A DNA stretch of 64,000 nucleotides, taken from positions 27,729 through 91,728 of the IMG/VR virus record IMGVR_UViG_3300028196_000006; one strand, 5' to 3'. The stretch comes from a virus. Position 1 is the first letter of the stretch. Every line of letters begins with the position of its first letter. Under the pieces are notes generated by a model that was not told the origin of the DNA, did not search any database, and was given only the letters and a program-made list of their open reading frames with translations. This document shows positions 1 to 64,000 of this stretch, in pieces. The position numbers and the translations under genes were made by a program.

Positions 1-2
1 TG

Positions 3-560
3 GTCCAGCCATTTGGAAGAAGTGCTCATCCTGAAAATTTAACTGAAAAACAGATGAAAGAAGACAAACAGCCAGACATCGCAGATGTTACTGGTAGAAG
101 TATAGAACTAAAAAATGTTTGGAGCATTGTAAGAAAACTATCTAAAAAGTATGGAGTTATGATGATGAGTGAATTCCCATTGGAATTTAAAAAACACATG
201 TCGTCTCCCGTGGCAACACCAATGAATGTACACATAAGAATATGGATGGCTGTCATAAAACAAGCAAATCACTTTGTTGGTTGTGACTCGGTTGGACAAC
301 ACATTGCATATGCATTCAACGGAACTTCCACAGTATTAATAGGTTCTACATATCCCGTAAACACATCATTTCCTGATTCAGATAATGTTGACATTATTGA
401 CCTTGGATTAGAAGATAGAGTATATTCGCCTATAAGAATCACTTCAGATGAGTTCAGTGACAGAACAAACGAAGGGATTATGGCTATGGATGATCAATCA
501 GAAGACAAAGTTATCAAGTCTGTAGAAAAGATGCTTAAACACAGTAAAAACAAGCAGTAA
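3..560 (+). CDS. GT9/heptosyltransferase-like GT-B glycosyltransferase (5' truncated by window edge)
   Basis: Frame is open from nt 3 (VQPFGRSAHPE...). HFVGCDSVGQHIAYAF...VLIGST resembles the GT9 motif G-x-D-S-G-x-x-H-L-A-x-A. Confidence 0.6.
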   Translation, partial: VQPFGRSAHPENLTEKQMKEDKQPDIADVTGRSIELKNVWSIVRKLSKKYGVMMMSEFPLEFKKHMSSPVATPMNVHIRIWMAVIKQANHFVGCDSVGQHIAYAFNGTSTVLIGSTYPVNTSFPDSDNVDIIDLGLEDRVYSPIRITSDEFSDRTNEGIMAMDDQSEDKVIKSVEKMLKHSKNKQ

Positions 561-599
561 TACCCAAAATACAGTAATAATACAATAGTTCTAGATTAG

Positions 600-606
600 G
601 TAAATA
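600..606 (+). promoter_or_regulatory. T4-type late promoter-like (GTAAATA) with AAGGA RBS before ATG 630
   Basis: Variant of the T4 late consensus TATAAATA in an intergenic gap. Confidence 0.5.
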
Positions 607-629
607 CACTATAATAAGGATTATTCTAT

Positions 630-1064
630 ATGTTTGATGTATCAAGATTTTTTGGAAAAGGTGACAGAAATACTCTGTTAATGAAGAACGGGTTAAACCT
701 GTCTTACAATGGTCCATATTCAGTAGTTGAAGAAGGGTTGATTTTAGACCAATGGCATGTGAATACGTTCGCAACAGCAGAATACACAATCAGTGTGGAT
801 TACGACACAAACAATAAAGAAGTTTTAAAAGTGCTTGTATCAGCAAGTCCAAATCAAAGCAGTCTATCAATATATGGTAGATCAAATCTAGGCAATAAAT
901 TAATCAAGATCGATAGTGAAGTTAACAATTCATATGTTAGAATCAAAATAAATCCAGAAGATAAAAGTGCCACAGAGAAATATACTGGTTCTAAAATTAT
1001 TTTTGGTGCAACATATTTTGCTACACTGAATGCTTTAGTTGGAGGCTCACAAGTAACAGAATAA
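630..1064 (+). CDS. hypothetical protein, probable virion structural protein
   Basis: 144-aa beta-rich ORF with RBS in the structural block. Confidence 0.55.
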   Translation: MFDVSRFFGKGDRNTLLMKNGLNLSYNGPYSVVEEGLILDQWHVNTFATAEYTISVDYDTNNKEVLKVLVSASPNQSSLSIYGRSNLGNKLIKIDSEVNNSYVRIKINPEDKSATEKYTGSKIIFGATYFATLNALVGGSQVTE

Positions 1065-1083
1065 TAAACATGGATATAGCACA

Positions 1084-2946
1084 ATGGCAGTAGTTTTTAA
1101 ACCTTTTGAAACAGATTACGGATATTCATCACCAGGATTCACGGTTGATGTAAACGGAAATGTCACAGTACGTACTATCACAAATACATACACTCCTCCA
1201 GTTATTCCACCTGCACCAGATTTTAACATAAATGAAACTGCGGGTGAATTTACAATTTTAAACAAAGGAGTTGCAGTTGCCGGAGATAATCCAGTTATTA
1301 CTGTAGAAAGAGGAACAACTTATACATTTGTTATAGATACATCCAGTCTTGCTTTTAACATTTACAAACCAGATGTTGCTAATACTGCCATTCCAGGACA
1401 GTTATATAATGAAGGGTTATCTCATACCAACACAGTTACAGGATTAAATTTACAATCAAGCACGTTAACTTTTCCTCAGACTTGGGAACAAGAGCAAACA
1501 GGGTACAATAGAACTGCTCAAGTAGTAGTACCTATCACAACAGGTACACCACTAGAAGGTAAAAAAATTCCAGTTGTAATTTCATTACATGATAAAGGAT
1601 TTACTCAAGCAAACGGTATTACAAATGTAAACTTTATCTCAGACAAAATTTTAATTGCTCCACAAGGATACAGCAATGAATGGAATGTGGGTTATCAAAC
1701 GTCAAAAGCAGATGACATTGCGTTAATTGATTCTATAATTTCTAGTTTTAGTCAATACGACAATGTGGACACAAGAGATATCACAATAATAGGGTATGGT
1801 AATGGAGCACAATTGGCATTACAATATACAAACTATTCACAAAATGCATCAGTGAAAAATATTATTACATTTAATGGATTATTAAATAGTGATCAATACC
1901 TTTCAACAGATCATACTTTTTACAATTACACATTAGATCCTCAAAACCAAGACAATTCAACTGTTATAAATTGGACAAGTGTCACACCACTAGGTAGTAA
2001 AAATATATTAATGTTTAATGGTAAAGATGATTTACAATTTCTTTTCAATGGTGGAACTATCGATGGACAAGAATTTTACAGTGCAGAAGATACTGTGTAT
2101 GGAATGGCTCAAGCAGATAGCACAATTGAAACTAAACTACTAGCAGGAACCACAGAAGCAGATGGAAGCCTAAGTTATTCTTATGATAATAATTCAATAA
2201 GAATGTATGCTTTCACAGGAGTTGCCAGCAATTTTACAACATATCAAAACTCTATTAGACAAAGAATTAACACATCTATTGCTACAAGCTCATATTTAAA
2301 TATTCCAGTTGCAACAACTTTAACAGAAGCAGAAGCTCAAGGAAAACAATCAGGAACGTTAACTTATGCTGTTCCTATTGATGCTCCAGATTCAATTTTT
2401 TATGCAGACTCAGATGGTACTCCTTATGGTACACTTACTGTGGCCCAGCCAAGTATTATTGGAGCAGGTGTTTTCAGTTCGATATTAGATACTGGCGATT
2501 TATTAGCAGAAGGCGTCAATGCAGAAATAAGATTAAAACCTACTGGAACAGGCACAGTCACTATAAATCCTGCCACAGTAGGAACAATCACCAACATGAA
2601 CATCAATGCACAAAATTTATCAACCAGTGGTCAGGTTAGTTTAACACCCAATGCTGACGTAACATTGAGTCCACAAGCAGGTGGAACGCTCACAGTAAGA
2701 CCAACAGACGTTGGTGTTGTAGACAATGTTACAATAGGGTCTGTAATACCAGGAAATGGAACCTTTTCGACATTGAATTCTTCGCAAGGAACGTTAAATA
2801 ACACTACAATAGGATTAACATCTGCAACGTCGGCGGCATTTACACAAGCAACCGTGACAAACAATCCGACAAGTGCAAATGATGTTACTAAAAAGCAGTA
2901 TGTCGATAACACAGCCACAGTGTTAGCGATAGCATTAGGAGTATAG
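1084..2946 (+). CDS. virion fibre-like protein with cupredoxin-like domain interrupted by a degenerate PHB-depolymerase/LpqC-type alpha/beta-hydrolase domain
   Basis: NPVITVERGTTYTF...SGTLTYAVPIDAPDSIFY flanks PVVISLHD...APQG..NEWN...DDIALI...IIGYGNGA. C-terminal NNTTIG repeats and DVTKKQYVD...LAIALG are typical of phage fibre proteins. Confidence 0.65.
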   Translation: MAVVFKPFETDYGYSSPGFTVDVNGNVTVRTITNTYTPPVIPPAPDFNINETAGEFTILNKGVAVAGDNPVITVERGTTYTFVIDTSSLAFNIYKPDVANTAIPGQLYNEGLSHTNTVTGLNLQSSTLTFPQTWEQEQTGYNRTAQVVVPITTGTPLEGKKIPVVISLHDKGFTQANGITNVNFISDKILIAPQGYSNEWNVGYQTSKADDIALIDSIISSFSQYDNVDTRDITIIGYGNGAQLALQYTNYSQNASVKNIITFNGLLNSDQYLSTDHTFYNYTLDPQNQDNSTVINWTSVTPLGSKNILMFNGKDDLQFLFNGGTIDGQEFYSAEDTVYGMAQADSTIETKLLAGTTEADGSLSYSYDNNSIRMYAFTGVASNFTTYQNSIRQRINTSIATSSYLNIPVATTLTEAEAQGKQSGTLTYAVPIDAPDSIFYADSDGTPYGTLTVAQPSIIGAGVFSSILDTGDLLAEGVNAEIRLKPTGTGTVTINPATVGTITNMNINAQNLSTSGQVSLTPNADVTLSPQAGGTLTVRPTDVGVVDNVTIGSVIPGNGTFSTLNSSQGTLNNTTIGLTSATSAAFTQATVTNNPTSANDVTKKQYVDNTATVLAIALGV

Positions 2947-2952
2947 AAAAGA

Positions 2953-5900
2953 ATGGCAAAAAAACGTATTAACACATACAAATTTACACCAGGAATACCA
3001 CAATCTGGAAACCTTTATCCCAATGCATGGGCACAAATCAATGCCAACAAAGAATGGTTAAAAGATGAATCCAATGCTTTCTTAGATTTTAAAATTACTG
3101 AAGACACAGCGGCAAATTTATATCCAAATGCAACATTAAGATATCTTAACAACAGAGAATATGTAAAAGCAGAAGTGGCGGCATGGGTGGCTGTACAAGT
3201 TGCTGGAAACATTGCACCGTTTGCCGGTTACACTGCCACAGCAACACAAATTAAAAATGATTTAGAAAAAGTTTTACAATCAGCATATCTTGATATGAGA
3301 TATGGTGGTAATGAAAATATTAGAACACAATCACAAACTTATTATGTAGACGGAGTACTTCAACTGGCATCTGCTGGTGAACCTGAATTAGCATATTGGA
3401 CAAAAGCCAAACAAATTATAGATTTATATATTTTCACAGGATTAGCATACGGCACAATTAATGGAGATGGATTATCACAAAACTCCACAGGATCAAATGC
3501 AGAAACAAATGGTAAAACATCATTTGCGGCAAACATGGCTGTGATCGATAATGTTGTGGATAACGGCATTTTAAATTTACCAGCACTATCAAGTTCCGTG
3601 TATGCGTTTGCCAATTTTACTTATGACAGTGCTCTATGTGAAAGAGACATGGGCTATAACATTGATGGTATATTAACAGACATAAGATATGGTGGAAATC
3701 AACAATCAAGATTTAATGCATCAACTTATTGGGTTGGTACAGTATCAGTTTTGAGTGGTGACAAACAACCTGAATTACAGGTAAAAAATGAAATAAAAAA
3801 TATCATTAATAATTATGTGATACCAGGTGTTGCTTTTACGTCAAAACAATCACCGGTGGTAACACAACAAACAATATTAGGTACACCAGGTGAAGCAGGA
3901 GCCACTGCAAGAGTGACTACTTTGTTTGGAATAATTACAGATGTAATTGAAAACGGATTAGATAATTTACCAACACAGATCAACAATGGAATTTCAAGTG
4001 TAAAAATTCCTGAAAGAGTGGAATTAGCAGAACTATTATTGATCACAAATGCTACATCGAATGCAGTTTTATACACATTCAATGATCCAGCAAAAGGCGC
4101 CACAACTTTTTACAGAAGAGAATTTACTACAAACACATCAAACCCAACAGCATTTGTTGATCCAGATTTTCCTAAAGCATTTCATGGCAATGACACAATC
4201 ACAACAATATTTTTAAATGCAGATACATCTGCAGATGATGTAACAGACCAATTACAAATTTTTGTTGAAGATGATGAAATAAGAACTCGTCCATATGACT
4301 TTGGAACAGATGCAATTGAAAGAATGAGAGTTGCACAACCTGAGTCAATGCTTGACGCTGACTTTGAATATGGTCTTCAGCCAACCAAGTGGCAAGCAAT
4401 TGCGACACAAAGAGGTTATCCTTCAATTTATGAAGTTCCAGGAACTGACTATGATTTAGCGTCAGTGGCATCAGATGCTTCAGCAGGAACATCAGGTATT
4501 GGTTCATCTTTGATCACAATAACAACAATTGGACCACATGGTTTTGAGCCTGGACAACCGTTTACAATAACAGGATTTGATAACTCAGTTGCAGGTGCAA
4601 GTAGAGCCGCAGGTTCGTTTGTGGTTAACACAGTGCCATCATCAACAGTTTTTAACTATTATGGAAAAGCAAAAGTTGGAACAGTAAATCCTACAACAAT
4701 TTCTACAAATTTCACTCAGTTGAGAAAAGGTGATTTTTACACAGGTGCATCAATTGGATTTCCGTCATTCAGTATACAATCAAATGGATCATCAGGAAAT
4801 TTTGTAACCAGTTTAGCAACACTATCAGGTTCTACAATTTTACCGTACACAGGTGTTCAACCTGAAATAGGAGCACCACTTACAGGAACAGGAATTCAGA
4901 CAGGTACACAGATTACAGCAGTTAATGGAACTGGTGGAGCATTAGCATCTCCCACAGTGACAGGAGATTATTCATCAGGTGCAACATCAATTACTGTGGC
5001 AGATTCTGCAGGAATTATTCAAAACTCTGTGATTGACAGAGGTGACGGATTTGCAGTAACAATTATCAATGTTGTAGGAAACGAATTAACATTGAGTGCA
5101 CCATTAAATCAAAACTTGATTGGTGATGTTACTCAGTACACAAATTTAGCAGGTGTAAATTACACTCCAGCAGGACAGTTGGGAAGATTCGACATATTCA
5201 GAGTTGGTGGAGCATACTCTGTATCATTAGTGACTAATGGACAAGTAGGTACAGGACAAGATTATGCTGTAGGTGATGTTGTTGTTGTAAGTGGTACTAT
5301 TTTAGGCGGAGCAACACCAGCCAATGATGCTTTTGTAACTGTAGAATCAGTAGACACTGGCGGAGAAATTTTAACAGCATCCATCACAGGTACATCATTC
5401 ACAGGCGAAGGCACAGCATCAGCAGTGTCACCAGTGTTCCAAGGTGGTGCAGGAACAGGTGCTCAAATAAATGTAACAAAAAATGCATCAACATACACAG
5501 TGGCATTGAACAGTCCTTCATACACAGACGTGGCTACATCAGCATACGCAGGAGGATCTGGTATTGGTGCAATTTTTGATATAGATGTAGACGGAGCGAC
5601 ATACACTGTAACAGTTGACACAGCAGGAACAGGATACATTGCCAACGATGTTATAAGAATAGCAGGTTCTACATTTGGTGGAACAGGCACAAATAATTTA
5701 GACATCAGAGTAACTGCTGTAGGCGGTTCAGGAGAAATTCAAACAATCAATGTGGCAGGAACAGCACCAGATCAAACGGTGAATTATGTTTCACCAACAT
5801 ACACAACAGCAAGTGCTGGAGGTGTAACAGCAAACTTCACAGTAACTAGAACAGGCACGGCATACTCTGCTGTGGTAACAACAATTGGTTCAGGATATTC

Positions 5901-8900
5901 AGGGGCAGAAACTCTTGTGTTTGCAGGAACACAACTTGGCGGAGCAACACCAGCCAATGATGCAACATTAACTATTGGATCTGTTGATGGTAATGGTGGA
6001 ATTTTAACTTTCACAATAGCAGGAACATCAGTAAACACACAAACATATCCAAATCAAAACACAGGTTCAAACATTGTAGGATCAAATGCTAGTTTTGATG
6101 TGGCAATTTCAGGAACTGGTTACACAGTAACTTTAAACACTGCTGGTGACAACTACGGTGTTGGACAAACACTTACAATTCTAGGAACAAGTTTAGGTGG
6201 AGCAACACCAACCAATGATGTGTCAATCGCAATTGATACAGTTACAGGCGCAGGTGCCAGTGCAATTGCAACAATTACAGCAACAGGTACAGCGGCATTG
6301 GAAGGTACATCAGGATACGCAATAGGAGATCAATTGTTTGTTAGTGGATCTGACTTAGGCGGAGCAACACCAACCAATGATGCATATGTGTCGATTGCAA
6401 CAGTTAATGGCAATGGCGGAATTACAAGTTTAGCAATCAGTGGAACACGCACAGATGCCAATGTAGATTACACATCAGTAACTTGGAGCACTACAGGCTC
6501 AGGAACAGGTGCAGTGATTGACATTAACAGAACAGGTACAACATACACAGCAACATTCACAAACACTGGTGCCTCATTTGCAGGATCAGACACAATTACA
6601 GTTTTAGGAACAGCACTGGGTGGATTAACGCCAGCCAATGATGTAACAATCGCAGTTGATACAGTTACAGGAGGTGCAATAGCCACGTACACTGTGACAG
6701 GAACAGCAGTGAATACTCAAACATTCACAAATGTAAACAAATCAAACAGAACACCTTCAGGATTATTAATGAACGTGACACTGAATTCAGGTACATACAC
6801 ATTGGCAGTTGCTAATGGTGGTAGCGGACATGCACCAGACCAAGTATTCAAAATATTAGGTACATCGGTTTTTGGATCTTCTCCTACAAATGATTTAACA
6901 TTCACAATTGCAGGTATAGATGCTGTGTCAACAGGTTCAGTTACTTCTGTATCAGGAGCAACAGGAACAGCAAACACAGGAACAGGTAATGCATTAAATG
7001 TTGCAGGCACAAACAGAACTCCAATAGGAGTTGGTGCTCAATTCAGTATCACAAGAACTAATGATACAGATTCATCAACTGCTTACACAGAATGCCAAGT
7101 GATTCAAGAAGGTTCAGACTATGGTGTGGGTGATAAAGTTATAATTTCAGGATCAAGTTTAGGCGGAACAACACCAGCCAATGACGTAACTGTTCAAATA
7201 CAATCAGTATCTTCATTTGGTGGTGCATTATCTAATACACACTCAGGAACAGCAGTTGGAGGAACAGGATTAAGTGTTTATTCATCAGTAACCATTTCAG
7301 ATCCAGTTTCACAAGCAATTCCATTAAGTTCAACAATTTCTTATTCAGCATTGGCAACAATGAGAGTTAATTTCACAACACCACATGGACTTGTTCCAGG
7401 TAATGCATTCTTGGTTGTAATACAATCAGATGACGGTTCAAACAATCACATACTTGCATCAGGACCGTTCTTGGCAACTTCTATTCCATCTACAACAAGT
7501 TTAACATATCAAGTGAGATCACCAGGCGCTATTACAGATGCTGGTTGGCAAGGATCGATATATGGTAGACCAGATTCATTCTTTGTACACAGACCATTCG
7601 ATGGTGGTGTTCAATTAGGAACAGGTGGTCCGGCACACGGTGCTCAAGCAATACGTCAATCTAAAAAATATATTAGATATCAATCAGGTAAAGGTTGTAT
7701 GTACACAACTGGTGCTCTATTTGCTCCAAGTTATGACATTCTAAACATTACTGCTGATGGAATTAATGCAGGTTCAACAATATCAGTAACAACAGATGAT
7801 GTTGACCACAACTTACAAGTTGGTGCTGTTGTGAGATTAGTAGGTGTAGCAACATCAGGGTATGATGGACAATACACAATAACGGCAGTTACAAATGAAA
7901 GAACATTCACAGTGATTGCACAAATCACTTTGGGAGGAACAACTCCTGAATTTACAGATCAACCACAAGTATCATTGTATCAATGGAATGGTGCAACAGT
8001 TAGATCAGGTATATTTGATGATCAAAACGGAATTTTCTGGGAGTATGATGGACAAAACACAAATGCTGTACAAAGAACTGCCACAAGACAATTGGCTGGT
8101 ACAGTCACAGTTACACCTAATTCAAATGCTGTAACAGGTGTGGGAACAAGATTTAGAGAACAAATTAAAGCAGGTGACAGAGTTGTAGTCAGAGGTATGA
8201 CACACGTGGTATCAAGTGTTACAGATAACACAACGATGAGTATTACTCCAGATTACAGAGGTGTTAACATATCAGCAGGTGTTAAAATGTGTGCTGTGGT
8301 TGATAAAAAAGCAAAACAATCAGAATTTAACAAAGACGTGTTGGACGGAACAGGACCAAGTGGATACAACTGGGACGTGTCTAAAATGCAGATGATTGGG
8401 ATACAATTTTCATGGTATGGTGCTGGGTTTATTGACTGGATGACTAGAGGTCAAAAAGGTAATTTCATATTTGTTCACAGAATGAGAAACTCAAACGTAA
8501 ACACAGAAGCATTTATGAGAACAGGTAACCAACCTGTGCGTTATGAAGTAACCAACGAAGGACCAGGTGCAAAATTAATTGAAAATATGGATTCAACACA
8601 AACCACACTTACTGTGGAAGATGCTTCATTCTTACCGCAAACAGGTGGTACAGTTTATATTGATAACGAAGTTATAACATTTACAGGTATTACAGGCGAC
8701 ACATTAACAGGATGTACAAGAGCGGCACAACTTACAAACTTTGCGGCAGGTGCCACAAGAAATTATTCAGCAGGTGCGGCGGCGGCTCACTTCAGAAACA
8801 CTGGAGTTGTGTTGATATCCAACACAGCATCTCCGATCATATCACACTGGGGTTCAGCATATCTAACAGATGGTAATTTTGATGAAGACAGAGGATACCT

Positions 8901-9987
8901 ATTCAGTTACTCAGGTACTGGATTAAATCTATCCACAATTAGACAAACAGTATTCTTAATGAGACTGGCTCCTTCAGTATCCAATGCCTTAACTGGTGAT
9001 TTGGGAGACAGAGACTTATTGAACAGAGCCCAGTTGCTACTAGATGGTATTGAAATTACTACAGAACCAATCTCAGGTGGTGGTACACAAGGTCAGTTGG
9101 TTATTCAGGGAATTATTAACCCACAAAACTATCCAATTGATCCAGCAGATATAGGTTGGACAGGACTGCAAGGAACAGCACAAGGTGGACAACCAAGTTT
9201 TGCGGAGATTGCTCCGGGTGGTTCAGTTAACTGGAACGGTGGTGCTAGTACTACACAAGCAACAGCAACCACTCAAGCAGAAATGACATCTACATCCAAT
9301 CACTGGTTTAACCTAGGTGGTAACAGAGATTATGCTTACTTCTTGGAAGCAGAATGGGAAAACAAAGGACATGTGGTGGGTATGCGTGTTACTTCTGCTC
9401 AATTCCCTTCCAACACTGTGGTAACACAGATTCAGAATAATGGATCTTACTATTTTGTGAGATTTTCAAATAGACACACAGGTATATCGGGCGGACAGGC
9501 TGTAACTTTTGCATACGGTGGTGATCAACTAAACAGTAACTTCTTGTTCTTTGATCCAACATCATGGGAAGCCGCTGGTGCTGTGAGTGGTACAGAAGTT
9601 GACACAGCAACAACAACTGAATTTCCACCAGGATCAACTGTGCAAAGTGTACAGGCTAAAACTGTATTTGGATCAACTGAATATTATAGAGTTGATTTTA
9701 ACCAATCATTTACTGGCACAATTGCCGCGGCAAGTGACGTATCATTTTCTTTTGGACAACCTCCTTATGCACAACCTGGAGAAACTATTTTCTCTTTCGT
9801 TGCACAACCTGGAGAAAGAGCGACATTAGGATTAGACAAAATCAAAGCATTAACCAACACCACTTTGGGTGGTAGAGGTACGTTCCCGAATGGTCCAGAC
9901 GTGTTGGCCATCAACGTATTTAGAACTGCTGGTACAGGTAATGTATCATCTACAATTACGTTACGTTGGTCTGAAGCACAGGCTTAA
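2953..9987 (+). CDS. giant tail-fibre/virion structural protein (2344 aa, Gly/Thr/Ser-rich repeats)
   Basis: N-terminal helical repeats (DMRYGGN, CERDMGY...DIRYGGN), about 7 GGATPxND modules, and a C-terminal domain (IDWMTRG, HRMRNSN) like those of marine myophage structural proteins. Confidence 0.75.
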   Translation: MAKKRINTYKFTPGIPQSGNLYPNAWAQINANKEWLKDESNAFLDFKITEDTAANLYPNATLRYLNNREYVKAEVAAWVAVQVAGNIAPFAGYTATATQIKNDLEKVLQSAYLDMRYGGNENIRTQSQTYYVDGVLQLASAGEPELAYWTKAKQIIDLYIFTGLAYGTINGDGLSQNSTGSNAETNGKTSFAANMAVIDNVVDNGILNLPALSSSVYAFANFTYDSALCERDMGYNIDGILTDIRYGGNQQSRFNASTYWVGTVSVLSGDKQPELQVKNEIKNIINNYVIPGVAFTSKQSPVVTQQTILGTPGEAGATARVTTLFGIITDVIENGLDNLPTQINNGISSVKIPERVELAELLLITNATSNAVLYTFNDPAKGATTFYRREFTTNTSNPTAFVDPDFPKAFHGNDTITTIFLNADTSADDVTDQLQIFVEDDEIRTRPYDFGTDAIERMRVAQPESMLDADFEYGLQPTKWQAIATQRGYPSIYEVPGTDYDLASVASDASAGTSGIGSSLITITTIGPHGFEPGQPFTITGFDNSVAGASRAAGSFVVNTVPSSTVFNYYGKAKVGTVNPTTISTNFTQLRKGDFYTGASIGFPSFSIQSNGSSGNFVTSLATLSGSTILPYTGVQPEIGAPLTGTGIQTGTQITAVNGTGGALASPTVTGDYSSGATSITVADSAGIIQNSVIDRGDGFAVTIINVVGNELTLSAPLNQNLIGDVTQYTNLAGVNYTPAGQLGRFDIFRVGGAYSVSLVTNGQVGTGQDYAVGDVVVVSGTILGGATPANDAFVTVESVDTGGEILTASITGTSFTGEGTASAVSPVFQGGAGTGAQINVTKNASTYTVALNSPSYTDVATSAYAGGSGIGAIFDIDVDGATYTVTVDTAGTGYIANDVIRIAGSTFGGTGTNNLDIRVTAVGGSGEIQTINVAGTAPDQTVNYVSPTYTTASAGGVTANFTVTRTGTAYSAVVTTIGSGYSGAETLVFAGTQLGGATPANDATLTIGSVDGNGGILTFTIAGTSVNTQTYPNQNTGSNIVGSNASFDVAISGTGYTVTLNTAGDNYGVGQTLTILGTSLGGATPTNDVSIAIDTVTGAGASAIATITATGTAALEGTSGYAIGDQLFVSGSDLGGATPTNDAYVSIATVNGNGGITSLAISGTRTDANVDYTSVTWSTTGSGTGAVIDINRTGTTYTATFTNTGASFAGSDTITVLGTALGGLTPANDVTIAVDTVTGGAIATYTVTGTAVNTQTFTNVNKSNRTPSGLLMNVTLNSGTYTLAVANGGSGHAPDQVFKILGTSVFGSSPTNDLTFTIAGIDAVSTGSVTSVSGATGTANTGTGNALNVAGTNRTPIGVGAQFSITRTNDTDSSTAYTECQVIQEGSDYGVGDKVIISGSSLGGTTPANDVTVQIQSVSSFGGALSNTHSGTAVGGTGLSVYSSVTISDPVSQAIPLSSTISYSALATMRVNFTTPHGLVPGNAFLVVIQSDDGSNNHILASGPFLATSIPSTTSLTYQVRSPGAITDAGWQGSIYGRPDSFFVHRPFDGGVQLGTGGPAHGAQAIRQSKKYIRYQSGKGCMYTTGALFAPSYDILNITADGINAGSTISVTTDDVDHNLQVGAVVRLVGVATSGYDGQYTITAVTNERTFTVIAQITLGGTTPEFTDQPQVSLYQWNGATVRSGIFDDQNGIFWEYDGQNTNAVQRTATRQLAGTVTVTPNSNAVTGVGTRFREQIKAGDRVVVRGMTHVVSSVTDNTTMSITPDYRGVNISAGVKMCAVVDKKAKQSEFNKDVLDGTGPSGYNWDVSKMQMIGIQFSWYGAGFIDWMTRGQKGNFIFVHRMRNSNVNTEAFMRTGNQPVRYEVTNEGPGAKLIENMDSTQTTLTVEDASFLPQTGGTVYIDNEVITFTGITGDTLTGCTRAAQLTNFAAGATRNYSAGAAAAHFRNTGVVLISNTASPIISHWGSAYLTDGNFDEDRGYLFSYSGTGLNLSTIRQTVFLMRLAPSVSNALTGDLGDRDLLNRAQLLLDGIEITTEPISGGGTQGQLVIQGIINPQNYPIDPADIGWTGLQGTAQGGQPSFAEIAPGGSVNWNGGASTTQATATTQAEMTSTSNHWFNLGGNRDYAYFLEAEWENKGHVVGMRVTSAQFPSNTVVTQIQNNGSYYFVRFSNRHTGISGGQAVTFAYGGDQLNSNFLFFDPTSWEAAGAVSGTEVDTATTTEFPPGSTVQSVQAKTVFGSTEYYRVDFNQSFTGTIAAASDVSFSFGQPPYAQPGETIFSFVAQPGERATLGLDKIKALTNTTLGGRGTFPNGPDVLAINVFRTAGTGNVSSTITLRWSEAQA
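5305..7185 (+). repeat. intragenic repeat modules (LGGATPANDA)
   Basis: GGCGGAGCAACACCAGCCAATGATGC is identical at 5305-5330 and 5938-5963, with 1 mismatch at 6358-6383; degenerate copies near 6195, 6620, 6875 and 7160. Confidence 0.85.
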
Positions 9988-10109
9988 TGGACCAACAGAT
10001 CAAACATATATGCGAGACGTGTGGGTGTGAACAACACTGCAAAAAATCGTGTGGAGAATGTCTAGATTGTCCAGACTGTGGTTGTAAGGAATGTATTAAC
10101 AAAGACTGA
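9987..10109 (+). CDS. 40-aa Cys-rich metallothionein-like peptide (below the ORF-track cutoff)
   Basis: Hand translation MDQQIKHICETCGCEQHCKKSCGECLDCPDCGCKECINKD*: 10 Cys, 2 His. Its ATG overlaps the fibre stop (TAATG) and it ends 4 nt before the next ATG. Confidence 0.7.
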   Translation: MDQQIKHICETCGCEQHCKKSCGECLDCPDCGCKECINKD

Positions 10110-10113
10110 TAAG

Positions 10114-10701
10114 ATGAATTATAATAGGCTTCGTGTACTGGAAAGAGAAAACCCACACAAAGAACCTGAACGATGTTTTGTTTTACAAAAATTAATTAAA
10201 AAACACAATTTAAAAAAAGGCGCTGAACTAGGAGTTAGAAGCGGCGAACTTTATTATTTTTTATTATCTCATTGTCCTGAACTTACCCTGATTGGTGTAG
10301 ATTTGTACGAAAGTCAACCAAATGGAAGTACTGATCCTCAACGAAAAAGAACATATGATCAACCTCATATGGGGTTTAGTTATGATCACTCACTGTATTA
10401 CAATTTCATAAAAGAGTTACAAAATGAATTTGGAACAAGAGCTCAATTTATAAAAGATTGGACTTCAAATGCGTCTTTATTAATTGAAGATAATTCATTA
10501 GATTTTGTGTTTTTAGATGCTGATCATGGATTTGATGGATGTTCGCAAGATATTGAAAAATGGACACCAAAAGTTAAATCTGGTGGATTTATAACAGGAC
10601 ACGACTTCTGGTTGTCAGGAGTAAAAAAAGCAGTACAAAAATATTTTGGCAACGATTATAAGAAACACCCAGATCACGTCTGGATACATCAAAAAAAATA
10701 A
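10114..10701 (+). CDS. class I SAM-dependent methyltransferase (Methyltransf_24-like)
   Basis: GAELGVRSG, IGVDLY, LDFVFLDADH, GGFITGHD motifs. Start moved to ATG 10114. Confidence 0.8.
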   Translation: MNYNRLRVLERENPHKEPERCFVLQKLIKKHNLKKGAELGVRSGELYYFLLSHCPELTLIGVDLYESQPNGSTDPQRKRTYDQPHMGFSYDHSLYYNFIKELQNEFGTRAQFIKDWTSNASLLIEDNSLDFVFLDADHGFDGCSQDIEKWTPKVKSGGFITGHDFWLSGVKKAVQKYFGNDYKKHPDHVWIHQKK

Positions 10702-10702
10702 A

Positions 10703-11080
10703 TTATTTTTCTTCTATTTTTTGTGAATCGCCAGGAATGATTCTATAATTGTCTTCTGGATCGTCAGCAGTGCTCACTTCAGTGATGCTACCTCGATCAG
10801 TTAAACATTGAACTTGATGTGGCATTAGAGGTAAATTTCTCCATGTTTCACCTTCTTTAAGTTCTTTTGTTAACAGAGATGCAGTTTGAGTATCTATCCA
10901 ACTTAAAAGGAATTTTCCTTCGTTCACAAACCAAGTTTCATCTTTGGTTTTGTGAAAATGCATTGAGAATTTAGCACCTTTGCGTTCAAACACCATGATT
11001 TTTCCACAGTACTTGTCATTGGAAGCCCAAATTAATTCGTATCCCCAACCTTTATCTACTTTTCCTTCTTTATTAATCAT
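10703..11080 (-). CDS. cupin protein (mannose-6-phosphate isomerase-like)
   Basis: KGWGYELIW...SMHFHKTKDETW...PHQV...EVST cupin motifs. Confidence 0.75.
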   Translation of the reverse strand: MINKEGKVDKGWGYELIWASNDKYCGKIMVFERKGAKFSMHFHKTKDETWFVNEGKFLLSWIDTQTASLLTKELKEGETWRNLPLMPHQVQCLTDRGSITEVSTADDPEDNYRIIPGDSQKIEEK

Positions 11081-11888
11081 TTAAATATTGCTCAACTGTT
11101 TTATAATTTATTGTAACATTTTTATTTAATTCAGTTAAATCTGCACAGGTGTAAGACTGATATTGTCCTGTGAGTTGTTGAGGCATTGGTATTGTTTGTA
11201 TTTTGGCATTGTATTTTTTAGCCACAGAATCTGCTACACTTTGAAATGATGTTGCTGTGCCTGTGCCAACATTGTAAATACCGCTTACATCGTGTTGTAG
11301 CATTTGACAGTGTACGTTACACACATCATCCACACACACAAAATCTCTAAGATATTGATCACTATTTTCGAATAATTTTATTATGCCACTTTCTTTTGCT
11401 TGTTTTGAAAATTTAGTTACTGGAGATGCTTGATCTCCTTTGTGTTCTTCATGATCTCCATACACATTAAAATATCTAAATCCTTGAACTAATATTTTAA
11501 ATTCTCCCATGGCTTGTTGAACAAATCTATCAAACAAATACTTGCTCCAAGCATAGGGTGATTGAGGATATATTGGTCCGTTTTCTACAAAACTGTTTGT
11601 GTTACCATACACACTGGCAGAACTAGAATATTGAAAATTTACTCCCATTGTGTCACACATTTGTAATAATTTTAAACTGTATTCATAGTTTTGATCCATG
11701 ATTAATTCTACATTTCTTTCTGTTGTAGAACTAATTGCTCCAAGGTGTATTACCCAATCATACATACTGGGATCAGGAAAACTATTCATTGCATATTCAA
11801 ATTTTGTTACTTCGTGGTTCATACTATCTAGATGTTTGCACAAATTTTTTCCTATAAATCCTTCAGCACCCGTTACACAAATTTTCAT
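11073..11888 (-). CDS. hldD: ADP-L-glycero-D-manno-heptose 6-epimerase
   Basis: VTGAEGFIG, HLGAISSTTE, YSSSASVYG, YAWSK, FRYFNVYG.HEEHKG. Confidence 0.88.
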   Translation of the reverse strand: MKICVTGAEGFIGKNLCKHLDSMNHEVTKFEYAMNSFPDPSMYDWVIHLGAISSTTERNVELIMDQNYEYSLKLLQMCDTMGVNFQYSSSASVYGNTNSFVENGPIYPQSPYAWSKYLFDRFVQQAMGEFKILVQGFRYFNVYGDHEEHKGDQASPVTKFSKQAKESGIIKLFENSDQYLRDFVCVDDVCNVHCQMLQHDVSGIYNVGTGTATSFQSVADSVAKKYNAKIQTIPMPQQLTGQYQSYTCADLTELNKNVTINYKTVEQYLND

Positions 11889-12487
11889 ATCTTACACCAT
11901 AGTTTATTAATTGATTCTGATCCTTGTGGCGAAATAGGTTTTAATAATTGATTATTCCAATCAGCAACGAAATTAATATTAATATTAACTCTACATCTTT
12001 CATCAGAACAAGTACTTCCGGTGTGTTCCATGTGGCTGGGGAATATTACCATGGAGTTAGCAACACTTGGAACTTTATCGCCATCTTTAAATTCTGTAAA
12101 ACCATTGTTGGTGTTACAATAAAATATTGCTGTATAACTCAGTGGCACACTTACGTCACAGTGCATGCCGTGAGTCACAATTGTTTCTCTTCCAGGTATA
12201 TTGTTTGCTTTTACTCTTAAAAAAGTGTGAGGTTGAAGCACAGCAAAAATAGGAAAACACATGTTCCATATTTCAGGACTTGTGGCTATGTTACTGTTTT
12301 CGTGAAATTTATGCACAAACTGTATTTGATATTTTTCTTCTGTATTGGATTGATGTGAATGTACAACATGGTTTTGATAAAACCAAGGAAATTTATCACT
12401 CATGATTATATCCGTTAACTGTTTAAAATGTTCATCACTTAAAACATTTTTTAATGTTATTTTGTTATTTTTTATCTGTTGTTCCAT
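11885..12487 (-). CDS. 2OG-Fe(II) oxygenase-like protein
   Basis: HxD (HCD), YCNTNNGFT, distal His (HTG) and R-x-N-I-N-I-N; a common marine phage oxygenase type. Confidence 0.7.
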   Translation of the reverse strand: MEQQIKNNKITLKNVLSDEHFKQLTDIIMSDKFPWFYQNHVVHSHQSNTEEKYQIQFVHKFHENSNIATSPEIWNMCFPIFAVLQPHTFLRVKANNIPGRETIVTHGMHCDVSVPLSYTAIFYCNTNNGFTEFKDGDKVPSVANSMVIFPSHMEHTGSTCSDERCRVNININFVADWNNQLLKPISPQGSESINKLWCKI

Positions 12488-13724
12488 TAACTTTGTTTAA
12501 TAAATTTGTTGTTGAAAAACCTTTGACAGTTGGAAAAATTTTCACATCTGCCATTTCATTACCTACAGTGGTTTCCACACTGTAATCTCCACCTTTAACT
12601 ATAACATCAGGTGTATATTTTTTAATTGATTCTAGTGGTGTATCTTCATTGAACACAACAACCTGATCTACCCAAGGCAACTCCATTAATTGTTGTTGTC
12701 TTGCTGACATACTATTGTAAGGACGGTCATTGCCTTTTAGTCTTTTAACACTATCATCTGAATTAATACCTACAATCAATTTGTCTCCTTGATTTTTGGC
12801 AAATTTTAATAATTCTAAATGTCCTTGATGTAAAATATCAAAAACTCCATTAGTCCAAACTATTGTGTCTTCTATATCACTAATCTTAACAACAGTGACG
12901 CCTCTGTGTTGTACAACACTACTTGCACCTTTTAAAGCAAGAGAACAAGCATCTGTCATACTATGTCCTTGTTCAACATATTTTACAATAATTGCTAACA
13001 CTGTATCTCCTGCACCACTGACGTCTGCCAATTCAACAGCGTCACCAGTGATGTGTTTGTATTCATTATTGCCAACAACATGAATGCCGTTGCCTCCATC
13101 AGTTACAACCAACCAATTCCAATTGAATTGAGTTCTGTATTGATCAGCATTTTCAGGATTAAATTTTCCAAACCATTGTTCATACTCTTTCATATTAGGC
13201 TTAACCAGATATGCATCTTTATAGCAGTCAGGATTTTGTTTGGGATCTACATAAACTCTTTTTACCAAATGAACAATATCACTCACAAGGGTGTTAGTAA
13301 TTACACCTTTGTTGTAATCACTCACTAAAACAACATCATCCTTTTGTAAATTTTTTAATAAATTTTGTTTGGGCTGAGATTCGGTGTATGGTTCTTCACG
13401 ATCCAGTCTTAATAGGTGCTGTCCGTCTGGTCCAATCATACGTGTTTTCACAGTGCTGGTTACAGCATCATTACTGATGTATGATGTGATATTGTTTTTA
13501 AGCAGTATTTCTTGTATTCTGTGACCTGGGGCATCGTTGCCCACCGAACTGTAAAGATGTGTGTCTACGCCGAGATTTGATAGGTTTAAAGCGAGATTTC
13601 CTGCTCCTCCTATGTTGTAATTTCGAGAGTTTTCTTTCAGTACAAGAGTGGATGCTTCTGGAGATACTTTGGTACAATCACCCTGTACCCAAACGTCCAA
13701 CATTACATCTCCAATTATTTTCAT
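12465..13724 (-). CDS. hldE: bifunctional heptose-7-phosphate kinase / heptose-1-phosphate adenylyltransferase
   Basis: IGDVMLD..SPEA, GGAGN, SDYNKG, VDPK, DVSGAGDT (PfkB kinase) plus TNGVFDILHQGH...GINSDDSVKRLKG...KGGDY...GFSTT (nucleotidyltransferase). Confidence 0.92.
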   Translation of the reverse strand: MKIIGDVMLDVWVQGDCTKVSPEASTLVLKENSRNYNIGGAGNLALNLSNLGVDTHLYSSVGNDAPGHRIQEILLKNNITSYISNDAVTSTVKTRMIGPDGQHLLRLDREEPYTESQPKQNLLKNLQKDDVVLVSDYNKGVITNTLVSDIVHLVKRVYVDPKQNPDCYKDAYLVKPNMKEYEQWFGKFNPENADQYRTQFNWNWLVVTDGGNGIHVVGNNEYKHITGDAVELADVSGAGDTVLAIIVKYVEQGHSMTDACSLALKGASSVVQHRGVTVVKISDIEDTIVWTNGVFDILHQGHLELLKFAKNQGDKLIVGINSDDSVKRLKGNDRPYNSMSARQQQLMELPWVDQVVVFNEDTPLESIKKYTPDVIVKGGDYSVETTVGNEMADVKIFPTVKGFSTTNLLNKVNGTTDKK

Positions 13725-14155
13725 TTGATCAATTTTAACATTTTAAACACAGTATCCAATTTAATTTGATTCGTTTTATTTTGGAATGTTTTACGTAATC
13801 CTTGGTGTAATGGCTTGGGCCAGTTACCAAAAGTTACCCATGCATATCCATCATGTTCTGTGTTTAATATTGGAATAAATTCTTTTTCTACCACACACAA
13901 ATAAGTATGATACAAAAAATTTTCATCATTGCTGACGAATGTTTCCATTGGAATAGTTTTTTTAATTGATTGTTCGCCTATTTCTTCTTTAATTTCTCTT
14001 TGAAGACCGTCCCATAAATTTTTATCTGAAGTTGTAGTACCACCGACCAATCCCCAAACATTATTTTGTTTACTTTGAGTTCTGTGTAGTAATAAAAATC
14101 TTTTTGTATCTAGTGTATAGAAGAGTGCTCCACACCCTACAATTTTACTGTTCAT
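13721..14155 (-). CDS. NUDIX hydrolase
   Basis: WGLVGG...GLQREIKEEIG Nudix box, LNTEHDGYAW. Start moved to MNSKIV. Confidence 0.85.
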   Translation of the reverse strand: MNSKIVGCGALFYTLDTKRFLLLHRTQSKQNNVWGLVGGTTTSDKNLWDGLQREIKEEIGEQSIKKTIPMETFVSNDENFLYHTYLCVVEKEFIPILNTEHDGYAWVTFGNWPKPLHQGLRKTFQNKTNQIKLDTVFKMLKLIK

Positions 14156-14171
14156 ACAATTAATTATGTGA

Positions 14172-15599
14172 CTAAGAGATCTTCCAAGTGCCTTTACGAT
14201 ATTCACCTTCGAAAGACAACAACCATTCTGTACCATTCCATTTATACTGTACACCAGTGTTTAAATTGGTAACAAATGATTCTGTGAAATTGGCAACGGT
14301 GCTAGGATTAGCACTGGCATCAAAAATGACTTGCCAATTTGTTCCGTTCCATTCCACAATGTCATTGGCTCCTGCAACTAAATCTATATTGCTGTCACCT
14401 TTCCATGCATCTGCTCCGTCTTCGTTGTTGGAATCGCCAATGCCTTTCAATAATAGTAATCTTTTACCATTTTGTTTCACACTGGATGGATCAAACGATG
14501 CAGGATCAACAATAAAATCTACTGAACCACTGGTCGTAACTGGTCCAACAATAACAGTGTCAGTTGGAATTGTGTCTTCATCCCAATCAATTAAAAGTTG
14601 GTGTGGATTTGCTTCATTCACTGCCACAGTACCAACCACTTGAGCATCAATACCTTGTCTATTTAAATAAATTTTGCTCAATCCATTTTTATAGTTTGGT
14701 ATGGTTAACACATTGCCTGTCCATACTTCTCCACCTATAACACCTTTAGTTATAATTTGAGCAACACTGTTCAACACATATATGTCAACATTGATACCTG
14801 TTGTGCCTTGCACAGAATCTGTATCTTTTCTTATTGCTCGTCCTTTATCATCTAACTTGATGCTGTTTTCATATCCATCTTGATATGCTTTTAATTCAGG
14901 CATTGTTTGACTTAGATCTATATTACCTGATTGTTCGTTAAAAATACTTGTAATAATATGAGTAATCACTCCTAATTTTTTTACTTTTGTTGGTGGTGAT
15001 ATGAATATTGGTGTCGTGAATCCCAGTGTGGCAACATCAACTTCTGATTCTGTACCTAATGGAATTGTTCTTGATGAAAAATTAATATTTGACAATTCGA
15101 CAACACTTAAACTGGTCCAGTCAATATAGTTGTCTGTGGTTTGAATTTCAAGTGATGGATTAAACAACATCATTATTTGTTCCATTATTTGTAACTTTTG
15201 TTCTGTGTTTGATGTCCAAATATCTGCATTCATTGTTAATGTGTAAGGCGTTGGCATCAATCTTTCAACAGTGACATTTTTGCCTTGTGTGTTTAGATAT
15301 TCATTATTGTTGGCATCGTATGCTCTTTCTCTAACGTGTACTTTAGAAATAAAAGATGCATCTGCTAATCTGTTTCTATCCATTTCTAATCCAGTAACAT
15401 ATATTCCCATTCTTGGCACTGAAGGTAATTTGTTTTCTGAATTATCTCTTATGATATGTCCAACTTGTCTGCTGATATCTCCGTACATAACCGGTATAGT
15501 TTTTAATCCATCACTACCGTCTTTGTAAGAAAAATTACTCAGTAATCTAATAATTTGAGTAATGTATCTTCTAATCTGTCCGTCGTAAAAATGTTGCAT
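14172..15599 (-). CDS. tail sheath stabiliser/terminator (T4 gp15-like) with C-terminal extension
   Basis: FYDGQIRRY, IPVMYG, PRMG, MPTPYTLT...QIMEQI..LFNP pattern of the gp15 family. Confidence 0.7.
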   Translation of the reverse strand: MQHFYDGQIRRYITQIIRLLSNFSYKDGSDGLKTIPVMYGDISRQVGHIIRDNSENKLPSVPRMGIYVTGLEMDRNRLADASFISKVHVRERAYDANNNEYLNTQGKNVTVERLMPTPYTLTMNADIWTSNTEQKLQIMEQIMMLFNPSLEIQTTDNYIDWTSLSVVELSNINFSSRTIPLGTESEVDVATLGFTTPIFISPPTKVKKLGVITHIITSIFNEQSGNIDLSQTMPELKAYQDGYENSIKLDDKGRAIRKDTDSVQGTTGINVDIYVLNSVAQIITKGVIGGEVWTGNVLTIPNYKNGLSKIYLNRQGIDAQVVGTVAVNEANPHQLLIDWDEDTIPTDTVIVGPVTTSGSVDFIVDPASFDPSSVKQNGKRLLLLKGIGDSNNEDGADAWKGDSNIDLVAGANDIVEWNGTNWQVIFDASANPSTVANFTESFVTNLNTGVQYKWNGTEWLLSFEGEYRKGTWKIS

Positions 15600-16756
15600 T
15601 AACTATCCGCCTTTGGTTTCAGTGCTGTAGATAAACTTTGTCTTTCAGTTACTGATTCACCAGCAATTGTTGAAGTTTTAGTATTATTAACAAATGTTCC
15701 TTTTTGAGTACTTCTTGTGTCAGTGTTAGTTAGTGTCATACGCACATTGTCTTCCATTTTCACCCAACGTCCGCCATCGCTTCTAAATAATCTATTAGGT
15801 AAGAAATCTGTGCGTAAAAAATAATCTCCTTTGTCTGACTGTGCTGGAAAACTTATACCAAAGCCAAACTGTTCACCATTGGGTGCAATTCCATCTCCTA
15901 ACAAATATCCATTGTAACCTTCTTTAGACGGAGTTTGGGTTACCCTGTCTGCTAAAGTATTTTGTGTTGATGTGTCCAATGTCGATGTATCAGTTGTGAC
16001 TAATTCTGGTTTTCCTTGACTATCTACTTGTAAAGTATAAAAATGTGCTATGTCGTATCCTGACTTGGGTGCATCTGCTTCTGCTTGTTGAATCACAGCA
16101 TTATTAATTTGCATTTCTTGTTCATATGTAGACAGTACGTCTCTTAATGTTTGTCCTGTACCTGCTCCTGCATCCTTGTCTAATATCTCTTTAAATTCTT
16201 GTGAGTCGTATATCTGTTTTAATTTAACTCTGTAAAGGTGTGGATACCAAGTTTGACTAAATCCTTCTGCCGCTCTACTAATATCTTCCACAACATAAAA
16301 TCTTTTAAGTGCTACATTGAAATCATTCAGTGCATATTCGTCTTTCAGATGAGGTAATTCAAACACATCACCCGGCATAACTTTTCTGCCCAATGTTTTA
16401 ACACTGCTGGTGATAGGAATTGTCATAAACAATGTGTCGTTTTGTAAGAACAATCCAAATTGACTCATGTCAAAGTCAATATCTTGCACATTGTATATGC
16501 CTCTTAAACTGTACACATCTGTGTCGTATTTTCTGTCTCTATTTTCTAGAAATAACATATCTTGTATGTTGGTTTCTTTCACAGCATTGTATCTTGGCTG
16601 GCTTGGAGTGGCATCTGCTTCGTCTGTATTCTTAGGTCCTAGGTATTTGTGTACAAAAACATCGGTACCGCCCACAGTGAACATTTCCACCACGGTGTTG
16701 TCTAAGAATGTGTAGTCATTTCCCTTTTCTGGTTTATAAAGACTTAATCTTGGCAT
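15599..16756 (-). CDS. neck protein (T4 gp14-like)
   Basis: FTVGGTDVFVH, LFLENRDRKY, MSQFGLF, PGDVFELPHL; divergent from gp13. Start MPRLSL. Confidence 0.65.
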   Translation of the reverse strand: MPRLSLYKPEKGNDYTFLDNTVVEMFTVGGTDVFVHKYLGPKNTDEADATPSQPRYNAVKETNIQDMLFLENRDRKYDTDVYSLRGIYNVQDIDFDMSQFGLFLQNDTLFMTIPITSSVKTLGRKVMPGDVFELPHLKDEYALNDFNVALKRFYVVEDISRAAEGFSQTWYPHLYRVKLKQIYDSQEFKEILDKDAGAGTGQTLRDVLSTYEQEMQINNAVIQQAEADAPKSGYDIAHFYTLQVDSQGKPELVTTDTSTLDTSTQNTLADRVTQTPSKEGYNGYLLGDGIAPNGEQFGFGISFPAQSDKGDYFLRTDFLPNRLFRSDGGRWVKMEDNVRMTLTNTDTRSTQKGTFVNNTKTSTIAGESVTERQSLSTALKPKADS

Positions 16757-16762
16757 ATACAT

Positions 16763-16784
16763 ATATTTATCGGACGATAAATAT
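16763..16784. promoter_or_regulatory. back-to-back late promoters forming a perfect inverted repeat
   Basis: ATATTTATCG-GA-CGATAAATAT has ATAAATA on both strands between divergent gp14 and gp13. Confidence 0.7.
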
Positions 16785-16800
16785 GTATAAGGAAAACTGT

Positions 16801-17559
16801 ATGAGCGATTTAACAACACAGAAACAAGAAGTATATGACTATGTTTATACCAGCCTAGGTGGCGGTATGGTAGACGTAGAATTAGACCCTAATCACTACG
16901 AAACAGCCCTAACAGATGCATTAGATAGATTCCGTCAAAGATCGGACAACTCTGTGGAAGAAAGTTACATGTTTTTGCCTCTAGTACAGGATCAAAACGA
17001 TTACACACTTCCAAATGAAGTGATAGAAGTAAGACAAATCTACAGAAGATCGATAGGCTCAAGATCAGGTGGAGGCGATGGTGGTACATTGTTCGAACCA
17101 TTCAACCTAGCATACACAAACACTTATCTATTAGCAAGTTCCAACATGGGCGGTGTTGCAACTTATGATATGTTTGCTCAATACCAAGAATTAGTAGGAA
17201 GAATGTTTGGTTCTTTTATAGAATTTAAATGGAACACAACAACCAAAAAATTAACGATACTTCAAAGACCAAGACAAGGCGAAGAAGTGTTATTAGAGGC
17301 TTACAATTACAGACCAGATTCGGAATTGCTTAAAGATTATTTGGCAAAAAAATGGTTAAAAGATTACACACTTGCAAAATGTAAGTATATGCTGGGTGAA
17401 GCAAGAAGTAAATTTAACACAATAGCAGGTCCACAAGGCGGAACATCACTGAATGGTGATGCTTTAAAACAAGAAGCCATAGCAGAAATGGAAAGACTTG
17501 AAATAGAAGTTAAAACACAAACTAGCGGTGGTCAAGGATATTCATTCGCAATTGGTTAA
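16801..17559 (+). CDS. neck protein (T4 gp13-like)
   Basis: LGGGMVDVEL...WLKDYTLAKCKYMLGEARSKF..IAGPQGGTSLNGDALK.EA..E. Confidence 0.8.
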   Translation: MSDLTTQKQEVYDYVYTSLGGGMVDVELDPNHYETALTDALDRFRQRSDNSVEESYMFLPLVQDQNDYTLPNEVIEVRQIYRRSIGSRSGGGDGGTLFEPFNLAYTNTYLLASSNMGGVATYDMFAQYQELVGRMFGSFIEFKWNTTTKKLTILQRPRQGEEVLLEAYNYRPDSELLKDYLAKKWLKDYTLAKCKYMLGEARSKFNTIAGPQGGTSLNGDALKQEAIAEMERLEIEVKTQTSGGQGYSFAIG

Positions 17560-17566
17560 GTCTTAG

Positions 17567-17595
17567 TTGACAATTTACTAAACATATAGTAATAT
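17567..17595 (+). promoter_or_regulatory. sigma70-type promoter TTGACA-N17-TAATAT
   Basis: Near-consensus; the -10 box ends 7 nt before ATG 17603. Confidence 0.7.
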
Positions 17596-17602
17596 ACACT
17601 AT

Positions 17603-18241
17603 ATGAAACATCATCTTACTCCTTTATTTTCGGTACCGTTATATCAAACAGTTTTGGATCCCTTAGATCCTATTGAAGAATCATGGATTAAAAATTTAGA
17701 ATTTCCTTCACAAAGTGTTGGGCTGTACAAAGCAGAAAACGAAGAACCAAAAAATGCAGGAATGCAAGTGTTGAATCAACCTCAATTAAAAAATCTTAGA
17801 CAACAGATATTAAAAGTGATGAAACATTTTGTTAGCGATGTATTAGATATTGAACAAGATTTTGAACTGACAACAAGTTGGGTAAACAAAAATGGAAAAG
17901 GTGATCATATTATTCAACATTCACACCCAAATGCAATGATCAGTGGAGTGTATTATGTTGAAAGTGATGACACATCTGCTCCGATCATATTTAACAAGCC
18001 TTATTTTTACACAAATCTTTTTCACGACACAGTCAAACCAACTTTTAAAAATAAAAATAATAATCAATTCAATTTAGACTATTACGGTTTAAAGCCTAAA
18101 AAAAATGATCTGTATATGTTTCCATCTTGGTTGGAACACACAGTGCCGCCGCAAGATGCAGACAAAGATAGATTAAGTCTAGCATTTAATTTCTTTGTTA
18201 AAGGCAAGGTAGGAGTAGGAACAACACAATTACAATTATGA
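17603..18241 (+). CDS. putative 2OG-Fe(II) oxygenase (TIGR02466-like)
   Basis: SWVN...HSHPNAMISGVYY...MFPSWLEHTV...RLSLAFN. Confidence 0.8.
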   Translation: MKHHLTPLFSVPLYQTVLDPLDPIEESWIKNLEFPSQSVGLYKAENEEPKNAGMQVLNQPQLKNLRQQILKVMKHFVSDVLDIEQDFELTTSWVNKNGKGDHIIQHSHPNAMISGVYYVESDDTSAPIIFNKPYFYTNLFHDTVKPTFKNKNNNQFNLDYYGLKPKKNDLYMFPSWLEHTVPPQDADKDRLSLAFNFFVKGKVGVGTTQLQL

Positions 18242-18864
18242 TTATAGGAATATGCGGACTGATAGGTTCAGGCAAAGATACCATCGCTGATTTTTTAGTA
18301 AAAGAAAAGAACTTTCAAAAATTATCATTTGCTGACAAATTAAAAGACAGTGTGGCTGAAATGTTTGATTGGGATAGACAACTGTTGGACGGAAAAACAG
18401 ATGAAAGTAGAGCATGGCGTGAAAAATCTGATGAATTTTGGAGCAAAGAAATGGGTAAAGATATTACTCCCAGACATGTGCTTCAAGTGTTTGGCACAGA
18501 ATGTATGCGTGATGGGTTTTATAATGGTGTGTGGGTAAGTTTAGCAAAAAAGAAAGTTTTAGATAATCCAAACATCAACTGGGTAATACCCGATGTGCGT
18601 TTTGAAAATGAAGCCACAATGATTAAAGAAATTAACGGAGAAGTATGGTGGGTAAAAAGAGGACAACTGCCATTATGGTTTAAAATGTATCAGGACATTG
18701 GAAAAGAACCCAAAGATGTACATCCTTCTGAATGGGCATGGGCAAACACAAATTTTAATACAGAATTATCTAATAATGGCACCATTGCTGAACTTAAAAA
18801 TCAGGTACAAGATCGCCTTGTTGCCAACGGATTCCTTCAAGGTGCAACGATCTCTGGCAGTTAG
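18238..18864 (+). CDS. deoxynucleoside monophosphate kinase (T4 gp1-like)
   Basis: IIGICGLIGSGKDT, FADKLKD, PRHVLQVFGTE, IPDVRFENE, HPSE. Confidence 0.88.
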   Translation: MIIGICGLIGSGKDTIADFLVKEKNFQKLSFADKLKDSVAEMFDWDRQLLDGKTDESRAWREKSDEFWSKEMGKDITPRHVLQVFGTECMRDGFYNGVWVSLAKKKVLDNPNINWVIPDVRFENEATMIKEINGEVWWVKRGQLPLWFKMYQDIGKEPKDVHPSEWAWANTNFNTELSNNGTIAELKNQVQDRLVANGFLQGATISGS

Positions 18865-19135
18865 CACACACTGTTTTTAAATTATTAAACTTACAATTAT
18901 TAAGATTACTGTCCACATGAAACACGTTAAATTGTTGTTTATACTTGCTGGAGTGTCCACATTTATCACACTTTGTTTTAGTTCTATATCCAGCAATATA
19001 CCATTTGGGTTGATAACCGCTGGGTCCTCCATGCTTCAAACACATCTCACATTGCTTTCTATAATAAGTCTTATTGCCTTTTTTATAGTTCACAGCACAA
19101 GGTCTTTGGTTACATTTAGTGCATAATGGTCTCAT
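18794..19135 (-). CDS. Zn-binding HNH-like protein (degenerate)
   Basis: Four CxxC pairs; FHVDSNLNN...NLKTVCANCQ is HNH-like. GTAAATA lies 7 nt upstream of MRPLC. Confidence 0.6.
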   Translation of the reverse strand: MRPLCTKCNQRPCAVNYKKGNKTYYRKQCEMCLKHGGPSGYQPKWYIAGYRTKTKCDKCGHSSKYKQQFNVFHVDSNLNNCKFNNLKTVCANCQRSLHLEGIRWQQGDLVPDF

Positions 19136-19208
19136 ACGAATGTATTTACCTGCCCTTTTTAACCCCTTTTTTAATAACACTTAATACGGCTTGATTTGAC
19201 ACATTGTC

Positions 19209-19215
19209 ATAAATA
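19209..19215 (+). promoter_or_regulatory. late promoter (ATAAATA) for the sheath gene
   Basis: Intergenic; followed by AGGAG RBS and ATG 19257. Confidence 0.65.
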
Positions 19216-19256
19216 CTAGCAATATAAAGTTTTACACTTTAATAGGAGATAAAAAG

Positions 19257-22200
19257 ATGGCATTAGTTTCACCAGGAGTACAAGTTAGTGTAATAGACGA
19301 AAGTTTCTACACACCAGCAGAACCGGGCACAGTCCCTATGATTTTCGTTGCTTCGGCAACAGACAAAACAAGCAGTTCCGGAACAGGAATAGCACAAGGT
19401 ACAACAGCCGCTAACGCAGGCAAAGTGTACTTGATGACTTCTCAAAGAGAATTAGCAGAAACATTTGGTGATCCAATATTTAAAACAGATGCCAATAATA
19501 ATCCTATCAATGGTGGTGAAACAAACGAATACGGATTACAAGCGGCTTACAGTTATTTAGGTGTTGCCAACAGAGCATACGTTGTGAGAGCAGATGTTGA
19601 TCTAGGTCAATTAGAAGCAACAGCAACAGCACCAGCGGCAAATCCAGAATCTGGAACTTATTGGTTTGACACAGCAGTTTCAAAATTTGGAATATTTGAA
19701 TGGAATAGTGCTTCAGCATCAACAACAGGTGGACAAACTTTTAGCAACAAAATTCCTCACGTAATTACAAGTGCAACACTTTTAAATGCAGGTGTTCCAA
19801 AAACTTCATTTGGACAAGCAGGTGATTATGCAATCGTGGCAACAACAGATGCCAACGAAATGTTTTACAAAAAATACGATGGTAGTTGGGTAGGCGTAGG
19901 TTCAACGGCTTGGGTTGCATCAAATCCAACTGTGTTAGGATCAACAGCAACAGCAGGTTACACAGGAACTATTGGTTCAGGAACAACTTTCACAATCACT
20001 ATTAACGGTGGTGCAACAACAATCACAACATCAGGTACAACAGCAACAGCAGTGGCTTCAGATATTTCAGGTGCAGGTGTTTCAGGTTTATCAGCAAGAG
20101 TAGTAGGCGGAATATTAGCAATCTATTATGATGGATCTAATGACCAAGACATTCAACTTGGATCAGGTACATTAGACATAGCAATAGGTTTAGGTATTGC
20201 AACAGGAACATATTACGTTCCAAAACTAACAACTGCCCCACACACTTCTGTACCAGCATACAAAACTGGTGACGCAGAATCAAGACCAACAGGTTCTTTA
20301 TGGGTTAAAACAACAACACCTAACTCAGGTGCGAAATGGTCAGTTAAAAAATTCAACGGTACAACAAAGTTATGGGAAGACATAACAGCACCAATTTATT
20401 CAGATGCCGAAACAGCTCTATACAATCTAGATAGAACAGGTGGTGGAGTAAATCTTGCTGTAGGCAATTTATACATTGACCATTACACTGGAACAAATGC
20501 TCTAGAGCAAACAATTTTTAGAAGAGAATCTACAGGTTCAACAAAAATCACAGGTACAGCAATCACATCAGGTATCACAGCAGGTAGCAAAACATTTACT
20601 ATTGCTGAATCAATTGTAGGACAACTAGCATTGAACTCAGCAGTAACAGTTAGTGTAACTCCAACAGGAGCGGCAACTGATGCTGATTTAATAGCAGGTG
20701 CTATTAACGGTTCAGGATTCACAAACATTGTGGCAAGTGTTGATTCACAGAACAGAGTTTCAATCGAACACAACGACGGTGGAGAATTTGACATTGTTGA
20801 CACAAGCGGTACTTTGGGTGAAGCAGGTTTCACTGGTTACAACTATGTTACCAAGGCAGGTACAGCAAACTTGTACACAACAAGCACTGGATTCAGAGCA
20901 AGTAACTGGAAAATTTTATCATACACAGCAAGTGCCACAGCAGTTACAACAACTGCGGCAAATGGACAATTATGGTACTCATCAATTGTTGATGAAGTAG
21001 ACATAATGTATCACAACGGTACAGACTGGAAAGGTTACTCAGCAGTATCAAGTTCAGATCCAGCAGGTCCACAAGTTAAATCAACTGCTCCAACTACACA
21101 ATCAGATGGAACAGCACTTGTTGAAGGCGACTTATGGATTTCAACAGCAGACTTAGAAAATTATCCAACAATTTACAAATGGAATGCAACTTCGTTAAAA
21201 TGGATTCTAGTTGACAAAACAGATCAAACAACAGAAAATGGAATTCTATTTGCTGATGCTAGATACGGTACAACAGGTGGTACGGCAACAGTTGCACCAA
21301 CAGGTACTATTGTAGAATTATTAGCAAGTGACTTCTTAGACACTGATGCTCCAGATCCAGCACTATATCCAAAAGGTATGTTGTTATGGAACACAAGACG
21401 TTCAGGTTTCAATGTTAAGAAATTTACAAGAAATTATGTTGATGTTACAGCAAACAACACAAGAGGTTCAGACAGCGGCAGTTCAATGGCGGCTTACTAT
21501 CCACACAGATGGACAACTGAATCGGCTAACCAAGTAGATGGTTCAGGATCATTTGGTAGAATAGCACAGAAAAAAGTTGTTGTACAATCATTACAAGCAA
21601 TGTTAAATTCTAATCAAGAAATCAGAGATGATGAGTCTAGATTGTTTAACATTATGGCAACACCAGGTTATCCAGAATTGATTGGCGAAATGATTTCGTT
21701 AAACAATGACAGAGGCTTGTCAGCATTTATAGTTGGTGACTCACCAATGAGATTAACACCAGATGCAACAAGTTTACAAAATTGGGCATCAAATGTTAAC
21801 CTAGCAGTGGAAGACAATGATAACGGACTTGTAAGCACAGACGAATATCTTGGAGTATTTTATCCATCAGGATTCACAAGTGATAACTTTGGAAACAATA
21901 TAGTTGTTCCATCAAGTCACATGATGTTAAGAACTATTGCTTTAAGTGATCAAGTTTCTTTTCCATGGTTTGCTCCAGCAGGTACAAGACGTGGCGGAAT
22001 CACAAACGCAAGTTCAACAGGTTACATTAGCAACGAAGGCGAATTTGTTTCAACAGCATTAAATGAAGGACAAAGAGATACATTGTATTCAAACAATGTT
22101 AACCCAATTACTTTCATAACAGGTGCTGGTTTAGTCAACTACGGACAAAAAACAAGATTTGCTGGAAGTTCTGCATTAGACAGAATTAACGTTGCTAGAT

Positions 22201-22496
22201 TAGTAATTTACATGAGAAGTCAGTTAAACAAATTAGCGAGACCTTATGTTTTTGAGCCAAATGATAAAATTACAAGAGATGAAATCAAAGCTCAAGCAGA
22301 AAGTTTATTACTTGAACTAGTTGGTAACAGAGCGATTTATGACTTCTTGGTTGTGTGTGACGAATCAAACAACACACCTACTAGGATAGACAGAAACGAG
22401 TTGTACTTAGATATTGCTATTGAACCAGTCAAAGCAGTAGAGTTCATCTACGTACCATTAAGATTGAAAAATACTGGCGAAATAGCAGGATTATAA
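19257..22496 (+). CDS. contractile tail sheath protein (gp18-like) with large insertion
   Basis: MALVSPGVQVSVIDES...PWFAPAG..RG...RDTLY...NPI...GQKT...RINVARL...FEPND...IEPVKAVEFIYV. Confidence 0.93.
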   Translation: MALVSPGVQVSVIDESFYTPAEPGTVPMIFVASATDKTSSSGTGIAQGTTAANAGKVYLMTSQRELAETFGDPIFKTDANNNPINGGETNEYGLQAAYSYLGVANRAYVVRADVDLGQLEATATAPAANPESGTYWFDTAVSKFGIFEWNSASASTTGGQTFSNKIPHVITSATLLNAGVPKTSFGQAGDYAIVATTDANEMFYKKYDGSWVGVGSTAWVASNPTVLGSTATAGYTGTIGSGTTFTITINGGATTITTSGTTATAVASDISGAGVSGLSARVVGGILAIYYDGSNDQDIQLGSGTLDIAIGLGIATGTYYVPKLTTAPHTSVPAYKTGDAESRPTGSLWVKTTTPNSGAKWSVKKFNGTTKLWEDITAPIYSDAETALYNLDRTGGGVNLAVGNLYIDHYTGTNALEQTIFRRESTGSTKITGTAITSGITAGSKTFTIAESIVGQLALNSAVTVSVTPTGAATDADLIAGAINGSGFTNIVASVDSQNRVSIEHNDGGEFDIVDTSGTLGEAGFTGYNYVTKAGTANLYTTSTGFRASNWKILSYTASATAVTTTAANGQLWYSSIVDEVDIMYHNGTDWKGYSAVSSSDPAGPQVKSTAPTTQSDGTALVEGDLWISTADLENYPTIYKWNATSLKWILVDKTDQTTENGILFADARYGTTGGTATVAPTGTIVELLASDFLDTDAPDPALYPKGMLLWNTRRSGFNVKKFTRNYVDVTANNTRGSDSGSSMAAYYPHRWTTESANQVDGSGSFGRIAQKKVVVQSLQAMLNSNQEIRDDESRLFNIMATPGYPELIGEMISLNNDRGLSAFIVGDSPMRLTPDATSLQNWASNVNLAVEDNDNGLVSTDEYLGVFYPSGFTSDNFGNNIVVPSSHMMLRTIALSDQVSFPWFAPAGTRRGGITNASSTGYISNEGEFVSTALNEGQRDTLYSNNVNPITFITGAGLVNYGQKTRFAGSSALDRINVARLVIYMRSQLNKLARPYVFEPNDKITRDEIKAQAESLLLELVGNRAIYDFLVVCDESNNTPTRIDRNELYLDIAIEPVKAVEFIYVPLRLKNTGEIAGL

Positions 22497-22521
22497 TAGA
22501 TAAATATTATAGGAGAAACAA

Positions 22522-23148
22522 ATGAGTATATCTACACTATCAAAAATTACAGTACCTTTAGACAGTAACCAATCTGCTTCTAACCAAGGTCTGTTAATGC
22601 CAAAGTTACAGTATCGTTTTAGAGTATCACTAGAAAACTTTGGTGTATCTACACCAACTACTGAACTAACAAAGCAAGTTGTAGATATTACAAGACCTAA
22701 TTTAAGTTTCGAAACAACTACTGTTGACGTGTATAACTCTAAAGTTTATCTAGCAGGTAAACACACATGGGAAACTGTTACACTTACATTAAGAGAAGAT
22801 GTTAGCAACAACGTACAAAAACTTGTTGGCGAGCAACTACAGAAACAATTTGACTTCTTTGAAATGAGTGCGGCGGCATCAGGTGCTGATTACAAATTTG
22901 TTACTAGAATTGAAATATTAGATGGTGGTAACGGAGCAAACACTCCAAACACATTAGAAACATTTGAATTATACGGTTGCTATATTGAATCAGCAAACTA
23001 TAATCAATTATCGTACAGTACAAGTGAACCAGTTACTGTAACGTTAGCATTAAGATACGACAATGCTATCCAAACTCCTCAAGGTTCGGGTGTAGGAACT
23101 GCTGTAGGCAGAACTGTAAACACTTTGATTACGGGTGGCGGAGCGTAA
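22522..23148 (+). CDS. tail tube protein (gp19-like)
   Basis: Directly after the sheath; PKLQYRFRV, YLAGKHTWE, LRYDNA. Late promoter at 22500-22506 and AGGAG RBS. Confidence 0.85.
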   Translation: MSISTLSKITVPLDSNQSASNQGLLMPKLQYRFRVSLENFGVSTPTTELTKQVVDITRPNLSFETTTVDVYNSKVYLAGKHTWETVTLTLREDVSNNVQKLVGEQLQKQFDFFEMSAAASGADYKFVTRIEILDGGNGANTPNTLETFELYGCYIESANYNQLSYSTSEPVTVTLALRYDNAIQTPQGSGVGTAVGRTVNTLITGGGA

Positions 23149-23180
23149 TTTTCGTAAGCATTTATAAATTTAAAGTATCG

Positions 23181-23208
23181 AAAAGGGGACTTTTTAAGTC
23201 CCTTTTTT
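23181..23208. terminator. rho-independent terminator
   Basis: AAAAG-GGGACTT-TTT-AAGTCCC-TTTTTT after the tube gene. Confidence 0.8.
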
Positions 23209-23250
23209 GGTTTTTAACACATCACTTTTTACAGCACATAAATACTGTAC

Positions 23251-24381
23251 ATGGCAAATTTACTCAAAGGTTTTTTAGACAATGTTCTTAAAGGAACACT
23301 CAATCCTAAAGGAAATCTAGCAGATTTCAGCCATGCTTCTAGACTGTATGTAGATGACAGTTTTAGATTAGCACCCAAGCAAAAATTTTTATACCATGTG
23401 GTTTTTAATATCAACCCAAAAGCGGCAATCACAGATCCGCCATTAAGTAATCATCAACGAGAATTGAACATGCTGGTGAAGGCGGTAGACTTACCACAAT
23501 ACACTGTGGATATGATTACTGCACAACAATACAACATAAAAAGAAAAATACAAACAAAAATTTCATATGATCCAATTAACATCACTTTTCATGACGACAA
23601 CTATGGAGTAACAACTGCATTGTGGGAAACATATTATAGATACTATTTCAATGATGGAAATTATGCCAGTAAAGATACCCAAGGAAATCAATCCACTAGC
23701 ACAGACAGAGCTTACAGTAAATCAAATGTATTAAAAGAGAAAAAAAATACCAAAAATAGATTTGGGTTAGATTCGGATGCTAATATTCCATTTTTTACAA
23801 GTATTCAAATTTATCAAATGGCAAGAAAAACTTACACTTGTTACACATTAGTAAATCCAATTATACAGAGATGGCAACACGATTCGATGAACAATCAAGA
23901 ATCAGCACCAGTACAAAATCAGATGTCGGTTGAATATGAAGCAGTATTTTATTCTAGAGGTAAAGTACAAGCCAACGGTGCTCCTGCTGGCTTTGGAAAA
24001 GAACACTATGACAAAACTCCATCGCCTAACAGTTTATCAGGAGGAGGATCTACAAGTTTACTTGGAACTGGTGGCGTATTATCAGGATTGTTTGGAGCCA
24101 ACGATGGCCCATACACATACATTGGTAGTCAACTAGGAGGAGGCAGACAAGGAATAACTCTTGGTTCAATAATTAGAACAGCCAATAGATTAAAAAATGC
24201 AAAAAAATTATCTAAAGAAGGATTACGTCAAGAAGGATTCAACATCTTAACAGGAGCAATAGGCAGAATAGGAAATACTGCTGACCAGGCTTATGGTGTG
24301 CCAAATACTTTTATAGGCAGAAGTGCTTCTAATATAGGTGCAGGCTTTAAGGCTATAACAAAAGCAGTAATAAGGAAATAA
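23251..24381 (+). CDS. tube-like baseplate/tail initiator protein (gp54/gp48-like)
   Basis: LVKAVDLPQY...YDPINITFHDD...YYRYY...LVNPII..W.HD tube-fold pattern. Confidence 0.6.
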   Translation: MANLLKGFLDNVLKGTLNPKGNLADFSHASRLYVDDSFRLAPKQKFLYHVVFNINPKAAITDPPLSNHQRELNMLVKAVDLPQYTVDMITAQQYNIKRKIQTKISYDPINITFHDDNYGVTTALWETYYRYYFNDGNYASKDTQGNQSTSTDRAYSKSNVLKEKKNTKNRFGLDSDANIPFFTSIQIYQMARKTYTCYTLVNPIIQRWQHDSMNNQESAPVQNQMSVEYEAVFYSRGKVQANGAPAGFGKEHYDKTPSPNSLSGGGSTSLLGTGGVLSGLFGANDGPYTYIGSQLGGGRQGITLGSIIRTANRLKNAKKLSKEGLRQEGFNILTGAIGRIGNTADQAYGVPNTFIGRSASNIGAGFKAITKAVIRK

Positions 24382-24744
24382 ATGTCAAACATACCAAAAC
24401 AAAACAATGATAGTGGTGCACCAGTAAAAGAATTTTTCAATGAATATTTCAATGACACTGTTGCTTTCCCTAGCAACGATGTTGATGCTGTTGTGGGTTA
24501 TTTTGAATCAAGAGGCTTTGATAGAACTGCCAGCATATCTACAGCAACAGTGATATTACAACAAGCAAAAATAGACGGTGTTAAAGTTTTTGAATTAATA
24601 GATACTCTACAAGGTATGGACAAAGTACAATTAAGTTATATTGTTACTGAAATTTTAAATCATAACAGATCAAATACATCATCACTTGGTTATAAAGTTA
24701 AAACTGAAAACAGTCTTTCAGAAAAACGTAACATAGTAGTATAG
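24382..24744 (+). CDS. hypothetical protein
   Basis: 120-aa ORF with AAGGA RBS in the structural operon. Confidence 0.6.
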   Translation: MSNIPKQNNDSGAPVKEFFNEYFNDTVAFPSNDVDAVVGYFESRGFDRTASISTATVILQQAKIDGVKVFELIDTLQGMDKVQLSYIVTEILNHNRSNTSSLGYKVKTENSLSEKRNIVV

Positions 24745-24748
24745 TCCA

Positions 24749-25183
24749 ATGGCGAAGTTCGCTCAAGGTAGATATCAAATAAAAAATCCAGACAAATATA
24801 TTGGGGGACGAACTCCTTTATATAGAAGCAGTTGGGAATTTGCTTTTATGAAGTTTTGTGACGAAAGTCCTAGCATACAAAAATGGGCTAATGAATCTAT
24901 AAGGATTCCTTACAAACATCCTATGACAGGAAAGTTTACTATATATGTTCCAGATTTTTTTATTGCCTACACAGACAAAAACGGAAGACCTCATGCAGAA
25001 GTAATAGAAATTAAACCTGAGAATCAAACATTAGTAGAAAAAGTTGGAAAGAACAGATACAATCAAGCACAATTGATTATCAATAAAGCCAAATGGAGCA
25101 GTGCTCAAATGTGGTGTAAGAACAAAGGATTCCGTTTCAGAGTGATCAACGAAAAAGATATCTTCCATGGCGGTAAAAGGTGA
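24749..25183 (+). CDS. head completion nuclease (T4 gp4-like, TnsA-like PD-(D/E)xK fold)
   Basis: KNPDKYIG...YRSSWE..FM.FCD...W.NE...YVPDF...EIKP...NKAKW. Confidence 0.85.
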   Translation: MAKFAQGRYQIKNPDKYIGGRTPLYRSSWEFAFMKFCDESPSIQKWANESIRIPYKHPMTGKFTIYVPDFFIAYTDKNGRPHAEVIEIKPENQTLVEKVGKNRYNQAQLIINKAKWSSAQMWCKNKGFRFRVINEKDIFHGGKR

Positions 25184-25713
25184 GTGTTCGTAAAATAAAA
25201 GAATGGGCGTGGCCCTTCATTAAAAACTTCCGTACTTACATAGACATTGGTGCTCTCGACGGTGACACATCTGCTCCATTTGTAAAAGATTTCAAAAAAG
25301 TGATAGCATTCGAACCCAGTCCTTTAACATTTCCAAAAATTCCAGACACAGTTGAAAAATACAATGTTGCTTTAGGCAATCAACATGAGATAAAAACACT
25401 TAAAATTCCTGGCGGAACTGGAAATCCTGTTCATGGTAGTCTTGTAAGATATGGTAAAGGTATCATCGAACACGAAGTTTCTGTAAAATGTTTAGACGAT
25501 TACAATTTTGAAGACGTGGATTTTATAAAAATAGATGTGGAATGGTATGAATTAAAAGCATGTCAAGGTGCGGAAAACACAATTAAAAAATATATGCCTA
25601 CCATAATGTTTGAAAACAAAAGAAATGAAGCAGATAACTGTATGAGATATTTGCAAACACTGGGATATCAAATCAAAAAGTACAAGTCAGAGACCATAGC
25701 CTACACTAAATAA
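25180..25713 (+). CDS. FkbM-family methyltransferase
   Basis: IDIGALDG, AFEP, LDDY...DFIKIDVE. Confidence 0.8.
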   Translation: MSVRKIKEWAWPFIKNFRTYIDIGALDGDTSAPFVKDFKKVIAFEPSPLTFPKIPDTVEKYNVALGNQHEIKTLKIPGGTGNPVHGSLVRYGKGIIEHEVSVKCLDDYNFEDVDFIKIDVEWYELKACQGAENTIKKYMPTIMFENKRNEADNCMRYLQTLGYQIKKYKSETIAYTK

Positions 25714-25726
25714 AAATACATATATT

Positions 25727-26257
25727 ATGACCAAAAAATTAGAAGAACTGCTCAACCTTCCAGAATCACAAGAGATAGTGAAAGAAGAACAAGAAAAAGC
25801 ACAGGCAGAAGATAAAAAAACAGAAAAGAAAAGCAAAAGTATTGAACAACAACAAACCACAATGCGAGACATTGCCGAGTTTGACAAAATTGCGGCGGCA
25901 TTACCAAAAGTTGATGGCTTAGGAGAATTAGGAGATTCAGAACTGGATGATGTTGGCACACGTGCTATCACTGCCTATGAAGATCTCATGGATTTGGGTA
26001 TGAATGTGGAGAGTAGATATTCTGCTCGTATATTTGAAGTGGCAGGCAATATGTTAAAGACCACATTGGATGCCAAGGTAGCGAAAATAGATAAAAAATT
26101 AAAAATGGTTGATTTACAACTTAAAAAACAAAAACAAGACCAAAAACAGGGCGATTCCGATGCAAATGTGGTACAAGGAGAAGGATATGTAATATCTGAT
26201 CGCAATAGTTTATTGGAGAAACTTAAAAACATGGATAAATACAACGATGACAAGTAA
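25727..26257 (+). CDS. hypothetical protein, possible terminase small subunit
   Basis: Helical coiled-coil protein (ARIFEVAGNMLKT...DRNSLLEKL) reminiscent of gp16; upstream of TerL. Confidence 0.45.
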   Translation: MTKKLEELLNLPESQEIVKEEQEKAQAEDKKTEKKSKSIEQQQTTMRDIAEFDKIAAALPKVDGLGELGDSELDDVGTRAITAYEDLMDLGMNVESRYSARIFEVAGNMLKTTLDAKVAKIDKKLKMVDLQLKKQKQDQKQGDSDANVVQGEGYVISDRNSLLEKLKNMDKYNDDK

Positions 26258-26837
26258 ATTACAACAGTACCTAGCAGAAAGCACAAAAACATACCCTTTT
26301 AAAATAGGTGTAGCAGGCGATTTGCCAGAAGGTTTCGCTGACCATTTAGAATCAGCATTAGAAAAATTTGTAGTTGTTAAAATGAGCAACGGCAAAAAAA
26401 CTCCAATACAACAAAGACCATTGGATTTTCCTGCTCTTGAAAATGAAAGAACAACATACTTTGACACAGAATTACAATACCCAACAACACCACAAGTTTT
26501 ACAACAGTTTATTAAAACTTACTGTAACATGCCAGAAAGTCATATCATAGTAAGAAATCCTAATGAGCCACAAGAAGCATATCAAGAAGAAAAATCAGAT
26601 GCACCTTACGAAGCAAAATTAAACAGTGCATATGAAGATAGCAAAGACGAACAAAAAACAGTGGGCAATTCGAGAGTTATGGATTTATTAAAAGAATTAG
26701 AAAAAGCACGTAAAGAAAGAAATGCACCAGACGCCGCAGGCGAAATTAAAGCACCAAAAGATGGTGGAGCAACTGAAAATGCAGGCGACAGCAAAAACAA
26801 AATGTCACCTATTTCAGGCAAGTCGAAAGGTAAATAG
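26247..26837 (+). CDS. hypothetical protein (possible head protein)
   Basis: 196-aa ORF; ATAAATA 5 nt upstream; N-terminal YLAES. Confidence 0.55.
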   Translation: MTSKLQQYLAESTKTYPFKIGVAGDLPEGFADHLESALEKFVVVKMSNGKKTPIQQRPLDFPALENERTTYFDTELQYPTTPQVLQQFIKTYCNMPESHIIVRNPNEPQEAYQEEKSDAPYEAKLNSAYEDSKDEQKTVGNSRVMDLLKELEKARKERNAPDAAGEIKAPKDGGATENAGDSKNKMSPISGKSKGK

Positions 26838-26841
26838 TAGC

Positions 26842-27309
26842 ATGGACATAAGAGATTTTTTAACAAAAATAGATGCTATTCAAAGCAAAGAGCAAATGAA
26901 AGAAGATGTAAAAAAAATACATCTTAACGAAGCATCACAAGTAATGTTGTATGGAGATACTCCAGAAGACATGAATGCTATTGCACAAATTTTTAAAAAC
27001 GCAGGAGTAACTCCTCCAGCACCAGTTGAAGGTCCAACACCAGAACCAGAACCAGAAGCAGAAGCAGAAGTAAAAGCAGTTGAAGAAGTTCCTGGAAAAG
27101 CATCAACAACACCTGAGCCAGAGTATAAAGATACTCAATACATGACAAAAGATTTATCAGGCGGTATAAACAAGATCAAAAAAACATATCCTAAAGTTGC
27201 TGGTGGAGATAATCCAATGGCTCCAGTACAAAAAACTGAAGAAGAAGTACAATCATCTATCAAAGAAACTCTACTTCAAGCATACCAAGACTTTAAGAAA
27301 AACGCATAG
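26842..27309 (+). CDS. hypothetical protein (possible internal head protein)
   Basis: Start MDIRDFL after GTAAATA; acidic and Pro-rich. Confidence 0.55.
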   Translation: MDIRDFLTKIDAIQSKEQMKEDVKKIHLNEASQVMLYGDTPEDMNAIAQIFKNAGVTPPAPVEGPTPEPEPEAEAEVKAVEEVPGKASTTPEPEYKDTQYMTKDLSGGINKIKKTYPKVAGGDNPMAPVQKTEEEVQSSIKETLLQAYQDFKKNA

Positions 27310-27352
27310 TCAAAAAGCAATTCTCCATCAATTTTCAGCATAAGTATTGTAT

Positions 27353-28936
27353 ATGAGTAATAAAAGTTTAGATGGTGTCCTTACCAAAAAAGCACACACA
27401 AGAGAAAAATTTACAGAAGAACAAATAGCAGATTTAGTGCATTGTTCAGATCCTAAAAAAGGATACGACTATTTTGCAAAAAAATTTTTTTTTATACAAC
27501 ACCCTGTGAGAGGTAAATGTGTTTTTGAACCATTTGGATATCAAACAAAATTGTTGTCCAGTTATCATGATTTTAGATTTAACATAAACATGCTACCAAG
27601 ACAGAGTGGTAAAACAACCACAGCCGCTTGTTATCTTTTATGGTATGCAATGTTCCATCCGGATCAAACAATACTAATTGCGGCACACAAATACACAGGT
27701 GCTCAAGAGATTATGCAACGTATTAGATACGGATATGAATTGTGTCCTGATTATATTAGAGCTGGTGTAACAAACTACAACAAAGGATCTATGGAATTTG
27801 AAAATGGATCAAGAATTGTATCCGCAACCACAACAGGAAACACTGGTAGAGGTATGTCAATATCTTTACTGTATTGTGATGAGTTTGCATTTGTTAACCC
27901 CGGCATAGCACAAGAGTTTTGGACATCTATATCACCCACACTGGCAACGGGTGGACGTGCAATTATCACATCAACACCAAACTCAGATGAAGATGTGTTT
28001 GCAACAATTTGGCGTGAAAGTCAAAACAAATTTGATGAGCATGGTAACGAACAAGAATTAGGAATCAATGGATTTCATGGATACACAGCATCATGGGACG
28101 AACATCCAGACAGAGATGAAGAATGGAAAAAAGAAGAATTAGGACGTATTGGTGAAGAAAGATTCAGACGTGAATATGGTTGTGAATTTTTGGTTTTTGA
28201 CGAAACACTAGTAAACAGTCTTGTGTTGACCACATTGGAAGGAAAAGAACCCACACTCAATATGGGACAAACACGCTGGTATAAAAAATTAGACGCTCAT
28301 GCAACTTATGTGGTGGCACTGGATCCAGCAATGGGAACAGGTGGCGACAATGCCGCAATTGAAGTGTTTGAATTGCCTTCATACACACAGGTAGCAGAAT
28401 GGAAACACAACACAACTCCTATTCCACAACAAATAAGAATCATGCGTGATATTTGCAATCACATAAAAGATGAAACAAAATCATCAGGCTCAAACATTTA
28501 TTGGAGCGTGGAAAACAACTCAATAGGCGAATCTGCACTGTTGGTTATAAATGATTTTGGAGAAGATTCTATCCCTGGATTGTTTGTTTCAGAGCCTATT
28601 AGAAAAGGTCACATAAGAAAGTTTAGAAAAGGATTTAATACCACACACAAAACAAAAATTACTGCATGTTCTAGATTAAAGAACATGATTGAAAAAGAAA
28701 AATTGAAAATATACAGTAAACCTTTGATAAGTGAATTGAAGAGTTTTATTGCTTCGGGTTCATCATTCAAAGCAAAATCAGGACAAACAGATGATCTGGT
28801 CAGTGCTACTTTGTTGATTATGCGTATAATCAGTGTGTTAAAAGATTGGGATCCAAAAATCTATGCATCATTCAGTCAAGCAGACGAAGATACAGCAGAC
28901 AGAGTCATGCCAATGCCTATATTTGTAAGCCACTAA
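27353..28936 (+). CDS. terminase large subunit (gp17-like)
   Basis: PRQSGKTT Walker A, LLYCDEFAF Walker B, ITSTPN, RREYGCEF, LDPAMG, DDLVSA nuclease motifs. Confidence 0.95.
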   Translation: MSNKSLDGVLTKKAHTREKFTEEQIADLVHCSDPKKGYDYFAKKFFFIQHPVRGKCVFEPFGYQTKLLSSYHDFRFNINMLPRQSGKTTTAACYLLWYAMFHPDQTILIAAHKYTGAQEIMQRIRYGYELCPDYIRAGVTNYNKGSMEFENGSRIVSATTTGNTGRGMSISLLYCDEFAFVNPGIAQEFWTSISPTLATGGRAIITSTPNSDEDVFATIWRESQNKFDEHGNEQELGINGFHGYTASWDEHPDRDEEWKKEELGRIGEERFRREYGCEFLVFDETLVNSLVLTTLEGKEPTLNMGQTRWYKKLDAHATYVVALDPAMGTGGDNAAIEVFELPSYTQVAEWKHNTTPIPQQIRIMRDICNHIKDETKSSGSNIYWSVENNSIGESALLVINDFGEDSIPGLFVSEPIRKGHIRKFRKGFNTTHKTKITACSRLKNMIEKEKLKIYSKPLISELKSFIASGSSFKAKSGQTDDLVSATLLIMRIISVLKDWDPKIYASFSQADEDTADRVMPMPIFVSH

Positions 28937-28952
28937 CAGATAAATATATTAT

Positions 28953-31406
28953 ATGAACTTAAATGTTATAGCAAAAGACCTTTTTAACAAGATCAGAGGA
29001 CAATTTCCACAGGTTACATTGGGAAATTCAAATGGACAAGCAACCACTGAGCCCACTGAAGCAAGGTTCTTTGACTTTGATTTCAAAGAGAGCGGAAACA
29101 CCCTAGGAAAGGTAAGTATTAGTATTAGTGAGGAAGATGGGCTGGTTGTAATGCACAGCAAAGACTTTGTTGAACAGTCAGATGAGCCATTAAAACACGG
29201 TTGGTACAACTTTTTAAAAGAATTAAGAAGTTTTGCTAAAGCAAGAGTGCTTGGGTTTGATACAAGAGATATCACAAAAAGTAATCTTGAAAAAAGAGAC
29301 TATGATTTTTTAGGACAAGGTAAAGAGGTAGAAACAGTGAGCGAATCAAATTTATACGGTACAACAAAAACAAGTTTTCAAACAGTTGGTGAAGCAAGAC
29401 TAGTAATCAAACATTCAGCACCTGTGAATCCAGCAGTAGCAGGCGGACGTACTCACAGAATAGAATCTCTTTTTATAGAAAGCAACGCAGGCGAAAGATT
29501 CAAATATCCAATCAAACATTTGAACGGTGCTAGAGCAATGGCTCGTCACGTATCAGAAGGTGGAAATCCATTTGATGACTTTGGTAAACACATTTCAGAA
29601 ATGAGTGCAGAGTTAAATCAATTAAGAAAATTCAAAACATACATGAACAGATCAAATGTTATGGCAGAAGGCTTAAAACAATATCAATCTGTTGTGGATG
29701 AAAGAATTGAAGAAATTAAATCAAGTTGTTTAAAATTACAAAAACAAAACAACTATAAAGAAACTTTTGAAAGTTATAGCAAATCAGAATTAGCAGAAGT
29801 TCCAGAAGATGTTAAAAAATCTTGGATTGATGAATTAACTATTAAAACATTTAACGAAGAATTACAAGATGTATTTCCTTACATCTATAAATTGGTTTCA
29901 GAAAGAACAGCAATAGAAGAATTAGGACCAACATCATTTGAAGCACATGGATACCAAGGTGGTGTTGAACCAAGAACTTTAAAGTACGATCTAGTTGGTG
30001 ACTTTGATCCTGAAAATCCAATTAGTGATATGGAAATAGACAATGTTCAAAATTTATTATCCAAAGCAGGTATTTCAGCAGATGTACAATCTGATCCATC
30101 AAACTTTCAAGGTGTAGTTGTACACACAGATAATAATCCAGAAGAAATAGAAAAAGTATTGGGTGGTATGATTGAAACTGTGGATAACTTTCATGAGTTT
30201 GAATCAGCAATGGACGATATTGTAAGAGAAGATAACGGATTGTTTTCACAAGATGCAGACGAACAAAATTTAGCACTAGAAAAATTAAACACACTAATGG
30301 CAAAACATTTTCCTGTAGGTGTTAATGGTACAAACGGAATTGAAAGTCTAGCAGGTATAATTGATGATCAAGAATTAAATGCTGAAATTGAAAAAGCGGC
30401 AAATGAAGATTCAGATGCTTGTATGCGTCCAATGATAATGGATTATATTTCACAAAAAGATCCTACACTGGTTTCAAAAATTGAAACAGGCGACATGAAC
30501 AATGAGCCTAAAGAAGAAGAGGACGTTGCAGAAGGTCATTATCCACATATGAAAAGTTTTGATAAACTTTATGGCATAAAGGATGTACAACAATACAAAG
30601 CCATGGCGGATGATGCACAATCAATGGACATGGAAGAATTCAAGGACACATACAACAGTACGATTGATATGGCTGGAGATTTTTATCAAGATCATCAAAA
30701 AAATGAAGCAATAACATTTGAAGACATTAAACCTTATGTGTCTATGTACAAAGGTGACGATGGTAAGATGGTGTATGATATTTTAGACAAAGATGAAAAA
30801 TCTGTAACAAAATTTAATAATGCCAAAGACGCAATGGAATATCTAAGAAAAAATTTCGACAAATTAAAATCAAATGATTCAGAAATTAAAAACGAAAACG
30901 AAACAGATTACGAAGGTTCAATGGATTATGAATTATCTGGTGATGACGGAGAAGTGGCTCACGGCACAATACACTACAAAGCAATCAACGGTGTGGTTGA
31001 TCCAAACTCGCTAGAAGGTAGTTATGAATATGATGGCAATCATAAAATTAATGATGACGTAGCAGATGAGATGATCAAACCAGGTGGCGAGGAACATGAA
31101 GAAGCACTGAAAGCCGCTCAAGAAGATTATGAGTATGAAGCAGGACGTATGAAATCAAAATTTGGCATGGAAAATCAAGACGATAAAGAGTTAAGCAACA
31201 AAGAAGAAACTGTAGAAGATTTTGTTAAAAGTTTCTTTGACTACACATCAAATCAATTTCCTAAAGGTGAAACAGCAGTATTAACTTCAGTAGAAAAGAA
31301 ATTTGGCGACAATGCTGTGAAGACTGCACAGGAAACAATCCAAAACTTAATGGCAAATAAAGATCCCGAAATTGCCAAAATCAAAAAACTAGCAGGCGTT
31401 CAATAA
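28953..31406 (+). CDS. large acidic hypothetical protein (probable head-associated protein)
   Basis: 817 aa; ATAAATA 6 nt upstream; GERFKYP..HLNGARAMARH; C-terminal IKKLAGV. Confidence 0.6.
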   Translation: MNLNVIAKDLFNKIRGQFPQVTLGNSNGQATTEPTEARFFDFDFKESGNTLGKVSISISEEDGLVVMHSKDFVEQSDEPLKHGWYNFLKELRSFAKARVLGFDTRDITKSNLEKRDYDFLGQGKEVETVSESNLYGTTKTSFQTVGEARLVIKHSAPVNPAVAGGRTHRIESLFIESNAGERFKYPIKHLNGARAMARHVSEGGNPFDDFGKHISEMSAELNQLRKFKTYMNRSNVMAEGLKQYQSVVDERIEEIKSSCLKLQKQNNYKETFESYSKSELAEVPEDVKKSWIDELTIKTFNEELQDVFPYIYKLVSERTAIEELGPTSFEAHGYQGGVEPRTLKYDLVGDFDPENPISDMEIDNVQNLLSKAGISADVQSDPSNFQGVVVHTDNNPEEIEKVLGGMIETVDNFHEFESAMDDIVREDNGLFSQDADEQNLALEKLNTLMAKHFPVGVNGTNGIESLAGIIDDQELNAEIEKAANEDSDACMRPMIMDYISQKDPTLVSKIETGDMNNEPKEEEDVAEGHYPHMKSFDKLYGIKDVQQYKAMADDAQSMDMEEFKDTYNSTIDMAGDFYQDHQKNEAITFEDIKPYVSMYKGDDGKMVYDILDKDEKSVTKFNNAKDAMEYLRKNFDKLKSNDSEIKNENETDYEGSMDYELSGDDGEVAHGTIHYKAINGVVDPNSLEGSYEYDGNHKINDDVADEMIKPGGEEHEEALKAAQEDYEYEAGRMKSKFGMENQDDKELSNKEETVEDFVKSFFDYTSNQFPKGETAVLTSVEKKFGDNAVKTAQETIQNLMANKDPEIAKIKKLAGVQ

Positions 31407-31425
31407 AAAACTTTACCATTATCGG

Positions 31426-31454
31426 TTGACTAAATAGTAATATTAGTATATTAT
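31426..31454 (+). promoter_or_regulatory. sigma70-type promoter TTGACT-N17-TATTAT upstream of SSB
   Basis: Intergenic with correct spacing. Confidence 0.55.
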
Positions 31455-31539
31455 TTGACTTAATGTTATTTGTATATACTAATATTTTAAAGGCACATAA
31501 CATAATAAAAAACAGGCATAATAAAGGAGGCTTAAGATT

Positions 31540-32502
31540 ATGGCAACACTACAAGAGATAAGAGCAAAACTGAAAGAACAAGAAGTTAAATCAGGTAGCT
31601 CTAATACAAGAACAGGCGGAGACAACGCCATTTACCCATTTTGGAATCTAAAAGAAGGAGAGCAGGCAACTGTTCGTTTCTTGCCAGATGGCGATAAAGA
31701 AAACACTTTTTTCTGGAAAGAAAGGTTAATGATCAAATTACCTTTCGCAGGAATCAAAGGTGAAACAGATTCAAGACCAGTGCAAGTACAAGTTCCATGT
31801 ATGGAAATGTACGGCGAGTCTTGTTCAATCTTATCCGAAGTAAGAGGATGGTTCAAAGATCCTAAATTAGAAGATTTAGGAAGAAAATATTGGAAGAAAA
31901 GAAGTTATATTTTCCAAGGTTTTGTAAAAGACGATCCAATCGGAGAAGAATCAACTCCAACGAATCCAATTAGAAGATTCATAATTGGTCCACAAATATT
32001 CCAAATAATTAAAGGAGCATTAATGGATCCAGATATGGAAGATCTTCCAACTGATTCAACAAGTGGTGTTGATTTTAGAATTATCAAAACATCCAAAGGT
32101 GGATATGCTGATTATTCAACATCATCATGGTCTAGAAAATCAAGACCTTTAACAGAAGATGAAAACAAAGCGATTGAGAGTAATACACTTTTCAATCTTA
32201 ATGATTTCCTTCCAAAAAAACCTAGCGAAGTTGAAGTTAAGGTTATGAAGGAGATGTTTGAAGCATCTGTTGACGGTGAAGCATATGATCAAGATAAATT
32301 TGGTCAATACTTTAGACCCGCAGGCTTGTCATCAAAAACAGGTGATCCAATAACTCCGAAAGCAGAAACTCCAGCACCAGCGGCTGAAGTGAAAGCAGAA
32401 CCGGTTGTTGAAACACCGCAAGAAGCACCAAAGCCAACTGCTGAATCAAGCGGAAAAGCAGAGGACATCTTAGCAATGATAAGAGCAAGACAACAAAAAT
32501 AA
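31540..32502 (+). CDS. single-stranded DNA-binding protein (T4 gp32-like)
   Basis: VRFLPDG, VPCMEMYGESC, YWKKRSY, GVDFRIIKTSKGGYADYSTS; AAGGAGG RBS. Confidence 0.9.
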   Translation: MATLQEIRAKLKEQEVKSGSSNTRTGGDNAIYPFWNLKEGEQATVRFLPDGDKENTFFWKERLMIKLPFAGIKGETDSRPVQVQVPCMEMYGESCSILSEVRGWFKDPKLEDLGRKYWKKRSYIFQGFVKDDPIGEESTPTNPIRRFIIGPQIFQIIKGALMDPDMEDLPTDSTSGVDFRIIKTSKGGYADYSTSSWSRKSRPLTEDENKAIESNTLFNLNDFLPKKPSEVEVKVMKEMFEASVDGEAYDQDKFGQYFRPAGLSSKTGDPITPKAETPAPAAEVKAEPVVETPQEAPKPTAESSGKAEDILAMIRARQQK

Positions 32503-32515
32503 TAAAGTATATTGT

Positions 32516-32533
32516 TGGGGAGGCAACTCCCCA
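32516..32533 (+). other. GC-rich RNA hairpin with GCAA tetraloop
   Basis: TGGGGAG-GCAA-CTCCCCA, no U tract, between SSB and uvsX. Confidence 0.65.
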
Positions 32534-32555
32534 CACAACTTGAAGGTAAAAAATT

Positions 32556-33623
32556 ATGGTGAAAGCATTTGACGTTTCTAAGTTTCGTAAAAACTTAACT
32601 AAATCAATCACAGGCATGAGTAGTGGATTTAACGATCCTACTGATTGGATTAGTACAGGTAACTATGCCTTAAATTATCTTATTAGTGGTGACTTCAACA
32701 AAGGTGTTCCGCTAGGTAAGGTTACTGTGTTTGCAGGAGAATCTGGTGCAGGTAAGAGTTATATCTGTGCAGGTAACATTGTAAAAGCGGCACAAGAACA
32801 AGGTATCTTTGTAGTCTTAATTGACTCAGAGAACGCACTTGACGAGAGTTGGCTTAAAGCTCTTGAAGTTGACACAGCAGAAGATAAACTTCTTAAACTA
32901 AACATGTCAATGATTGATGATGTTGCTAAAACTATTAGCACGTTCATGATTGACTACAAAACAATGCCAGACGAAGAACGTCCTAAGATTTTGTTTGTAA
33001 TTGACTCACTTGGTATGCTATTGACGCCTACTGATGTTGATCAGTTTAACAAAGGTGACATGAAAGGTGATATGGGTCGTAAACCTAAAGCACTTACATC
33101 GTTGGTTAGAAATACTGTTAACATGATTGGTAGTTGTAACGTAGGATTAGTTTGTACTAATCACACATATGCATCACAAGATATGTTTGATCCAGATGAT
33201 AAGATATCAGGTGGACAAGGCTTTATCTATGCATCATCTATTGTAGTAGCAATGAAAAAATTGAAACTAAAAGAAGATGAAGACGGTAACAAGATATCAG
33301 AAGTACGTGGTATTAGAGCAGGTTGTAAAGTGATGAAAACTCGTTATGCAAAACCGTTTGAAGGTGTACAAGTTAAAATTCCATATGAAACAGGAATGAA
33401 CCCATACAGCGGTCTTGTTGATCTTTTTGAGAAAAAAGGCTTGCTTGTTAAAGACGGAAACAGACTAAAATATATTGATTCTAAAGGAGTAGAAAGCAAG
33501 GAATATCGTAAGGTATGGGAAAGTGGTGGAGAACCATTAGACAACATTATGAAAGAGTTTTCAGATGGTTCTAATTCTATAGAAGAAATTAAAGAAACAA
33601 ACATTAGCACAGAAGAGGAATAA
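32556..33623 (+). CDS. uvsX: RecA-like recombinase
   Basis: ISTGNYALN, AGESGAGKS, IDSENA, VIDSLGML, TNHTY, SGGQG. Confidence 0.93.
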   Translation: MVKAFDVSKFRKNLTKSITGMSSGFNDPTDWISTGNYALNYLISGDFNKGVPLGKVTVFAGESGAGKSYICAGNIVKAAQEQGIFVVLIDSENALDESWLKALEVDTAEDKLLKLNMSMIDDVAKTISTFMIDYKTMPDEERPKILFVIDSLGMLLTPTDVDQFNKGDMKGDMGRKPKALTSLVRNTVNMIGSCNVGLVCTNHTYASQDMFDPDDKISGGQGFIYASSIVVAMKKLKLKEDEDGNKISEVRGIRAGCKVMKTRYAKPFEGVQVKIPYETGMNPYSGLVDLFEKKGLLVKDGNRLKYIDSKGVESKEYRKVWESGGEPLDNIMKEFSDGSNSIEEIKETNISTEEE

Positions 33624-33626
33624 GAC

Positions 33627-33842
33627 ATGGAAGGAAGTCAGTTAGTTGAAATTTGGCAATTTTTTAAAGAATATCTCGACAGGAAACAACCTATTAAGGT
33701 AATTGCTGAAAAATTTGTAGATATAATGGCAGACTATGGTATCGGAGACGAAGAGTTTCGTGAGGCCTTGGGTGCAGATGATGATCTTGATAAAGCAATT
33801 CAATACTATTTGGATGCTGAATCTGAGGACGAGGACTTTTAA
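33627..33842 (+). CDS. hypothetical acidic protein
   Basis: 71-aa ORF tightly packed between uvsX and uvsY. Confidence 0.65.
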   Translation: MEGSQLVEIWQFFKEYLDRKQPIKVIAEKFVDIMADYGIGDEEFREALGADDDLDKAIQYYLDAESEDEDF

Positions 33843-34300
33843 TGGCTGGTTGGTATCAGAAAATAGCAAGAGATATTGGTGTTATTCCTGATGCCATCAG
33901 ACACTATGAAGACGAACTAGAAGTAGCAAAGTCAGAAATTAGAATCAGAGGCAATCTTGAAAAAGCATCAGCAGATATGCCTGGGATTGTTGAACAAAGA
34001 TTCAATCAATTACAAGAAATAGAAGCAGTCTTACAGTATATGAATATCGAACTACGTAGATTGCGTTCGTCACATTTTAAAAAATATCTAGAAAACTATC
34101 AAAGAGCATTGTCCAGCAGAGATGTTGAAAAATATGTAGACGGTGAATCAGATGTGGTTGATTATGAAAAAATAATTAACGAATTTGCACTGTTGAGAAA
34201 CAAGTGGCTAGGTATTACCAAAGGACTCGATCAAAAACAATGGCAAATGACCAATATTGTTAAGTTAAGAGTGGCTGGCATGGAAGACGCTTCCATATAA
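33842..34300 (+). CDS. uvsY: recombination mediator
   Basis: Helical; EKYVDGESDV...KGLDQKQWQMTNIVKLRVAG matches the UvsY-like C-terminus. Confidence 0.7.
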   Translation: MAGWYQKIARDIGVIPDAIRHYEDELEVAKSEIRIRGNLEKASADMPGIVEQRFNQLQEIEAVLQYMNIELRRLRSSHFKKYLENYQRALSSRDVEKYVDGESDVVDYEKIINEFALLRNKWLGITKGLDQKQWQMTNIVKLRVAGMEDASI

Positions 34301-34322
34301 CACATTACCAAAAAACATTCCA

Positions 34323-34329
34323 ATAAATA
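34323..34329 (+). promoter_or_regulatory. late promoter (ATAAATA) heading the glycan island
   Basis: 6 nt before ATG 34336. Confidence 0.65.
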
Positions 34330-34335
34330 TTCAAA

Positions 34336-35076
34336 ATGAACTTGAATATTCCATCATACATCATCACAATGCAAGGCAATCAAACAAGTGAATTGCTATC
34401 TCAACAATGTTTCGATTCTGCCAAAAAATTTAGTATAGAACCAAAAATTTTCCCTGCAATTCATGGCAAACAAATAGACATTGAATGGAAAAAACACAAT
34501 TTGAAAGATTTTAAATTTAATCAAAGAATAAAAAAATTAAGTTTGGGCATGAAAGGGTGTACGTTATCACATTTTTTATTATGGAAAAAAAGTATAGAAA
34601 TAAACAAACCTATACTGATACTTGAACACGATGCATTAATAATCAGACCCATTCCTCACAGCATTGTTGCTAAATTTGACGAAGTGTGCAATCTTGATAG
34701 ACTGAGTAGATTAACCACAGACTATGACAACAAAGTTCAAGAACATCGTGGAGAAGGTGTGACTGTGTTCATGAAATCAAGACCAATGGCATCAGGATTA
34801 GAACTGTATAATAAAACACACATTAAAGGTGCTCATGGTTATATTGTTAAACCACAAGGTGCTCAAAGATTAGTGGATTGGGTATGGGCCTCTGGTGCAT
34901 TGGCGTCAGATGTTTCCATCAACAGCATAAGTTGTGTGTTAACTTATTCAGATACCAGTTATTGTCGAATAAATCCGCAGTTCTGGAACTCAAAACGAAT
35001 GAAGGGCACCAATTCTTTTACCAGACCCAATAAACAAGATAAGAAATTAATGAGAGAGGCTAATAATGGAATTTGA
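34336..35076 (+). CDS. glycosyltransferase family 25-like
   Basis: YIITM, FPAIHG, GCTLSHFLLW, ILILEHDA, GAHGYIVKPQGA. Confidence 0.8.
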   Translation: MNLNIPSYIITMQGNQTSELLSQQCFDSAKKFSIEPKIFPAIHGKQIDIEWKKHNLKDFKFNQRIKKLSLGMKGCTLSHFLLWKKSIEINKPILILEHDALIIRPIPHSIVAKFDEVCNLDRLSRLTTDYDNKVQEHRGEGVTVFMKSRPMASGLELYNKTHIKGAHGYIVKPQGAQRLVDWVWASGALASDVSINSISCVLTYSDTSYCRINPQFWNSKRMKGTNSFTRPNKQDKKLMREANNGI

Positions 35077-35965
35077 CAAACTACACATTGGCGGAGACTT
35101 ACCTATTAAAAAATCTCATGTGATATTCTTCAGTTGTGATCCTGCATACTGGGCAGAACATGGACAATACTTGGCAAGAAGTACACTGTCTTTAAACAAA
35201 AAGAATCTTATCCACATACATGTACATATGATCTACGAACACAATCAAACACACAACTTAGAAAATTTAATCCGAGACGAAAATATAACATACACCTATG
35301 AAACTCACAGCGAAGGATTTTATGATCAGTTTCAATTAGCAAAGGATCACCCAAAGTTTAGTAGAGGACCAGAGATATGTAACACAAAATCAGACGATGA
35401 ACTAAAAAGAAAAATATATCTATCCAGTGCTAGATTTTTTTATTTTGATAGATTTTTTGAAAAATTCCAACATGTTGTTCAACTGGATTCAGATGGTATT
35501 GCTAGAGAACGAATTCCTTTACACGAATTCAAACTGATTTCTTCATGGCCCGCGGCAATGCGTAAACCCAAAGATCCGAGTGTGTACATTGCTAGTTGTG
35601 TGACGCCTGGAATAGGTGAACCTGGCGATAAATTTAAAAAAGAATTATCACAAAACATGATTGAAGCATTTAAAAAACCAATTTATTGGTTTGTGGATCA
35701 ACATGTATTAAAGAAATTATTAGATGCAAGAGAGTTTGTGTCTATACCTTATAAATGGAACAGTTGGGGACTTAAATCTGGTGGAGAAATATTCAGCACA
35801 GCAAAAGGCAATAAGAAATATGGATTTAGATACAAAGCATTAAAATATGCATGGTTCGATGACAAAGACAAATTGAAATTTCATAAAAATATGTCGGACA
35901 AAATACAACTGGAAAAGATGCAACAAAAAATGGCAAAGAAAAATAGAAAAAATGACAAATCCTAA
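35066..35965 (+). CDS. putative GT-A fold glycosyltransferase
   Basis: FFSCD..Y, ARF, QLDSDG (DxD), WFVDQ, TAKG. Confidence 0.55.
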   Translation: MEFDKLHIGGDLPIKKSHVIFFSCDPAYWAEHGQYLARSTLSLNKKNLIHIHVHMIYEHNQTHNLENLIRDENITYTYETHSEGFYDQFQLAKDHPKFSRGPEICNTKSDDELKRKIYLSSARFFYFDRFFEKFQHVVQLDSDGIARERIPLHEFKLISSWPAAMRKPKDPSVYIASCVTPGIGEPGDKFKKELSQNMIEAFKKPIYWFVDQHVLKKLLDAREFVSIPYKWNSWGLKSGGEIFSTAKGNKKYGFRYKALKYAWFDDKDKLKFHKNMSDKIQLEKMQQKMAKKNRKNDKS

Positions 35966-36533
35966 AGGATACATTATACATTTAAAAAATCATCAAAAAT
36001 CTGTTGAATGGAGTAATCATGCACTTACAACAGGACAAAAATTTGGATGGAAACTAGAACTGTATGATGGTGTCGATGGCACAAAAGAAAAGTTAGAAGA
36101 CTACAAAGTAAAAATTTACCCACACAATAAAAAATGTGTTAGACTGTTATCAAGACCCGGAACACAAGGATGTTTTCTCAGTCAATACAAATTATGGAAA
36201 AAATGTTTTAAAGAAAATAAGGAAATTTGTGTATTTGAACATGATGTTGTGTTTAAAAAACCTTTCAGCATTGAGCAAGAATTTTCAGACATTTTAAAGT
36301 TTGAAGGATTCCAACCTACTAAACCAATGCCTGTAGGACAATGGTGGGAAGGTGCTAGAGCATACTGTTTGAAGCCTTCTGGTGCTAAAAAACTGTTAGA
36401 TTTTGTTAAGCACAAAGGAGCCATGCCAGCAGATTGGTGTATCAACAATGGCATATTGGATGTTAAGTTTGATTTAAATAACAAAGTTACATTTGATTCA
36501 AAAAAATTTAGTTTCACAAAGGATTTAAAATGA
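35952..36533 (+). CDS. glycosyltransferase family 25-like
   Basis: YIIHL, DGVDG, GCFLSQYKLW, VFEHDV, GARAYCLKPSGA. Confidence 0.78.
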   Translation: MTNPKGYIIHLKNHQKSVEWSNHALTTGQKFGWKLELYDGVDGTKEKLEDYKVKIYPHNKKCVRLLSRPGTQGCFLSQYKLWKKCFKENKEICVFEHDVVFKKPFSIEQEFSDILKFEGFQPTKPMPVGQWWEGARAYCLKPSGAKKLLDFVKHKGAMPADWCINNGILDVKFDLNNKVTFDSKKFSFTKDLK

Positions 36534-37309
36534 AAAGGTTAATATTTCAAGTAAGTGTAGGTAAACCTAGCAAGTTGTACACCACTTGTATCAACAGTGT
36601 GGCAGAATATTGTAAAAAATATTCAATAGATCACATAGTGTTAACGGAACCAAAACTAAAAATAAGACCAGATCCTTCAAGAACAGGTAGAAGTTTACAA
36701 GCAGTGGAAAAATTAGGTTACATGCCTATTTACGAGAAAGAAAATGCTTTTGAATACTTTGATAGATATGATCAAATTGCAATAGTAGACAGCGACATAT
36801 ACATAAAACCAACAGCACCTGATATATTTTTAGACTTAACACAAGAATATGACTTTGGTGGTGTTGCTGAAAGAGAATTACCGTTGACACCTAAATATAA
36901 AAACAAAATTACCAAATACTCACGCAGTGCTTTCACCAATCTAAAAGACGTTGATTGGCATTGGAATCACTTAGGTGCTGAATTTTACAACATGGGACTG
37001 ATGGTGATGAACAAATCGTTTGCCAAATACCTTAAAGGTCAAACACCTAAAGAATTTATTACTAGACCAGAATTTAAAGATTTTGTTGATGGTGTTGGTT
37101 TTTACAAATGGAGCACAGACCAAATGTTATTAAACTGGTTTGTAAAAAAAGAAAAAATGAAATGTAAAAATATGGACTGGCGTTGGAACTCTTTGTACAC
37201 AGCAGTAACCAAAGACAGACAACATGAAAGTTTCTTCACTCACTTCTTTTTGAGAGATCACCTACCAGAACGTGGCGAAAACATAGAAGAGATATTAAAA
37301 AAAATATGA
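36530..37309 (+). CDS. GT-A glycosyltransferase (GT8/GT34-like)
   Basis: YCKKY, IVDSDI (DxD), YNMGLMV, TDQMLLN, WN..Y, HF. Confidence 0.7.
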   Translation: MKRLIFQVSVGKPSKLYTTCINSVAEYCKKYSIDHIVLTEPKLKIRPDPSRTGRSLQAVEKLGYMPIYEKENAFEYFDRYDQIAIVDSDIYIKPTAPDIFLDLTQEYDFGGVAERELPLTPKYKNKITKYSRSAFTNLKDVDWHWNHLGAEFYNMGLMVMNKSFAKYLKGQTPKEFITRPEFKDFVDGVGFYKWSTDQMLLNWFVKKEKMKCKNMDWRWNSLYTAVTKDRQHESFFTHFFLRDHLPERGENIEEILKKI

Positions 37310-37965
37310 ATATAATTTTACAACATTGGACAGGAGAACTAGGTCCTCTAGAATTGGCATCTAAAGCAAATATGGAGAATTATGCAAAATATTGCAAAGC
37401 GTCATATGAATTAGTTTTAGGTAATCAATTTAGACCAAAATTAAATCCTTGCTGTCAAAAATTAATAATGCTGGATGAAAAATTTGACATATATGATGAT
37501 GTGCTAATGGTAGATCTCGATATGTTTGTAACAAAACACGTTAAAGAAAATATATTTGATATACCCGGAGTTGGATTAAATTCTGCAATTCAACAGACAT
37601 TGTTTGCTTCTATGCTAAAACATAAAAAATATAAAACATTAATGGATAAGGATGGTCCTTTTTGGGGAGGAGCATTTTGGAAATTTACAAATCAGCAAAG
37701 AAAACAGTTAAGAAAATTTATTGTCGATAGTGAAATGAAAATCTTTAATGGAAATTTCAATGACGAAGGAATAATACATAGATTAGCAAGTCAAGCCAAA
37801 ATGAAACAAGCAGATGTATCTGAAGAATGGTGCTGGGGAAATTGTTTTCCTGGTTATGAAAAAGCAAAAATGATACATATTAGACACAAGTTCAAATTAG
37901 AAGGACCAAAAGTTTCTAAAATAGAAGTTTTAAATCAATTAAAAAAAGAAGGAGTTGTTGAATGA
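37306..37965 (+). CDS. GT-A glycosyltransferase (GT8/GT34-like)
   Basis: YAKYC.ASY, MVDLDM (DxD), NDEG, IH. Confidence 0.6.
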   Translation: MNIILQHWTGELGPLELASKANMENYAKYCKASYELVLGNQFRPKLNPCCQKLIMLDEKFDIYDDVLMVDLDMFVTKHVKENIFDIPGVGLNSAIQQTLFASMLKHKKYKTLMDKDGPFWGGAFWKFTNQQRKQLRKFIVDSEMKIFNGNFNDEGIIHRLASQAKMKQADVSEEWCWGNCFPGYEKAKMIHIRHKFKLEGPKVSKIEVLNQLKKEGVVE

Positions 37966-38816
37966 AGATATTAGTAACCGGTGCTACCGGATATATTGGT
38001 GCCCACTATGTTAAAATTGCGGCAGAACATGGTCATGAAGTGGTCGCCACTGATTTTAATTTTAATCAAAATAACATAGAAAAATATTCATCACGAATTA
38101 TTAATTGGGACTTTCGTAAACCATCTCCAATGAAGATGTCGTTTGACAAAGTAGTGCATATTGGGGCAATGGGTAAAGTTCCTTTATCAGTAAAAGATCC
38201 TTGGTTATATTATGAAACGAATGTAGTTGGTACAAAAAACGTGATCGACTTTGCTGAATGTGATCACTTTGTTTATTGTTCTACTGGTTCAGCATTTGAT
38301 CCTGCCGCGTCACCATATGCGGCTACAAAGTACGGTGGTGAGTTACTCACAAAACAGTTCAAAGAGAATCACAGTCTTGTTCGGTTCTATAATGTGTGTG
38401 GTAATAACGGATTTGATAAATTTGATGACGAATATTCTCATCTGATAAGAAAAGCGGCGGCGGTGGCTAACGGTAAGTTTGATACATTAGAAATCTTTGG
38501 TACTGATTATGATACTCGCGATGGAACTTGTATTAGGAATTATACCCATGTTATAGATATTGTTGATTCTCTACAAAAGTTGGTAGAAAATAAACCAACT
38601 GGAGTTATTGATTGTCTTGGATCACCAGAAGGCGTATCTGTTAGGGAAGTTATCGATACAATGTGTAACGTATCAAAGAAAAACCTACATGTCATCGAAA
38701 GAGAAAGACGACTGGGCGATATTGCTGTATCAACTGTACCAGATAAATCAATTCACTTCGAGCAAACTAAATCAGTTGCTGATATGTGTATAGATGCTTT
38801 GGAGCGTGAAGTATGA
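37962..38816 (+). CDS. galE: UDP-glucose 4-epimerase-like NAD-dependent epimerase
   Basis: ILVTGATGYIG, YYETNVVGT, SPYAATK, RFYNV, IFGTDYDTRDGTCIRNY.HV. Confidence 0.82.
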   Translation: MKILVTGATGYIGAHYVKIAAEHGHEVVATDFNFNQNNIEKYSSRIINWDFRKPSPMKMSFDKVVHIGAMGKVPLSVKDPWLYYETNVVGTKNVIDFAECDHFVYCSTGSAFDPAASPYAATKYGGELLTKQFKENHSLVRFYNVCGNNGFDKFDDEYSHLIRKAAAVANGKFDTLEIFGTDYDTRDGTCIRNYTHVIDIVDSLQKLVENKPTGVIDCLGSPEGVSVREVIDTMCNVSKKNLHVIERERRLGDIAVSTVPDKSIHFEQTKSVADMCIDALEREV

Positions 38817-39538
38817 CGTTATGGGAAAGCATGTTAGTAGACATTCAATCTGAATTTCAAAATAAAGAAAAGTTCTTACAGCATAAAACTATTTCTAAAA
38901 CAATAAGTCCAAATCAAAAAGGTAATACATTAAATCATTTAAATTACGTAAGGAAAAACGAGTATTTTTTAAATAAAGTTTTGCCTAAAGTCCTTGATTC
39001 AAAAGTTGGTGACCCAAAACTATTCGAAGGATTCAGTCAAGGGACTGCTCAACATTGTCATTATCTTATGGTCTTGTTGGAACATCTTGGTTTAGAGATT
39101 AAAGACTTTGATCATATATCTGATATAGGTGGTGGGTATGGTAATTTCTATAGAATGGCAAAGTTGTTAGGATACAAAGGAAATTTTGATATTGCTGATT
39201 TCCCAATCATGCATGAAATACAAGAATACTATATAAAGCAACACAATCTTGATCTTCCAAACTTTATTGGATTAGGAGATTTAAATCCAGTTAGCAAAAG
39301 TATTCTTTTTGGATTTCATAGTGTGAACGAAATGCCTCTTTCTGATAGAAGCATACTTGAAGAAAAGTATTATCTTTATGACCATGTAATGATACTTTAC
39401 AACAATAAGTTTGATGGTATTGACAATATGGAATATTTTAAAGATTTAAAAGAACGCATAAGCAAAGATTTCACAGTAAACATAATTCAAGCACCACTGA
39501 AAACTAACGGTGCCTTTTTTATAGGATCAAAAAAATGA
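38813..39538 (+). CDS. putative sugar O-methyltransferase
   Basis: DIGGGYG, ADFP..HEIQ.YY, HSVNEMP. Confidence 0.7.
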   Translation: MTLWESMLVDIQSEFQNKEKFLQHKTISKTISPNQKGNTLNHLNYVRKNEYFLNKVLPKVLDSKVGDPKLFEGFSQGTAQHCHYLMVLLEHLGLEIKDFDHISDIGGGYGNFYRMAKLLGYKGNFDIADFPIMHEIQEYYIKQHNLDLPNFIGLGDLNPVSKSILFGFHSVNEMPLSDRSILEEKYYLYDHVMILYNNKFDGIDNMEYFKDLKERISKDFTVNIIQAPLKTNGAFFIGSKK

Positions 39539-40689
39539 ACCCAACTGATTTATTAACGCACAAACGATTTGATGTTGTAGTCAAATATCTGTATGCGGCA
39601 AATTTATCAAGTGAATTTTATAAAAATGCATACAAAGAACATCTCAAAATTTGGAATGGTTTTCATGAAAGAAATCCAAAAAAGAATGGGTTTGAAGAAT
39701 TTGATAATGCATTTAAATCGATTATAAACAACACCGTCGATGAACCAGTTCCTGTGAATCCTGACGGACATATTGCCAATGGTGCTCACAGATTAGCCGC
39801 CGCGTTATATCATCAAAGACCTATTAATACTAGAAATACAAATTCAAATGAAAATTATCCTATTGAGGCCGATTACAAAGTCTTTCATAAAAAAGGATTA
39901 CAAAATCATATCTTACAAAGAACTGCATTAGAATATGCAAAACTTAAATCCAATACTCATGTCATATGTTTATTTCCTATTGCTCATACACGCATGGAGG
40001 AAGTAATGAATATAATTGAGAAACACTCTAATATATTTTATAAATCATCTGAAGTATTAAATGCCACAGGACAACTTGGTTTAGTAAAAGAAATATACCT
40101 TTCTGATGGTTGGGCTAACGAAAAAGGAATAAGAAAAAAATGTAAGCAGTGTTTTAGAGGAATGAGTAAAGTAACCTTTGTGTTGATAGATGCAAAAAAT
40201 CTTGAAACTGTTAAAGAAATGAAAAAAGAGATTAGAGCATTATTCAAAGTTGGTAACCATTCTGTTCACATTAATGATTATCATATAGACACGATTCGTA
40301 TAGCAAAAACAGTATTCAATGACAATAGCATACATTTCCTTAATAATAGAAAAGACGTTTTGTTTCCTAATTACAAAAAACTAATGTCTGATACAAAATC
40401 AGACGACAATACAATTATGACTGGTTCAACTGTATTATCGCTATACGGTTTAAGAGATTGTAAAGATATAGATCTAATTTATTTTAATAATCCACCCGTT
40501 GACTCTCATAATCAATATGTAGGAACACTCTATAAATTAACTATAGACGAGATTTTTAATAATCCAATGTATCATCTATATTACAATGGATTTAAATATG
40601 TGTCTCTAGATGTTATAAAAAATATGAAAAAAATACGGAATGAACCAAAAGATGTTATAGACGTGAAATTAGCAGAGGAAATAAAATGA
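39535..40689 (+). CDS. multidomain protein: ParB/Srx-like + NDK-like + nucleotidyltransferase-like
   Basis: NGAHRLAAA; KKEIRALF..GNHSVHIND; TGS.VLSLYGLRDCKDIDL. Confidence 0.5.
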   Translation: MNPTDLLTHKRFDVVVKYLYAANLSSEFYKNAYKEHLKIWNGFHERNPKKNGFEEFDNAFKSIINNTVDEPVPVNPDGHIANGAHRLAAALYHQRPINTRNTNSNENYPIEADYKVFHKKGLQNHILQRTALEYAKLKSNTHVICLFPIAHTRMEEVMNIIEKHSNIFYKSSEVLNATGQLGLVKEIYLSDGWANEKGIRKKCKQCFRGMSKVTFVLIDAKNLETVKEMKKEIRALFKVGNHSVHINDYHIDTIRIAKTVFNDNSIHFLNNRKDVLFPNYKKLMSDTKSDDNTIMTGSTVLSLYGLRDCKDIDLIYFNNPPVDSHNQYVGTLYKLTIDEIFNNPMYHLYYNGFKYVSLDVIKNMKKIRNEPKDVIDVKLAEEIK

Positions 40690-41501
40690 AAAATTTGATT
40701 TATCAAGTATGGGCTGGTGAAATGAGACCTGGTTGTAGGTACAGTGAAAAACTTTTTAGAGAATATGCAGAAAAAATTGGGGCAGATTACAGATTAGATA
40801 TAAGTCCTAATATTGCCAGTAAGCATGTTCGTAAAGACGGTATGTATTTTGAATGGTTAAATCCTATGTTAGACGATTCATTCCTTGAATACGATAAAGT
40901 CTGTGTAATTGATCTAGACGTGTTTCCAGTTGAGAACTTGACTACAAATATTTTTGACGAGCCAATCAAAGACTTTGGCATCTGTACTGAACCTTTTCAA
41001 GGTAAGTATCGAGAATCTACAACTATAGGTAAAAACATAAACAAGAAAAGTGATGAACGGTGGGCTCAAGCGATCAAATCAAAATACGGTGCAACTATGC
41101 CTCGAGATGCTGACGGTTATCTCAAAGTTTATAATGCTGGTATGGTGATGTTTACAAAGAAAGGTATGCAACTTGCTCGAGAAAAGTTTGTACCTTTTAA
41201 AGAATATATGGATTATATTAGAGCCTGTGGCTTGGGTAGGTTCTACAGTGTGGATCAGAATTATTTTCATGCCATGATGGTAACGCATAGTGAATATACT
41301 GAAATGGATAATGGCTGGAATAATTATGTTCACGGTGTCCGTGGTCCTTTAGCATTACAAGATCCAGTGAATGATAGTAGGAACGCATTAACTAAATTTG
41401 TTCATATTCAATTAAGTAGTGCAGATTATTTTAGTGATGAACAATTATATCATATCACTAATTCAGCAAGATCAGAATGGAAAGTGGAAGGTATATTATG
41501 A
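40686..41501 (+). CDS. GT-A glycosyltransferase (paralog of 36530)
   Basis: KNLIYQV, YAEKIGADY, IDLDV, YNAGMV, DQNY, WN, FVH. Confidence 0.68.
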   Translation: MKNLIYQVWAGEMRPGCRYSEKLFREYAEKIGADYRLDISPNIASKHVRKDGMYFEWLNPMLDDSFLEYDKVCVIDLDVFPVENLTTNIFDEPIKDFGICTEPFQGKYRESTTIGKNINKKSDERWAQAIKSKYGATMPRDADGYLKVYNAGMVMFTKKGMQLAREKFVPFKEYMDYIRACGLGRFYSVDQNYFHAMMVTHSEYTEMDNGWNNYVHGVRGPLALQDPVNDSRNALTKFVHIQLSSADYFSDEQLYHITNSARSEWKVEGIL

Positions 41502-42058
41502 TAGTAGCAAATCTTAAAGAAGCAAAAAACATTAATGAGTATCAAACCTCGTTAAAACAACAGTTGCAGAAAGCACATGGAGAACAATACACAGATTATC
41601 TAGACGAAATTTCTAGATTAACAAAAAACTCTCAATCTTATAGAGAAATAGGAACGTTTCAAGGTGCTTCTACATCTACAGCAATGATGAATATGATCCC
41701 ATACATCGAAACTATTGATCTCGACTTTGTTCATATTAATCCTCACAAACATATTTTTGAAACACACGCACAACAAAATCAAATAGAATTTAAAATGATT
41801 CAGACTGATTCGTTGAAATATAACATAGATAAAAAAACGGAAGTACTTTTAATAGACGGATATCATAACCCTAAACACGTGGCAAAAGAATTGGACAAAT
41901 ATGCTCCGTGGACAATACAAACTATTGTTCTACACGATACAACACTATTTCCAAGATTATGGAAATCTGTACAAAATTTTTTATCGTCTCATCAAGATTG
42001 GAAACTTGTTTATAGACACACTGTAAACGCAGGCTACACTGTATTAGGAAAGAAATAA
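41498..42058 (+). CDS. SAM-dependent methyltransferase (Methyltransf_24-like)
   Basis: EIGTFQGAST, LLIDGYH, IVLHDT. Confidence 0.72.
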   Translation: MIVANLKEAKNINEYQTSLKQQLQKAHGEQYTDYLDEISRLTKNSQSYREIGTFQGASTSTAMMNMIPYIETIDLDFVHINPHKHIFETHAQQNQIEFKMIQTDSLKYNIDKKTEVLLIDGYHNPKHVAKELDKYAPWTIQTIVLHDTTLFPRLWKSVQNFLSSHQDWKLVYRHTVNAGYTVLGKK

Positions 42059-42059
42059 A

Positions 42060-42662
42060 ATGAGTTTAAAAGAAATTTTTATAAAAAACAAATGTGATAA
42101 GGCTACTAAACATAGATATTATGAACTATATGAAAAAGATTTTAGTGAATTCAAAAATCAGGATATTAAAATATTAGAAATTGGAACGTTCAAAGGTGAA
42201 AGTACTCAATCCTGGATTGACTATTTTGATAAAGCACAAATTTACACAGCAGACACATTTGAAAGAGTAGTCCCAGAAAAAATTCCTGCATTAAAAAACA
42301 ACCGTGTACAATGGTTCAAAGTTGATAGTACTTCACTAAATTGTAAAGAAAATTTTAAAAATCTAAATATTCAATTCGATTTTATCATTGATGATGGACT
42401 ACATACACCTGAAGGTCAAAGATTAACCTTTGAAAATTTAATTGATTTTTTAAAACCTACAGGATCATATTATATAGAAGATGTTTGGATGTTAAACAAA
42501 GGAAATAATATGTCGCATTGGTGGGTTAAAAAACATTCAAAAGAGTTTACTATGGAAAAATTTAATAAATTAATCGATTCAATTAGTAAATTTAAAGTAA
42601 CAGAACACGATTTCAGTAGTTCTAAAATTCCTGACAGTTACATATTAAAGATTAAAAAATGA
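42060..42662 (+). CDS. SAM-dependent sugar O-methyltransferase-like protein
   Basis: DKATKHRY...LEIG...FDFIIDDGLH...GSYYIED. Confidence 0.78.
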   Translation: MSLKEIFIKNKCDKATKHRYYELYEKDFSEFKNQDIKILEIGTFKGESTQSWIDYFDKAQIYTADTFERVVPEKIPALKNNRVQWFKVDSTSLNCKENFKNLNIQFDFIIDDGLHTPEGQRLTFENLIDFLKPTGSYYIEDVWMLNKGNNMSHWWVKKHSKEFTMEKFNKLIDSISKFKVTEHDFSSSKIPDSYILKIKK

Positions 42663-43324
42663 AAGCATTTATTATAACTCTGATGAAAGATGTTTGGAGT
42701 TTGTCATATGCTGAACGTTGCTTACAAAGTATCCAAGACACAGAAAGTGATATCGAAGCCACACTGTTCGATGCCACAACTCCTGAAACAATTTTTCCTG
42801 TTGCATGGACTTGGCCCACAGGCAAGAAGATCACTTGTTCAAAAACAAATTTATTGTTAACACCCTACAAAACATATGACAATAATAAACGTATAGCCGC
42901 GGCACAAAGTCATTACAAACTCTGGAAACATTGTGTTGGTATTAATGAACCTATTATGATATTAGAACATGATGCAATATTCACACACAAATTTGAAGCA
43001 CCTAGTACAACTTTAAATGTAGGAGCATACAGCATAAATGATCCTAAGGGTGCAACATTCAAATCAAAAGACTATTCCAATAAGGTAAAAGAAGGATTTA
43101 ACACAGTGCCTTGGGTAGCACCAGAAAATATTCCTCAAGGACTGCCAGGACACTCGGCTTATGTGATCACACCCTGGGCGGCTCGAGACATAATTGAAAA
43201 ACAAGACAGCATAGGGTGGTGGCCCAACGATGCCATAATGTGTAAACAATTATGTGAATGGTTGTATGTGTACAAACCTTTTTTTACCAAAACACAAGGC
43301 ACCAAATCTACTACTTCACTGTAA
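42659..43324 (+). CDS. glycosyltransferase family 25-like
   Basis: AFIITL, SHYKLW, ILEHDA, SAYVITPWAA, PND. Confidence 0.75.
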   Translation: MKAFIITLMKDVWSLSYAERCLQSIQDTESDIEATLFDATTPETIFPVAWTWPTGKKITCSKTNLLLTPYKTYDNNKRIAAAQSHYKLWKHCVGINEPIMILEHDAIFTHKFEAPSTTLNVGAYSINDPKGATFKSKDYSNKVKEGFNTVPWVAPENIPQGLPGHSAYVITPWAARDIIEKQDSIGWWPNDAIMCKQLCEWLYVYKPFFTKTQGTKSTTSL

Positions 43325-43346
43325 ATTTGCCAATAAATATTTCAAT

Positions 43347-44030
43347 ATGAAAGTTTATGTAGGGTATGACACTAGAGAAGATATTGCATATCAAGTATGT
43401 GAGCATTCAATTAACTCACATTCACCAGACACAGAAATTGTGCCATTGAATCAACAAACACTACGACAAGACAAGTGGTACTGGAGAGAACTGGACCATT
43501 TGGCTTCAACAGAGTTTACATTCACAAGATTTTTAATACCAGCATTAGAAAATTATAAAGGTTGGGCATTGTTTTGCGATTCGGATATAATCTTTTTAAA
43601 AGATATCAAAGAACTTTTTAGCCAAGCAGATGAAAAATATGCTGTGATGTGTGTAAAACACGACTACACTCCTAAACCAGGAATTAAGATGGATGGGCAA
43701 AAACAAACTGTGTATCCAAGAAAAAATTGGAGTTCTGTTGTGCTGTACAACTGTGGACACAAATCAAACGAAAAATTAACAGTGGATTTAGTAAACAATC
43801 CTAATTATGATGGAGCATATTTTCATAGATTTTCATGGTTGAAAGACGAAGAAATAGGCTCGCTGGATCACAGTTGGAATTGGCTTGTGGGTTGGTACAA
43901 AACTCCACAAGATGGTGAGCCCAATGCCTTGCACTACACGGAAGGCGGACCTTGGTTCAAAAATTATCGTAATTGCGAATACGGTGATGTTTGGAAAAAA
44001 TACCTTAACACAATGATGAACAGTGAATGA
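43347..44030 (+). CDS. GT-A glycosyltransferase (GT8-like)
   Basis: VYVGYDTRE, STEFTFTRFL, FCDSD, YPRKNWSS, WNWLVG, HYTEGGPWF; ATAAATA at 43333-43339. Confidence 0.8.
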   Translation: MKVYVGYDTREDIAYQVCEHSINSHSPDTEIVPLNQQTLRQDKWYWRELDHLASTEFTFTRFLIPALENYKGWALFCDSDIIFLKDIKELFSQADEKYAVMCVKHDYTPKPGIKMDGQKQTVYPRKNWSSVVLYNCGHKSNEKLTVDLVNNPNYDGAYFHRFSWLKDEEIGSLDHSWNWLVGWYKTPQDGEPNALHYTEGGPWFKNYRNCEYGDVWKKYLNTMMNSE

Positions 44031-44829
44031 TATGCACTATTACTTTGATGGTCAGGATGAAATACTACAACATTGGAACAGCGGTTTAGGCGCTCATTAT
44101 CTTCCATGGGAAAATATTAAAAGTACACCAATAGAAAACACAGTTAGTTTTAGAAGTCTTGCCAAAAGAAAAATAATCAGAGAGTGTATAAAGACAGGTA
44201 GACCATTTTATTATATCGACACAGGATATGTGGGTAATCTTATAAAAAAGAAACTGTATCATAGAATTGTAAAAAATGATGTACAACACAGTTTGGTGTT
44301 TGATGTGCCTGACGATCGTTGGAGGAAGATACAATCAAGAAGTCCTGAATTAGAATTTGTTGAATGGCGTAAAAATCACAAAGGTAAAATTTTGTTAGTT
44401 GTGCCAAGCGAAAAGCCTTGTAAATATTACAACATCAGCAGAGACCAGTGGGTTGCTGAGACCATAAACACATTAAAAAAATATACTGATAGAGAAATTA
44501 TTATAAGAGATAAAGGCAAAAGGTATCAGAGAGTTGGTGAAGGCAGTGTGCCAAAATTCTTAATCAAAGAAAAAATTTATGCCACAGTAACTTATCAATC
44601 CATAGCGGCTATTGAAAGTGTGTGTGCAGGTGTGCCAGCATTCACTATGGAAAAAACTGCGGCAGACAGTGTAGTATCACAGGATCTAAGTAAGATAGAA
44701 TCACCATTTTATCCAAACAGAGACCAAGTACACAAATGGCAACATTGGTTAGCATACTGTCAATATCATATCAGTGAACTTGGTAGTGGTCAAGCAGTGC
44801 GGATAATGAAGGAACACGGACTATTATGA
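44023..44829 (+). CDS. capsule-polysaccharide-synthesis (KpsS/KpsC-like) GT-B protein
   Basis: YYIDTGY, ILLVVPS, TDREIIIRDK, VTYQSIAAIESV.AGVP, WLAYCQY. Confidence 0.55.
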   Translation: MNDMHYYFDGQDEILQHWNSGLGAHYLPWENIKSTPIENTVSFRSLAKRKIIRECIKTGRPFYYIDTGYVGNLIKKKLYHRIVKNDVQHSLVFDVPDDRWRKIQSRSPELEFVEWRKNHKGKILLVVPSEKPCKYYNISRDQWVAETINTLKKYTDREIIIRDKGKRYQRVGEGSVPKFLIKEKIYATVTYQSIAAIESVCAGVPAFTMEKTAADSVVSQDLSKIESPFYPNRDQVHKWQHWLAYCQYHISELGSGQAVRIMKEHGLL

Positions 44830-45773
44830 TAAGTGTTGTAGGTTATATGAAAGTTATTCCGCCTGGAAATAAAAAACCACAAAAGCCTTTGATAATAAAA
44901 AACTTTATTGAAGGTGTGAATAGATGCGGAGATAAAGGGATAATAAGTAATTCTTGGACAGTGATTCCAGCAGATGTTTCTGTGTTGCAAGGATTTGTGC
45001 ATCAGCAACCTCAAAAACACAGACATCTTATGTTGAGAAAAACTGTGTTTGAACAACAGCAAAAAAGAAACAAACGCACCATGATTGTGGATTCAAGTTT
45101 ATTTTTGTATGCTGATCCTACTCAATCAAAAAATTATTTACGTTATGGTTATGATGGAATTTTTCCTAACACAGCAGAATATTGTTATGATAATCCAGAC
45201 CCATTGCGTTGGGAAGTAATTAAAAAAGATTTAGGTATAGATTTAAAACCTTGGAGATTGGGCGGAGGCAAATACATTTTAATCTGTTGTCAAAGAGATG
45301 GCGGATGGAGCATGGGAGGATTAAAAGTAAATGTTTGGTTGCAACACGCAATTCAACAAATAAGAAGTTTTACAAAAAAAGAAATTAGAATAAGATTTCA
45401 TCCAGGAGATAAATCATCTAAACAATGGGTTTCTCTTGTAAGACAATGGATAAACAGTGGACAATCAACTTATCAAAACATTGTAATCAGCGGTGCTAAG
45501 AATTTAATAGACGAATTTGCTCATGCTCATGCAGTTGTTGGTCATAATTCAAGTCCAACTGTGGCATCAGTGATAGAAGGTATACCCACATTGGTAACAG
45601 ATCCAGATGGTGCTCAAATCAAAGGTGTTAATTTAGAAAAATGGCAAGATATAGAATCTCCTAAAGAGTTTGATAGAGAACTATGGATCAGACGCATAGC
45701 ACAGATCCATTGGACCTTAGATGAAGTAAAACAAGGTTTAGCATGGAAACATTTAAGGAATTACGTAAAATGA
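44826..45773 (+). CDS. KpsS/KpsC-like GT-B protein
   Basis: LKPWR, ILICCQR, IRFHPGD, VGHNSSPTVASVIEGIP, HWTLDE. Confidence 0.55.
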   Translation: MISVVGYMKVIPPGNKKPQKPLIIKNFIEGVNRCGDKGIISNSWTVIPADVSVLQGFVHQQPQKHRHLMLRKTVFEQQQKRNKRTMIVDSSLFLYADPTQSKNYLRYGYDGIFPNTAEYCYDNPDPLRWEVIKKDLGIDLKPWRLGGGKYILICCQRDGGWSMGGLKVNVWLQHAIQQIRSFTKKEIRIRFHPGDKSSKQWVSLVRQWINSGQSTYQNIVISGAKNLIDEFAHAHAVVGHNSSPTVASVIEGIPTLVTDPDGAQIKGVNLEKWQDIESPKEFDRELWIRRIAQIHWTLDEVKQGLAWKHLRNYVK

Positions 45774-46606
45774 TTACTGCATTAACAACATTTCATAAAG
45801 CAGGATTAGACTTGTACGGACAAAGATTCATAGACAGTTTTGCAAAAAATGTTGATAAGAAAATCAAATTGTTAGTGTATGCAGAAAATTGTACACCTGT
45901 AAATCCAGACATAAATCAAATAACAATTATAGATTCAAAAGAATTAGTTAAGTTAAATCAATTTAAATCACGTTGGGGCAATGTGCCTAAAGCAAATGGT
46001 GAATGTCCGTTTCCAGAAAAACGTCCAAGAGATCATCATAAAAAATTTAAGTGGGACGCAGTACGTTTTGCTAACAAAGTGTATGCAGTGTTTGACGCTG
46101 TTGAAAGAAATAACGACAAGTGGACTGTGTGGATTGATGGAGACACATATGTGCATTCCCCTATCAATTACGAACAATTTCAACAACTACTTCCAAGCGA
46201 TAAGTGGATAACATTTGTTGGAAGAGGTAAAGGATCACAAACTTGGCCCGAGTGTGGATTTTATGGTTTGAATACTGAACACGATACTTGTAAAAAATTT
46301 TTAAATGAATTTGAACGTATGTACCAAGATGCAGACAACGGAATATTCAAACTAGATGAATGGCATGATAGTTATGTGTTTGGTAAGATACTAAATCAGT
46401 TAATGCCTATAGATAAAAACTTTCATGATTATTCCCAAGACATATATAATAAAACTGCCAAAACAGGTGGCGGTGGACACCCTTTAATTAATTCTGTATT
46501 AGGAAACTATTTTGATCACATGAAGGGCGATAGAAAAAACAAAGGCAAAAGTCAAAAGAAAGATCTGTTGTCTAATCGTGCAGAATCATATTGGAATGAA
46601 GTTTAG
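45770..46606 (+). CDS. GT-A glycosyltransferase-like protein
   Basis: WDAVRFANKVYA, WIDGD (DxD), ECGF, EWHDSYVF, DHMKG. Confidence 0.65.
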   Translation: MITALTTFHKAGLDLYGQRFIDSFAKNVDKKIKLLVYAENCTPVNPDINQITIIDSKELVKLNQFKSRWGNVPKANGECPFPEKRPRDHHKKFKWDAVRFANKVYAVFDAVERNNDKWTVWIDGDTYVHSPINYEQFQQLLPSDKWITFVGRGKGSQTWPECGFYGLNTEHDTCKKFLNEFERMYQDADNGIFKLDEWHDSYVFGKILNQLMPIDKNFHDYSQDIYNKTAKTGGGGHPLINSVLGNYFDHMKGDRKNKGKSQKKDLLSNRAESYWNEV

Positions 46607-47432
46607 TTTATTCACAGACAACGGTCCATTAAACAGTCCATTAGTTTGGGAGGCTGTGAAGTCTGGGTTACAACGATTAGGGCACTCTGTAGACGAAAAT
46701 AATTTAGACACAGATGTTCCTGTGATTTGGTCATTGCTATGGCATGGTAGAATGATGAAAAATAAACCTATTTGGGATAAATTCAGATCTCAAAACAAAA
46801 ATGTTCTAGTGATAGAAGTGGGTGGAATAAAAAGAAACACAACTTGGAAAGTTGGAATAAACGGAATCAATAGATCAGCAGACTTTGGGCCAACCAACAA
46901 CGATAGTCAAAGAGCACAACAATTAGGTATCGAATTAAAACCATGGAGTACAGACGGAGAACACATACTGATTTGTTTACAACACATCAAAAGTGAACAG
47001 TGGAAAGATATGCCTGCATTGGATCAATATGTAATCGATACCGTAAAAAATATAAGACAACACACAGATAGAAAAATTATAGTCAGACCTCACCCTAGAT
47101 GTCCTTTAAAAAATTTGCCTGTGCTTGATAATGTTGGTTACGAGATTCCCAAACAGATTGCTAACACATATGACGATTTCAATTTAAATTTTACCAATGT
47201 TTGGGCAGTTGTAAGTCATAGCAGTAATCCCGGTGTTCATGCTGTACTCAATGGAATACCTGCTTTTGTAAGCGAACAAAGTCTAGCATACGATGTTGCA
47301 AACACAGATTTTAGCACCATTAACAGCCCAAAGACCCCCAATAGACAGCAATGGCTCAATGATTACACACATACTGAATGGACCATTGAGGAAATTGCAC
47401 AAGGCATTCCATTTTCTAGATTGACTTTTTAA
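46596..47432 (+). CDS. KpsS/KpsC-like GT-B protein
   Basis: LKPW, ILICLQ, IVRPHPR, VSHSSNPGVHAVLNGIP, EWTIEEI..G. Confidence 0.58.
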   Translation: MKFSLFTDNGPLNSPLVWEAVKSGLQRLGHSVDENNLDTDVPVIWSLLWHGRMMKNKPIWDKFRSQNKNVLVIEVGGIKRNTTWKVGINGINRSADFGPTNNDSQRAQQLGIELKPWSTDGEHILICLQHIKSEQWKDMPALDQYVIDTVKNIRQHTDRKIIVRPHPRCPLKNLPVLDNVGYEIPKQIANTYDDFNLNFTNVWAVVSHSSNPGVHAVLNGIPAFVSEQSLAYDVANTDFSTINSPKTPNRQQWLNDYTHTEWTIEEIAQGIPFSRLTF

Positions 47433-47449
47433 CCAAAATCCTTTATACT
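47421..47449 (+). promoter_or_regulatory. sigma70-type promoter TTGACT-N17-TATACT
   Basis: The -10 box ends 6 nt before ATG 47456. Confidence 0.7.
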
Positions 47450-47455
47450 ATTGGT

Positions 47456-48742
47456 ATGCGTTCAATTACCATAGAAGAGTGTTTAGAAGCAATGGCGGGA
47501 CTTACTGTCAATGCTACTGTGACTCCTGCTTTTATTGTGTTGGACAGAGATAAAAAGATCATTTTCGACATAGCAAAAAAGGTTTTCAAAGGATCAGCAT
47601 TAACTGATAGACAACTGGAAGCAGTAAAAAAAATATTAATCACACGATACAAATCCCAATTTAAGATACGTGGTATAGATTTAGAAAACAGTGTGAACAA
47701 TCTTAGACAACCATTAAGACACTTAGATAGAACCGAGTATATACGATTAGAAGAAGGCTCTAAATATTTAGAACCGTTTTGGTCAGGATTTACACCACAA
47801 AAAGTGATTGTAACTAGATTTCCATTCAATATGACATATTCAAAAACTATCACAGAAGTTAAGAAATTACTAGGTCCCGCAATTAGTAGATACTATTCAC
47901 AAAAATTAAAAGACAAATACATATTGCCTTACACAGAAAAAGTTACACACAGACTTTTAACCAAATTTAAAAACAAAATAAAAGATATAGATCCGGTATT
48001 GCTTGATGTTTATGATCAATGCGAAAAAATTTATAAAAAATCCGATCAGTATGTGCCAGGAATTTATAATTATCAAATTAAAAACAGTTCCGAAACTGTA
48101 ACAAAATATCATCAAGAATATTTTGGTGATCCTGTTAAAGAAAATTTGTATCTGTATTATGATAGAAAAGAAAAATTAGGATTAAAACACTTTGACCAAA
48201 AAGAATTAGCACAGTCGACACACAGTTTATCTGCATTAAGTAAAGCAATATTGGAACGACAGTGGCCTCGAATAAATTTAGATTTAAAAAAATGGCCCAT
48301 GGAACAAGTAATCGAAACCATTACAGAATTGAGAAGATTTCCGTTACTGGTAATTATTAGCGGTTCCACTGAAAAAGAATGTCTAGCAGATTTGCATAGC
48401 ACACACAAACTGTTTAAAAACATTATACCAAATAATGAAATTGCTGTAATGGCAAGATGCAAAAACTCAACAACTTTTGGTAAAGAATTTAATGACTACA
48501 TCAAAGATAATCGATTAAATAATTCACTTGCAAAATCAACAAAAATAGTGTATATTACTAGTAAGAAGATTCCAAAGCCATTACTGACATCTGAATGGGA
48601 ATCAGAAGCAGTACTAATTTGTGATAACACTAGAAATTATTCTAAGGTAGACAAATACGTTGGCACAATTGATTTACAATTACAAATCAATGGTCAAGAT
48701 AGTTTTTGGAGTCAAGTTCATTTTGGAGCAGACACTGTATGA
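47456..48742 (+). CDS. hypothetical protein
   Basis: 428-aa ORF with its own promoter; ATGA overlap with uvsW. Confidence 0.65.
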   Translation: MRSITIEECLEAMAGLTVNATVTPAFIVLDRDKKIIFDIAKKVFKGSALTDRQLEAVKKILITRYKSQFKIRGIDLENSVNNLRQPLRHLDRTEYIRLEEGSKYLEPFWSGFTPQKVIVTRFPFNMTYSKTITEVKKLLGPAISRYYSQKLKDKYILPYTEKVTHRLLTKFKNKIKDIDPVLLDVYDQCEKIYKKSDQYVPGIYNYQIKNSSETVTKYHQEYFGDPVKENLYLYYDRKEKLGLKHFDQKELAQSTHSLSALSKAILERQWPRINLDLKKWPMEQVIETITELRRFPLLVIISGSTEKECLADLHSTHKLFKNIIPNNEIAVMARCKNSTTFGKEFNDYIKDNRLNNSLAKSTKIVYITSKKIPKPLLTSEWESEAVLICDNTRNYSKVDKYVGTIDLQLQINGQDSFWSQVHFGADTV

Positions 48743-50196
48743 GATGTAAAATTATAATCACAGATGAAGTCAATGTAAAAATTGAAGGATTGCCTGTTGA
48801 TGTTAGAAGAAAGATTGCTAACAAACTAAAATTTTCAGTTCCTTATGCAAGGTACTTACCACAATACAAACTAGGACGATGGGATGGTAAGGTTGGTTTC
48901 TTTGGTTTAGGTGGTAATGGATACGTTAATCATTTGGATAAAATTATAGAATATCTTAACGAATCGGGTGTTGAGATAGAAGAAGTAGATGACAAAAGAG
49001 AAAAGTTTGATTTAACATTTGATAAAGTTACTAAAGATTTTTTTGCAAGTAAGTCGTGGCCCAAAGGTCACATATGCGAAGGTCAACCAATCGAACTGAG
49101 AGATTATCAAGTTGATGTAATTAATAATTTTATTAAAGAACCACAAAGTTTACAGGAAGTTGCCACTGGTGCTGGTAAAACAATTATCACAGCGGCATTG
49201 AGTAGTATATGCGAAAAATTTGGACGTACTCTAGTAATTGTGCCCAACAAAGGTCTTGTGACTCAAACAGAAGAAGATTATATCAATGTTGGTTTAGATG
49301 TTGGTGTTTACTTTGGAGATAGAAAAGAATTAAACCGTACACACACAATTTGTACTTGGCAAAGTTTAAATGTTTTAGATAAAAAATCTAAAGCAGGCGA
49401 ATCTGTTTTGACATTGTCTGATTTTTTAGAAGGTGTTAAAACTGTTATTATAGACGAAGTTCACCAAGCAAAAGCAGAAGTTCTTAAAAAATTATTAACA
49501 CAGCATCTAAAAAATGCTCCTGTAAGATGGGGGTTAACAGGCACAGTGCCTAAAGAACAATTTGAATTTCAAAGTATATTAGCAAGTATAGGTCCTGTTG
49601 TTAATCAAATATCAGCAAAAGAATTGCAAGACAAGGGTGTATTATCTACATGTCATGTGAATGTTGTACAACTGATCGATACCGAAGTTTATACAAATTA
49701 TCAAGAAGAATTAAAATACTTGGTCACTAATGAAAAAAGAATAGAATACATTGGCAAGATGATTAATAAAATTAAAAGCGGAGGAAACACTCTTGTGTTA
49801 GTTGATAGATTAACAGCAGGAAAGAGCTTGAGCGAAATAGTAGATGATAGTGTGTTTATTCAAGGAGAAACCAAGTTAGTAGATAGAAAAGAAACTTACG
49901 ATACAATCAAAGAAGGCACTAACAAAGTTATCATAGCAACTTATGGTGTAGCCAGTGTGGGTATTAACATACCAAGAATATTCAATCTAATATTAATTGA
50001 GCCAGGCAAGTCGTTTGTTAGGGTGATTCAATCAATTGGAAGAGGCATACGTAAGGCAGAAGACAAAGACTTTGTGCAGATATGGGACTTAACTTCAAGT
50101 TGTAAATTTGCTAAAAGACATTTAACACATAGAAAAAAATTTTATAAGGATGCAAATTATCCTTTTACAATAGAAAAGTTGGATTGGACAAAATGA
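48739..50196 (+). CDS. uvsW: SF2 DNA helicase
   Basis: WDGK, LRDYQ, ATGAGKT, IDEVH, GLTGT, GINIP, QSIGRGIR. Confidence 0.9.
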   Translation: MRCKIIITDEVNVKIEGLPVDVRRKIANKLKFSVPYARYLPQYKLGRWDGKVGFFGLGGNGYVNHLDKIIEYLNESGVEIEEVDDKREKFDLTFDKVTKDFFASKSWPKGHICEGQPIELRDYQVDVINNFIKEPQSLQEVATGAGKTIITAALSSICEKFGRTLVIVPNKGLVTQTEEDYINVGLDVGVYFGDRKELNRTHTICTWQSLNVLDKKSKAGESVLTLSDFLEGVKTVIIDEVHQAKAEVLKKLLTQHLKNAPVRWGLTGTVPKEQFEFQSILASIGPVVNQISAKELQDKGVLSTCHVNVVQLIDTEVYTNYQEELKYLVTNEKRIEYIGKMINKIKSGGNTLVLVDRLTAGKSLSEIVDDSVFIQGETKLVDRKETYDTIKEGTNKVIIATYGVASVGINIPRIFNLILIEPGKSFVRVIQSIGRGIRKAEDKDFVQIWDLTSSCKFAKRHLTHRKKFYKDANYPFTIEKLDWTK

Positions 50197-51017
50197 GAAT
50201 AGCAGGAGCACAAATACCAGTAACAAATGATGTGAAAACAAATGCTGAAGCAATAATGAAAGCATGCGAATGGGCAGTAGAAAACAAAGTAGATTATTTG
50301 TTTACACCTGAAACATCATTGAGTGGATACAACACACCAGCATTTACTTTGAACACTTGCAAAGAAACTGAAGATGCAATGGCAAAATTAGTAGAGTATG
50401 CTTCAAACAACAAGTTGGGATTGATCATAGGAACACTTTGGTTAGACGATAAAGATAAAATTAATGGTGCTTACTTTGGATTCAAATCAAATCAATTAAG
50501 ATTTTACAATCAAGAAGGAGAATACATTGGGTCTACGAAAAAAACTAAAATTGTAAGTTTTGATTCAGATTGTGAAAAAGAAACTAAAACTCCAGTTATT
50601 ACACTTACAGCAGGAGAAGAAAAAATGAAAATTGGTGCTCTTATCTGTAATGATCTTGTAGGAAATTATTATTGGGGAGGCGAAAATCTTGCTAGTAAAC
50701 TTAAACAAGAAGAAGTTGCTTTAATAATTCATGCCAGTAACACACAAAAAGATCAAGGCAAACACATCAAATTAATACATGACAAATTTCATGACGCTTG
50801 TATGCAGTTTGTATCATATGCCACTAACACACCAATATTAAGTGTTGATAATCCTTGGCATATACATGGCTCAGAGTCAGAAGACGGTACATCGTTTACA
50901 TCAGGAATTTATCTTCCATTAGAGGCAAAATATCAGGCACCCAAGACAGGCACTCACTACTTTTATTACGATCACAGCGACATAACTCATTCATTTATGG
51001 AAGGAACAAACAAATGA
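50193..51017 (+). CDS. carbon-nitrogen hydrolase (nitrilase superfamily)
   Basis: IAGAQ, FTPETSLSGY (Glu), KTK (Lys), LICND (Cys) catalytic triad. Confidence 0.82.
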   Translation: MRIAGAQIPVTNDVKTNAEAIMKACEWAVENKVDYLFTPETSLSGYNTPAFTLNTCKETEDAMAKLVEYASNNKLGLIIGTLWLDDKDKINGAYFGFKSNQLRFYNQEGEYIGSTKKTKIVSFDSDCEKETKTPVITLTAGEEKMKIGALICNDLVGNYYWGGENLASKLKQEEVALIIHASNTQKDQGKHIKLIHDKFHDACMQFVSYATNTPILSVDNPWHIHGSESEDGTSFTSGIYLPLEAKYQAPKTGTHYFYYDHSDITHSFMEGTNK

Positions 51018-51520
51018 AAATATTAACAGTGGAAAATACTACATACGATCTAGACAAGATGCCGCACACAGTATCAGACGATATGGCATTCAGTGTGTTA
51101 GATAACAGTAATCCAAAAGAACCAGATTTCTTTTTCTTGCCATTAATTTACATTGAATCTTTCAATGCTCCGGCAATAGTTTTAGATATTGGTGGTAAAG
51201 AGATTACTATGCCATTAGATTGGAGCATAGCCGTGGGAGACAAAGAAGACAGTAACACAGTTGAAGTTGTGCCGTTAACCAGTATTGCAGACAGAGGATT
51301 CTCAGCATTTATTTTTAATCCGTTAACTGGATTCAAAGCAGACTTTTTTGAAGTTAATGTTATAAATTTTTACAACGATGTTAAATGGTATTTTCCAAAA
51401 ATAAAAAACAATCAACTGCTATCAATACCGTTAACAAATACAAAAAAACCAGATTGTGCTTTTTTTGTAAAAGATATTTCAAGACAGTGTGAAAGTATAG
51501 AATACACGTCATTATTATAA
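51014..51520 (+). CDS. hypothetical protein
   Basis: Start MKILTVEN with ATGA overlap; beta-rich. Confidence 0.6.
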   Translation: MKILTVENTTYDLDKMPHTVSDDMAFSVLDNSNPKEPDFFFLPLIYIESFNAPAIVLDIGGKEITMPLDWSIAVGDKEDSNTVEVVPLTSIADRGFSAFIFNPLTGFKADFFEVNVINFYNDVKWYFPKIKNNQLLSIPLTNTKKPDCAFFVKDISRQCESIEYTSLL

Positions 51521-51768
51521 TGCCAAAAAAAAAAGAACCTGCAATGATTTACGAGAGTCCCGATGGCGGAGCAACAGTGTATGCACGACCAATTAATGGC
51601 AAAGGTGAGCGGGTGTTGATTGAAGAACCAAAATACCCAGACTGGCATTTGACAGAATTAGAGATAAGCCAAGTTGTAGATTATGCATCTGAAGGAAACA
51701 AGTCTTTACAAATACAGTTAAAGAAGTTAAAATTAATATATAATTTAATTAGAGAAGACAGATGGTAA
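51520..51768 (+). CDS. hypothetical protein
   Basis: IYESPDGGATVYAR; translationally coupled. Confidence 0.6.
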   Translation: MPKKKEPAMIYESPDGGATVYARPINGKGERVLIEEPKYPDWHLTELEISQVVDYASEGNKSLQIQLKKLKLIYNLIREDRW

Positions 51769-52241
51769 ACAACACTAACAAACTACCTTTAAAAGATATA
51801 TTGGCGGCTATCGACATGAATGCTAAAAATGTATGGAACGACTTGTCTGATGACGAACGCAAACAGGTATCGTTTTATCTGTTGAACAGATATGCCAGTG
51901 CTATCAAAGGTACATCAGAAGAAAAACAATTACAAATATTTAAAACAAATCAGTATTACAATAAACATTTTTTTACATTATCCAAACACAAAAAACTATT
52001 ATGGTATTTGCTTTGCATGACTGCTAATGATACGAAATCAATAAAATATCACGAATGGATTGGATACAAACAAAAAGGTAGTAACAGTACAGCAAAAGCA
52101 ATGAAGTTTTTAGAAAAATTATATCCATCTAGAAAACAAGACGAATTAAGATTACTGGCAAGCATCAACTCAACTAAAGAATTAAAACAGTTAGCAGAAG
52201 ATTCAGGAATGACGAAAGAACAAATTAAGAAAACATTTTAA
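51762..52241 (+). CDS. clamp-loader small subunit-like (T4 gp62-like)
   Basis: DILAAID...FYLLNRY...NQYYN...HKKL.WYLL...HEWI. Confidence 0.5.
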   Translation: MVNNTNKLPLKDILAAIDMNAKNVWNDLSDDERKQVSFYLLNRYASAIKGTSEEKQLQIFKTNQYYNKHFFTLSKHKKLLWYLLCMTANDTKSIKYHEWIGYKQKGSNSTAKAMKFLEKLYPSRKQDELRLLASINSTKELKQLAEDSGMTKEQIKKTF

Positions 52242-52924
52242 TGATTGAAAAACTTTATTCGTGCAAATACTGTAATGCAAAATTTGCCAAAGAAAAAACT
52301 TTATCAGTGCATATGTGTGAACAAAAACGAAGATTTGTACAAAAAGATGAACGTAGAGTACAACTAGGATATCAAACATTTATGAGATTTTATGAACTAT
52401 GTCAAAAATCTAGTAAATCAAAATCGTATGAAGACTTTTGTAAGTCTCCTTATTATACAGCATTTGTAAAATTTGGCAGTTTTATCAGTAATGTTAAGCC
52501 GTTGTATCCAAACAAGTATATCGATTATGTTGTTACATCTGGCGTAAAACTAGATCATTGGTGCAGAGAAGAAATGTATTTGAAATATGCAGGAGATTTA
52601 ATTTTAAGAGAACCGGTTGAAACAGCCATGGAAAGATCAATCAAAACTATGATGGATTGGGGAGACGAAAAACAAGCACCATGGGGAGATTATTTTAGAT
52701 ATGCAAGTCTAAACAGAGCAGTAATTGATATTAAAGACGGAAAGATATCTCCTTGGTTGATATTAAATTGTAAAAGCGGTAAAGTTATGATGAAGAAATT
52801 TAATGATGAACAATTACAGATTGTGTATCCGGTGATGGATCCATCACATTGGGCATTAAGATTTAAGCGATTACCAGCAGATATTGAAATGATAAAAGAA
52901 ATTGTAAAGGAGGCAGGACTATGA
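52241..52924 (+). CDS. hypothetical protein with N-terminal Zn finger
   Basis: CKYC...F..E..L..H.C. Confidence 0.6.
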   Translation: MIEKLYSCKYCNAKFAKEKTLSVHMCEQKRRFVQKDERRVQLGYQTFMRFYELCQKSSKSKSYEDFCKSPYYTAFVKFGSFISNVKPLYPNKYIDYVVTSGVKLDHWCREEMYLKYAGDLILREPVETAMERSIKTMMDWGDEKQAPWGDYFRYASLNRAVIDIKDGKISPWLILNCKSGKVMMKKFNDEQLQIVYPVMDPSHWALRFKRLPADIEMIKEIVKEAGL

Positions 52925-53574
52925 TCAAAGAACACAATGTTGTTCCATTGTTTGGAATACCACTTTGTCAAACACAAATACAACCATATGAAGAAAGTGA
53001 AAACTTTCTAAAAGAAAAAATAGAATATGTTGAACGATCACACAAAGTATCATACATATCTAAAGATGATTACGTACTAGATAATGAAAACTTGATGCCA
53101 CTCAAAAATGAAATTGAAACTCAGGTAAGCGAATTTATGCATGGATATTTAGACATACACGAAAAGCATAGATTTATTATCACAACAAGTTGGTGTAATA
53201 GATATGAACATAATCATTTTATACAAGAACATTATCATAGTAACAGTTTAATATCCGGAGTATTATTTTTATCAGACTGTCAAGACACAGCAAATATTGT
53301 ATTTCATAAAGATAAAAATCATACAAATATTTTTACTGATACAGTAAAATTAGATCACAAAGATGAATTCGATTATGTTAACAAAAGAAGTTATCTATAT
53401 CATCAATCTAAAATGGCAATTAGTCCAAAGAAATGGGATTTAGTTATGTTTCCAAGTTTTTTAAATCACAGTGTTGAAGCCAACACTAGCACAACTAATG
53501 TAAGACACACACTGTCATTTAATGTTTGGGTTAAAGGTGAAATAGGTGGCGGACACAGTAAATTGGTATTATAA
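52921..53574 (+). CDS. putative 2OG-Fe(II) oxygenase (TIGR02466-like; paralog of 17603)
   Basis: SWCN...HYHSNSLISGV...MFPSFLNHSV...R.TLSFN. Confidence 0.8.
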   Translation: MIKEHNVVPLFGIPLCQTQIQPYEESENFLKEKIEYVERSHKVSYISKDDYVLDNENLMPLKNEIETQVSEFMHGYLDIHEKHRFIITTSWCNRYEHNHFIQEHYHSNSLISGVLFLSDCQDTANIVFHKDKNHTNIFTDTVKLDHKDEFDYVNKRSYLYHQSKMAISPKKWDLVMFPSFLNHSVEANTSTTNVRHTLSFNVWVKGEIGGGHSKLVL

Positions 53575-54131
53575 TGTTTGATGTAGATATAGACTTTGCA
53601 GATAGAAATGTGTTATTAGAAAAACTAAAACACAGAGTAGCCAAATTAGAAAATGGTAAAAAGCACAATACTGGTGTTTACTTTACAGAGATACCGCATG
53701 ACCCTGCAACTAATCTATCTACTTTAGATTATGAAACTGCTGAAGATAGAAACTATTTTAAATTGGATTGCTTAAATGTAAGTATATACAAAAATGTAAA
53801 AGACAACGATCACTTAAACAAATTAATGACAACAAAACCAGTATGGGAATTATTAGAAGCCAAAGAATTTAGTGATCAAGTTTTCCACTTGAACGGACAT
53901 AATGATATTTTAAAAACATTAAAGCCAAAAAATATAGAACAATTGGCGGCTGTGTTGGCAATTATACGACCTAGCAAAAGATATCTACTCAATAAAGATT
54001 GGGACACAATAATGAAAGAAGTTTGGATTAAACCAACTGACGACAAATACTTTTTTAAGAAATCACACGCAACATCCTACGCATTCGCAGTGGTGGTACA
54101 CATGAATCTTATCTGTGAACAATTAACTTGA
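53574..54131 (+). CDS. minimal DNA polymerase III alpha (DnaE)-like catalytic protein
   Basis: FDVDIDF, KHNTGVY, FKLDCL, LAAVLAIIRP, FKKSHATSYA appear in DnaE order within 185 aa. Confidence 0.8.
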   Translation: MFDVDIDFADRNVLLEKLKHRVAKLENGKKHNTGVYFTEIPHDPATNLSTLDYETAEDRNYFKLDCLNVSIYKNVKDNDHLNKLMTTKPVWELLEAKEFSDQVFHLNGHNDILKTLKPKNIEQLAAVLAIIRPSKRYLLNKDWDTIMKEVWIKPTDDKYFFKKSHATSYAFAVVVHMNLICEQLT

Positions 54132-54497
54132 TTATTTAGGTTTACGAACTAGTTGAACTGATTTTCTCTTACTTCGTTTCATAGCAAGATTGTTAAGACT
54201 TGTGACAGGACCTATCTTTACATTGACATCTTTCGTGTTCATCATCATCAAACACTCGCGAAATTTGATTAATTCTTTACGTAAAAATATACCCATTGGG
54301 ATCATTCTGTTGCTTTCCCACCACCAAGTTTGACATAAACTCATAAACTCTTCCTTGGCATTTGCATGTATTTCTTCGTACACATAAATGGAGGTGATGG
54401 AGTTATCTTGGTTGTTGATTACCCCAACATACTCTTTTCCGCCGTATTCGACGACTGAGATAAACGGAAAGTTCTTTTCGATGTCGTTTAATAGCAT
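54132..54497 (-). CDS. hypothetical protein
   Basis: 121-aa ORF (YVGVINNQD, WWWESNRMIP) filling the gap. Confidence 0.6.
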   Translation of the reverse strand: MLLNDIEKNFPFISVVEYGGKEYVGVINNQDNSITSIYVYEEIHANAKEEFMSLCQTWWWESNRMIPMGIFLRKELIKFRECLMMMNTKDVNVKIGPVTSLNNLAMKRSKRKSVQLVRKPK

Positions 54498-54523
54498 TTT
54501 AATATCAATAAATACATAAGATT

Positions 54524-55309
54524 ATGCAACTTGTTTCGAAATATTTATTAAATAACAATGTAACTCTTACCGCAAACCTGGCAGGAGAAATAACGGAGTA
54601 TAGATCAGTGTATCAAAGAAATTTAAACATCGCTAAAGGAATAGACAACCCAATTCAGTTCAATGTGCTTAATGCAGATCAGAAACCTGTATCTATATTG
54701 AACACATATACGCCCAAGTTTCAATTGTATGATGAAAATAACAGATTAATAGTATCAAGAGACGGTACTGTGATTGAAACTTCTACTCCCAGCAAAGTGG
54801 GACATTTCACAGTTACAATAACAGAAAATGACTTATTAAACATTAAATCACAATACATGCACTACACAGTGTATCTACAAAAAAATTCTGATTCAACAAA
54901 AACTATATTGCACAGTGGTGTAAATTTTGAAAATAAAGGCACAGTGTACATCAGCACAGAAGAGTTCCCAGGTCCAGTTGACTCGTACTCTGTGACAACA
55001 TTCATCGAAGACAACCCAGGTTCGGGTGTGTTCGTTTCAGAAACAGTAACAGCAGAACCAACCATAAATGGTAATTCAGCATTGCACACTGTGGCTTATT
55101 ATCTTGACGAAGCAGTTGGTGACATAGTTGTACAAGGCACCCTTGCCAATCAGATTGATGGAAACACATTTTGGACAGACATTAATACATTCGCATCCAC
55201 AGATGCAAATAACTTGAAATATGTAAACTTCAATGGAGTGTACAGTTATTTGAGATTCAAACACACACTGACTTCTGGTAGTGTTACCAAAATATTAATT
55301 CGAAATTAA
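54524..55309 (+). CDS. hypothetical protein, probably structural (Ig/BppU-like N-terminus)
   Basis: KGIDNPIQF.VLNADQKP; ATAAATA at 54508-54514. Confidence 0.55.
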   Translation: MQLVSKYLLNNNVTLTANLAGEITEYRSVYQRNLNIAKGIDNPIQFNVLNADQKPVSILNTYTPKFQLYDENNRLIVSRDGTVIETSTPSKVGHFTVTITENDLLNIKSQYMHYTVYLQKNSDSTKTILHSGVNFENKGTVYISTEEFPGPVDSYSVTTFIEDNPGSGVFVSETVTAEPTINGNSALHTVAYYLDEAVGDIVVQGTLANQIDGNTFWTDINTFASTDANNLKYVNFNGVYSYLRFKHTLTSGSVTKILIRN

Positions 55310-55338
55310 TTGACTTTTATCACATTTTAACTTATAAT
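55310..55338 (+). promoter_or_regulatory. sigma70-type promoter TTGACT-N17-TATAAT
   Basis: The -10 box ends 6 nt before primase ATG 55345. Confidence 0.75.
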
Positions 55339-55344
55339 AACAGC

Positions 55345-56349
55345 ATGAACATTGTGCTTGACGTTTTACAAACTTATCTTCCTGCCAAAAGAAAACAAAC
55401 ACCCAGTGGTTGGGTGGCTTTTAATGCACCGTGTTGTGGACACAATGGAACAACTCCTGACACTAGACAAAGAGGTGGATTGATTGCTAAGGCAGACGAG
55501 AGTGTGAGTTTTCATTGTTTCAACTGTGGATTTAAAACGAGTTGGCGTATTGGGAGAAACTTATCTTATAAAATGAAAAAATTTATGAGGTGGTTGAATA
55601 TGCCCGATGATGTAATCACAAAACTAGCACTTCAAGTTTTACAACAAAAGACAGATGATACAGGATTCAAGTCAATTGTCACACTTCCAAAATTTACAAT
55701 TAAAGAACTTCCGCCCAAAGCAAAACCAATATACGAGTGGGCAACATACAAAGATTTAGAACCCAGTGGAGTTGATAAAGATTTATTTTCTGTGATGGAA
55801 TACATTGCTAAAAGAAAATTAACACTCGATGATTATGATTTTTACTGGAGTCCTGAAGCAGGATTTAGAGATAGATTAATCATACCTTTTATTCATCAAT
55901 CAAAAATTGTGGGATACACAGCCAGGAAAGTTGTGGAAAGCAAAGTGAAATATTTGTCAGAACAACAACCAGGATATGTGTTTAACACAGATGCACAAGA
56001 TGATGATAGAAAATATATTGTAGCAATGGAAGGACCTATCGATGCTATTGCCGTTGACGGGATTGCGTTACTGGGTAGTGAAATTAAAGAACAACAATCA
56101 ACATTGGTAAACAGTTTAGGAAAACATGTGATTGTGGTTCCTGACAGAGATGAAGCAGGACAAAAATTAGTTTGGGATAGTTTCGAAGCAGGCTGGAGTG
56201 TGAGTATGCCGGATTGGGACCAAGATGTCAAAGACGTCAACGATGCTGTGTGTAAATATGGTAGACTTCATACATTGTATACAATAATAAAGAATGCTGA
56301 AGATTCACAACTAAAAACTAAACTAAGGATGAAAAAATGGTTCGCATAA
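55345..56349 (+). CDS. DNA primase (T4 gp61-like)
   Basis: Zn ribbon (PCC...HCFNCG), RLIIPF, GYTAR, TOPRIM EGPIDA...PDRDEAG, KDVND. Confidence 0.9.
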   Translation: MNIVLDVLQTYLPAKRKQTPSGWVAFNAPCCGHNGTTPDTRQRGGLIAKADESVSFHCFNCGFKTSWRIGRNLSYKMKKFMRWLNMPDDVITKLALQVLQQKTDDTGFKSIVTLPKFTIKELPPKAKPIYEWATYKDLEPSGVDKDLFSVMEYIAKRKLTLDDYDFYWSPEAGFRDRLIIPFIHQSKIVGYTARKVVESKVKYLSEQQPGYVFNTDAQDDDRKYIVAMEGPIDAIAVDGIALLGSEIKEQQSTLVNSLGKHVIVVPDRDEAGQKLVWDSFEAGWSVSMPDWDQDVKDVNDAVCKYGRLHTLYTIIKNAEDSQLKTKLRMKKWFA

Positions 56350-56471
56350 AGAATTTTTTAAAAAAAGCGATCTCAATTTTGTTTTTTCCTATCACTAAAC
56401 TTGTAAACTACATCAAGTACAAGAAGAAGATTAGAGAATTGCAAAAGAGAGACCCGTTCATATACAAGTAG
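56337..56471 (+). CDS. small basic protein (44 aa, not in ORF track)
   Basis: Hand translation MVRIKNFLKKAISILFFPITKLVNYIKYKKKIRELQKRDPFIYK*; fills the gap. Confidence 0.6.
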   Translation: MVRIKNFLKKAISILFFPITKLVNYIKYKKKIRELQKRDPFIYK

Positions 56472-56472
56472 A

Positions 56473-56649
56473 ATGTATTACGTTTTAGAAGGAATACATA
56501 AAGACCCAATGGATATGAAAACATTGGACAACAAAACAAAAAAGGAATATGGTCCTATGAATAAAATAAAAGCCAACGAGTTAGCAAAATCGCTGATTCA
56601 AAGAAACATTGATGACTTTTATCACAGAGCATGGGTAATTGAAAGATGA
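56473..56649 (+). CDS. small protein (58 aa, DUF4170-like; not in ORF track)
   Basis: MYYVLEGIHKDP...EYGP...KSLIQRNIDDFYHRAWVIER*; ATGA overlap with the next gene. Confidence 0.6.
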   Translation: MYYVLEGIHKDPMDMKTLDNKTKKEYGPMNKIKANELAKSLIQRNIDDFYHRAWVIER

Positions 56650-57656
56650 TCATTTGGGGAATAACAGGAAATAATCACGATGCCAGTTTGGCAGTGATGG
56701 AATGGAAGGTAAAAGGATTAACGCCTAATTACCATCTTAGATTAAAATGGGCAGGCATGAGCAAAGATTTTAGTGGAGTTGCTGGAGATCCAACGTTGTG
56801 TCCTAAACTGATGGCAGAAGTAAGAGCAAATCCTAAATGGGCCTACCCTGCAAAGATTTATTTTTATGAAAAGCCTTGGAAGAAAACTATGAGACAACTG
56901 ATTGCAGGACAAGGTTGGAAATGGAAAGAAAATGATATTAAAAAGTTTTTGGCAAAATCTGGTGTACACAATGTTCCTATAGAATATGTTGATCATCATC
57001 ATAGCCATGCGGCATATGGATATTACACATCGGGATTTAAAAATGCGGCAGTTATTGTTTTAGATTCGATTGGTGAGTTTGAAACATTTACTATTTGGCA
57101 CGGCAGAGGTACCAGGTTGGAGAAGAAGTACACACAACGTTATCCACACAGCATAGGTTTATTTTATTCAGCAATGACACAAAGATGTGGATTCAAAGCA
57201 AACGCAGAAGAATACAAATTAGAACAATTGGCGAAAAAAGGTAATTGGAGAAAGTATCATAGAATGATGATGGAAGAAATTATAGACACCAGAATGCCTT
57301 TCAAAACAAGAATAAATCTGCATAGAGGTTGTAATTGGTGGAGACCAGAATTAAACACAGAAGAAGACATGGCTGATCTAGCCGCAACTACACAGCACAT
57401 TTTTGAACAAGTGTTGATGTGTGCAAGTTCGTGGATACAGATGCATATCAACACATCAAACATAGTTTTGGTAGGCGGATGTGCATTGAATAAAACTGCT
57501 GTGAGTAAATTAAGTGCAGTTTGGGATGATATATGGGTGCCAACAAATCCTGGTGATCCTGGATCGTGTATAGGTGCAGTGTGTGCCAAATATCAAAAGC
57601 ACATTGACTTTCACGGAGAAATGTGGTATAATAAGGACAATGGTGAAACAAAATAA
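56646..57656 (+). CDS. carbamoyltransferase (NodU/CmcH/TobZ family), Kae1-like domain only
   Basis: NHDASLA, YEKP, HHHSHAA, DSIGE, PHSIGLFYS, GGCALN, PGDPGS.IG; ends without the YrdC-like domain. Confidence 0.8.
   Translation: MIIWGITGNNHDASLAVMEWKVKGLTPNYHLRLKWAGMSKDFSGVAGDPTLCPKLMAEVRANPKWAYPAKIYFYEKPWKKTMRQLIAGQGWKWKENDIKKFLAKSGVHNVPIEYVDHHHSHAAYGYYTSGFKNAAVIVLDSIGEFETFTIWHGRGTRLEKKYTQRYPHSIGLFYSAMTQRCGFKANAEEYKLEQLAKKGNWRKYHRMMMEEIIDTRMPFKTRINLHRGCNWWRPELNTEEDMADLAATTQHIFEQVLMCASSWIQMHINTSNIVLVGGCALNKTAVSKLSAVWDDIWVPTNPGDPGSCIGAVCAKYQKHIDFHGEMWYNKDNGETK
57604..57632 (+). promoter_or_regulatory. sigma70-type promoter TTGACT-N17-TATAAT with extended TG
   Basis: Inside the carbamoyltransferase 3' end; 7 nt before helicase ATG 57640. 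Confidence 0.72.
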
Positions 57657-59097
57657 AGACTACGGTTACGAGATACAGAAACTGTATCTTGAAATGATGT
57701 TAAGTGACGCAGAAACATTTGTGCGTTGTCAATCCATATTTGATTACACACTGTTTGATAGAAAACTTCAAGAAACAGCAGACTTTGTTAACAAATATGT
57801 AGCAGAATACAACTCATTGCCAACATACGACATTGTGAACAAGTCGTGCAATATTGAATTAAAGCCAGCAGAAAGTTTGACTGAAGAACATTTCAATTGG
57901 TTATTAGATGACTTTGAAACATTTATCAGACACAAAAGTTTAGAAAGAGCAATTTTAAAAAGTGCTGATATGTTGGAAAACGGCGAGTACGGTCCTGTTG
58001 AAGAATTGGTCAAGAAGGCAGTACAAATAGGATTACACAAAGATATAGGAACAGATTATTTTGACGATCCCAAAGCAAGATTGATGGGGTTGAAAGATCA
58101 AAATGGACAAGTGAGCACAGGCTGGACAACATTAGACAGAAAACTGTTTGGCGGATTTAACAAAGGTGAACTTAACATTTTTGCTGGTGGATCAGGAGCA
58201 GGTAAGAGTTTGTTCCTTGCAAACTTAGGTTGTAATTGGGTATTAAATGGATTGAATGTTGCATACATAACTTTTGAATTAAGTGAAGCACTAGTAAGTA
58301 TGAGATTAGATTCTATGCTGACTGATGTGCCTGCTAGAGAAATATTTAAAGATTTAGATGGTGTAGAAATGAAAGTTAAACTGCTTGGTAAAAAATCAGG
58401 CAAGTTTCAAATCAAATACATGAGCAGTGGTAAGAACACAAACGATTTAAGAAGTTATATCAAAGAATATGAAATTAAAACTGGCAGTAAACTAGATGTT
58501 ATACTAGTTGACTATTTGGATCTCATGATGCCGATCAATAAAAAAGTATCACCGGCTGATCTTTTTGTAAAAGACAAATTTGTTTCTGAAGAATTAAGAA
58601 ACTTATCAATGGAATTAAATGTAATATTTGTAACAGCATCACAGTTGAACAGAGGTGCAGTTGAAGAAATAGAATTTGATCATTCGCACATAGCAGGAGG
58701 ATTAAGTAAAATACAAACTGCTGACAATGTGTTTGGTATATTCACATCAAGAGCGATGCGTGAGCGTGGTAGATATCAAATACAATTAATGAAAACCAGA
58801 TCATCTAGTGGTGTTGGTCAAAAGATTGATTTAGAATTTGATATAGACAGTTTAAGAATTAGAGATTTAGCAGAAGACGAGTCGGGACAAAATTACGGTA
58901 GTGGTGGTGGTAATAGTACCATATACAATTCATTGAAAAAAACTTCAACAGTTATAGAAGATAATGCAACTGATTCGCCAGAACCTCAAGAAAAAGTTCC
59001 TAATCCTACAAAGGGAGAGTCGTTGCACAAAGCCAATACAGATAATACAGATCAAACAAAATTAAGGGACTTTTTAAAGAACCTTGATGACGAATAA
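57640..59097 (+). CDS. replicative DnaB-like helicase (T4 gp41-like)
   Basis: STGW..LD, AGGSGAGKS, ITFELSE, VDYLDL, TASQLNR, KTR. Confidence 0.92.
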   Translation: MVKQNKDYGYEIQKLYLEMMLSDAETFVRCQSIFDYTLFDRKLQETADFVNKYVAEYNSLPTYDIVNKSCNIELKPAESLTEEHFNWLLDDFETFIRHKSLERAILKSADMLENGEYGPVEELVKKAVQIGLHKDIGTDYFDDPKARLMGLKDQNGQVSTGWTTLDRKLFGGFNKGELNIFAGGSGAGKSLFLANLGCNWVLNGLNVAYITFELSEALVSMRLDSMLTDVPAREIFKDLDGVEMKVKLLGKKSGKFQIKYMSSGKNTNDLRSYIKEYEIKTGSKLDVILVDYLDLMMPINKKVSPADLFVKDKFVSEELRNLSMELNVIFVTASQLNRGAVEEIEFDHSHIAGGLSKIQTADNVFGIFTSRAMRERGRYQIQLMKTRSSSGVGQKIDLEFDIDSLRIRDLAEDESGQNYGSGGGNSTIYNSLKKTSTVIEDNATDSPEPQEKVPNPTKGESLHKANTDNTDQTKLRDFLKNLDDE

Positions 59098-59923
59098 ATC
59101 ATACAAAAGAATAGTAATACCCAAAGGTTTAGACTTAGGAACCAGTAGACGTACCTGTCTTCAATTGGCAAATACAATCAGTATAAGATCAGGTTTAGAA
59201 ATATTTTCAGATGTTGAAAATATTCAACAAGGAGATTTGGTAATACTTGGCGGTGTTGGTGGACATGATGGTTTTCAAAAGTATCATGAGTCTTTTCAAG
59301 AAAAAAATATTGATTATGTGAACGTTGAAAAAGGATATTGTAATTGGTGGAAACCGGTTTACTGGAGAGTTACATTCAACGAAAATCAAATTTTAGATAT
59401 AAAAGGTGAATACACCAACGAGCGATTTGTTAAATTTAAACTAAAAATAAAACAGTGGCAAATGGGGGAACAAGTATACATCGTTGCTCCTAGTCAAAAT
59501 GGATTAGAAGTATATGGCATTAAACAAAATGTAGATCAATGGATAGAATCCACTACACAAGAAATTAAAAAACACACAAACAGACCAATCAAAATTAGAA
59601 AAAAGATGCCTAAGAAAGCAAGAGGTTCAAGAGGTTTTTGTAATTCTTTAGAAAACATTTACTGTGTGGTCAGTTTACACACCATGGCAATGACCGAAGC
59701 ACTACGAGAAGGATGTCCTGTAATCAGTCTTGTGCCAGGCTGTGTAAAAGATTACAGTGTAAACTCAATTGATAAAATTAACAACTTGTACTACCCAGAA
59801 AACAGACAATACCTGTTCAACTGTTTAACCAATTTACAATTCAACTCTGACGAATTAATATCCGGTGTTGCTTGGGACACCATGAGCAAATACTACGGAA
59901 TCAGCATCAGCAAACAAGCCTAG
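59084..59923 (+). CDS. KpsS/KpsC-like GT-B protein (paralog of 44023)
   Basis: VEKGY, IVAPS, TNRPIKIRKK, VSLHTMAMTEALREGCP, QF..DELISG. Confidence 0.5.
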   Translation: MMTNKSYKRIVIPKGLDLGTSRRTCLQLANTISIRSGLEIFSDVENIQQGDLVILGGVGGHDGFQKYHESFQEKNIDYVNVEKGYCNWWKPVYWRVTFNENQILDIKGEYTNERFVKFKLKIKQWQMGEQVYIVAPSQNGLEVYGIKQNVDQWIESTTQEIKKHTNRPIKIRKKMPKKARGSRGFCNSLENIYCVVSLHTMAMTEALREGCPVISLVPGCVKDYSVNSIDKINNLYYPENRQYLFNCLTNLQFNSDELISGVAWDTMSKYYGISISKQA

Positions 59924-59925
59924 AG

Positions 59926-60005
59926 GCGGACAGCAAAATTCCGCAAAGCGGTAACGCAGAAATTTCAAATCCGCGAAGCGGTAAGCACAGCGATTTCGGT
60001 AAGCA
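59926..60005. repeat. 30-nt-period repeats with CCGC-(A/G)AA-GCGG mini-hairpins between convergent genes
   Basis: CCGCAAAGCGGTAA at 59941, CCGCGAAGCGGTAA at 59971, partial CGGTAAGCA at 59997. Confidence 0.75.
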
Positions 60006-60008
60006 ATT

Positions 60009-61079
60009 TTAATCTATGATTTTTCTTTTGACGCCTCGTCTTTTGACATCAAGTGTGCTACAATGTATTCCACCGTCCCAAAACAAATAGTGTCTTTGTG
60101 GCACAACGTGACAGTCTATGTGTAAGGACTTCAGTTTTGCAAACAGTTTGGGTATGTGTCGTGCAAACACAATGTTGTTTCTGTCTATCACCAACACATT
60201 GAGATCAAAGCAAACTTCTTGACTGTAACCTCTCCAATTCTCCAAGTACTTGTCTATCCAAGCAATGTCCATTTTGTTTTTGGCTTCTGCATAATCTTGT
60301 ACATATCTGTCCATTTTTAGTTCAGGCAAACAGTCACTCACATCAATCAACTGTTTGTTGTGTAAGCATTGAGGCACCCATTCCTTGCCTGCGTGTATCA
60401 CTGTGTCATCATCTATCATGATGAAGCCGTGGTCAATGTGACCAAAGCCATTGAATCTTGTGCCGGCATTGTGATGAAATTTATACTCACTCAGTTCACG
60501 TTTGCACCATTCTAAACCTGAAGTTGTGCCAGGTCCTTCGTGATTCACAATGATGGAATCGCCTGCTTTGTACATGGTGGCAGTGTGCCACAACACTCTG
60601 TCCATCAATTTTTCTTTGTAGGTTTTGTCGTTCACAAACCAATCATCTTGGTTGTTCAAGTCCATCAACATGGGTGCTGGTTGGCTGATCCAACGATGAC
60701 CTTGTTGAAACAACTGTTCAAATATTCGGTAATAACTGACGGAGTCAAAGTACCTGTCTGTGTAACTGGTGTAGGTTTGTATCACAGTGTTGCCCATTAC
60801 CAGCAAGGCATCTCTAGGCACAACAGGTGCTATGGGAAACTGCACATTGAACTCAGGCATCTGCGTGTGATCATGATGTGTGTACACATTGGGTCGCATG
60901 ACTTCAATGTTGCCTTGTTTGAGAAAGTCTGCCAACTGATCCAGGTCTTGTTTGGTCTCTTCTAAAATTTTATTGAACTGCGAGGCATTGTGATGAGTCA
61001 ACAAGTGACTGATTTGTTCTGGAGTGTATGTGTCTCCCACTATCACTGACTCCAACGGATCGTATTCTGTGTATATCAT
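60009..61079 (-). CDS. amidinotransferase (L-arginine:glycine/inosamine amidinotransferase family)
   Basis: EYDPLESVIVG, PRD, GHIDH, DLNVLVID, GGIHCSTLD (catalytic Cys). Confidence 0.85.
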   Translation of the reverse strand: MIYTEYDPLESVIVGDTYTPEQISHLLTHHNASQFNKILEETKQDLDQLADFLKQGNIEVMRPNVYTHHDHTQMPEFNVQFPIAPVVPRDALLVMGNTVIQTYTSYTDRYFDSVSYYRIFEQLFQQGHRWISQPAPMLMDLNNQDDWFVNDKTYKEKLMDRVLWHTATMYKAGDSIIVNHEGPGTTSGLEWCKRELSEYKFHHNAGTRFNGFGHIDHGFIMIDDDTVIHAGKEWVPQCLHNKQLIDVSDCLPELKMDRYVQDYAEAKNKMDIAWIDKYLENWRGYSQEVCFDLNVLVIDRNNIVFARHIPKLFAKLKSLHIDCHVVPQRHYLFWDGGIHCSTLDVKRRGVKRKIID

Positions 61080-62173
61080 TTGATCTGTTGCTCCAAAATT
61101 TCAAAATATTCATCAGTGGCATTTACAGGAACAATAAAAAACTTGTGAGTGTCTCCTCTATGAGCACTGAACAGCAAACCAAACACACTGTTCACTATGT
61201 ATCCTTGTGATTCAAAAACCTTTTGAGCACGTTGTTGTACAGTGAAATGATTATCCAACGGCATTTCTTTGTGCAGAATATCTATGTACTTGAAGCAACT
61301 CAATATGCCTGGCAGACTGTAATTGTATGTGAAACCGTGTTCCCAATCAAAATTATCCGGCAACACTTGATCTATTCTATCACCGTACAGTGTGATGCTG
61401 AGTGGAAAATATCCTGCTGTGACGGCTTTGCCCATAGTAAAGATGTCTGGCTTGACCGGCAGATTTCTCCAGCCCACAAATGATCCTGTTTTGCCACCGC
61501 CTATAAAAATATCATCCAGAATCAACACAACTCCTTGTGCCTGCAACTGTTTCATCTTGTTCCAGAATTCATCTGAATGAGGTTGTAACTGTTGAGCATA
61601 CTGACAGGTTTCCACCATCACACACAACACTTCATCCCAATTGGTGTCATTGATATTGAAATCTGTAGACAAACGCACAACTTCTGTGTAACGATTCAAT
61701 GTGTAGAAAGGATTGTCGAACAGACTGTCTCCCAAGTTATTGGTCAGAAATGTTGATCCGTGATAACTGTTGTTGAATGTCACAATTTTTTTACGTTGAT
61801 GCTGACCTAATTGATGTTGATAAGCACTGGCTAATTTGATAGCACCTTCATTAGCATCTGATCCACTCAATGCAAAAATACTCTTGTAACCACACATATT
61901 GTACAACTGATCAGCCAATTGCCATGACACATCATTCAATCTCAAATTGGAATCTTCCATTATAAAACTTTCGGCAACCTCAGGCTTCATTTTCATTTGA
62001 TCACACACATAATCTATGATGTCAAATCTTTCAAACCCTAGCACGAAACAACTGAAATGCAACAATGGATCAATCTGTTTTACACCATCCACAATGTTTC
62101 CATACTGCCAAGAGGGGTTTTCAAATCCAACAATATCTTGTCTTCCTGGTATTAGTCCTGGAAATTTTCTCAT
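61076..62173 (-). CDS. class III PLP-dependent aminotransferase
   Basis: SGSDANEGAIKLA, SYHG, LDDIFIGGGKTG, PDIFTMGK (PLP Lys), HGFTY. Confidence 0.85.
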   Translation of the reverse strand: MRKFPGLIPGRQDIVGFENPSWQYGNIVDGVKQIDPLLHFSCFVLGFERFDIIDYVCDQMKMKPEVAESFIMEDSNLRLNDVSWQLADQLYNMCGYKSIFALSGSDANEGAIKLASAYQHQLGQHQRKKIVTFNNSYHGSTFLTNNLGDSLFDNPFYTLNRYTEVVRLSTDFNINDTNWDEVLCVMVETCQYAQQLQPHSDEFWNKMKQLQAQGVVLILDDIFIGGGKTGSFVGWRNLPVKPDIFTMGKAVTAGYFPLSITLYGDRIDQVLPDNFDWEHGFTYNYSLPGILSCFKYIDILHKEMPLDNHFTVQQRAQKVFESQGYIVNSVFGLLFSAHRGDTHKFFIVPVNATDEYFEILEQQIK

Positions 62174-62721
62174 AGATTCCAATAACTCCTTTCAGTTGTA
62201 ATATACAGTGTAACTCTCCATTCATCACTCCAATTCCAACTGCCGTGTGCTTGTTCTGGAAGGAAACTGACTGCGTCGCCTTGTGCGATATAAATTTTTT
62301 CTTCTGCTATTTGAAATCCAACTGCTTCCACATTATTGCTAGGAATATTAATACCGAACACAGTTGGAATCAATAATATTTCTTGTTTGTTAATATAATC
62401 TTTTTTGTCCACATGAACAGGAATCGTGTGTCCTGGTTTCGTAAAATTGACAGCCACGTGTATTACTCCAGGAATATCTTTAGTGGCTTCATAAGTTCTA
62501 TTCCATTCTGCACTCCATTTTGTTTTTTTATAAAAATGCACAATAGGTACTCCCCACCATCCACATCTATAATCTACTAGATTCGCTTCGTAAACTTCTC
62601 CTGCATTTACAGTTTCTTTTTCTATATCGTGTGATTGACTCCAGTCTTCCCAATCCTTCCTACACAGATCATATAGATTTTTAAAACGATCGTGATGTTT
62701 GTATTGATAAGTTTTAATCAT
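62170..62721 (-). CDS. aspartyl/asparaginyl beta-hydroxylase-like 2OG-Fe(II) oxygenase
   Basis: PGHTIPVHVD...HGSWNWSDEWRVTL. Confidence 0.7.
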   Translation of the reverse strand: MIKTYQYKHHDRFKNLYDLCRKDWEDWSQSHDIEKETVNAGEVYEANLVDYRCGWWGVPIVHFYKKTKWSAEWNRTYEATKDIPGVIHVAVNFTKPGHTIPVHVDKKDYINKQEILLIPTVFGINIPSNNVEAVGFQIAEEKIYIAQGDAVSFLPEQAHGSWNWSDEWRVTLYITTERSYWNL

Positions 62722-63262
62722 TTAAACTGTCCTTATCTAAGAATATTTGAAAAGTTAACCTCGGGTCAGCACCATAAGACACAGGAGCAACTCCATGGGG
62801 TTCCACTCCGTTATTGAGTATTGCTGTGTTGTACACTGGAGTTATAAATTTTCCTTCCATATCATCAAATTTATTTTTATGCATGAATTGACCACCCCAA
62901 TTATTTTGCCAAGTTTTGTTCATAAAAATTGTTATGCCACAAGTGTTGCTGTTGCCTGTAGTATCATCGTTTGACGGAGCATCGGTGTGCCAATCTATAG
63001 AGCATCCAGAGCCGGCATAGTGCAACATACACACAAAGTCTTTTGGTTTGTGTTTTATAATTTTTGCATCTAACAAATATTTTACAATGCTTTCTTTTAG
63101 TTGATCTGTTTTTAAAACCATTATCTCTAGATTATGTTTCACTCCTTTTTTCTCATAAAAAGAATAACCATGTATCCAGTCGCCTTTATCAAAATTTTGT
63201 AGATAGCATTCTTGTATTAATTCTAACGTTGCGGTATCAAAAAAATTGCTTATTATTTTCAT
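62714..63262 (-). CDS. 2OG-Fe(II) oxygenase (prolyl-hydroxylase-like)
   Basis: IDWHTD, ITIFMN..W..NWGG, PHGV, R.TFQIF. Confidence 0.8.
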   Translation of the reverse strand: MKIISNFFDTATLELIQECYLQNFDKGDWIHGYSFYEKKGVKHNLEIMVLKTDQLKESIVKYLLDAKIIKHKPKDFVCMLHYAGSGCSIDWHTDAPSNDDTTGNSNTCGITIFMNKTWQNNWGGQFMHKNKFDDMEGKFITPVYNTAILNNGVEPHGVAPVSYGADPRLTFQIFLDKDSLND

Positions 63263-63819
63263 AAATCAAAACTGTCCTCTAGCAAAGACAAACAAAAAGT
63301 AATCCTTCGCTCGTTTGTTTTATTGTAAACACCATGTGGTACACGCCCACCATCTAAACATAGAATAGAATCTTCTGGCAAATACAATTTTTTATCTCCC
63401 CAGTTCATACCACAATTTTCTGCAGTGGTCTTTGGTTGTTTAAGGTAATACATTAATGTAAATGTTTTATCAACATTGTCTTCAGGCATTCCTTCTATAT
63501 GACTCCAGTCGGTGTGTTCTAACATTTCACTTTGAGGATTAACAATTATGATTGCACTGTAACTGATGCCATGTAAATTTTTAATTTTGTCTACTACTGA
63601 TTCATACCTTTCAGGTGGTTGACGATCAACAAATCTGTTGTAGATATCATAACTGTATGTTTCTACTTTTTCATCATGCACACCTTGGTCCCAACCTTCA
63701 TTCCAGTCTTCAACTCTAAAATCTTTCATATCCTGTTCAACATTGTACAGATTTTTGATTTCTTGGAAAATGGCTTCCAACTTGTTATAATCTTTATATT
63801 TGGTATAGTCTATAAGCAT
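63259..63819 (-). CDS. aspartyl/asparaginyl beta-hydroxylase-like 2OG-Fe(II) oxygenase
   Basis: PQSEMLEHTD...PHGVYNKTNERRIT. Confidence 0.68.
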   Translation of the reverse strand: MLIDYTKYKDYNKLEAIFQEIKNLYNVEQDMKDFRVEDWNEGWDQGVHDEKVETYSYDIYNRFVDRQPPERYESVVDKIKNLHGISYSAIIIVNPQSEMLEHTDWSHIEGMPEDNVDKTFTLMYYLKQPKTTAENCGMNWGDKKLYLPEDSILCLDGGRVPHGVYNKTNERRITFCLSLLEDSFDL

Positions 63820-63838
63820 GGTGAATTAAATTCAAAAA

Positions 63839-63846
63839 TATTTATA
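63839..63846 (-). promoter_or_regulatory. consensus T4 late promoter TATAAATA heading the oxygenase/aminotransferase/amidinotransferase operon
   Basis: Plus-strand TATTTATA is TATAAATA on the minus strand, 19 nt upstream of ATG 63819. Confidence 0.65.
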
Positions 63847-64000
63847 AACTGTTGAATTTAAAGGTCGTAGGTATGGTTTTGATACTGATAGACACATATA
63901 CGCCTCAACAAACAATGGCCCTTGTACTGACGTGTATGACGTTTTAACAGGCGTTTATTAGGGCGTTCTATCAGTCAATAATGCTGTAAAATTATTGCTG

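Follow-up and report, generated by a model that had tools for sequence, protein, structure and literature searches.

A heptose-pathway and GT9-like gene module beside the neck and fibre genes of a marine jumbo phage: candidate virion decoration

Known heptose systems and the source contig

The gene set considered here is already known: it was published in 2010 as cyanophage "LPS genes", in the cyanomyovirus cassette T4-GC 302-308 of S-SSM7, S-CAM1, S-CAM3 and P-SSM2 (Sullivan et al. 2010, PMC3037559). The present 91.7-kb viral contig, of which a 64,000-nt stretch was analysed (the window; positions 27,729 to 91,728 of IMGVR_UViG_3300028196_000006), shares with that cassette a phrog_8954 GT9-like gene, a Nol-like carbamoyltransferase, a heptose kinase, a nucleotidyltransferase, a cupin and an epimerase (40-63% amino acid identity), and the S-CAM3 and S-SSM7 copies likewise lie between tail-fibre genes and gp13-15. 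In contrast to the cyanophage cassette, the present one has a single gene for kinase and nucleotidyltransferase, a fusion also seen in bacterial HldE, and two copies of the GT9-like gene; its pathway genes have entered a gp14-gp15-NUDIX operon, it lacks the small HAD phosphatase, and it is carried by a PA5oct/Atu_ph07-like jumbo phage instead of a member of the Kyanoviridae.

In the Pseudomonas aeruginosa LPS core, heptose II is carbamoylated, a combination of heptose and carbamoyltransferase that recurs in this locus. Chloroviruses and giant viruses encode the glycosylation of their own virions; like mycobacteriophages, they use soluble, cytoplasmic, virus-encoded glycosyltransferases on structural proteins, as is proposed here. 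Unlike the present case, their donors are of hexose type and come from the host or other pathways, and we know of no such system with ADP-heptose or carbamoylation. For mycobacteriophages, virus-encoded virion glycosylation is described by Freeman et al. (2023), as cited in PMC12619734.

The source appears to be an uncultured marine jumbo myovirus of about 350 kb, outside the Kyanoviridae. Its terminase and gp15 most resemble those of PA5oct and Atu_ph07-type jumbo phages in sequence; the terminase is 52% identical to that of PA5oct, versus 34-35% to those of S-CAM3 and S-SSM7. However, the contig has a fibre-plus-sugar block in common with S-CAM3, S-CAM1 and S-SSM7, 45-63% identical to S-CAM3 and S-SSM7, a contrast that is consistent with joint transfer of fibre genes and enzymes. 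No psbA was found in one 75%-complete relative (G039). Also in the window is an extensive island of glycan genes, among them three of family GT25, one that is GT8-like, an SDR and methyltransferases.

The minus-strand neck operon and its enzymes

On the minus strand, a T4-late-type promoter motif, (G)ATAAATA (16764-16770), lies 1 nt ahead of the first ATG, that of a 387-aa neck or virion structural protein in the gp14 position (15599-16762; phrog_11591, 1.4e-91). It is followed by genes for a gp15-like tail sheath stabiliser (14172-15599; PF16724, 2.7e-24; phrog_11196, 1.8e-76), a NUDIX hydrolase (13721-14254), an HldE-like protein (12465-13724), a 2OG-Fe(II) oxygenase-like protein (11885-12487), an HldD-like protein (11073-11888) and a cupin (10703-11080). 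Adjacent genes overlap by 1 to 83 nt, a single ATAAATA precedes the whole series, and a terminator-like hairpin, a match to consensus only, stands directly 3′ of the cupin stop codon (10665-10687, minus strand), where the operon may end. A divergent late-type motif (16777-16783, plus strand) precedes a gp13-like neck gene (16801-17559; phrog_211, 1.7e-35). The coordinates thus agree with the gene order and spacing given in the earlier note, and place the heptose genes within a late-type neck operon, as it had claimed.

The motif is not there by chance: 18 of its 20 copies in the contig sit 1-44 nt 5′ of a long ORF, a test passed by 31% of random positions (P ~8e-8). A second copy heads the array of GT9-like gene, carbamoyltransferase, GT9-like gene, Ig144, p620 and p2344, with gaps of at most 90 nt; the array contains neither another late motif nor a terminator-like site on the plus strand, and sigma-70-like sites are at chance level. 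Further, RNA-library contigs from three studies span the NUDIX/HldE junction at no less than 99% identity, which attests to presence only and not to timing.

The assignment of hldE and hldD as ADP-heptose enzymes is upheld by profile matches. The 419-aa HldE-like product is predicted to be a bifunctional heptose-7-phosphate kinase and heptose-1-phosphate adenylyltransferase (NF008454, 309 bits; TIGR02198, 223 bits; TIGR02199, 149 bits); among solved structures it is nearest to HldA (4e84) and HldC (5x9q), and its GAGD, HxGH and FSTT motifs are intact, so that both catalytic signatures are kept. The compact HldD-like protein (271 aa), a predicted ADP-heptose 6-epimerase, scores 247 bits against TIGR02197 (cut-off 274.6), with GalE the next family at 84 bits, and contains GxxGxxG, YxxxK and an FRYFNVYG..HKG stretch.

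The 125-aa cupin has a metal-binding HxH..E..H motif and matches Cupin_2 and, weakly, Lyx_isomer and WbuC. Its model (pLDDT 90) most resembles the CapF cupin domain (Z 15.7), then KdgF (14.7) and phosphomannose isomerase (14.0). The protein could serve the SDR as a CapF/WbuC-like sugar-nucleotide epimerase partner, or replace GmhA as a ketol isomerase. A search for gmhA itself found none. In G039 the gene for a small HAD phosphatase stands elsewhere in the genome; in cyanophages the cassette itself includes one. The NUDIX hydrolase (Pfam NUDIX, 1e-13) shares 39% identity (E 4e-37) with the gp15-adjoining NUDIX of Pseudomonas phage Paride. Its orthologue adjoins gp15 in PA5oct-type phages without heptose genes; the gene is ancestral to this lineage's neck operon and therefore not a gmhB substitute, and that earlier suggestion is rejected. 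The 200-aa oxygenase-like protein contains HxD...H...R and matches phrog_274 (6e-44), a family labelled 'denV', without a Pfam Pyr_excise match; relatives G039 and G025 have the operon without this gene, which is an accessory insertion in this sublineage.

GT9-like transferases and the fibre genes

At the window's edge, positions 3-560 (plus strand) encode the C-terminal 185 aa of the second of two GT9-like transferases (phrog_8954, 2e-60); the full gene (326 aa, L004:9308-10288) begins 421 bases upstream of the window. Against Pfam GT9 it scores weakly (15.9-16.7 bits; cut-off 22). However, profile and structure checks against GT9, WaaC/WaaF and TibC support the earlier proposal that the ORF is GT9-like. 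In particular, its AF2 model (pLDDT 86) gave VIA Z scores of 23.6 to 3tov, 21.7 to WaaF, 19.8 to TibC and 19.0 to WaaC, and at most 12.5 to other GT-B folds, from which the predicted GT9 fold is clearly well separated. Upstream of the window are a paralogous GT9-like gene and, between the two, a NodU-type carbamoyltransferase gene with both domains above Pfam cut-offs.

With WaaC and WaaF (CAZy GT9), the protein shares the fold (Z 19-22) and a C-terminal DSxGxxH-type donor motif. It differs in having Arg at the position of the catalytic base (WaaC Asp13, TibC Asp110), as do all 96 GT9-like genes examined; because of this replacement, the GT9-like proteins may not be ordinary O-heptosyltransferases. 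Moreover, the Kdo-lipid A acceptor of WaaC/WaaF is not expected in picocyanobacteria, and the family, in contrast to theirs, is essentially confined to viruses: among 185,579 species genomes it has five loci, all in MAGs of unrelated phyla, which look like mis-binned phage contigs.

The bacterial autotransporter heptosyltransferases TibC and AAH, with their adhesins TibA and AIDA-I (PMC4358343), offer a second comparison. They have a GT9-related catalytic domain and use ADP-heptose to decorate a repetitive surface protein encoded by an adjoining gene, as is proposed for this phage. The analogy drawn in the earlier note fails on every feature specific to these enzymes: the N-terminal beta-barrel is absent, the model aligning to TibC residues 92-399 only; the four-Cys iron finger is absent, with 3 Cys in the whole protein; and the catalytic Asp is Arg. 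Thus, the GT9-like protein has no TibC-type protein-recognition module.

Downstream on the plus strand lie genes for a small Ig-like or beta-sandwich protein of 144 aa (Ig144; 630-1064; weak Cadherin-like and Ig_SibA matches), a Thr-rich, probably structural 620-aa protein (p620; 1084-2946; phrog_2576) with a weak alpha/beta-hydrolase signal (Abhydrolase_2, 0.0027), and a repeat-containing 2344-aa virion structural (fibre) protein (p2344; 2953-9987; phrog_5838 'virion structural protein', 4e-249). The last is 52% identical to S-CAM3/S-CAM1 virion structural proteins and 34-37% to homologues in S-PM2, Syn1 and S-RSM4. Of the claim that these fibres are very Thr/Ser-rich, an excess of Thr stands (13-14%, and 14% in p620, versus 10-12% in the contig's other large structural proteins); however, their Ser+Thr content of 21-22% is ordinary for fibres.

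The arrangement recurs across related genomes. In 78 of 80 related loci, the carbamoyltransferase, an Ig144 homologue and the giant fibre are all within 10 kb of the GT9-like gene, p620 is present in 72, and the transferase-carbamoyltransferase-transferase trio is invariably directly upstream of structural genes. Of 50 related records, 38 also carry HldE, always in convergent orientation and 8.9-16.2 kb downstream of the GT9-like gene, on the far side of the giant fibre genes; among the other 12, 11 break off less than 8.5 kb past the GT9-like gene. The order gp14-gp15-NUDIX-HldE-HldD-cupin is kept in relatives with just 32-46% identity in the HldE kinase part. Overall, the architecture of transferases, fibres and pathway is conserved, and within one lineage such synteny may be simple inheritance.

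Candidate functions

Best among the readings weighed, though tentative, is that a late-expressed, wholly soluble sugar-decoration module would coat the phage's own particle. Intact HldE-like and HldD-like genes, with the metal-binding cupin, lie in the gp14/gp15 late operon. Sedoheptulose-7-phosphate from host carbon metabolism would be isomerised by host GmhA or the cupin, phosphorylated, dephosphorylated at C7 by the small HAD phosphatase encoded elsewhere in the genome, and then adenylylated and epimerised to ADP-heptose or a further epimer. The two GT9-fold transferases would attach heptose, and the carbamoyltransferase encoded between them would O-carbamoylate it. The likeliest acceptors are the virion proteins encoded just downstream in the same late unit (Ig144, p620 and p2344); if so, the particle would leave the cell with a carbamoyl-heptose coat. 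The earlier idea that the phage makes ADP-heptose during morphogenesis to glycosylate its fibres gains from the enzymes, late operon, GT9 fold and conserved architecture, but P-TIM68 and S-T4 count against it: in both, the heptose genes belong to an island of glycosyltransferases close to hli and psbA, away from structural and fibre genes and without this GT9-like family. Many cyanophages with giant-fibre homologues (S-PM2, Syn1) are absent among the GT9-like or HldE matches listed.

That same island, the window's own glycan-gene island and the role of GT9 enzymes as classical LPS-core enzymes would fit the classical reading of cyanophage "LPS genes", in which the module remodels envelope glycans of the infected cell, with such possible aims as hiding receptors, preventing superinfection or keeping progeny off debris; T4-GC 304, 305, 307 and 308 were classed as LPS genes by Sullivan et al. 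2010 (PMC3037559). We consider this unlikely. No gene for a flippase, polymerase, ligase or initiating phosphoglycosyltransferase is present on the contig, and TM-like segments occur in just 2 of its 82 genes, neither a glycan gene, so that all its glycan enzymes are predicted to be soluble. If the host is a picocyanobacterium, ordinary LPS-core remodelling is disfavoured because the LPS of marine Synechococcus is devoid of heptose and of Kdo (PMC4515613), the canonical GT9 acceptors. Moreover, superinfection exclusion is hard to square with a late-type promoter and with transcription alongside the neck and fibre genes.

Small molecules are frequent substrates of the carbamoyltransferase family (NodU, TobZ), and the pathway could instead feed a soluble product, either a heptose-containing small molecule, as in heptose-bearing natural products, or a free oligosaccharide, acting with oxygenase, aminotransferase and amidinotransferase genes located elsewhere in the window. 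HldE-like genes occur in 16 Streptomyces phage records, and antibiotic-like biosynthetic genes are reported for such phages (PMC12801897). However, the cassette has no linked scaffold-forming enzyme, and the constant position of the trio just 5′ of structural genes makes this improbable. Glycosylation of phage DNA by the GT9-like proteins via ADP-heptose is very improbable: phage DNA glycosyltransferases are also GT-B enzymes, with diverse DNA glycans described (Pyle et al. 2024, in PMC12619734), and a Gly-rich loop followed by Arg might bind phosphate, but the genes have those of fibre and neck as neighbours, behind late motifs and apart from replication genes, and searches of the contig and of a 75%-complete relative found no thymidylate-synthase or dCMP-hydroxymethylase family gene.

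A class I SAM methyltransferase gene (10078-10701, plus strand; Methyltransf_24, Pfam 1.3e-11) occurs in only 3 of the 80 related loci, and is accessory instead of a conserved part of the cassette.

The heptose cassette and its probable transcription units

The cassette formed by two GT9-like genes, a carbamoyltransferase and the HldE-like, HldD-like and cupin genes around the giant fibre genes is real, conserved and functional-looking, and its gene set is already published. In particular, Sullivan et al. (2010) listed T4-GC 304, 305, 307 and 308 (nucleotidyltransferase, kinase, cupin and epimerase) among the 'LPS genes' common to P-SSM2, S-SM2 and S-SSM7, and left their functionality open (PMC3037559); a 2020 genome announcement called the same genes heptose-related LPS synthesis genes (PMC7378029). 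What is new is the carrier lineage, the placement of a fused HldE inside the neck operon, the duplication of the GT9-like gene and the Arg-for-Asp variant.

The minus-strand gene order read in the earlier note is borne out. The operon runs from the gp14-position gene (15599-16762) through gp15 (14172-15599), NUDIX (13721-14254), HldE-like (12465-13724), 2OG-oxygenase-like (11885-12487) and HldD-like (11073-11888) genes to the cupin (10703-11080), with neighbours overlapping by 1-83 nt. A (G)ATAAATA on the same strand (16770-16764) lies 1 nt before the operon's first ATG, and a divergent ATAAATA copy at 16777 precedes gp13. The proposal of late expression from this element agrees with its identification as a T4-type late motif. 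Contig-wide, (N)ATAAATA sits just upstream of gene starts; 18 of its 20 copies lie 1-44 nt upstream of a full-length ORF start (P ~8e-8), against only 31% of randomly chosen positions under this lenient criterion. About half of the motifs end 1-9 nt before the start codon (for example, at 16764-16770, 26235, 28940, 34323 and 43333), a short distance that suggests late mRNAs with a very short leader or none. Of the full TATAAATA octamer the 64 kb has one copy, where 6.2 are expected. A scan for sigma-70-like promoters inside the operon gave sites at chance level, and a terminator-like hairpin lies 3′ of the cupin. RNA-library contigs of three studies bridge the NUDIX/HldE junction, and others, from these three studies and one more, lie over the HldD-like and 2OG-like genes; the coverage of these metatranscriptome contigs is scattered, giving no readable strand, level or timing and allowing DNA carry-over, and they show presence in RNA libraries only.

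The transferases belong to a second, co-directional array. Upstream of the ORF at 3-560 it encodes two small fibre-related proteins, three Cys/Gly-rich paralogues and two further paralogues (217 and 221 aa), then the first GT9-like gene, a NodU/Nol-type carbamoyltransferase and the second GT9-like gene. The carbamoyltransferase (L004:7482-9311, just upstream of the window, L004 being a stretch of the record that begins ahead of the window) matches Carbam_trans_N and Carbam_trans_C at 84.2 and 197.1 bits, both above their cut-offs, and phrog_1601 at 1.8e-163. One TATAAATA lies before the first GT9-like gene; from there to the end of the gene for the 2344-aa giant fibre (2953-9987) neither another late motif nor a terminator-like site on the plus strand occurs, and all gaps from the first GT9-like gene through the 2344-aa gene are at most 90 nt, so the transferases are probably co-transcribed with the structural genes. 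A sigma-70-like scan for internal promoters was again at chance level. The three tandem Cys-rich paralogues (320-338 aa; L004:2083-5068, upstream of the window) contain ~10% Cys, 15-17% Gly and MCCCG-type motifs; neither Pfam nor a tblastn against phage records gave a match. Of the best 80 related viral loci, 29-35 carry a homologue at most 10 kb from the GT9-like gene. The fibres had been described as very Thr/Ser-rich; their Thr content is indeed 13-14%, but this is only slightly above that of the contig's other large structural proteins. The 620-aa Thr-rich protein (1084-2946) has weak esterase/PHA-depolymerase-type alpha/beta-hydrolase matches at residues 142-276 and may be a fibre with an enzymatic domain.

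The linkage is conserved. At a distance of at most 10 kb from the GT9-like gene, 78 of these 80 loci have the carbamoyltransferase, 78 the Ig-like gene, 72 the 620-aa gene and 78 the giant fibre gene. HldE is present in 38 of 50 whole related records, always 8.9-16.2 kb downstream of the GT9-like gene on the opposite strand; 11 of the 12 HldE-negative records end less than 8.5 kb downstream, leaving 39 informative records. Two relatives whose HldE kinase part is 32-46% identical keep the order gp14-gp15-NUDIX-HldE-HldD-cupin. Among the Kyanoviridae, S-CAM3 and S-SSM7 have the same block between tail-fibre genes and gp13-15, at 40-63% identity; this exceeds the terminase identity and agrees with a joint movement of fibre genes and enzymes. 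The 2OG-like gene is absent from the same operon in two relatives and is therefore accessory; the gene after NUDIX in phage Paride is also unrelated to it, ruling it out as a core part. Its 200-aa product has an HxD...H...R pattern; its viral family bears the PHROGs label 'DNA endonuclease V', for which Pfam gives no support. The methyltransferase gene at 10078-10701, present in 3 of the best 80 related viral loci, is likewise excluded from the core.

GT9-like transferases and the ADP-heptose pathway

The ORF at 3-560 encodes the C-terminal 185 residues of a 326-aa protein whose gene starts upstream of the window (L004:9308-10288). Its proposed GT9 likeness holds at the level of the fold, is marginal by sequence and fails at the catalytic Asp. 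In a fold search with an AlphaFold model (pLDDT 86), GT9 structures were matched at VIA Z 18.5-23.6, including 3tov (23.6, rmsd 3.6 over 283 residues), WaaF 1psw (21.7), TibC (19.8) and WaaC (19.0), whereas the next non-GT9 GT-B fold reached 12.5 and all others were at or below this value. By sequence, PF01075 (cut-off 22 bits) matches only ~50 C-terminal residues, at 26.9 bits in paralogue 1 (above) and 15.9-16.7 bits in paralogue 2, the 3-560 ORF (below); a profile of the family gave no meaningful match to solved structures, and only the fold search found relatives. An invariant Arg15 stands opposite WaaC Asp13 (hhalign, probability 23%, anchored on a shared hPAL motif), and Arg occupies this position in 96 of 96 GT9-like ORFs from 78 related loci. 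In TibC, the residue at the position of WaaC Asp13 is Asp110, the catalytic base (PMC4358343). Near the C-terminus, GCDSxGQH is aligned to NDSGLMH in the donor site of WaaF; this alignment and the co-occurrence of HldE, seen on the contig in 38 of the 39 informative records, would indirectly support ADP-heptose as the donor. Because fold and donor site say GT9 and the catalytic residue does not, these proteins are not filed as ordinary heptosyltransferases.

A protein heptosyltransferase of the TibC/AAH type, the precedent offered in the earlier note, does not survive the comparison. [quoted passage not shown] Residues 1-325 of the GT9-like model align with TibC 92-399 only, so the barrel is absent here; the iron finger is also missing (3 Cys in 326 aa), and Arg replaces Asp110. 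Cellular homologues of the family were found at only five loci (L091-L095), in MAGs that span unrelated phyla and carry the labels Neomarinimicrobiota, Methanobacteriota, Chitinophagales and Actinomycetota; these are probably mis-binned jumbo-phage contigs. Two of these loci are PBPT01000016.1 (L092, 335 kb) and PBPT01000082.1 (L095); the former may be a near-complete genome of this phage lineage.

The HldE-like protein joins a PfkB kinase domain (PF00294, 1.9e-29) to a cytidylyltransferase-like domain (PF01467, 1.1e-19), with the catalytic signatures GAGD, HxGH and FSTT all intact; among solved structures, those of the heptose kinase HldA (4e84) and of the adenylyltransferase HldC (5x9q) are its nearest relatives. 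By far its top-scoring families are NF008454, TIGR02198 and TIGR02199, headed by HldE, at scores below the equivalog cut-offs (309 versus 521, 223 versus 345 and 149 versus 181.5 bits, respectively). The HldD-like protein is a compact 271-aa SDR that scores 247 bits with TIGR02197 (cut-off 274.6), against 84 bits for the runner-up GalE; it keeps GxxGxxG and YxxxK and lacks ~35 residues of the model's N-terminal part. In seven relatives (G025, G027, G036, G037, G040, G047 and G050) the HldE match is split into residues 3-59 and 90-410, which points to a shorter or rearranged kinase domain, and relative G004 has an in-frame TAA within hldE.

The earlier note had left gmhA and gmhB to the host, to the rest of the genome or to a substitute. 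GmhA (SIS_2, TIGR00441) was not found on the contig, which is 26% complete, in S-CAM3 and S-SSM7, or in four relatives, one of them 75% complete. No HAD phosphatase, the family of GmhB, was found on the contig either; the 75%-complete relative G039 carries a HAD homologue outside the cassette, near its DNA polymerase gene. This protein is 48% identical to a 106-111-aa cyanophage protein (S-CAM3, L005:18597-18917; S-SSM7, L006:21055-21390) that has no homologue on the contig and is named 'phosphoheptose isomerase' in GenBank. With DxDGT at its start, a weak HAD_PNKP match and no SIS match, the cyanophage protein is ruled out as a GmhA; the public label looks wrong, and the protein is probably a minimal HAD phosphatase, a GmhB analogue. 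The NUDIX protein does not replace gmhB; it is orthologous to the gp15-adjacent NUDIX of PA5oct-type phages (39% identity, E 4e-37, with that of Pseudomonas phage Paride, which lacks heptose genes at this place), and is therefore operon-ancestral.

The cupin, with 67-90% identity among homologues, is conserved more strongly than any other gene of the set and carries a metal-binding HxH..E..H motif. Its model (pLDDT 90) gave nearly tied matches to the cupin domain of CapF (Z 15.7), a sugar-nucleotide epimerase fused to an SDR, to KdgF (14.7) and to archaeal phosphomannose isomerases (14.0), and weak HMM matches point to WbuC, D-lyxose isomerase and mannose-6-phosphate isomerase. The cupin is a candidate for either of two roles: it may assist HldD in epimerisation, or act as a ketol isomerase in place of GmhA. 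In P-TIM68, a transketolase-like gene (L008:12768-13913) lies directly upstream of the heptose kinase and could supply sedoheptulose-7-phosphate to the pathway.

Candidate acceptors

Decoration of the virion is the best-supported reading, although we hold it at slightly less than even confidence. The transferases would act in the cytoplasm on a virion protein, an acceptor suggested by the late-type promoters, the probable co-transcription with structural genes and the constant placement of the transferase genes immediately ahead of three structural genes. Two observations weigh against it: P-TIM68 and S-T4 keep their heptose genes in a glycosyltransferase island near hli and psbA, away from fibres and without this GT9-like family, which weakens the fibre link, and giant-fibre homologues are present in many cyanophages without the cassette. 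Remodelling of the host envelope, the alternative in the earlier note, could accommodate such an arrangement; marine Synechococcus LPS is without heptose and Kdo (PMC4515613), which counts for a virion acceptor, and we consider remodelling rather unlikely. TM-like segments occur in only two of 82 contig genes (clearly in a 69-aa protein, marginally in the other), neither of them a glycan gene, and this absence of membrane proteins from the glycan set would favour a soluble, virion-protein acceptor; a product that is itself soluble is improbable. Glycosylation of DNA is the least credible proposal, as no thymidylate-synthase or hydroxymethylase family gene was found on the contig or in the 75%-complete relative.

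A more specific version of virion decoration joins these elements, and as a whole we regard it as doubtful. In it, a GT9-fold family confined to phages, whose Gly-rich loop is invariant and whose catalytic Asp is replaced by Arg, would carry out a glycosyl or glycosyl-phosphate transfer undescribed for GT9, for example onto an anionic or phosphorylated acceptor, and with the carbamoyltransferase would build a carbamoyl-heptose coat on virion fibres; the invariably linked metal cupin would be a non-orthologous GmhA replacement, completing a self-sufficient viral ADP-heptose pathway in heptose-less hosts. In mycobacteriophages, glycosylation of the virion is established (Freeman et al. 2023, as cited in PMC12619734), and our literature search found no paper proposing heptosylation of phage particles; fibres carrying carbamoyl-heptose would be the first heptose-based virion glycosylation. 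Homologues of the GT9-like transferase and of the cupin number thousands in marine metagenomes, so the system, if true, would be widespread and would give a function to cyanophage "LPS genes" that have been without one since 2005-2010. If receptor-binding proteins bear such a coat, it would have consequences for host range, particle stability and the decay of abundant ocean viruses. Moreover, the Arg-for-Asp variant is of enzymological interest, and the virion-glycan idea is directly testable in the cultured carriers S-CAM1, S-CAM3 and S-SSM7.

Carrier phage and neighbouring genes

The source contig, an IMG/VR virus record (91.7 kb, 26% complete by CheckV) of which the window covers bases 27729-91728, implies a genome of ~350 kb, and the DNA has a G+C content of 32-41%. 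Its gene order is T4-like (gp13, gp14-position protein, gp15, sheath, tube, terminase, gp32-like SSB and UvsX), and its core genes, judged by sequence, are not of the cyanophage kind: the terminase is 52% identical to those of Pseudomonas PA5oct-type jumbo phages versus 34-35% to S-CAM3, S-SSM7 and P-TIM68, and the nearest gp15 relatives are in Atu_ph07, Phosso and PA5oct. A megablast of positions 10000-17000 against phage records gave no match, and psbA was not found in the 75%-complete relative (267.8 kb). The fibre genes are common almost only to Synechococcus phages, a distribution that hints at a picocyanobacterial host.

Further, the 69-aa protein with two TM-like segments is encoded at 18917-19126, directly before the sheath gene. 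A second carbamoyltransferase-like gene, with the N-terminal (Kae1-like) domain only, lies at 56646-57656 and adjoins a DnaB-like helicase gene. Behind late-type motifs at 34323 and 43333, a co-directional run at 34336-47432 contains three GT25 genes, a GT8-like gene, an SDR epimerase, two Methyltransf_24 genes and many others without a Pfam match; together they form a larger, second island of glycan genes, resembling in type the P-SSM2/S-SSM7 'LPS cluster'.

Follow-up and report, generated by a model that had tools for sequence, protein, structure and literature searches.

The word GCWGC (GCAGC or GCTGC) is entirely absent from a 91,728-bp contig of an uncultured, marine, T4-like jumbo phage with a genome of roughly 350 kb. 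The depletion is total, specific to this word and brought about through synonymous recoding of the phage genes, and among the relatives of the phage the purge is clade-wide, old and still enforced. Overall, it is probably best explained by selection against a nuclease that cuts GCWGC, most likely a host restriction system. Members of this cosmopolitan clade of uncultured marine giant phages can be recognized by a simple sequence marker, zero GCWGC taken together with lineage-specific combinations of other missing words. Such a marker would record the DNA-cutting defences that these phages have met, and could be matched, in candidate hosts, to methylomes and restriction genes; the purge itself testifies to a strong pressure of long standing that continues to act.

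GCWGC is absent and silently recoded

Neither GCAGC nor GCTGC occurs in the window (the whole 64,000-nucleotide stretch analysed; Table 1), in line with the original prediction, or anywhere in the entire contig, and the non-coding DNA of the contig likewise contains no copy. When synonymous codons were shuffled within 85 ORFs (300 shuffles, minimum of 76 sites), 91.1 ± 5.1 GCWGC sites were expected in the contig (z of about −18); a maximal-order Markov model of the contig gave 92 expected sites and dinucleotide shuffles of the window gave about 49 matches, against zero observed in each case. Of all 512 5-mers, counted with the two strands collapsed, GCAGC/GCTGC shows the strongest depletion in the contig (z = −20) and GCCGC/GCGGC the strongest enrichment (108 observed versus 30 expected). 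GCSGC, with 59 sites in the window, is enriched 3.6–3.7-fold in the contig and shows no depletion, and the 13 other one-mismatch neighbours of GCWGC have observed-to-expected ratios of 0.57–1.27; the values for the deamination-type neighbours are 0.57 (GTAGC/GCTAC) and 1.07 (GCAGT/ACTGC). With zero sites against about 91 from the codon shuffle, the ratio for GCWGC is thus not near 1, and GCSGC is enriched rather than equally depleted, both of which agree with the avoidance that had been proposed.

The silent recoding spans three reading frames. Although GCA and GCT together make up 82% of all Ala codons in the contig, each of its 102 Ala–Ala pairs begins with GCG (80) or GCC (22), which confirms at full count an observation made earlier on a sample of pairs, and it is because all 102 begin in this way that GCSGC is enriched. 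The example runs given with a position at that time were all located there, three as listed in Table 1 and one at 38454–38462. In another frame, Ser directly after NGC is encoded solely by AGT or TCN, and Cys solely by TGT; Gln between xxG and Cxx is exclusively CAA. The pattern was also said to extend to accessory genes, and GCWGC is indeed absent from the glycan-island genes that have no homolog in relatives (Table 1).

Table 1. Features of the window, in window coordinates
Feature	Position	Strand	Remarks
Window (27729–91728 of the 91,728-bp contig)	1–64000		GCWGC-free throughout
Surviving AGCT (10 sites)	2287, 2334, 10440, 20414, 22289, 23709, 27760, 31597, 32858, 49825 (span 2287–49828)		Each is GAGCT or AGCTC
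Surviving GCGC (5 sites)	4097, 6248, 7526, 10220, 44090 (span 4097–44093)		AG precedes each
Recoded Ala run GCG GCG GCG GCT, gene for 2,344-aa fibre	8776–8787	+	Read from sequence
Recoded Ala-Ala-Ala GCG GCG GCA, tail-tube gene	22870–22878	+	Read from sequence
Large terminase (TerL) gene	27347–28936	+	Marker for collecting relatives; 160 related loci
Accessory glycan-island genes	37306–42662	+	No GCWGC; no homolog in 13 related contigs (tblastn presence/absence matrix)
GCC GCC GCG in accessory ORF (39535–40689) with no homolog in relatives	39796–39804	+	Sequence; tblastn matrix

Spread among relatives and search for a host

Relatives were gathered through TerL, which is 52% identical to the TerL of Pseudomonas phage PA5oct, the nearest cultured relative; this yielded 81 TerL-anchored sequences (74–99% TerL identity, mostly marine) and 80 further metagenome loci. 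GCWGC is avoided in 75 of the 81 anchored sequences and has a count of zero in 67 of the 80 further loci, and three relatives have no copy against 158 (116.6 kb), 86 (84 kb) and 62 (60 kb) expected. Between the contig and one relative there are 12,322 substitutions, random equivalents of which create 41 ± 7 new GCWGC sites, and none is observed. A long residence in the host lineage, as suggested originally, is consistent with a purge that is this old and is still being enforced, both in its clade-wide reach and in the zero versus about 41 new sites.

The trait shifted about four times on the TerL tree. Sister lineages lost the avoidance fully, with no visible change in their core genes, and normal GCWGC counts were found in relatives binned with freshwater-type MAGs (Polynucleobacter and Crocinitomicaceae), which fits a pressure that depends on the host. 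GCWGC is not avoided in five cultured comparators, including a SAR11 phage, two cyanophages and PA5oct, so that none of them provides a cultured anchor for the purge. In the literature on marine jumbo phages, we found no description of a GCWGC purge.

The avoidance had also been offered as a handle for predicting the host, in which role it yielded none; the sole lead is an alphaproteobacterial-type tmRNA in one relative. A BLAST search with this tmRNA against 401 alphaproteobacterial genomes, including two unpublished (G074 and G274) on which no conclusion depends, matched the conserved core and nothing more, and its exact tag did not occur outside the phage contig itself. The nearest full-length tmRNA (85%) was discarded as a host clue, as the contig that carries it is itself from a phage and had been misbinned into a ‘Rickettsiales’ MAG. 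HldE homology gave a single match, which is uninformative: it lies in a single-cell genome labelled SAR116, on a contig with 25% GC and no phage TerL, and a protein atlas returned viral clusters alone.

Companion words and a flank rule

Besides GCWGC, the restriction-type words AGCT, GCGC, GGCC and GTGCAC are purged from the contig, and AGCT, GCGC, GGCC, TGCA, GTGCAC and CGCG are purged from its relatives in lineage-specific combinations that resemble shifting host restriction repertoires. The original prediction made no mention of companion words; GCWGC is one of at least five that are purged.

AGCT, GCGC, GGCC and GTGCAC survive solely with a G directly 5′ on one strand. In its exact form, the rule is HG followed by the site, or the site followed by CD when read on the other strand, such that the protecting G does not itself follow a G. 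Across the clade, a 5′ G accompanies all 196 of 196 survivors (AGCT, 62/62; GCGC, 90/90; GCWGC, 44/44). In the contig, 16 of 16 surviving AGCT sites are flanked in this way and AGCT flanked by H and D is found 0 times versus 167.6 expected; the GCGC survivors carry a 5′ G or a 3′ C in 9 of 9 cases, with 0 sites versus 22.4 expected in the unflanked class. GCWGC obeys the rule in some relatives and in the contig is absent regardless of its flank, with 0 sites versus 21.6 expected in the sparing context. A similar pattern exists in the cultured pelagiphage HTVC008M, in which GATC is purged unless it forms part of GGATC (24 of 24 GATC sites).

The strict 5′-G rule of the companion words is beyond what plain restriction avoidance explains. 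A possible, tentative reading is that the rule of HG plus site betrays a mark, not yet described, that phage DNA carries at a G preceding a purine. On one strand, such a mark next to the site would prevent cutting, so that avoidance would be needed for unshielded copies alone; in the lineage of the contig, the GCWGC cutter would then be one that is insensitive to the proposed mark. Chemically, it might be a modification of the deazapurine type that is produced in the absence of a recognizable DpdA. The flank rule would then be more important than the purge: a true DNA mark behind it would imply that abundant ocean phages have a modification system of an unknown kind, for which HTVC008M would serve as a cultured model.

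Candidate causes and comparison with known systems

We propose that purifying selection against double-strand cutting at GCWGC during infection keeps the word out. The cutter would most likely be a host type II restriction enzyme, possibly TseI/ApeKI-like (G^CWGC) or BbvI-like (GCAGC, which in both orientations amounts to GCWGC). The traces left by a BbvI-type enzyme, a possibility that the original prediction did not raise, would be identical to those of TseI or ApeKI. Given that no protecting methylase was found in the part of the phage genome that the contig covers, each new GCWGC would be lethal or costly and would be removed, while the proteins would be kept through synonymous codons, such as GCG or GCC ahead of a second Ala codon. 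That a site-specific nuclease drives the purge is very likely, and the driving nuclease is probably encoded by the host.

Searches for the genes concerned returned no such enzyme. The methylase families PF00145 and PF01555 had no match in 29 clade contigs (this contig and 28 related ones), PADLOC identified no methylase in the 91.7-kb contig or in a 335-kb relative, and neither the 77 ORFs of the contig nor the 350 ORFs of that relative include a type II restriction enzyme recognized by its models. Of the candidates considered, the PADLOC ‘REase_II’ match is a weak one to a generic 169-aa HNH protein, the ‘mREase_IV’ (‘type IV’) match falls in a UvsW-like gene and corresponds to its helicase domain, and the ORF at 10078–10701 is a small-molecule-type methyltransferase (Methyltransf_24) rather than a DNA methylase. 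In the roughly 10 kb flanking TerL on each side, avoiders and non-avoiders could not be told apart by the presence of any gene. The original prediction is supported in part: selection by a site-specific nuclease fits a depletion that is specific, total, old and enforced, and neither a host nor a phage nuclease gene was found. For the nuclease or methyltransferase that it suggested looking for elsewhere in the phage genome, no DNA methyltransferase or type II restriction-enzyme gene turned up in the contig, the 28 related contigs or the 335-kb relative.

The purge extends over many oceans and through a clade whose TerL proteins diverge by 25%, which calls for a host enzyme of very wide distribution or else for a cause internal to the phage. 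Host restriction systems are usually strain-variable, and a constant internal pressure would fit better than such systems. The cutter might be the phage's own restriction-like endonuclease, perhaps of a novel fold, without a methylase and encoded elsewhere in the genome, that degrades host DNA at GCWGC while the phage is safe as a site-free molecule. The conservation of the purge in a deep, cosmopolitan clade, its absoluteness even in sparing flanks and the clade's 29 contigs without a detected methylase all speak for such an enzyme, as does the fact that the contig represents just ~26% of the genome, with 74% unseen. We nonetheless consider it unlikely: PADLOC detects no type II enzyme in either set of ORFs, no gene near TerL splits avoiders from non-avoiders, and the changing word combinations would require several nucleases that come and go.

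It is improbable that GCWGC is instead a signal for the phage DNA machinery (packaging, priming or recombination) or a binding site for a host protein, of which stray copies would be harmful. A signal should occur at least once, and the 91.7 kb, non-coding DNA included, contain no copy, although one might be located in the 74% of the genome outside the contig; the word is moreover strand-symmetric and purged alongside classic restriction palindromes, and related lineages dropped the avoidance with no visible core-gene change, although constancy throughout the clade and the failure to find a nuclease gene would both suit a signal. Mutational decay without selection, through cytosine-5 methylation of GCWGC and subsequent deamination, has a biochemical basis in the 5mC that M.ApeKI-type enzymes make at this word (PMC8557920) and is still very improbable, because the deamination products are not enriched (GCTAC, 0.57; ACTGC, 1.07), the replacement is GCSGC, which requires changes at the central base, and the clade contigs yielded no C5 methylase. 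Nor could decay give zero sites in 91.7 kb or prevent about 41 new ones in recent divergence. A sequencing or assembly artefact has a negligible chance of being the cause, given that contigs from dozens of independent metagenomes in three collections share the same state and that synonymous codons, in frame, stand where the word would otherwise occur.

Among known enzymes, TseI and ApeKI cut G^CWGC, and both restriction and methylation at GCWGC are well documented (PMC3643589, PMC8557920). The recognition word of TseI/ApeKI/BbvI-type systems is the word missing here, and there is no depletion of GCSGC, which these enzymes leave uncut. The present case differs in that the sequences examined yielded neither an enzyme nor a methylase of this kind, and in that such systems are known from thermophiles or Bacillus-like bacteria rather than from marine plankton. 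GCWGC methylation has been reported in aquatic bacteria, where the methylases known so far are orphan m4C enzymes of Chloroflexi (PMC6329791, PMC8919816).

For the flank rule, the closest comparison is with the 7-deazaguanine marks made by phage DpdA, which lie at GA and GGC in CAjan (PMC7544227) and at GA in iggy (PMC10484667). A G before AGCT forms GA and a G before GCGC or GCWGC forms GGC, which are the two CAjan motifs. However, GGCC contains GGC and yet is purged here, whereas CAjan DNA resists HaeIII; the H required before the protecting G is no feature of CAjan; and in HTVC008M, GATC contains GA yet is purged unless it is GGATC. The DpdA/TGT family PF01702 had no match in the contig, seven large relatives or the 335-kb contig, and PADLOC lists none. 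The 335-kb relative does have preQ0-type genes, comprising FolE (129 bits), an adjoining QueE-like gene that matches five QueE models, all below their cut-offs, and a QueD/PTPS-like gene (45 bits), with a QueC-like gene that gives a weak PP-loop match and no clear QueC; the 91.7-kb contig has no FolE, QueD, QueE or QueC gene.

Site avoidance is a known phage strategy, surveyed by Rusinov et al. in 2018 (PMC6286503), of which the available part makes no mention of a flank rule for companion words. The phage described here resembles other virulent dsDNA phages with restriction-site avoidance in the synonymous removal of a short word and in the purging of several words at once, as well as in the lack of a self-methylation gene as far as the sequences searched show. 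It differs from them in its flank rule for companion words and in a purge that spans a whole cosmopolitan marine clade of roughly 350-kb phages, without a single exception in hundreds of kilobases.

Absence of GCWGC and synonymous recoding

GCWGC is absent from this phage DNA: GCAGC and GCTGC each occur 0 times in the window and 0 times across the contig, a linear viral sequence of 91,728 bp of which the window spans bases 27729-91728. A dinucleotide shuffle predicts about 49 matches in the window and a maximal-order Markov model predicts 92 in the contig, and a codon shuffle, in which synonymous codons were permuted within each of 85 ORFs with proteins and codon usage preserved, yields 91.1 ± 5.1 sites in the contig (minimum 76 in 300 shuffles). 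Under this last null, GCAGC is the most depleted of all 5-mers and GCCGC/GCGGC, together the control GCSGC, are the most enriched; GCSGC occurs 108 times against 29 expected, and is thus enriched 3.7-fold rather than depleted. The strict avoidance put forward in the original prediction is borne out by these counts, and the Ala-Ala recoding proves exact: all 102 pairs start with GCG (80) or GCC (22), although GCA and GCT make up 82% of Ala codons. After an NGC codon, Ser is never AGC and Cys never TGC, and between xxG and Cxx codons Gln is always CAA and Leu never CTG.

The contig encodes T4-type late proteins (gp15-like sheath stabiliser, sheath, tube and large terminase), a gp32-like protein, UvsX/RecA, a UvsW-like helicase, a Toprim primase-like protein and an ADP-heptose and glycan set. 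The closest cultured match to its terminase comes from Pseudomonas jumbo phage PA5oct (52% identity); the terminases of Agrobacterium, Sinorhizobium, Erwinia, Serratia, Xanthomonas and Yersinia jumbo phages are 42-48% identical to it. Accessory genes follow the pattern, as had been claimed: seven consecutive glycan-island ORFs have no counterpart in any of 13 related contigs, one of them 81% identical to the contig, and so form a lineage-specific insertion, yet they are entirely GCWGC-free. Separately, CCTCC/GGAGG is depleted within genes of the window (41 versus 108 expected) and TATA-containing words are down to about 0.6-0.7, as would be expected if words resembling Shine-Dalgarno or T4-type late-promoter (TATAAATA) sequences are avoided inside genes.

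Features of the contig window and of the 335-kb relative
Feature	Location	Strand	Details
Glycan-island ORFs	window 37306-42662	+	seven, consecutive
Five overlapping genes	window 60009-63819	-	356-aa ORF (no Pfam match), class-III aminotransferase, two Asp/Asn beta-hydroxylase-like proteins, 2OG-Fe(II) oxygenase
Permuted alphaproteobacterial-type tmRNA	335-kb relative 42048-42355 (L144:2048-2355)	+	tag ANDNYAPEMAMAA; Rfam RF01849, 145 bits
QueD/PTPS-like gene	335-kb relative 72027-72530 (L145:12027-12530)		
Purine phosphoribosyltransferase-like, HIT protein, FolE, QueE-like radical-SAM	335-kb relative 138126-140949 (L148:18126 to L149:949)		in a row
27-kb block	335-kb relative 153-180 kb		at least six further radical-SAM genes, ATP-grasp, PhyH, PP-loop protein

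Spread among relatives and present-day pressure

Among 81 sequences (80 terminase-anchored IMG/VR loci with 74-99% terminase identity, plus the contig), 75 avoid GCWGC and six have normal counts. The trait changes about four times on the terminase tree, where three non-avoiders (L030, L033 and L034) form a clade sister to 37 avoiders and two others (L075 and L076) each adjoin avoiders. Whole larger contigs contain 0 sites against 158 (116.6 kb), 86 (84 kb) and 62 (60 kb) expected, and 67 of 80 terminase loci in a second collection lack the word. Counts are normal in relatives that were assigned to Polynucleobacter or Crocinitomicaceae MAGs, and none of five cultured comparators (HTVC008M, P-SSM2, Syn9, PA5oct and Vibrio phage 2.275.O) avoids GCWGC. 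The absence is real, extreme and clade-wide. One relative, G009 (L093-L096), has 7 sites against 87 expected, four within 1.2 kb (55755-56901) and two within 10 bp (11761-11770); these clusters may mark recently acquired or recently relaxed segments.

A near-complete relative of 335,231 bp (PBPT01000016.1; G030:C57, L142-L158), with a terminase 75% identical to that of the contig and homologs of 54 of its 85 ORFs, contains 35 GCWGC sites where 413 are expected. Among its genes are those for ten tRNAs and for a tmRNA whose tag ends in GCGGCC, the family consensus having GCUGC. The tag prefix occurs almost exclusively in Alphaproteobacteria; the closest full-length tmRNA (85% identical) lies on L264, another misbinned phage contig, so the tmRNA is old and conserved in the phage lineage and hints at a host at class level only. 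The relative was found in a MAG labelled Candidatus Neomarinimicrobiota, whose bin also contains a 153-kb second copy. Clade contigs are binned in MAGs labelled Neomarinimicrobiota, Rickettsiales, Polynucleobacter, Crocinitomicaceae and Methanobacteriota (L142-L158, L127, L130, L131, L134, L264), labels that should not be taken for hosts.

Mutational decay of methylated GCWGC is rejected as the cause, because its deamination products are not enriched (GCTAC O/E 0.57, ACTGC O/E 1.07) and the word standing in its place is GCSGC. Pressure against GCWGC is current: across a 65.8-kb alignment with the 84-kb relative (81% identity, 12,322 substitutions), random substitutions of equal number and types create 41 ± 7 sites (minimum 23), and the relative has 0. 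Two more distant relatives gave the same outcome.

Other purged words and the flank rule

By codon shuffle, the contig is also depleted in AGCT (16 versus 228 expected), GCGC (9 versus 52), GGCC (19 versus 65), CTGCAG (5 versus 25) and CGCG (8 versus 23), the last two deficits arising in part from overlap with GCWGC and GCGC. Several subclades lack AGCT altogether and in others its frequency is normal, the state having changed three times on the terminase tree; TGCA is purged in one related lineage (23 versus 161) and GTGCAC in the 335-kb relative (2 versus 64). Among cultured phages, HTVC008M (L102, 1-50000) lacks TCGA and over 50 kb has a single CGCG where 24 are expected; P-SSM2 (L107-L111) has 0 GCGC, CGCG and CCGG in 100 kb.

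Observed/expected sites in the contig by flank (flanked, G immediately 5' or C immediately 3'; H..D, neither)
Word	H..D	Flanked
AGCT	0/167.6	16/61
GCGC	0/22.4	9/30
GGCC	5/45	14/18
GTGCAC	0/7.4	5/6.6
GCWGC	0/69.5	0/21.6

GCWGC alone of the five words is missing from both classes, so its purge is absolute in the contig. Elsewhere, surviving GCWGC sites are flanked in 35 of 35 cases in the 335-kb relative (against 31% of control GCSGC sites) and 7 of 7 in G009. Pooled across the clade, every surviving GCWGC (44/44), AGCT (62/62) and GCGC (90/90) site has a G directly 5' of it on one strand or both, as do only 41/67 GGCC and 13/43 TGCA sites. The protective G is almost never itself preceded by G (0/50, 1/69 and 0/104 for GCWGC, AGCT and GCGC; background 9-31%). 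The bias is absent in non-avoiding relatives; in cultured HTVC008M, 24 of 24 GATC sites read GGATC or GATCC. A single protective flank on one strand suffices for survival, which resembles hemi-protection by a DNA mark.

Candidate agents and known systems

Classical restriction-site avoidance, a phenomenon already known from phages (PMC6286503), is the best reading of the absence, directed against a GCWGC or GCAGC cutter that is most likely the host's. Selection, as originally predicted, is upheld by the recoding and ongoing pressure; among the ORFs scanned, neither the contig nor the 335-kb relative offers a convincing restriction-enzyme gene. Cytosine-5 and N4/N6 DNA methylase families had no match in the contig or 28 related contigs, and TGT/DpdA (PF01702) had none in the contig, seven large relatives or the 335-kb relative. 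PADLOC models, run on ORFs of up to 900 aa, 77 from the contig and 350 from the 335-kb relative (in the latter, all but ten that cross boundaries of sequence pieces), returned no methylase, DpdA or convincing restriction enzyme; a weak 'REase_II' match was a 169-aa HNH protein and a 'type IV' match a helicase domain. No connection to DNA modification was found for the five overlapping genes. A phage-borne unguarded nuclease is a live rival to the host cutter, because the contig is 26% complete by CheckV, implying a genome of ~350 kb, and the trait is unusually constant.

Gene content suggests that the FolE, QueE-like, QueD-like, phosphoribosyltransferase-like and radical-SAM genes of the 335-kb relative may serve a deazapurine or other small-molecule pathway; for the deazapurine pathway the first four are simply leads. 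In CAjan phage, the dPreQ0 motifs are GA and GGC, which match G+AGCT and G+GCGC/GCWGC here and leave two features unexplained, namely that GGCC is still purged and that the protective G must follow H (PMC7544227). Of these observations, the unexplained flank rule is the one that may represent new biology.
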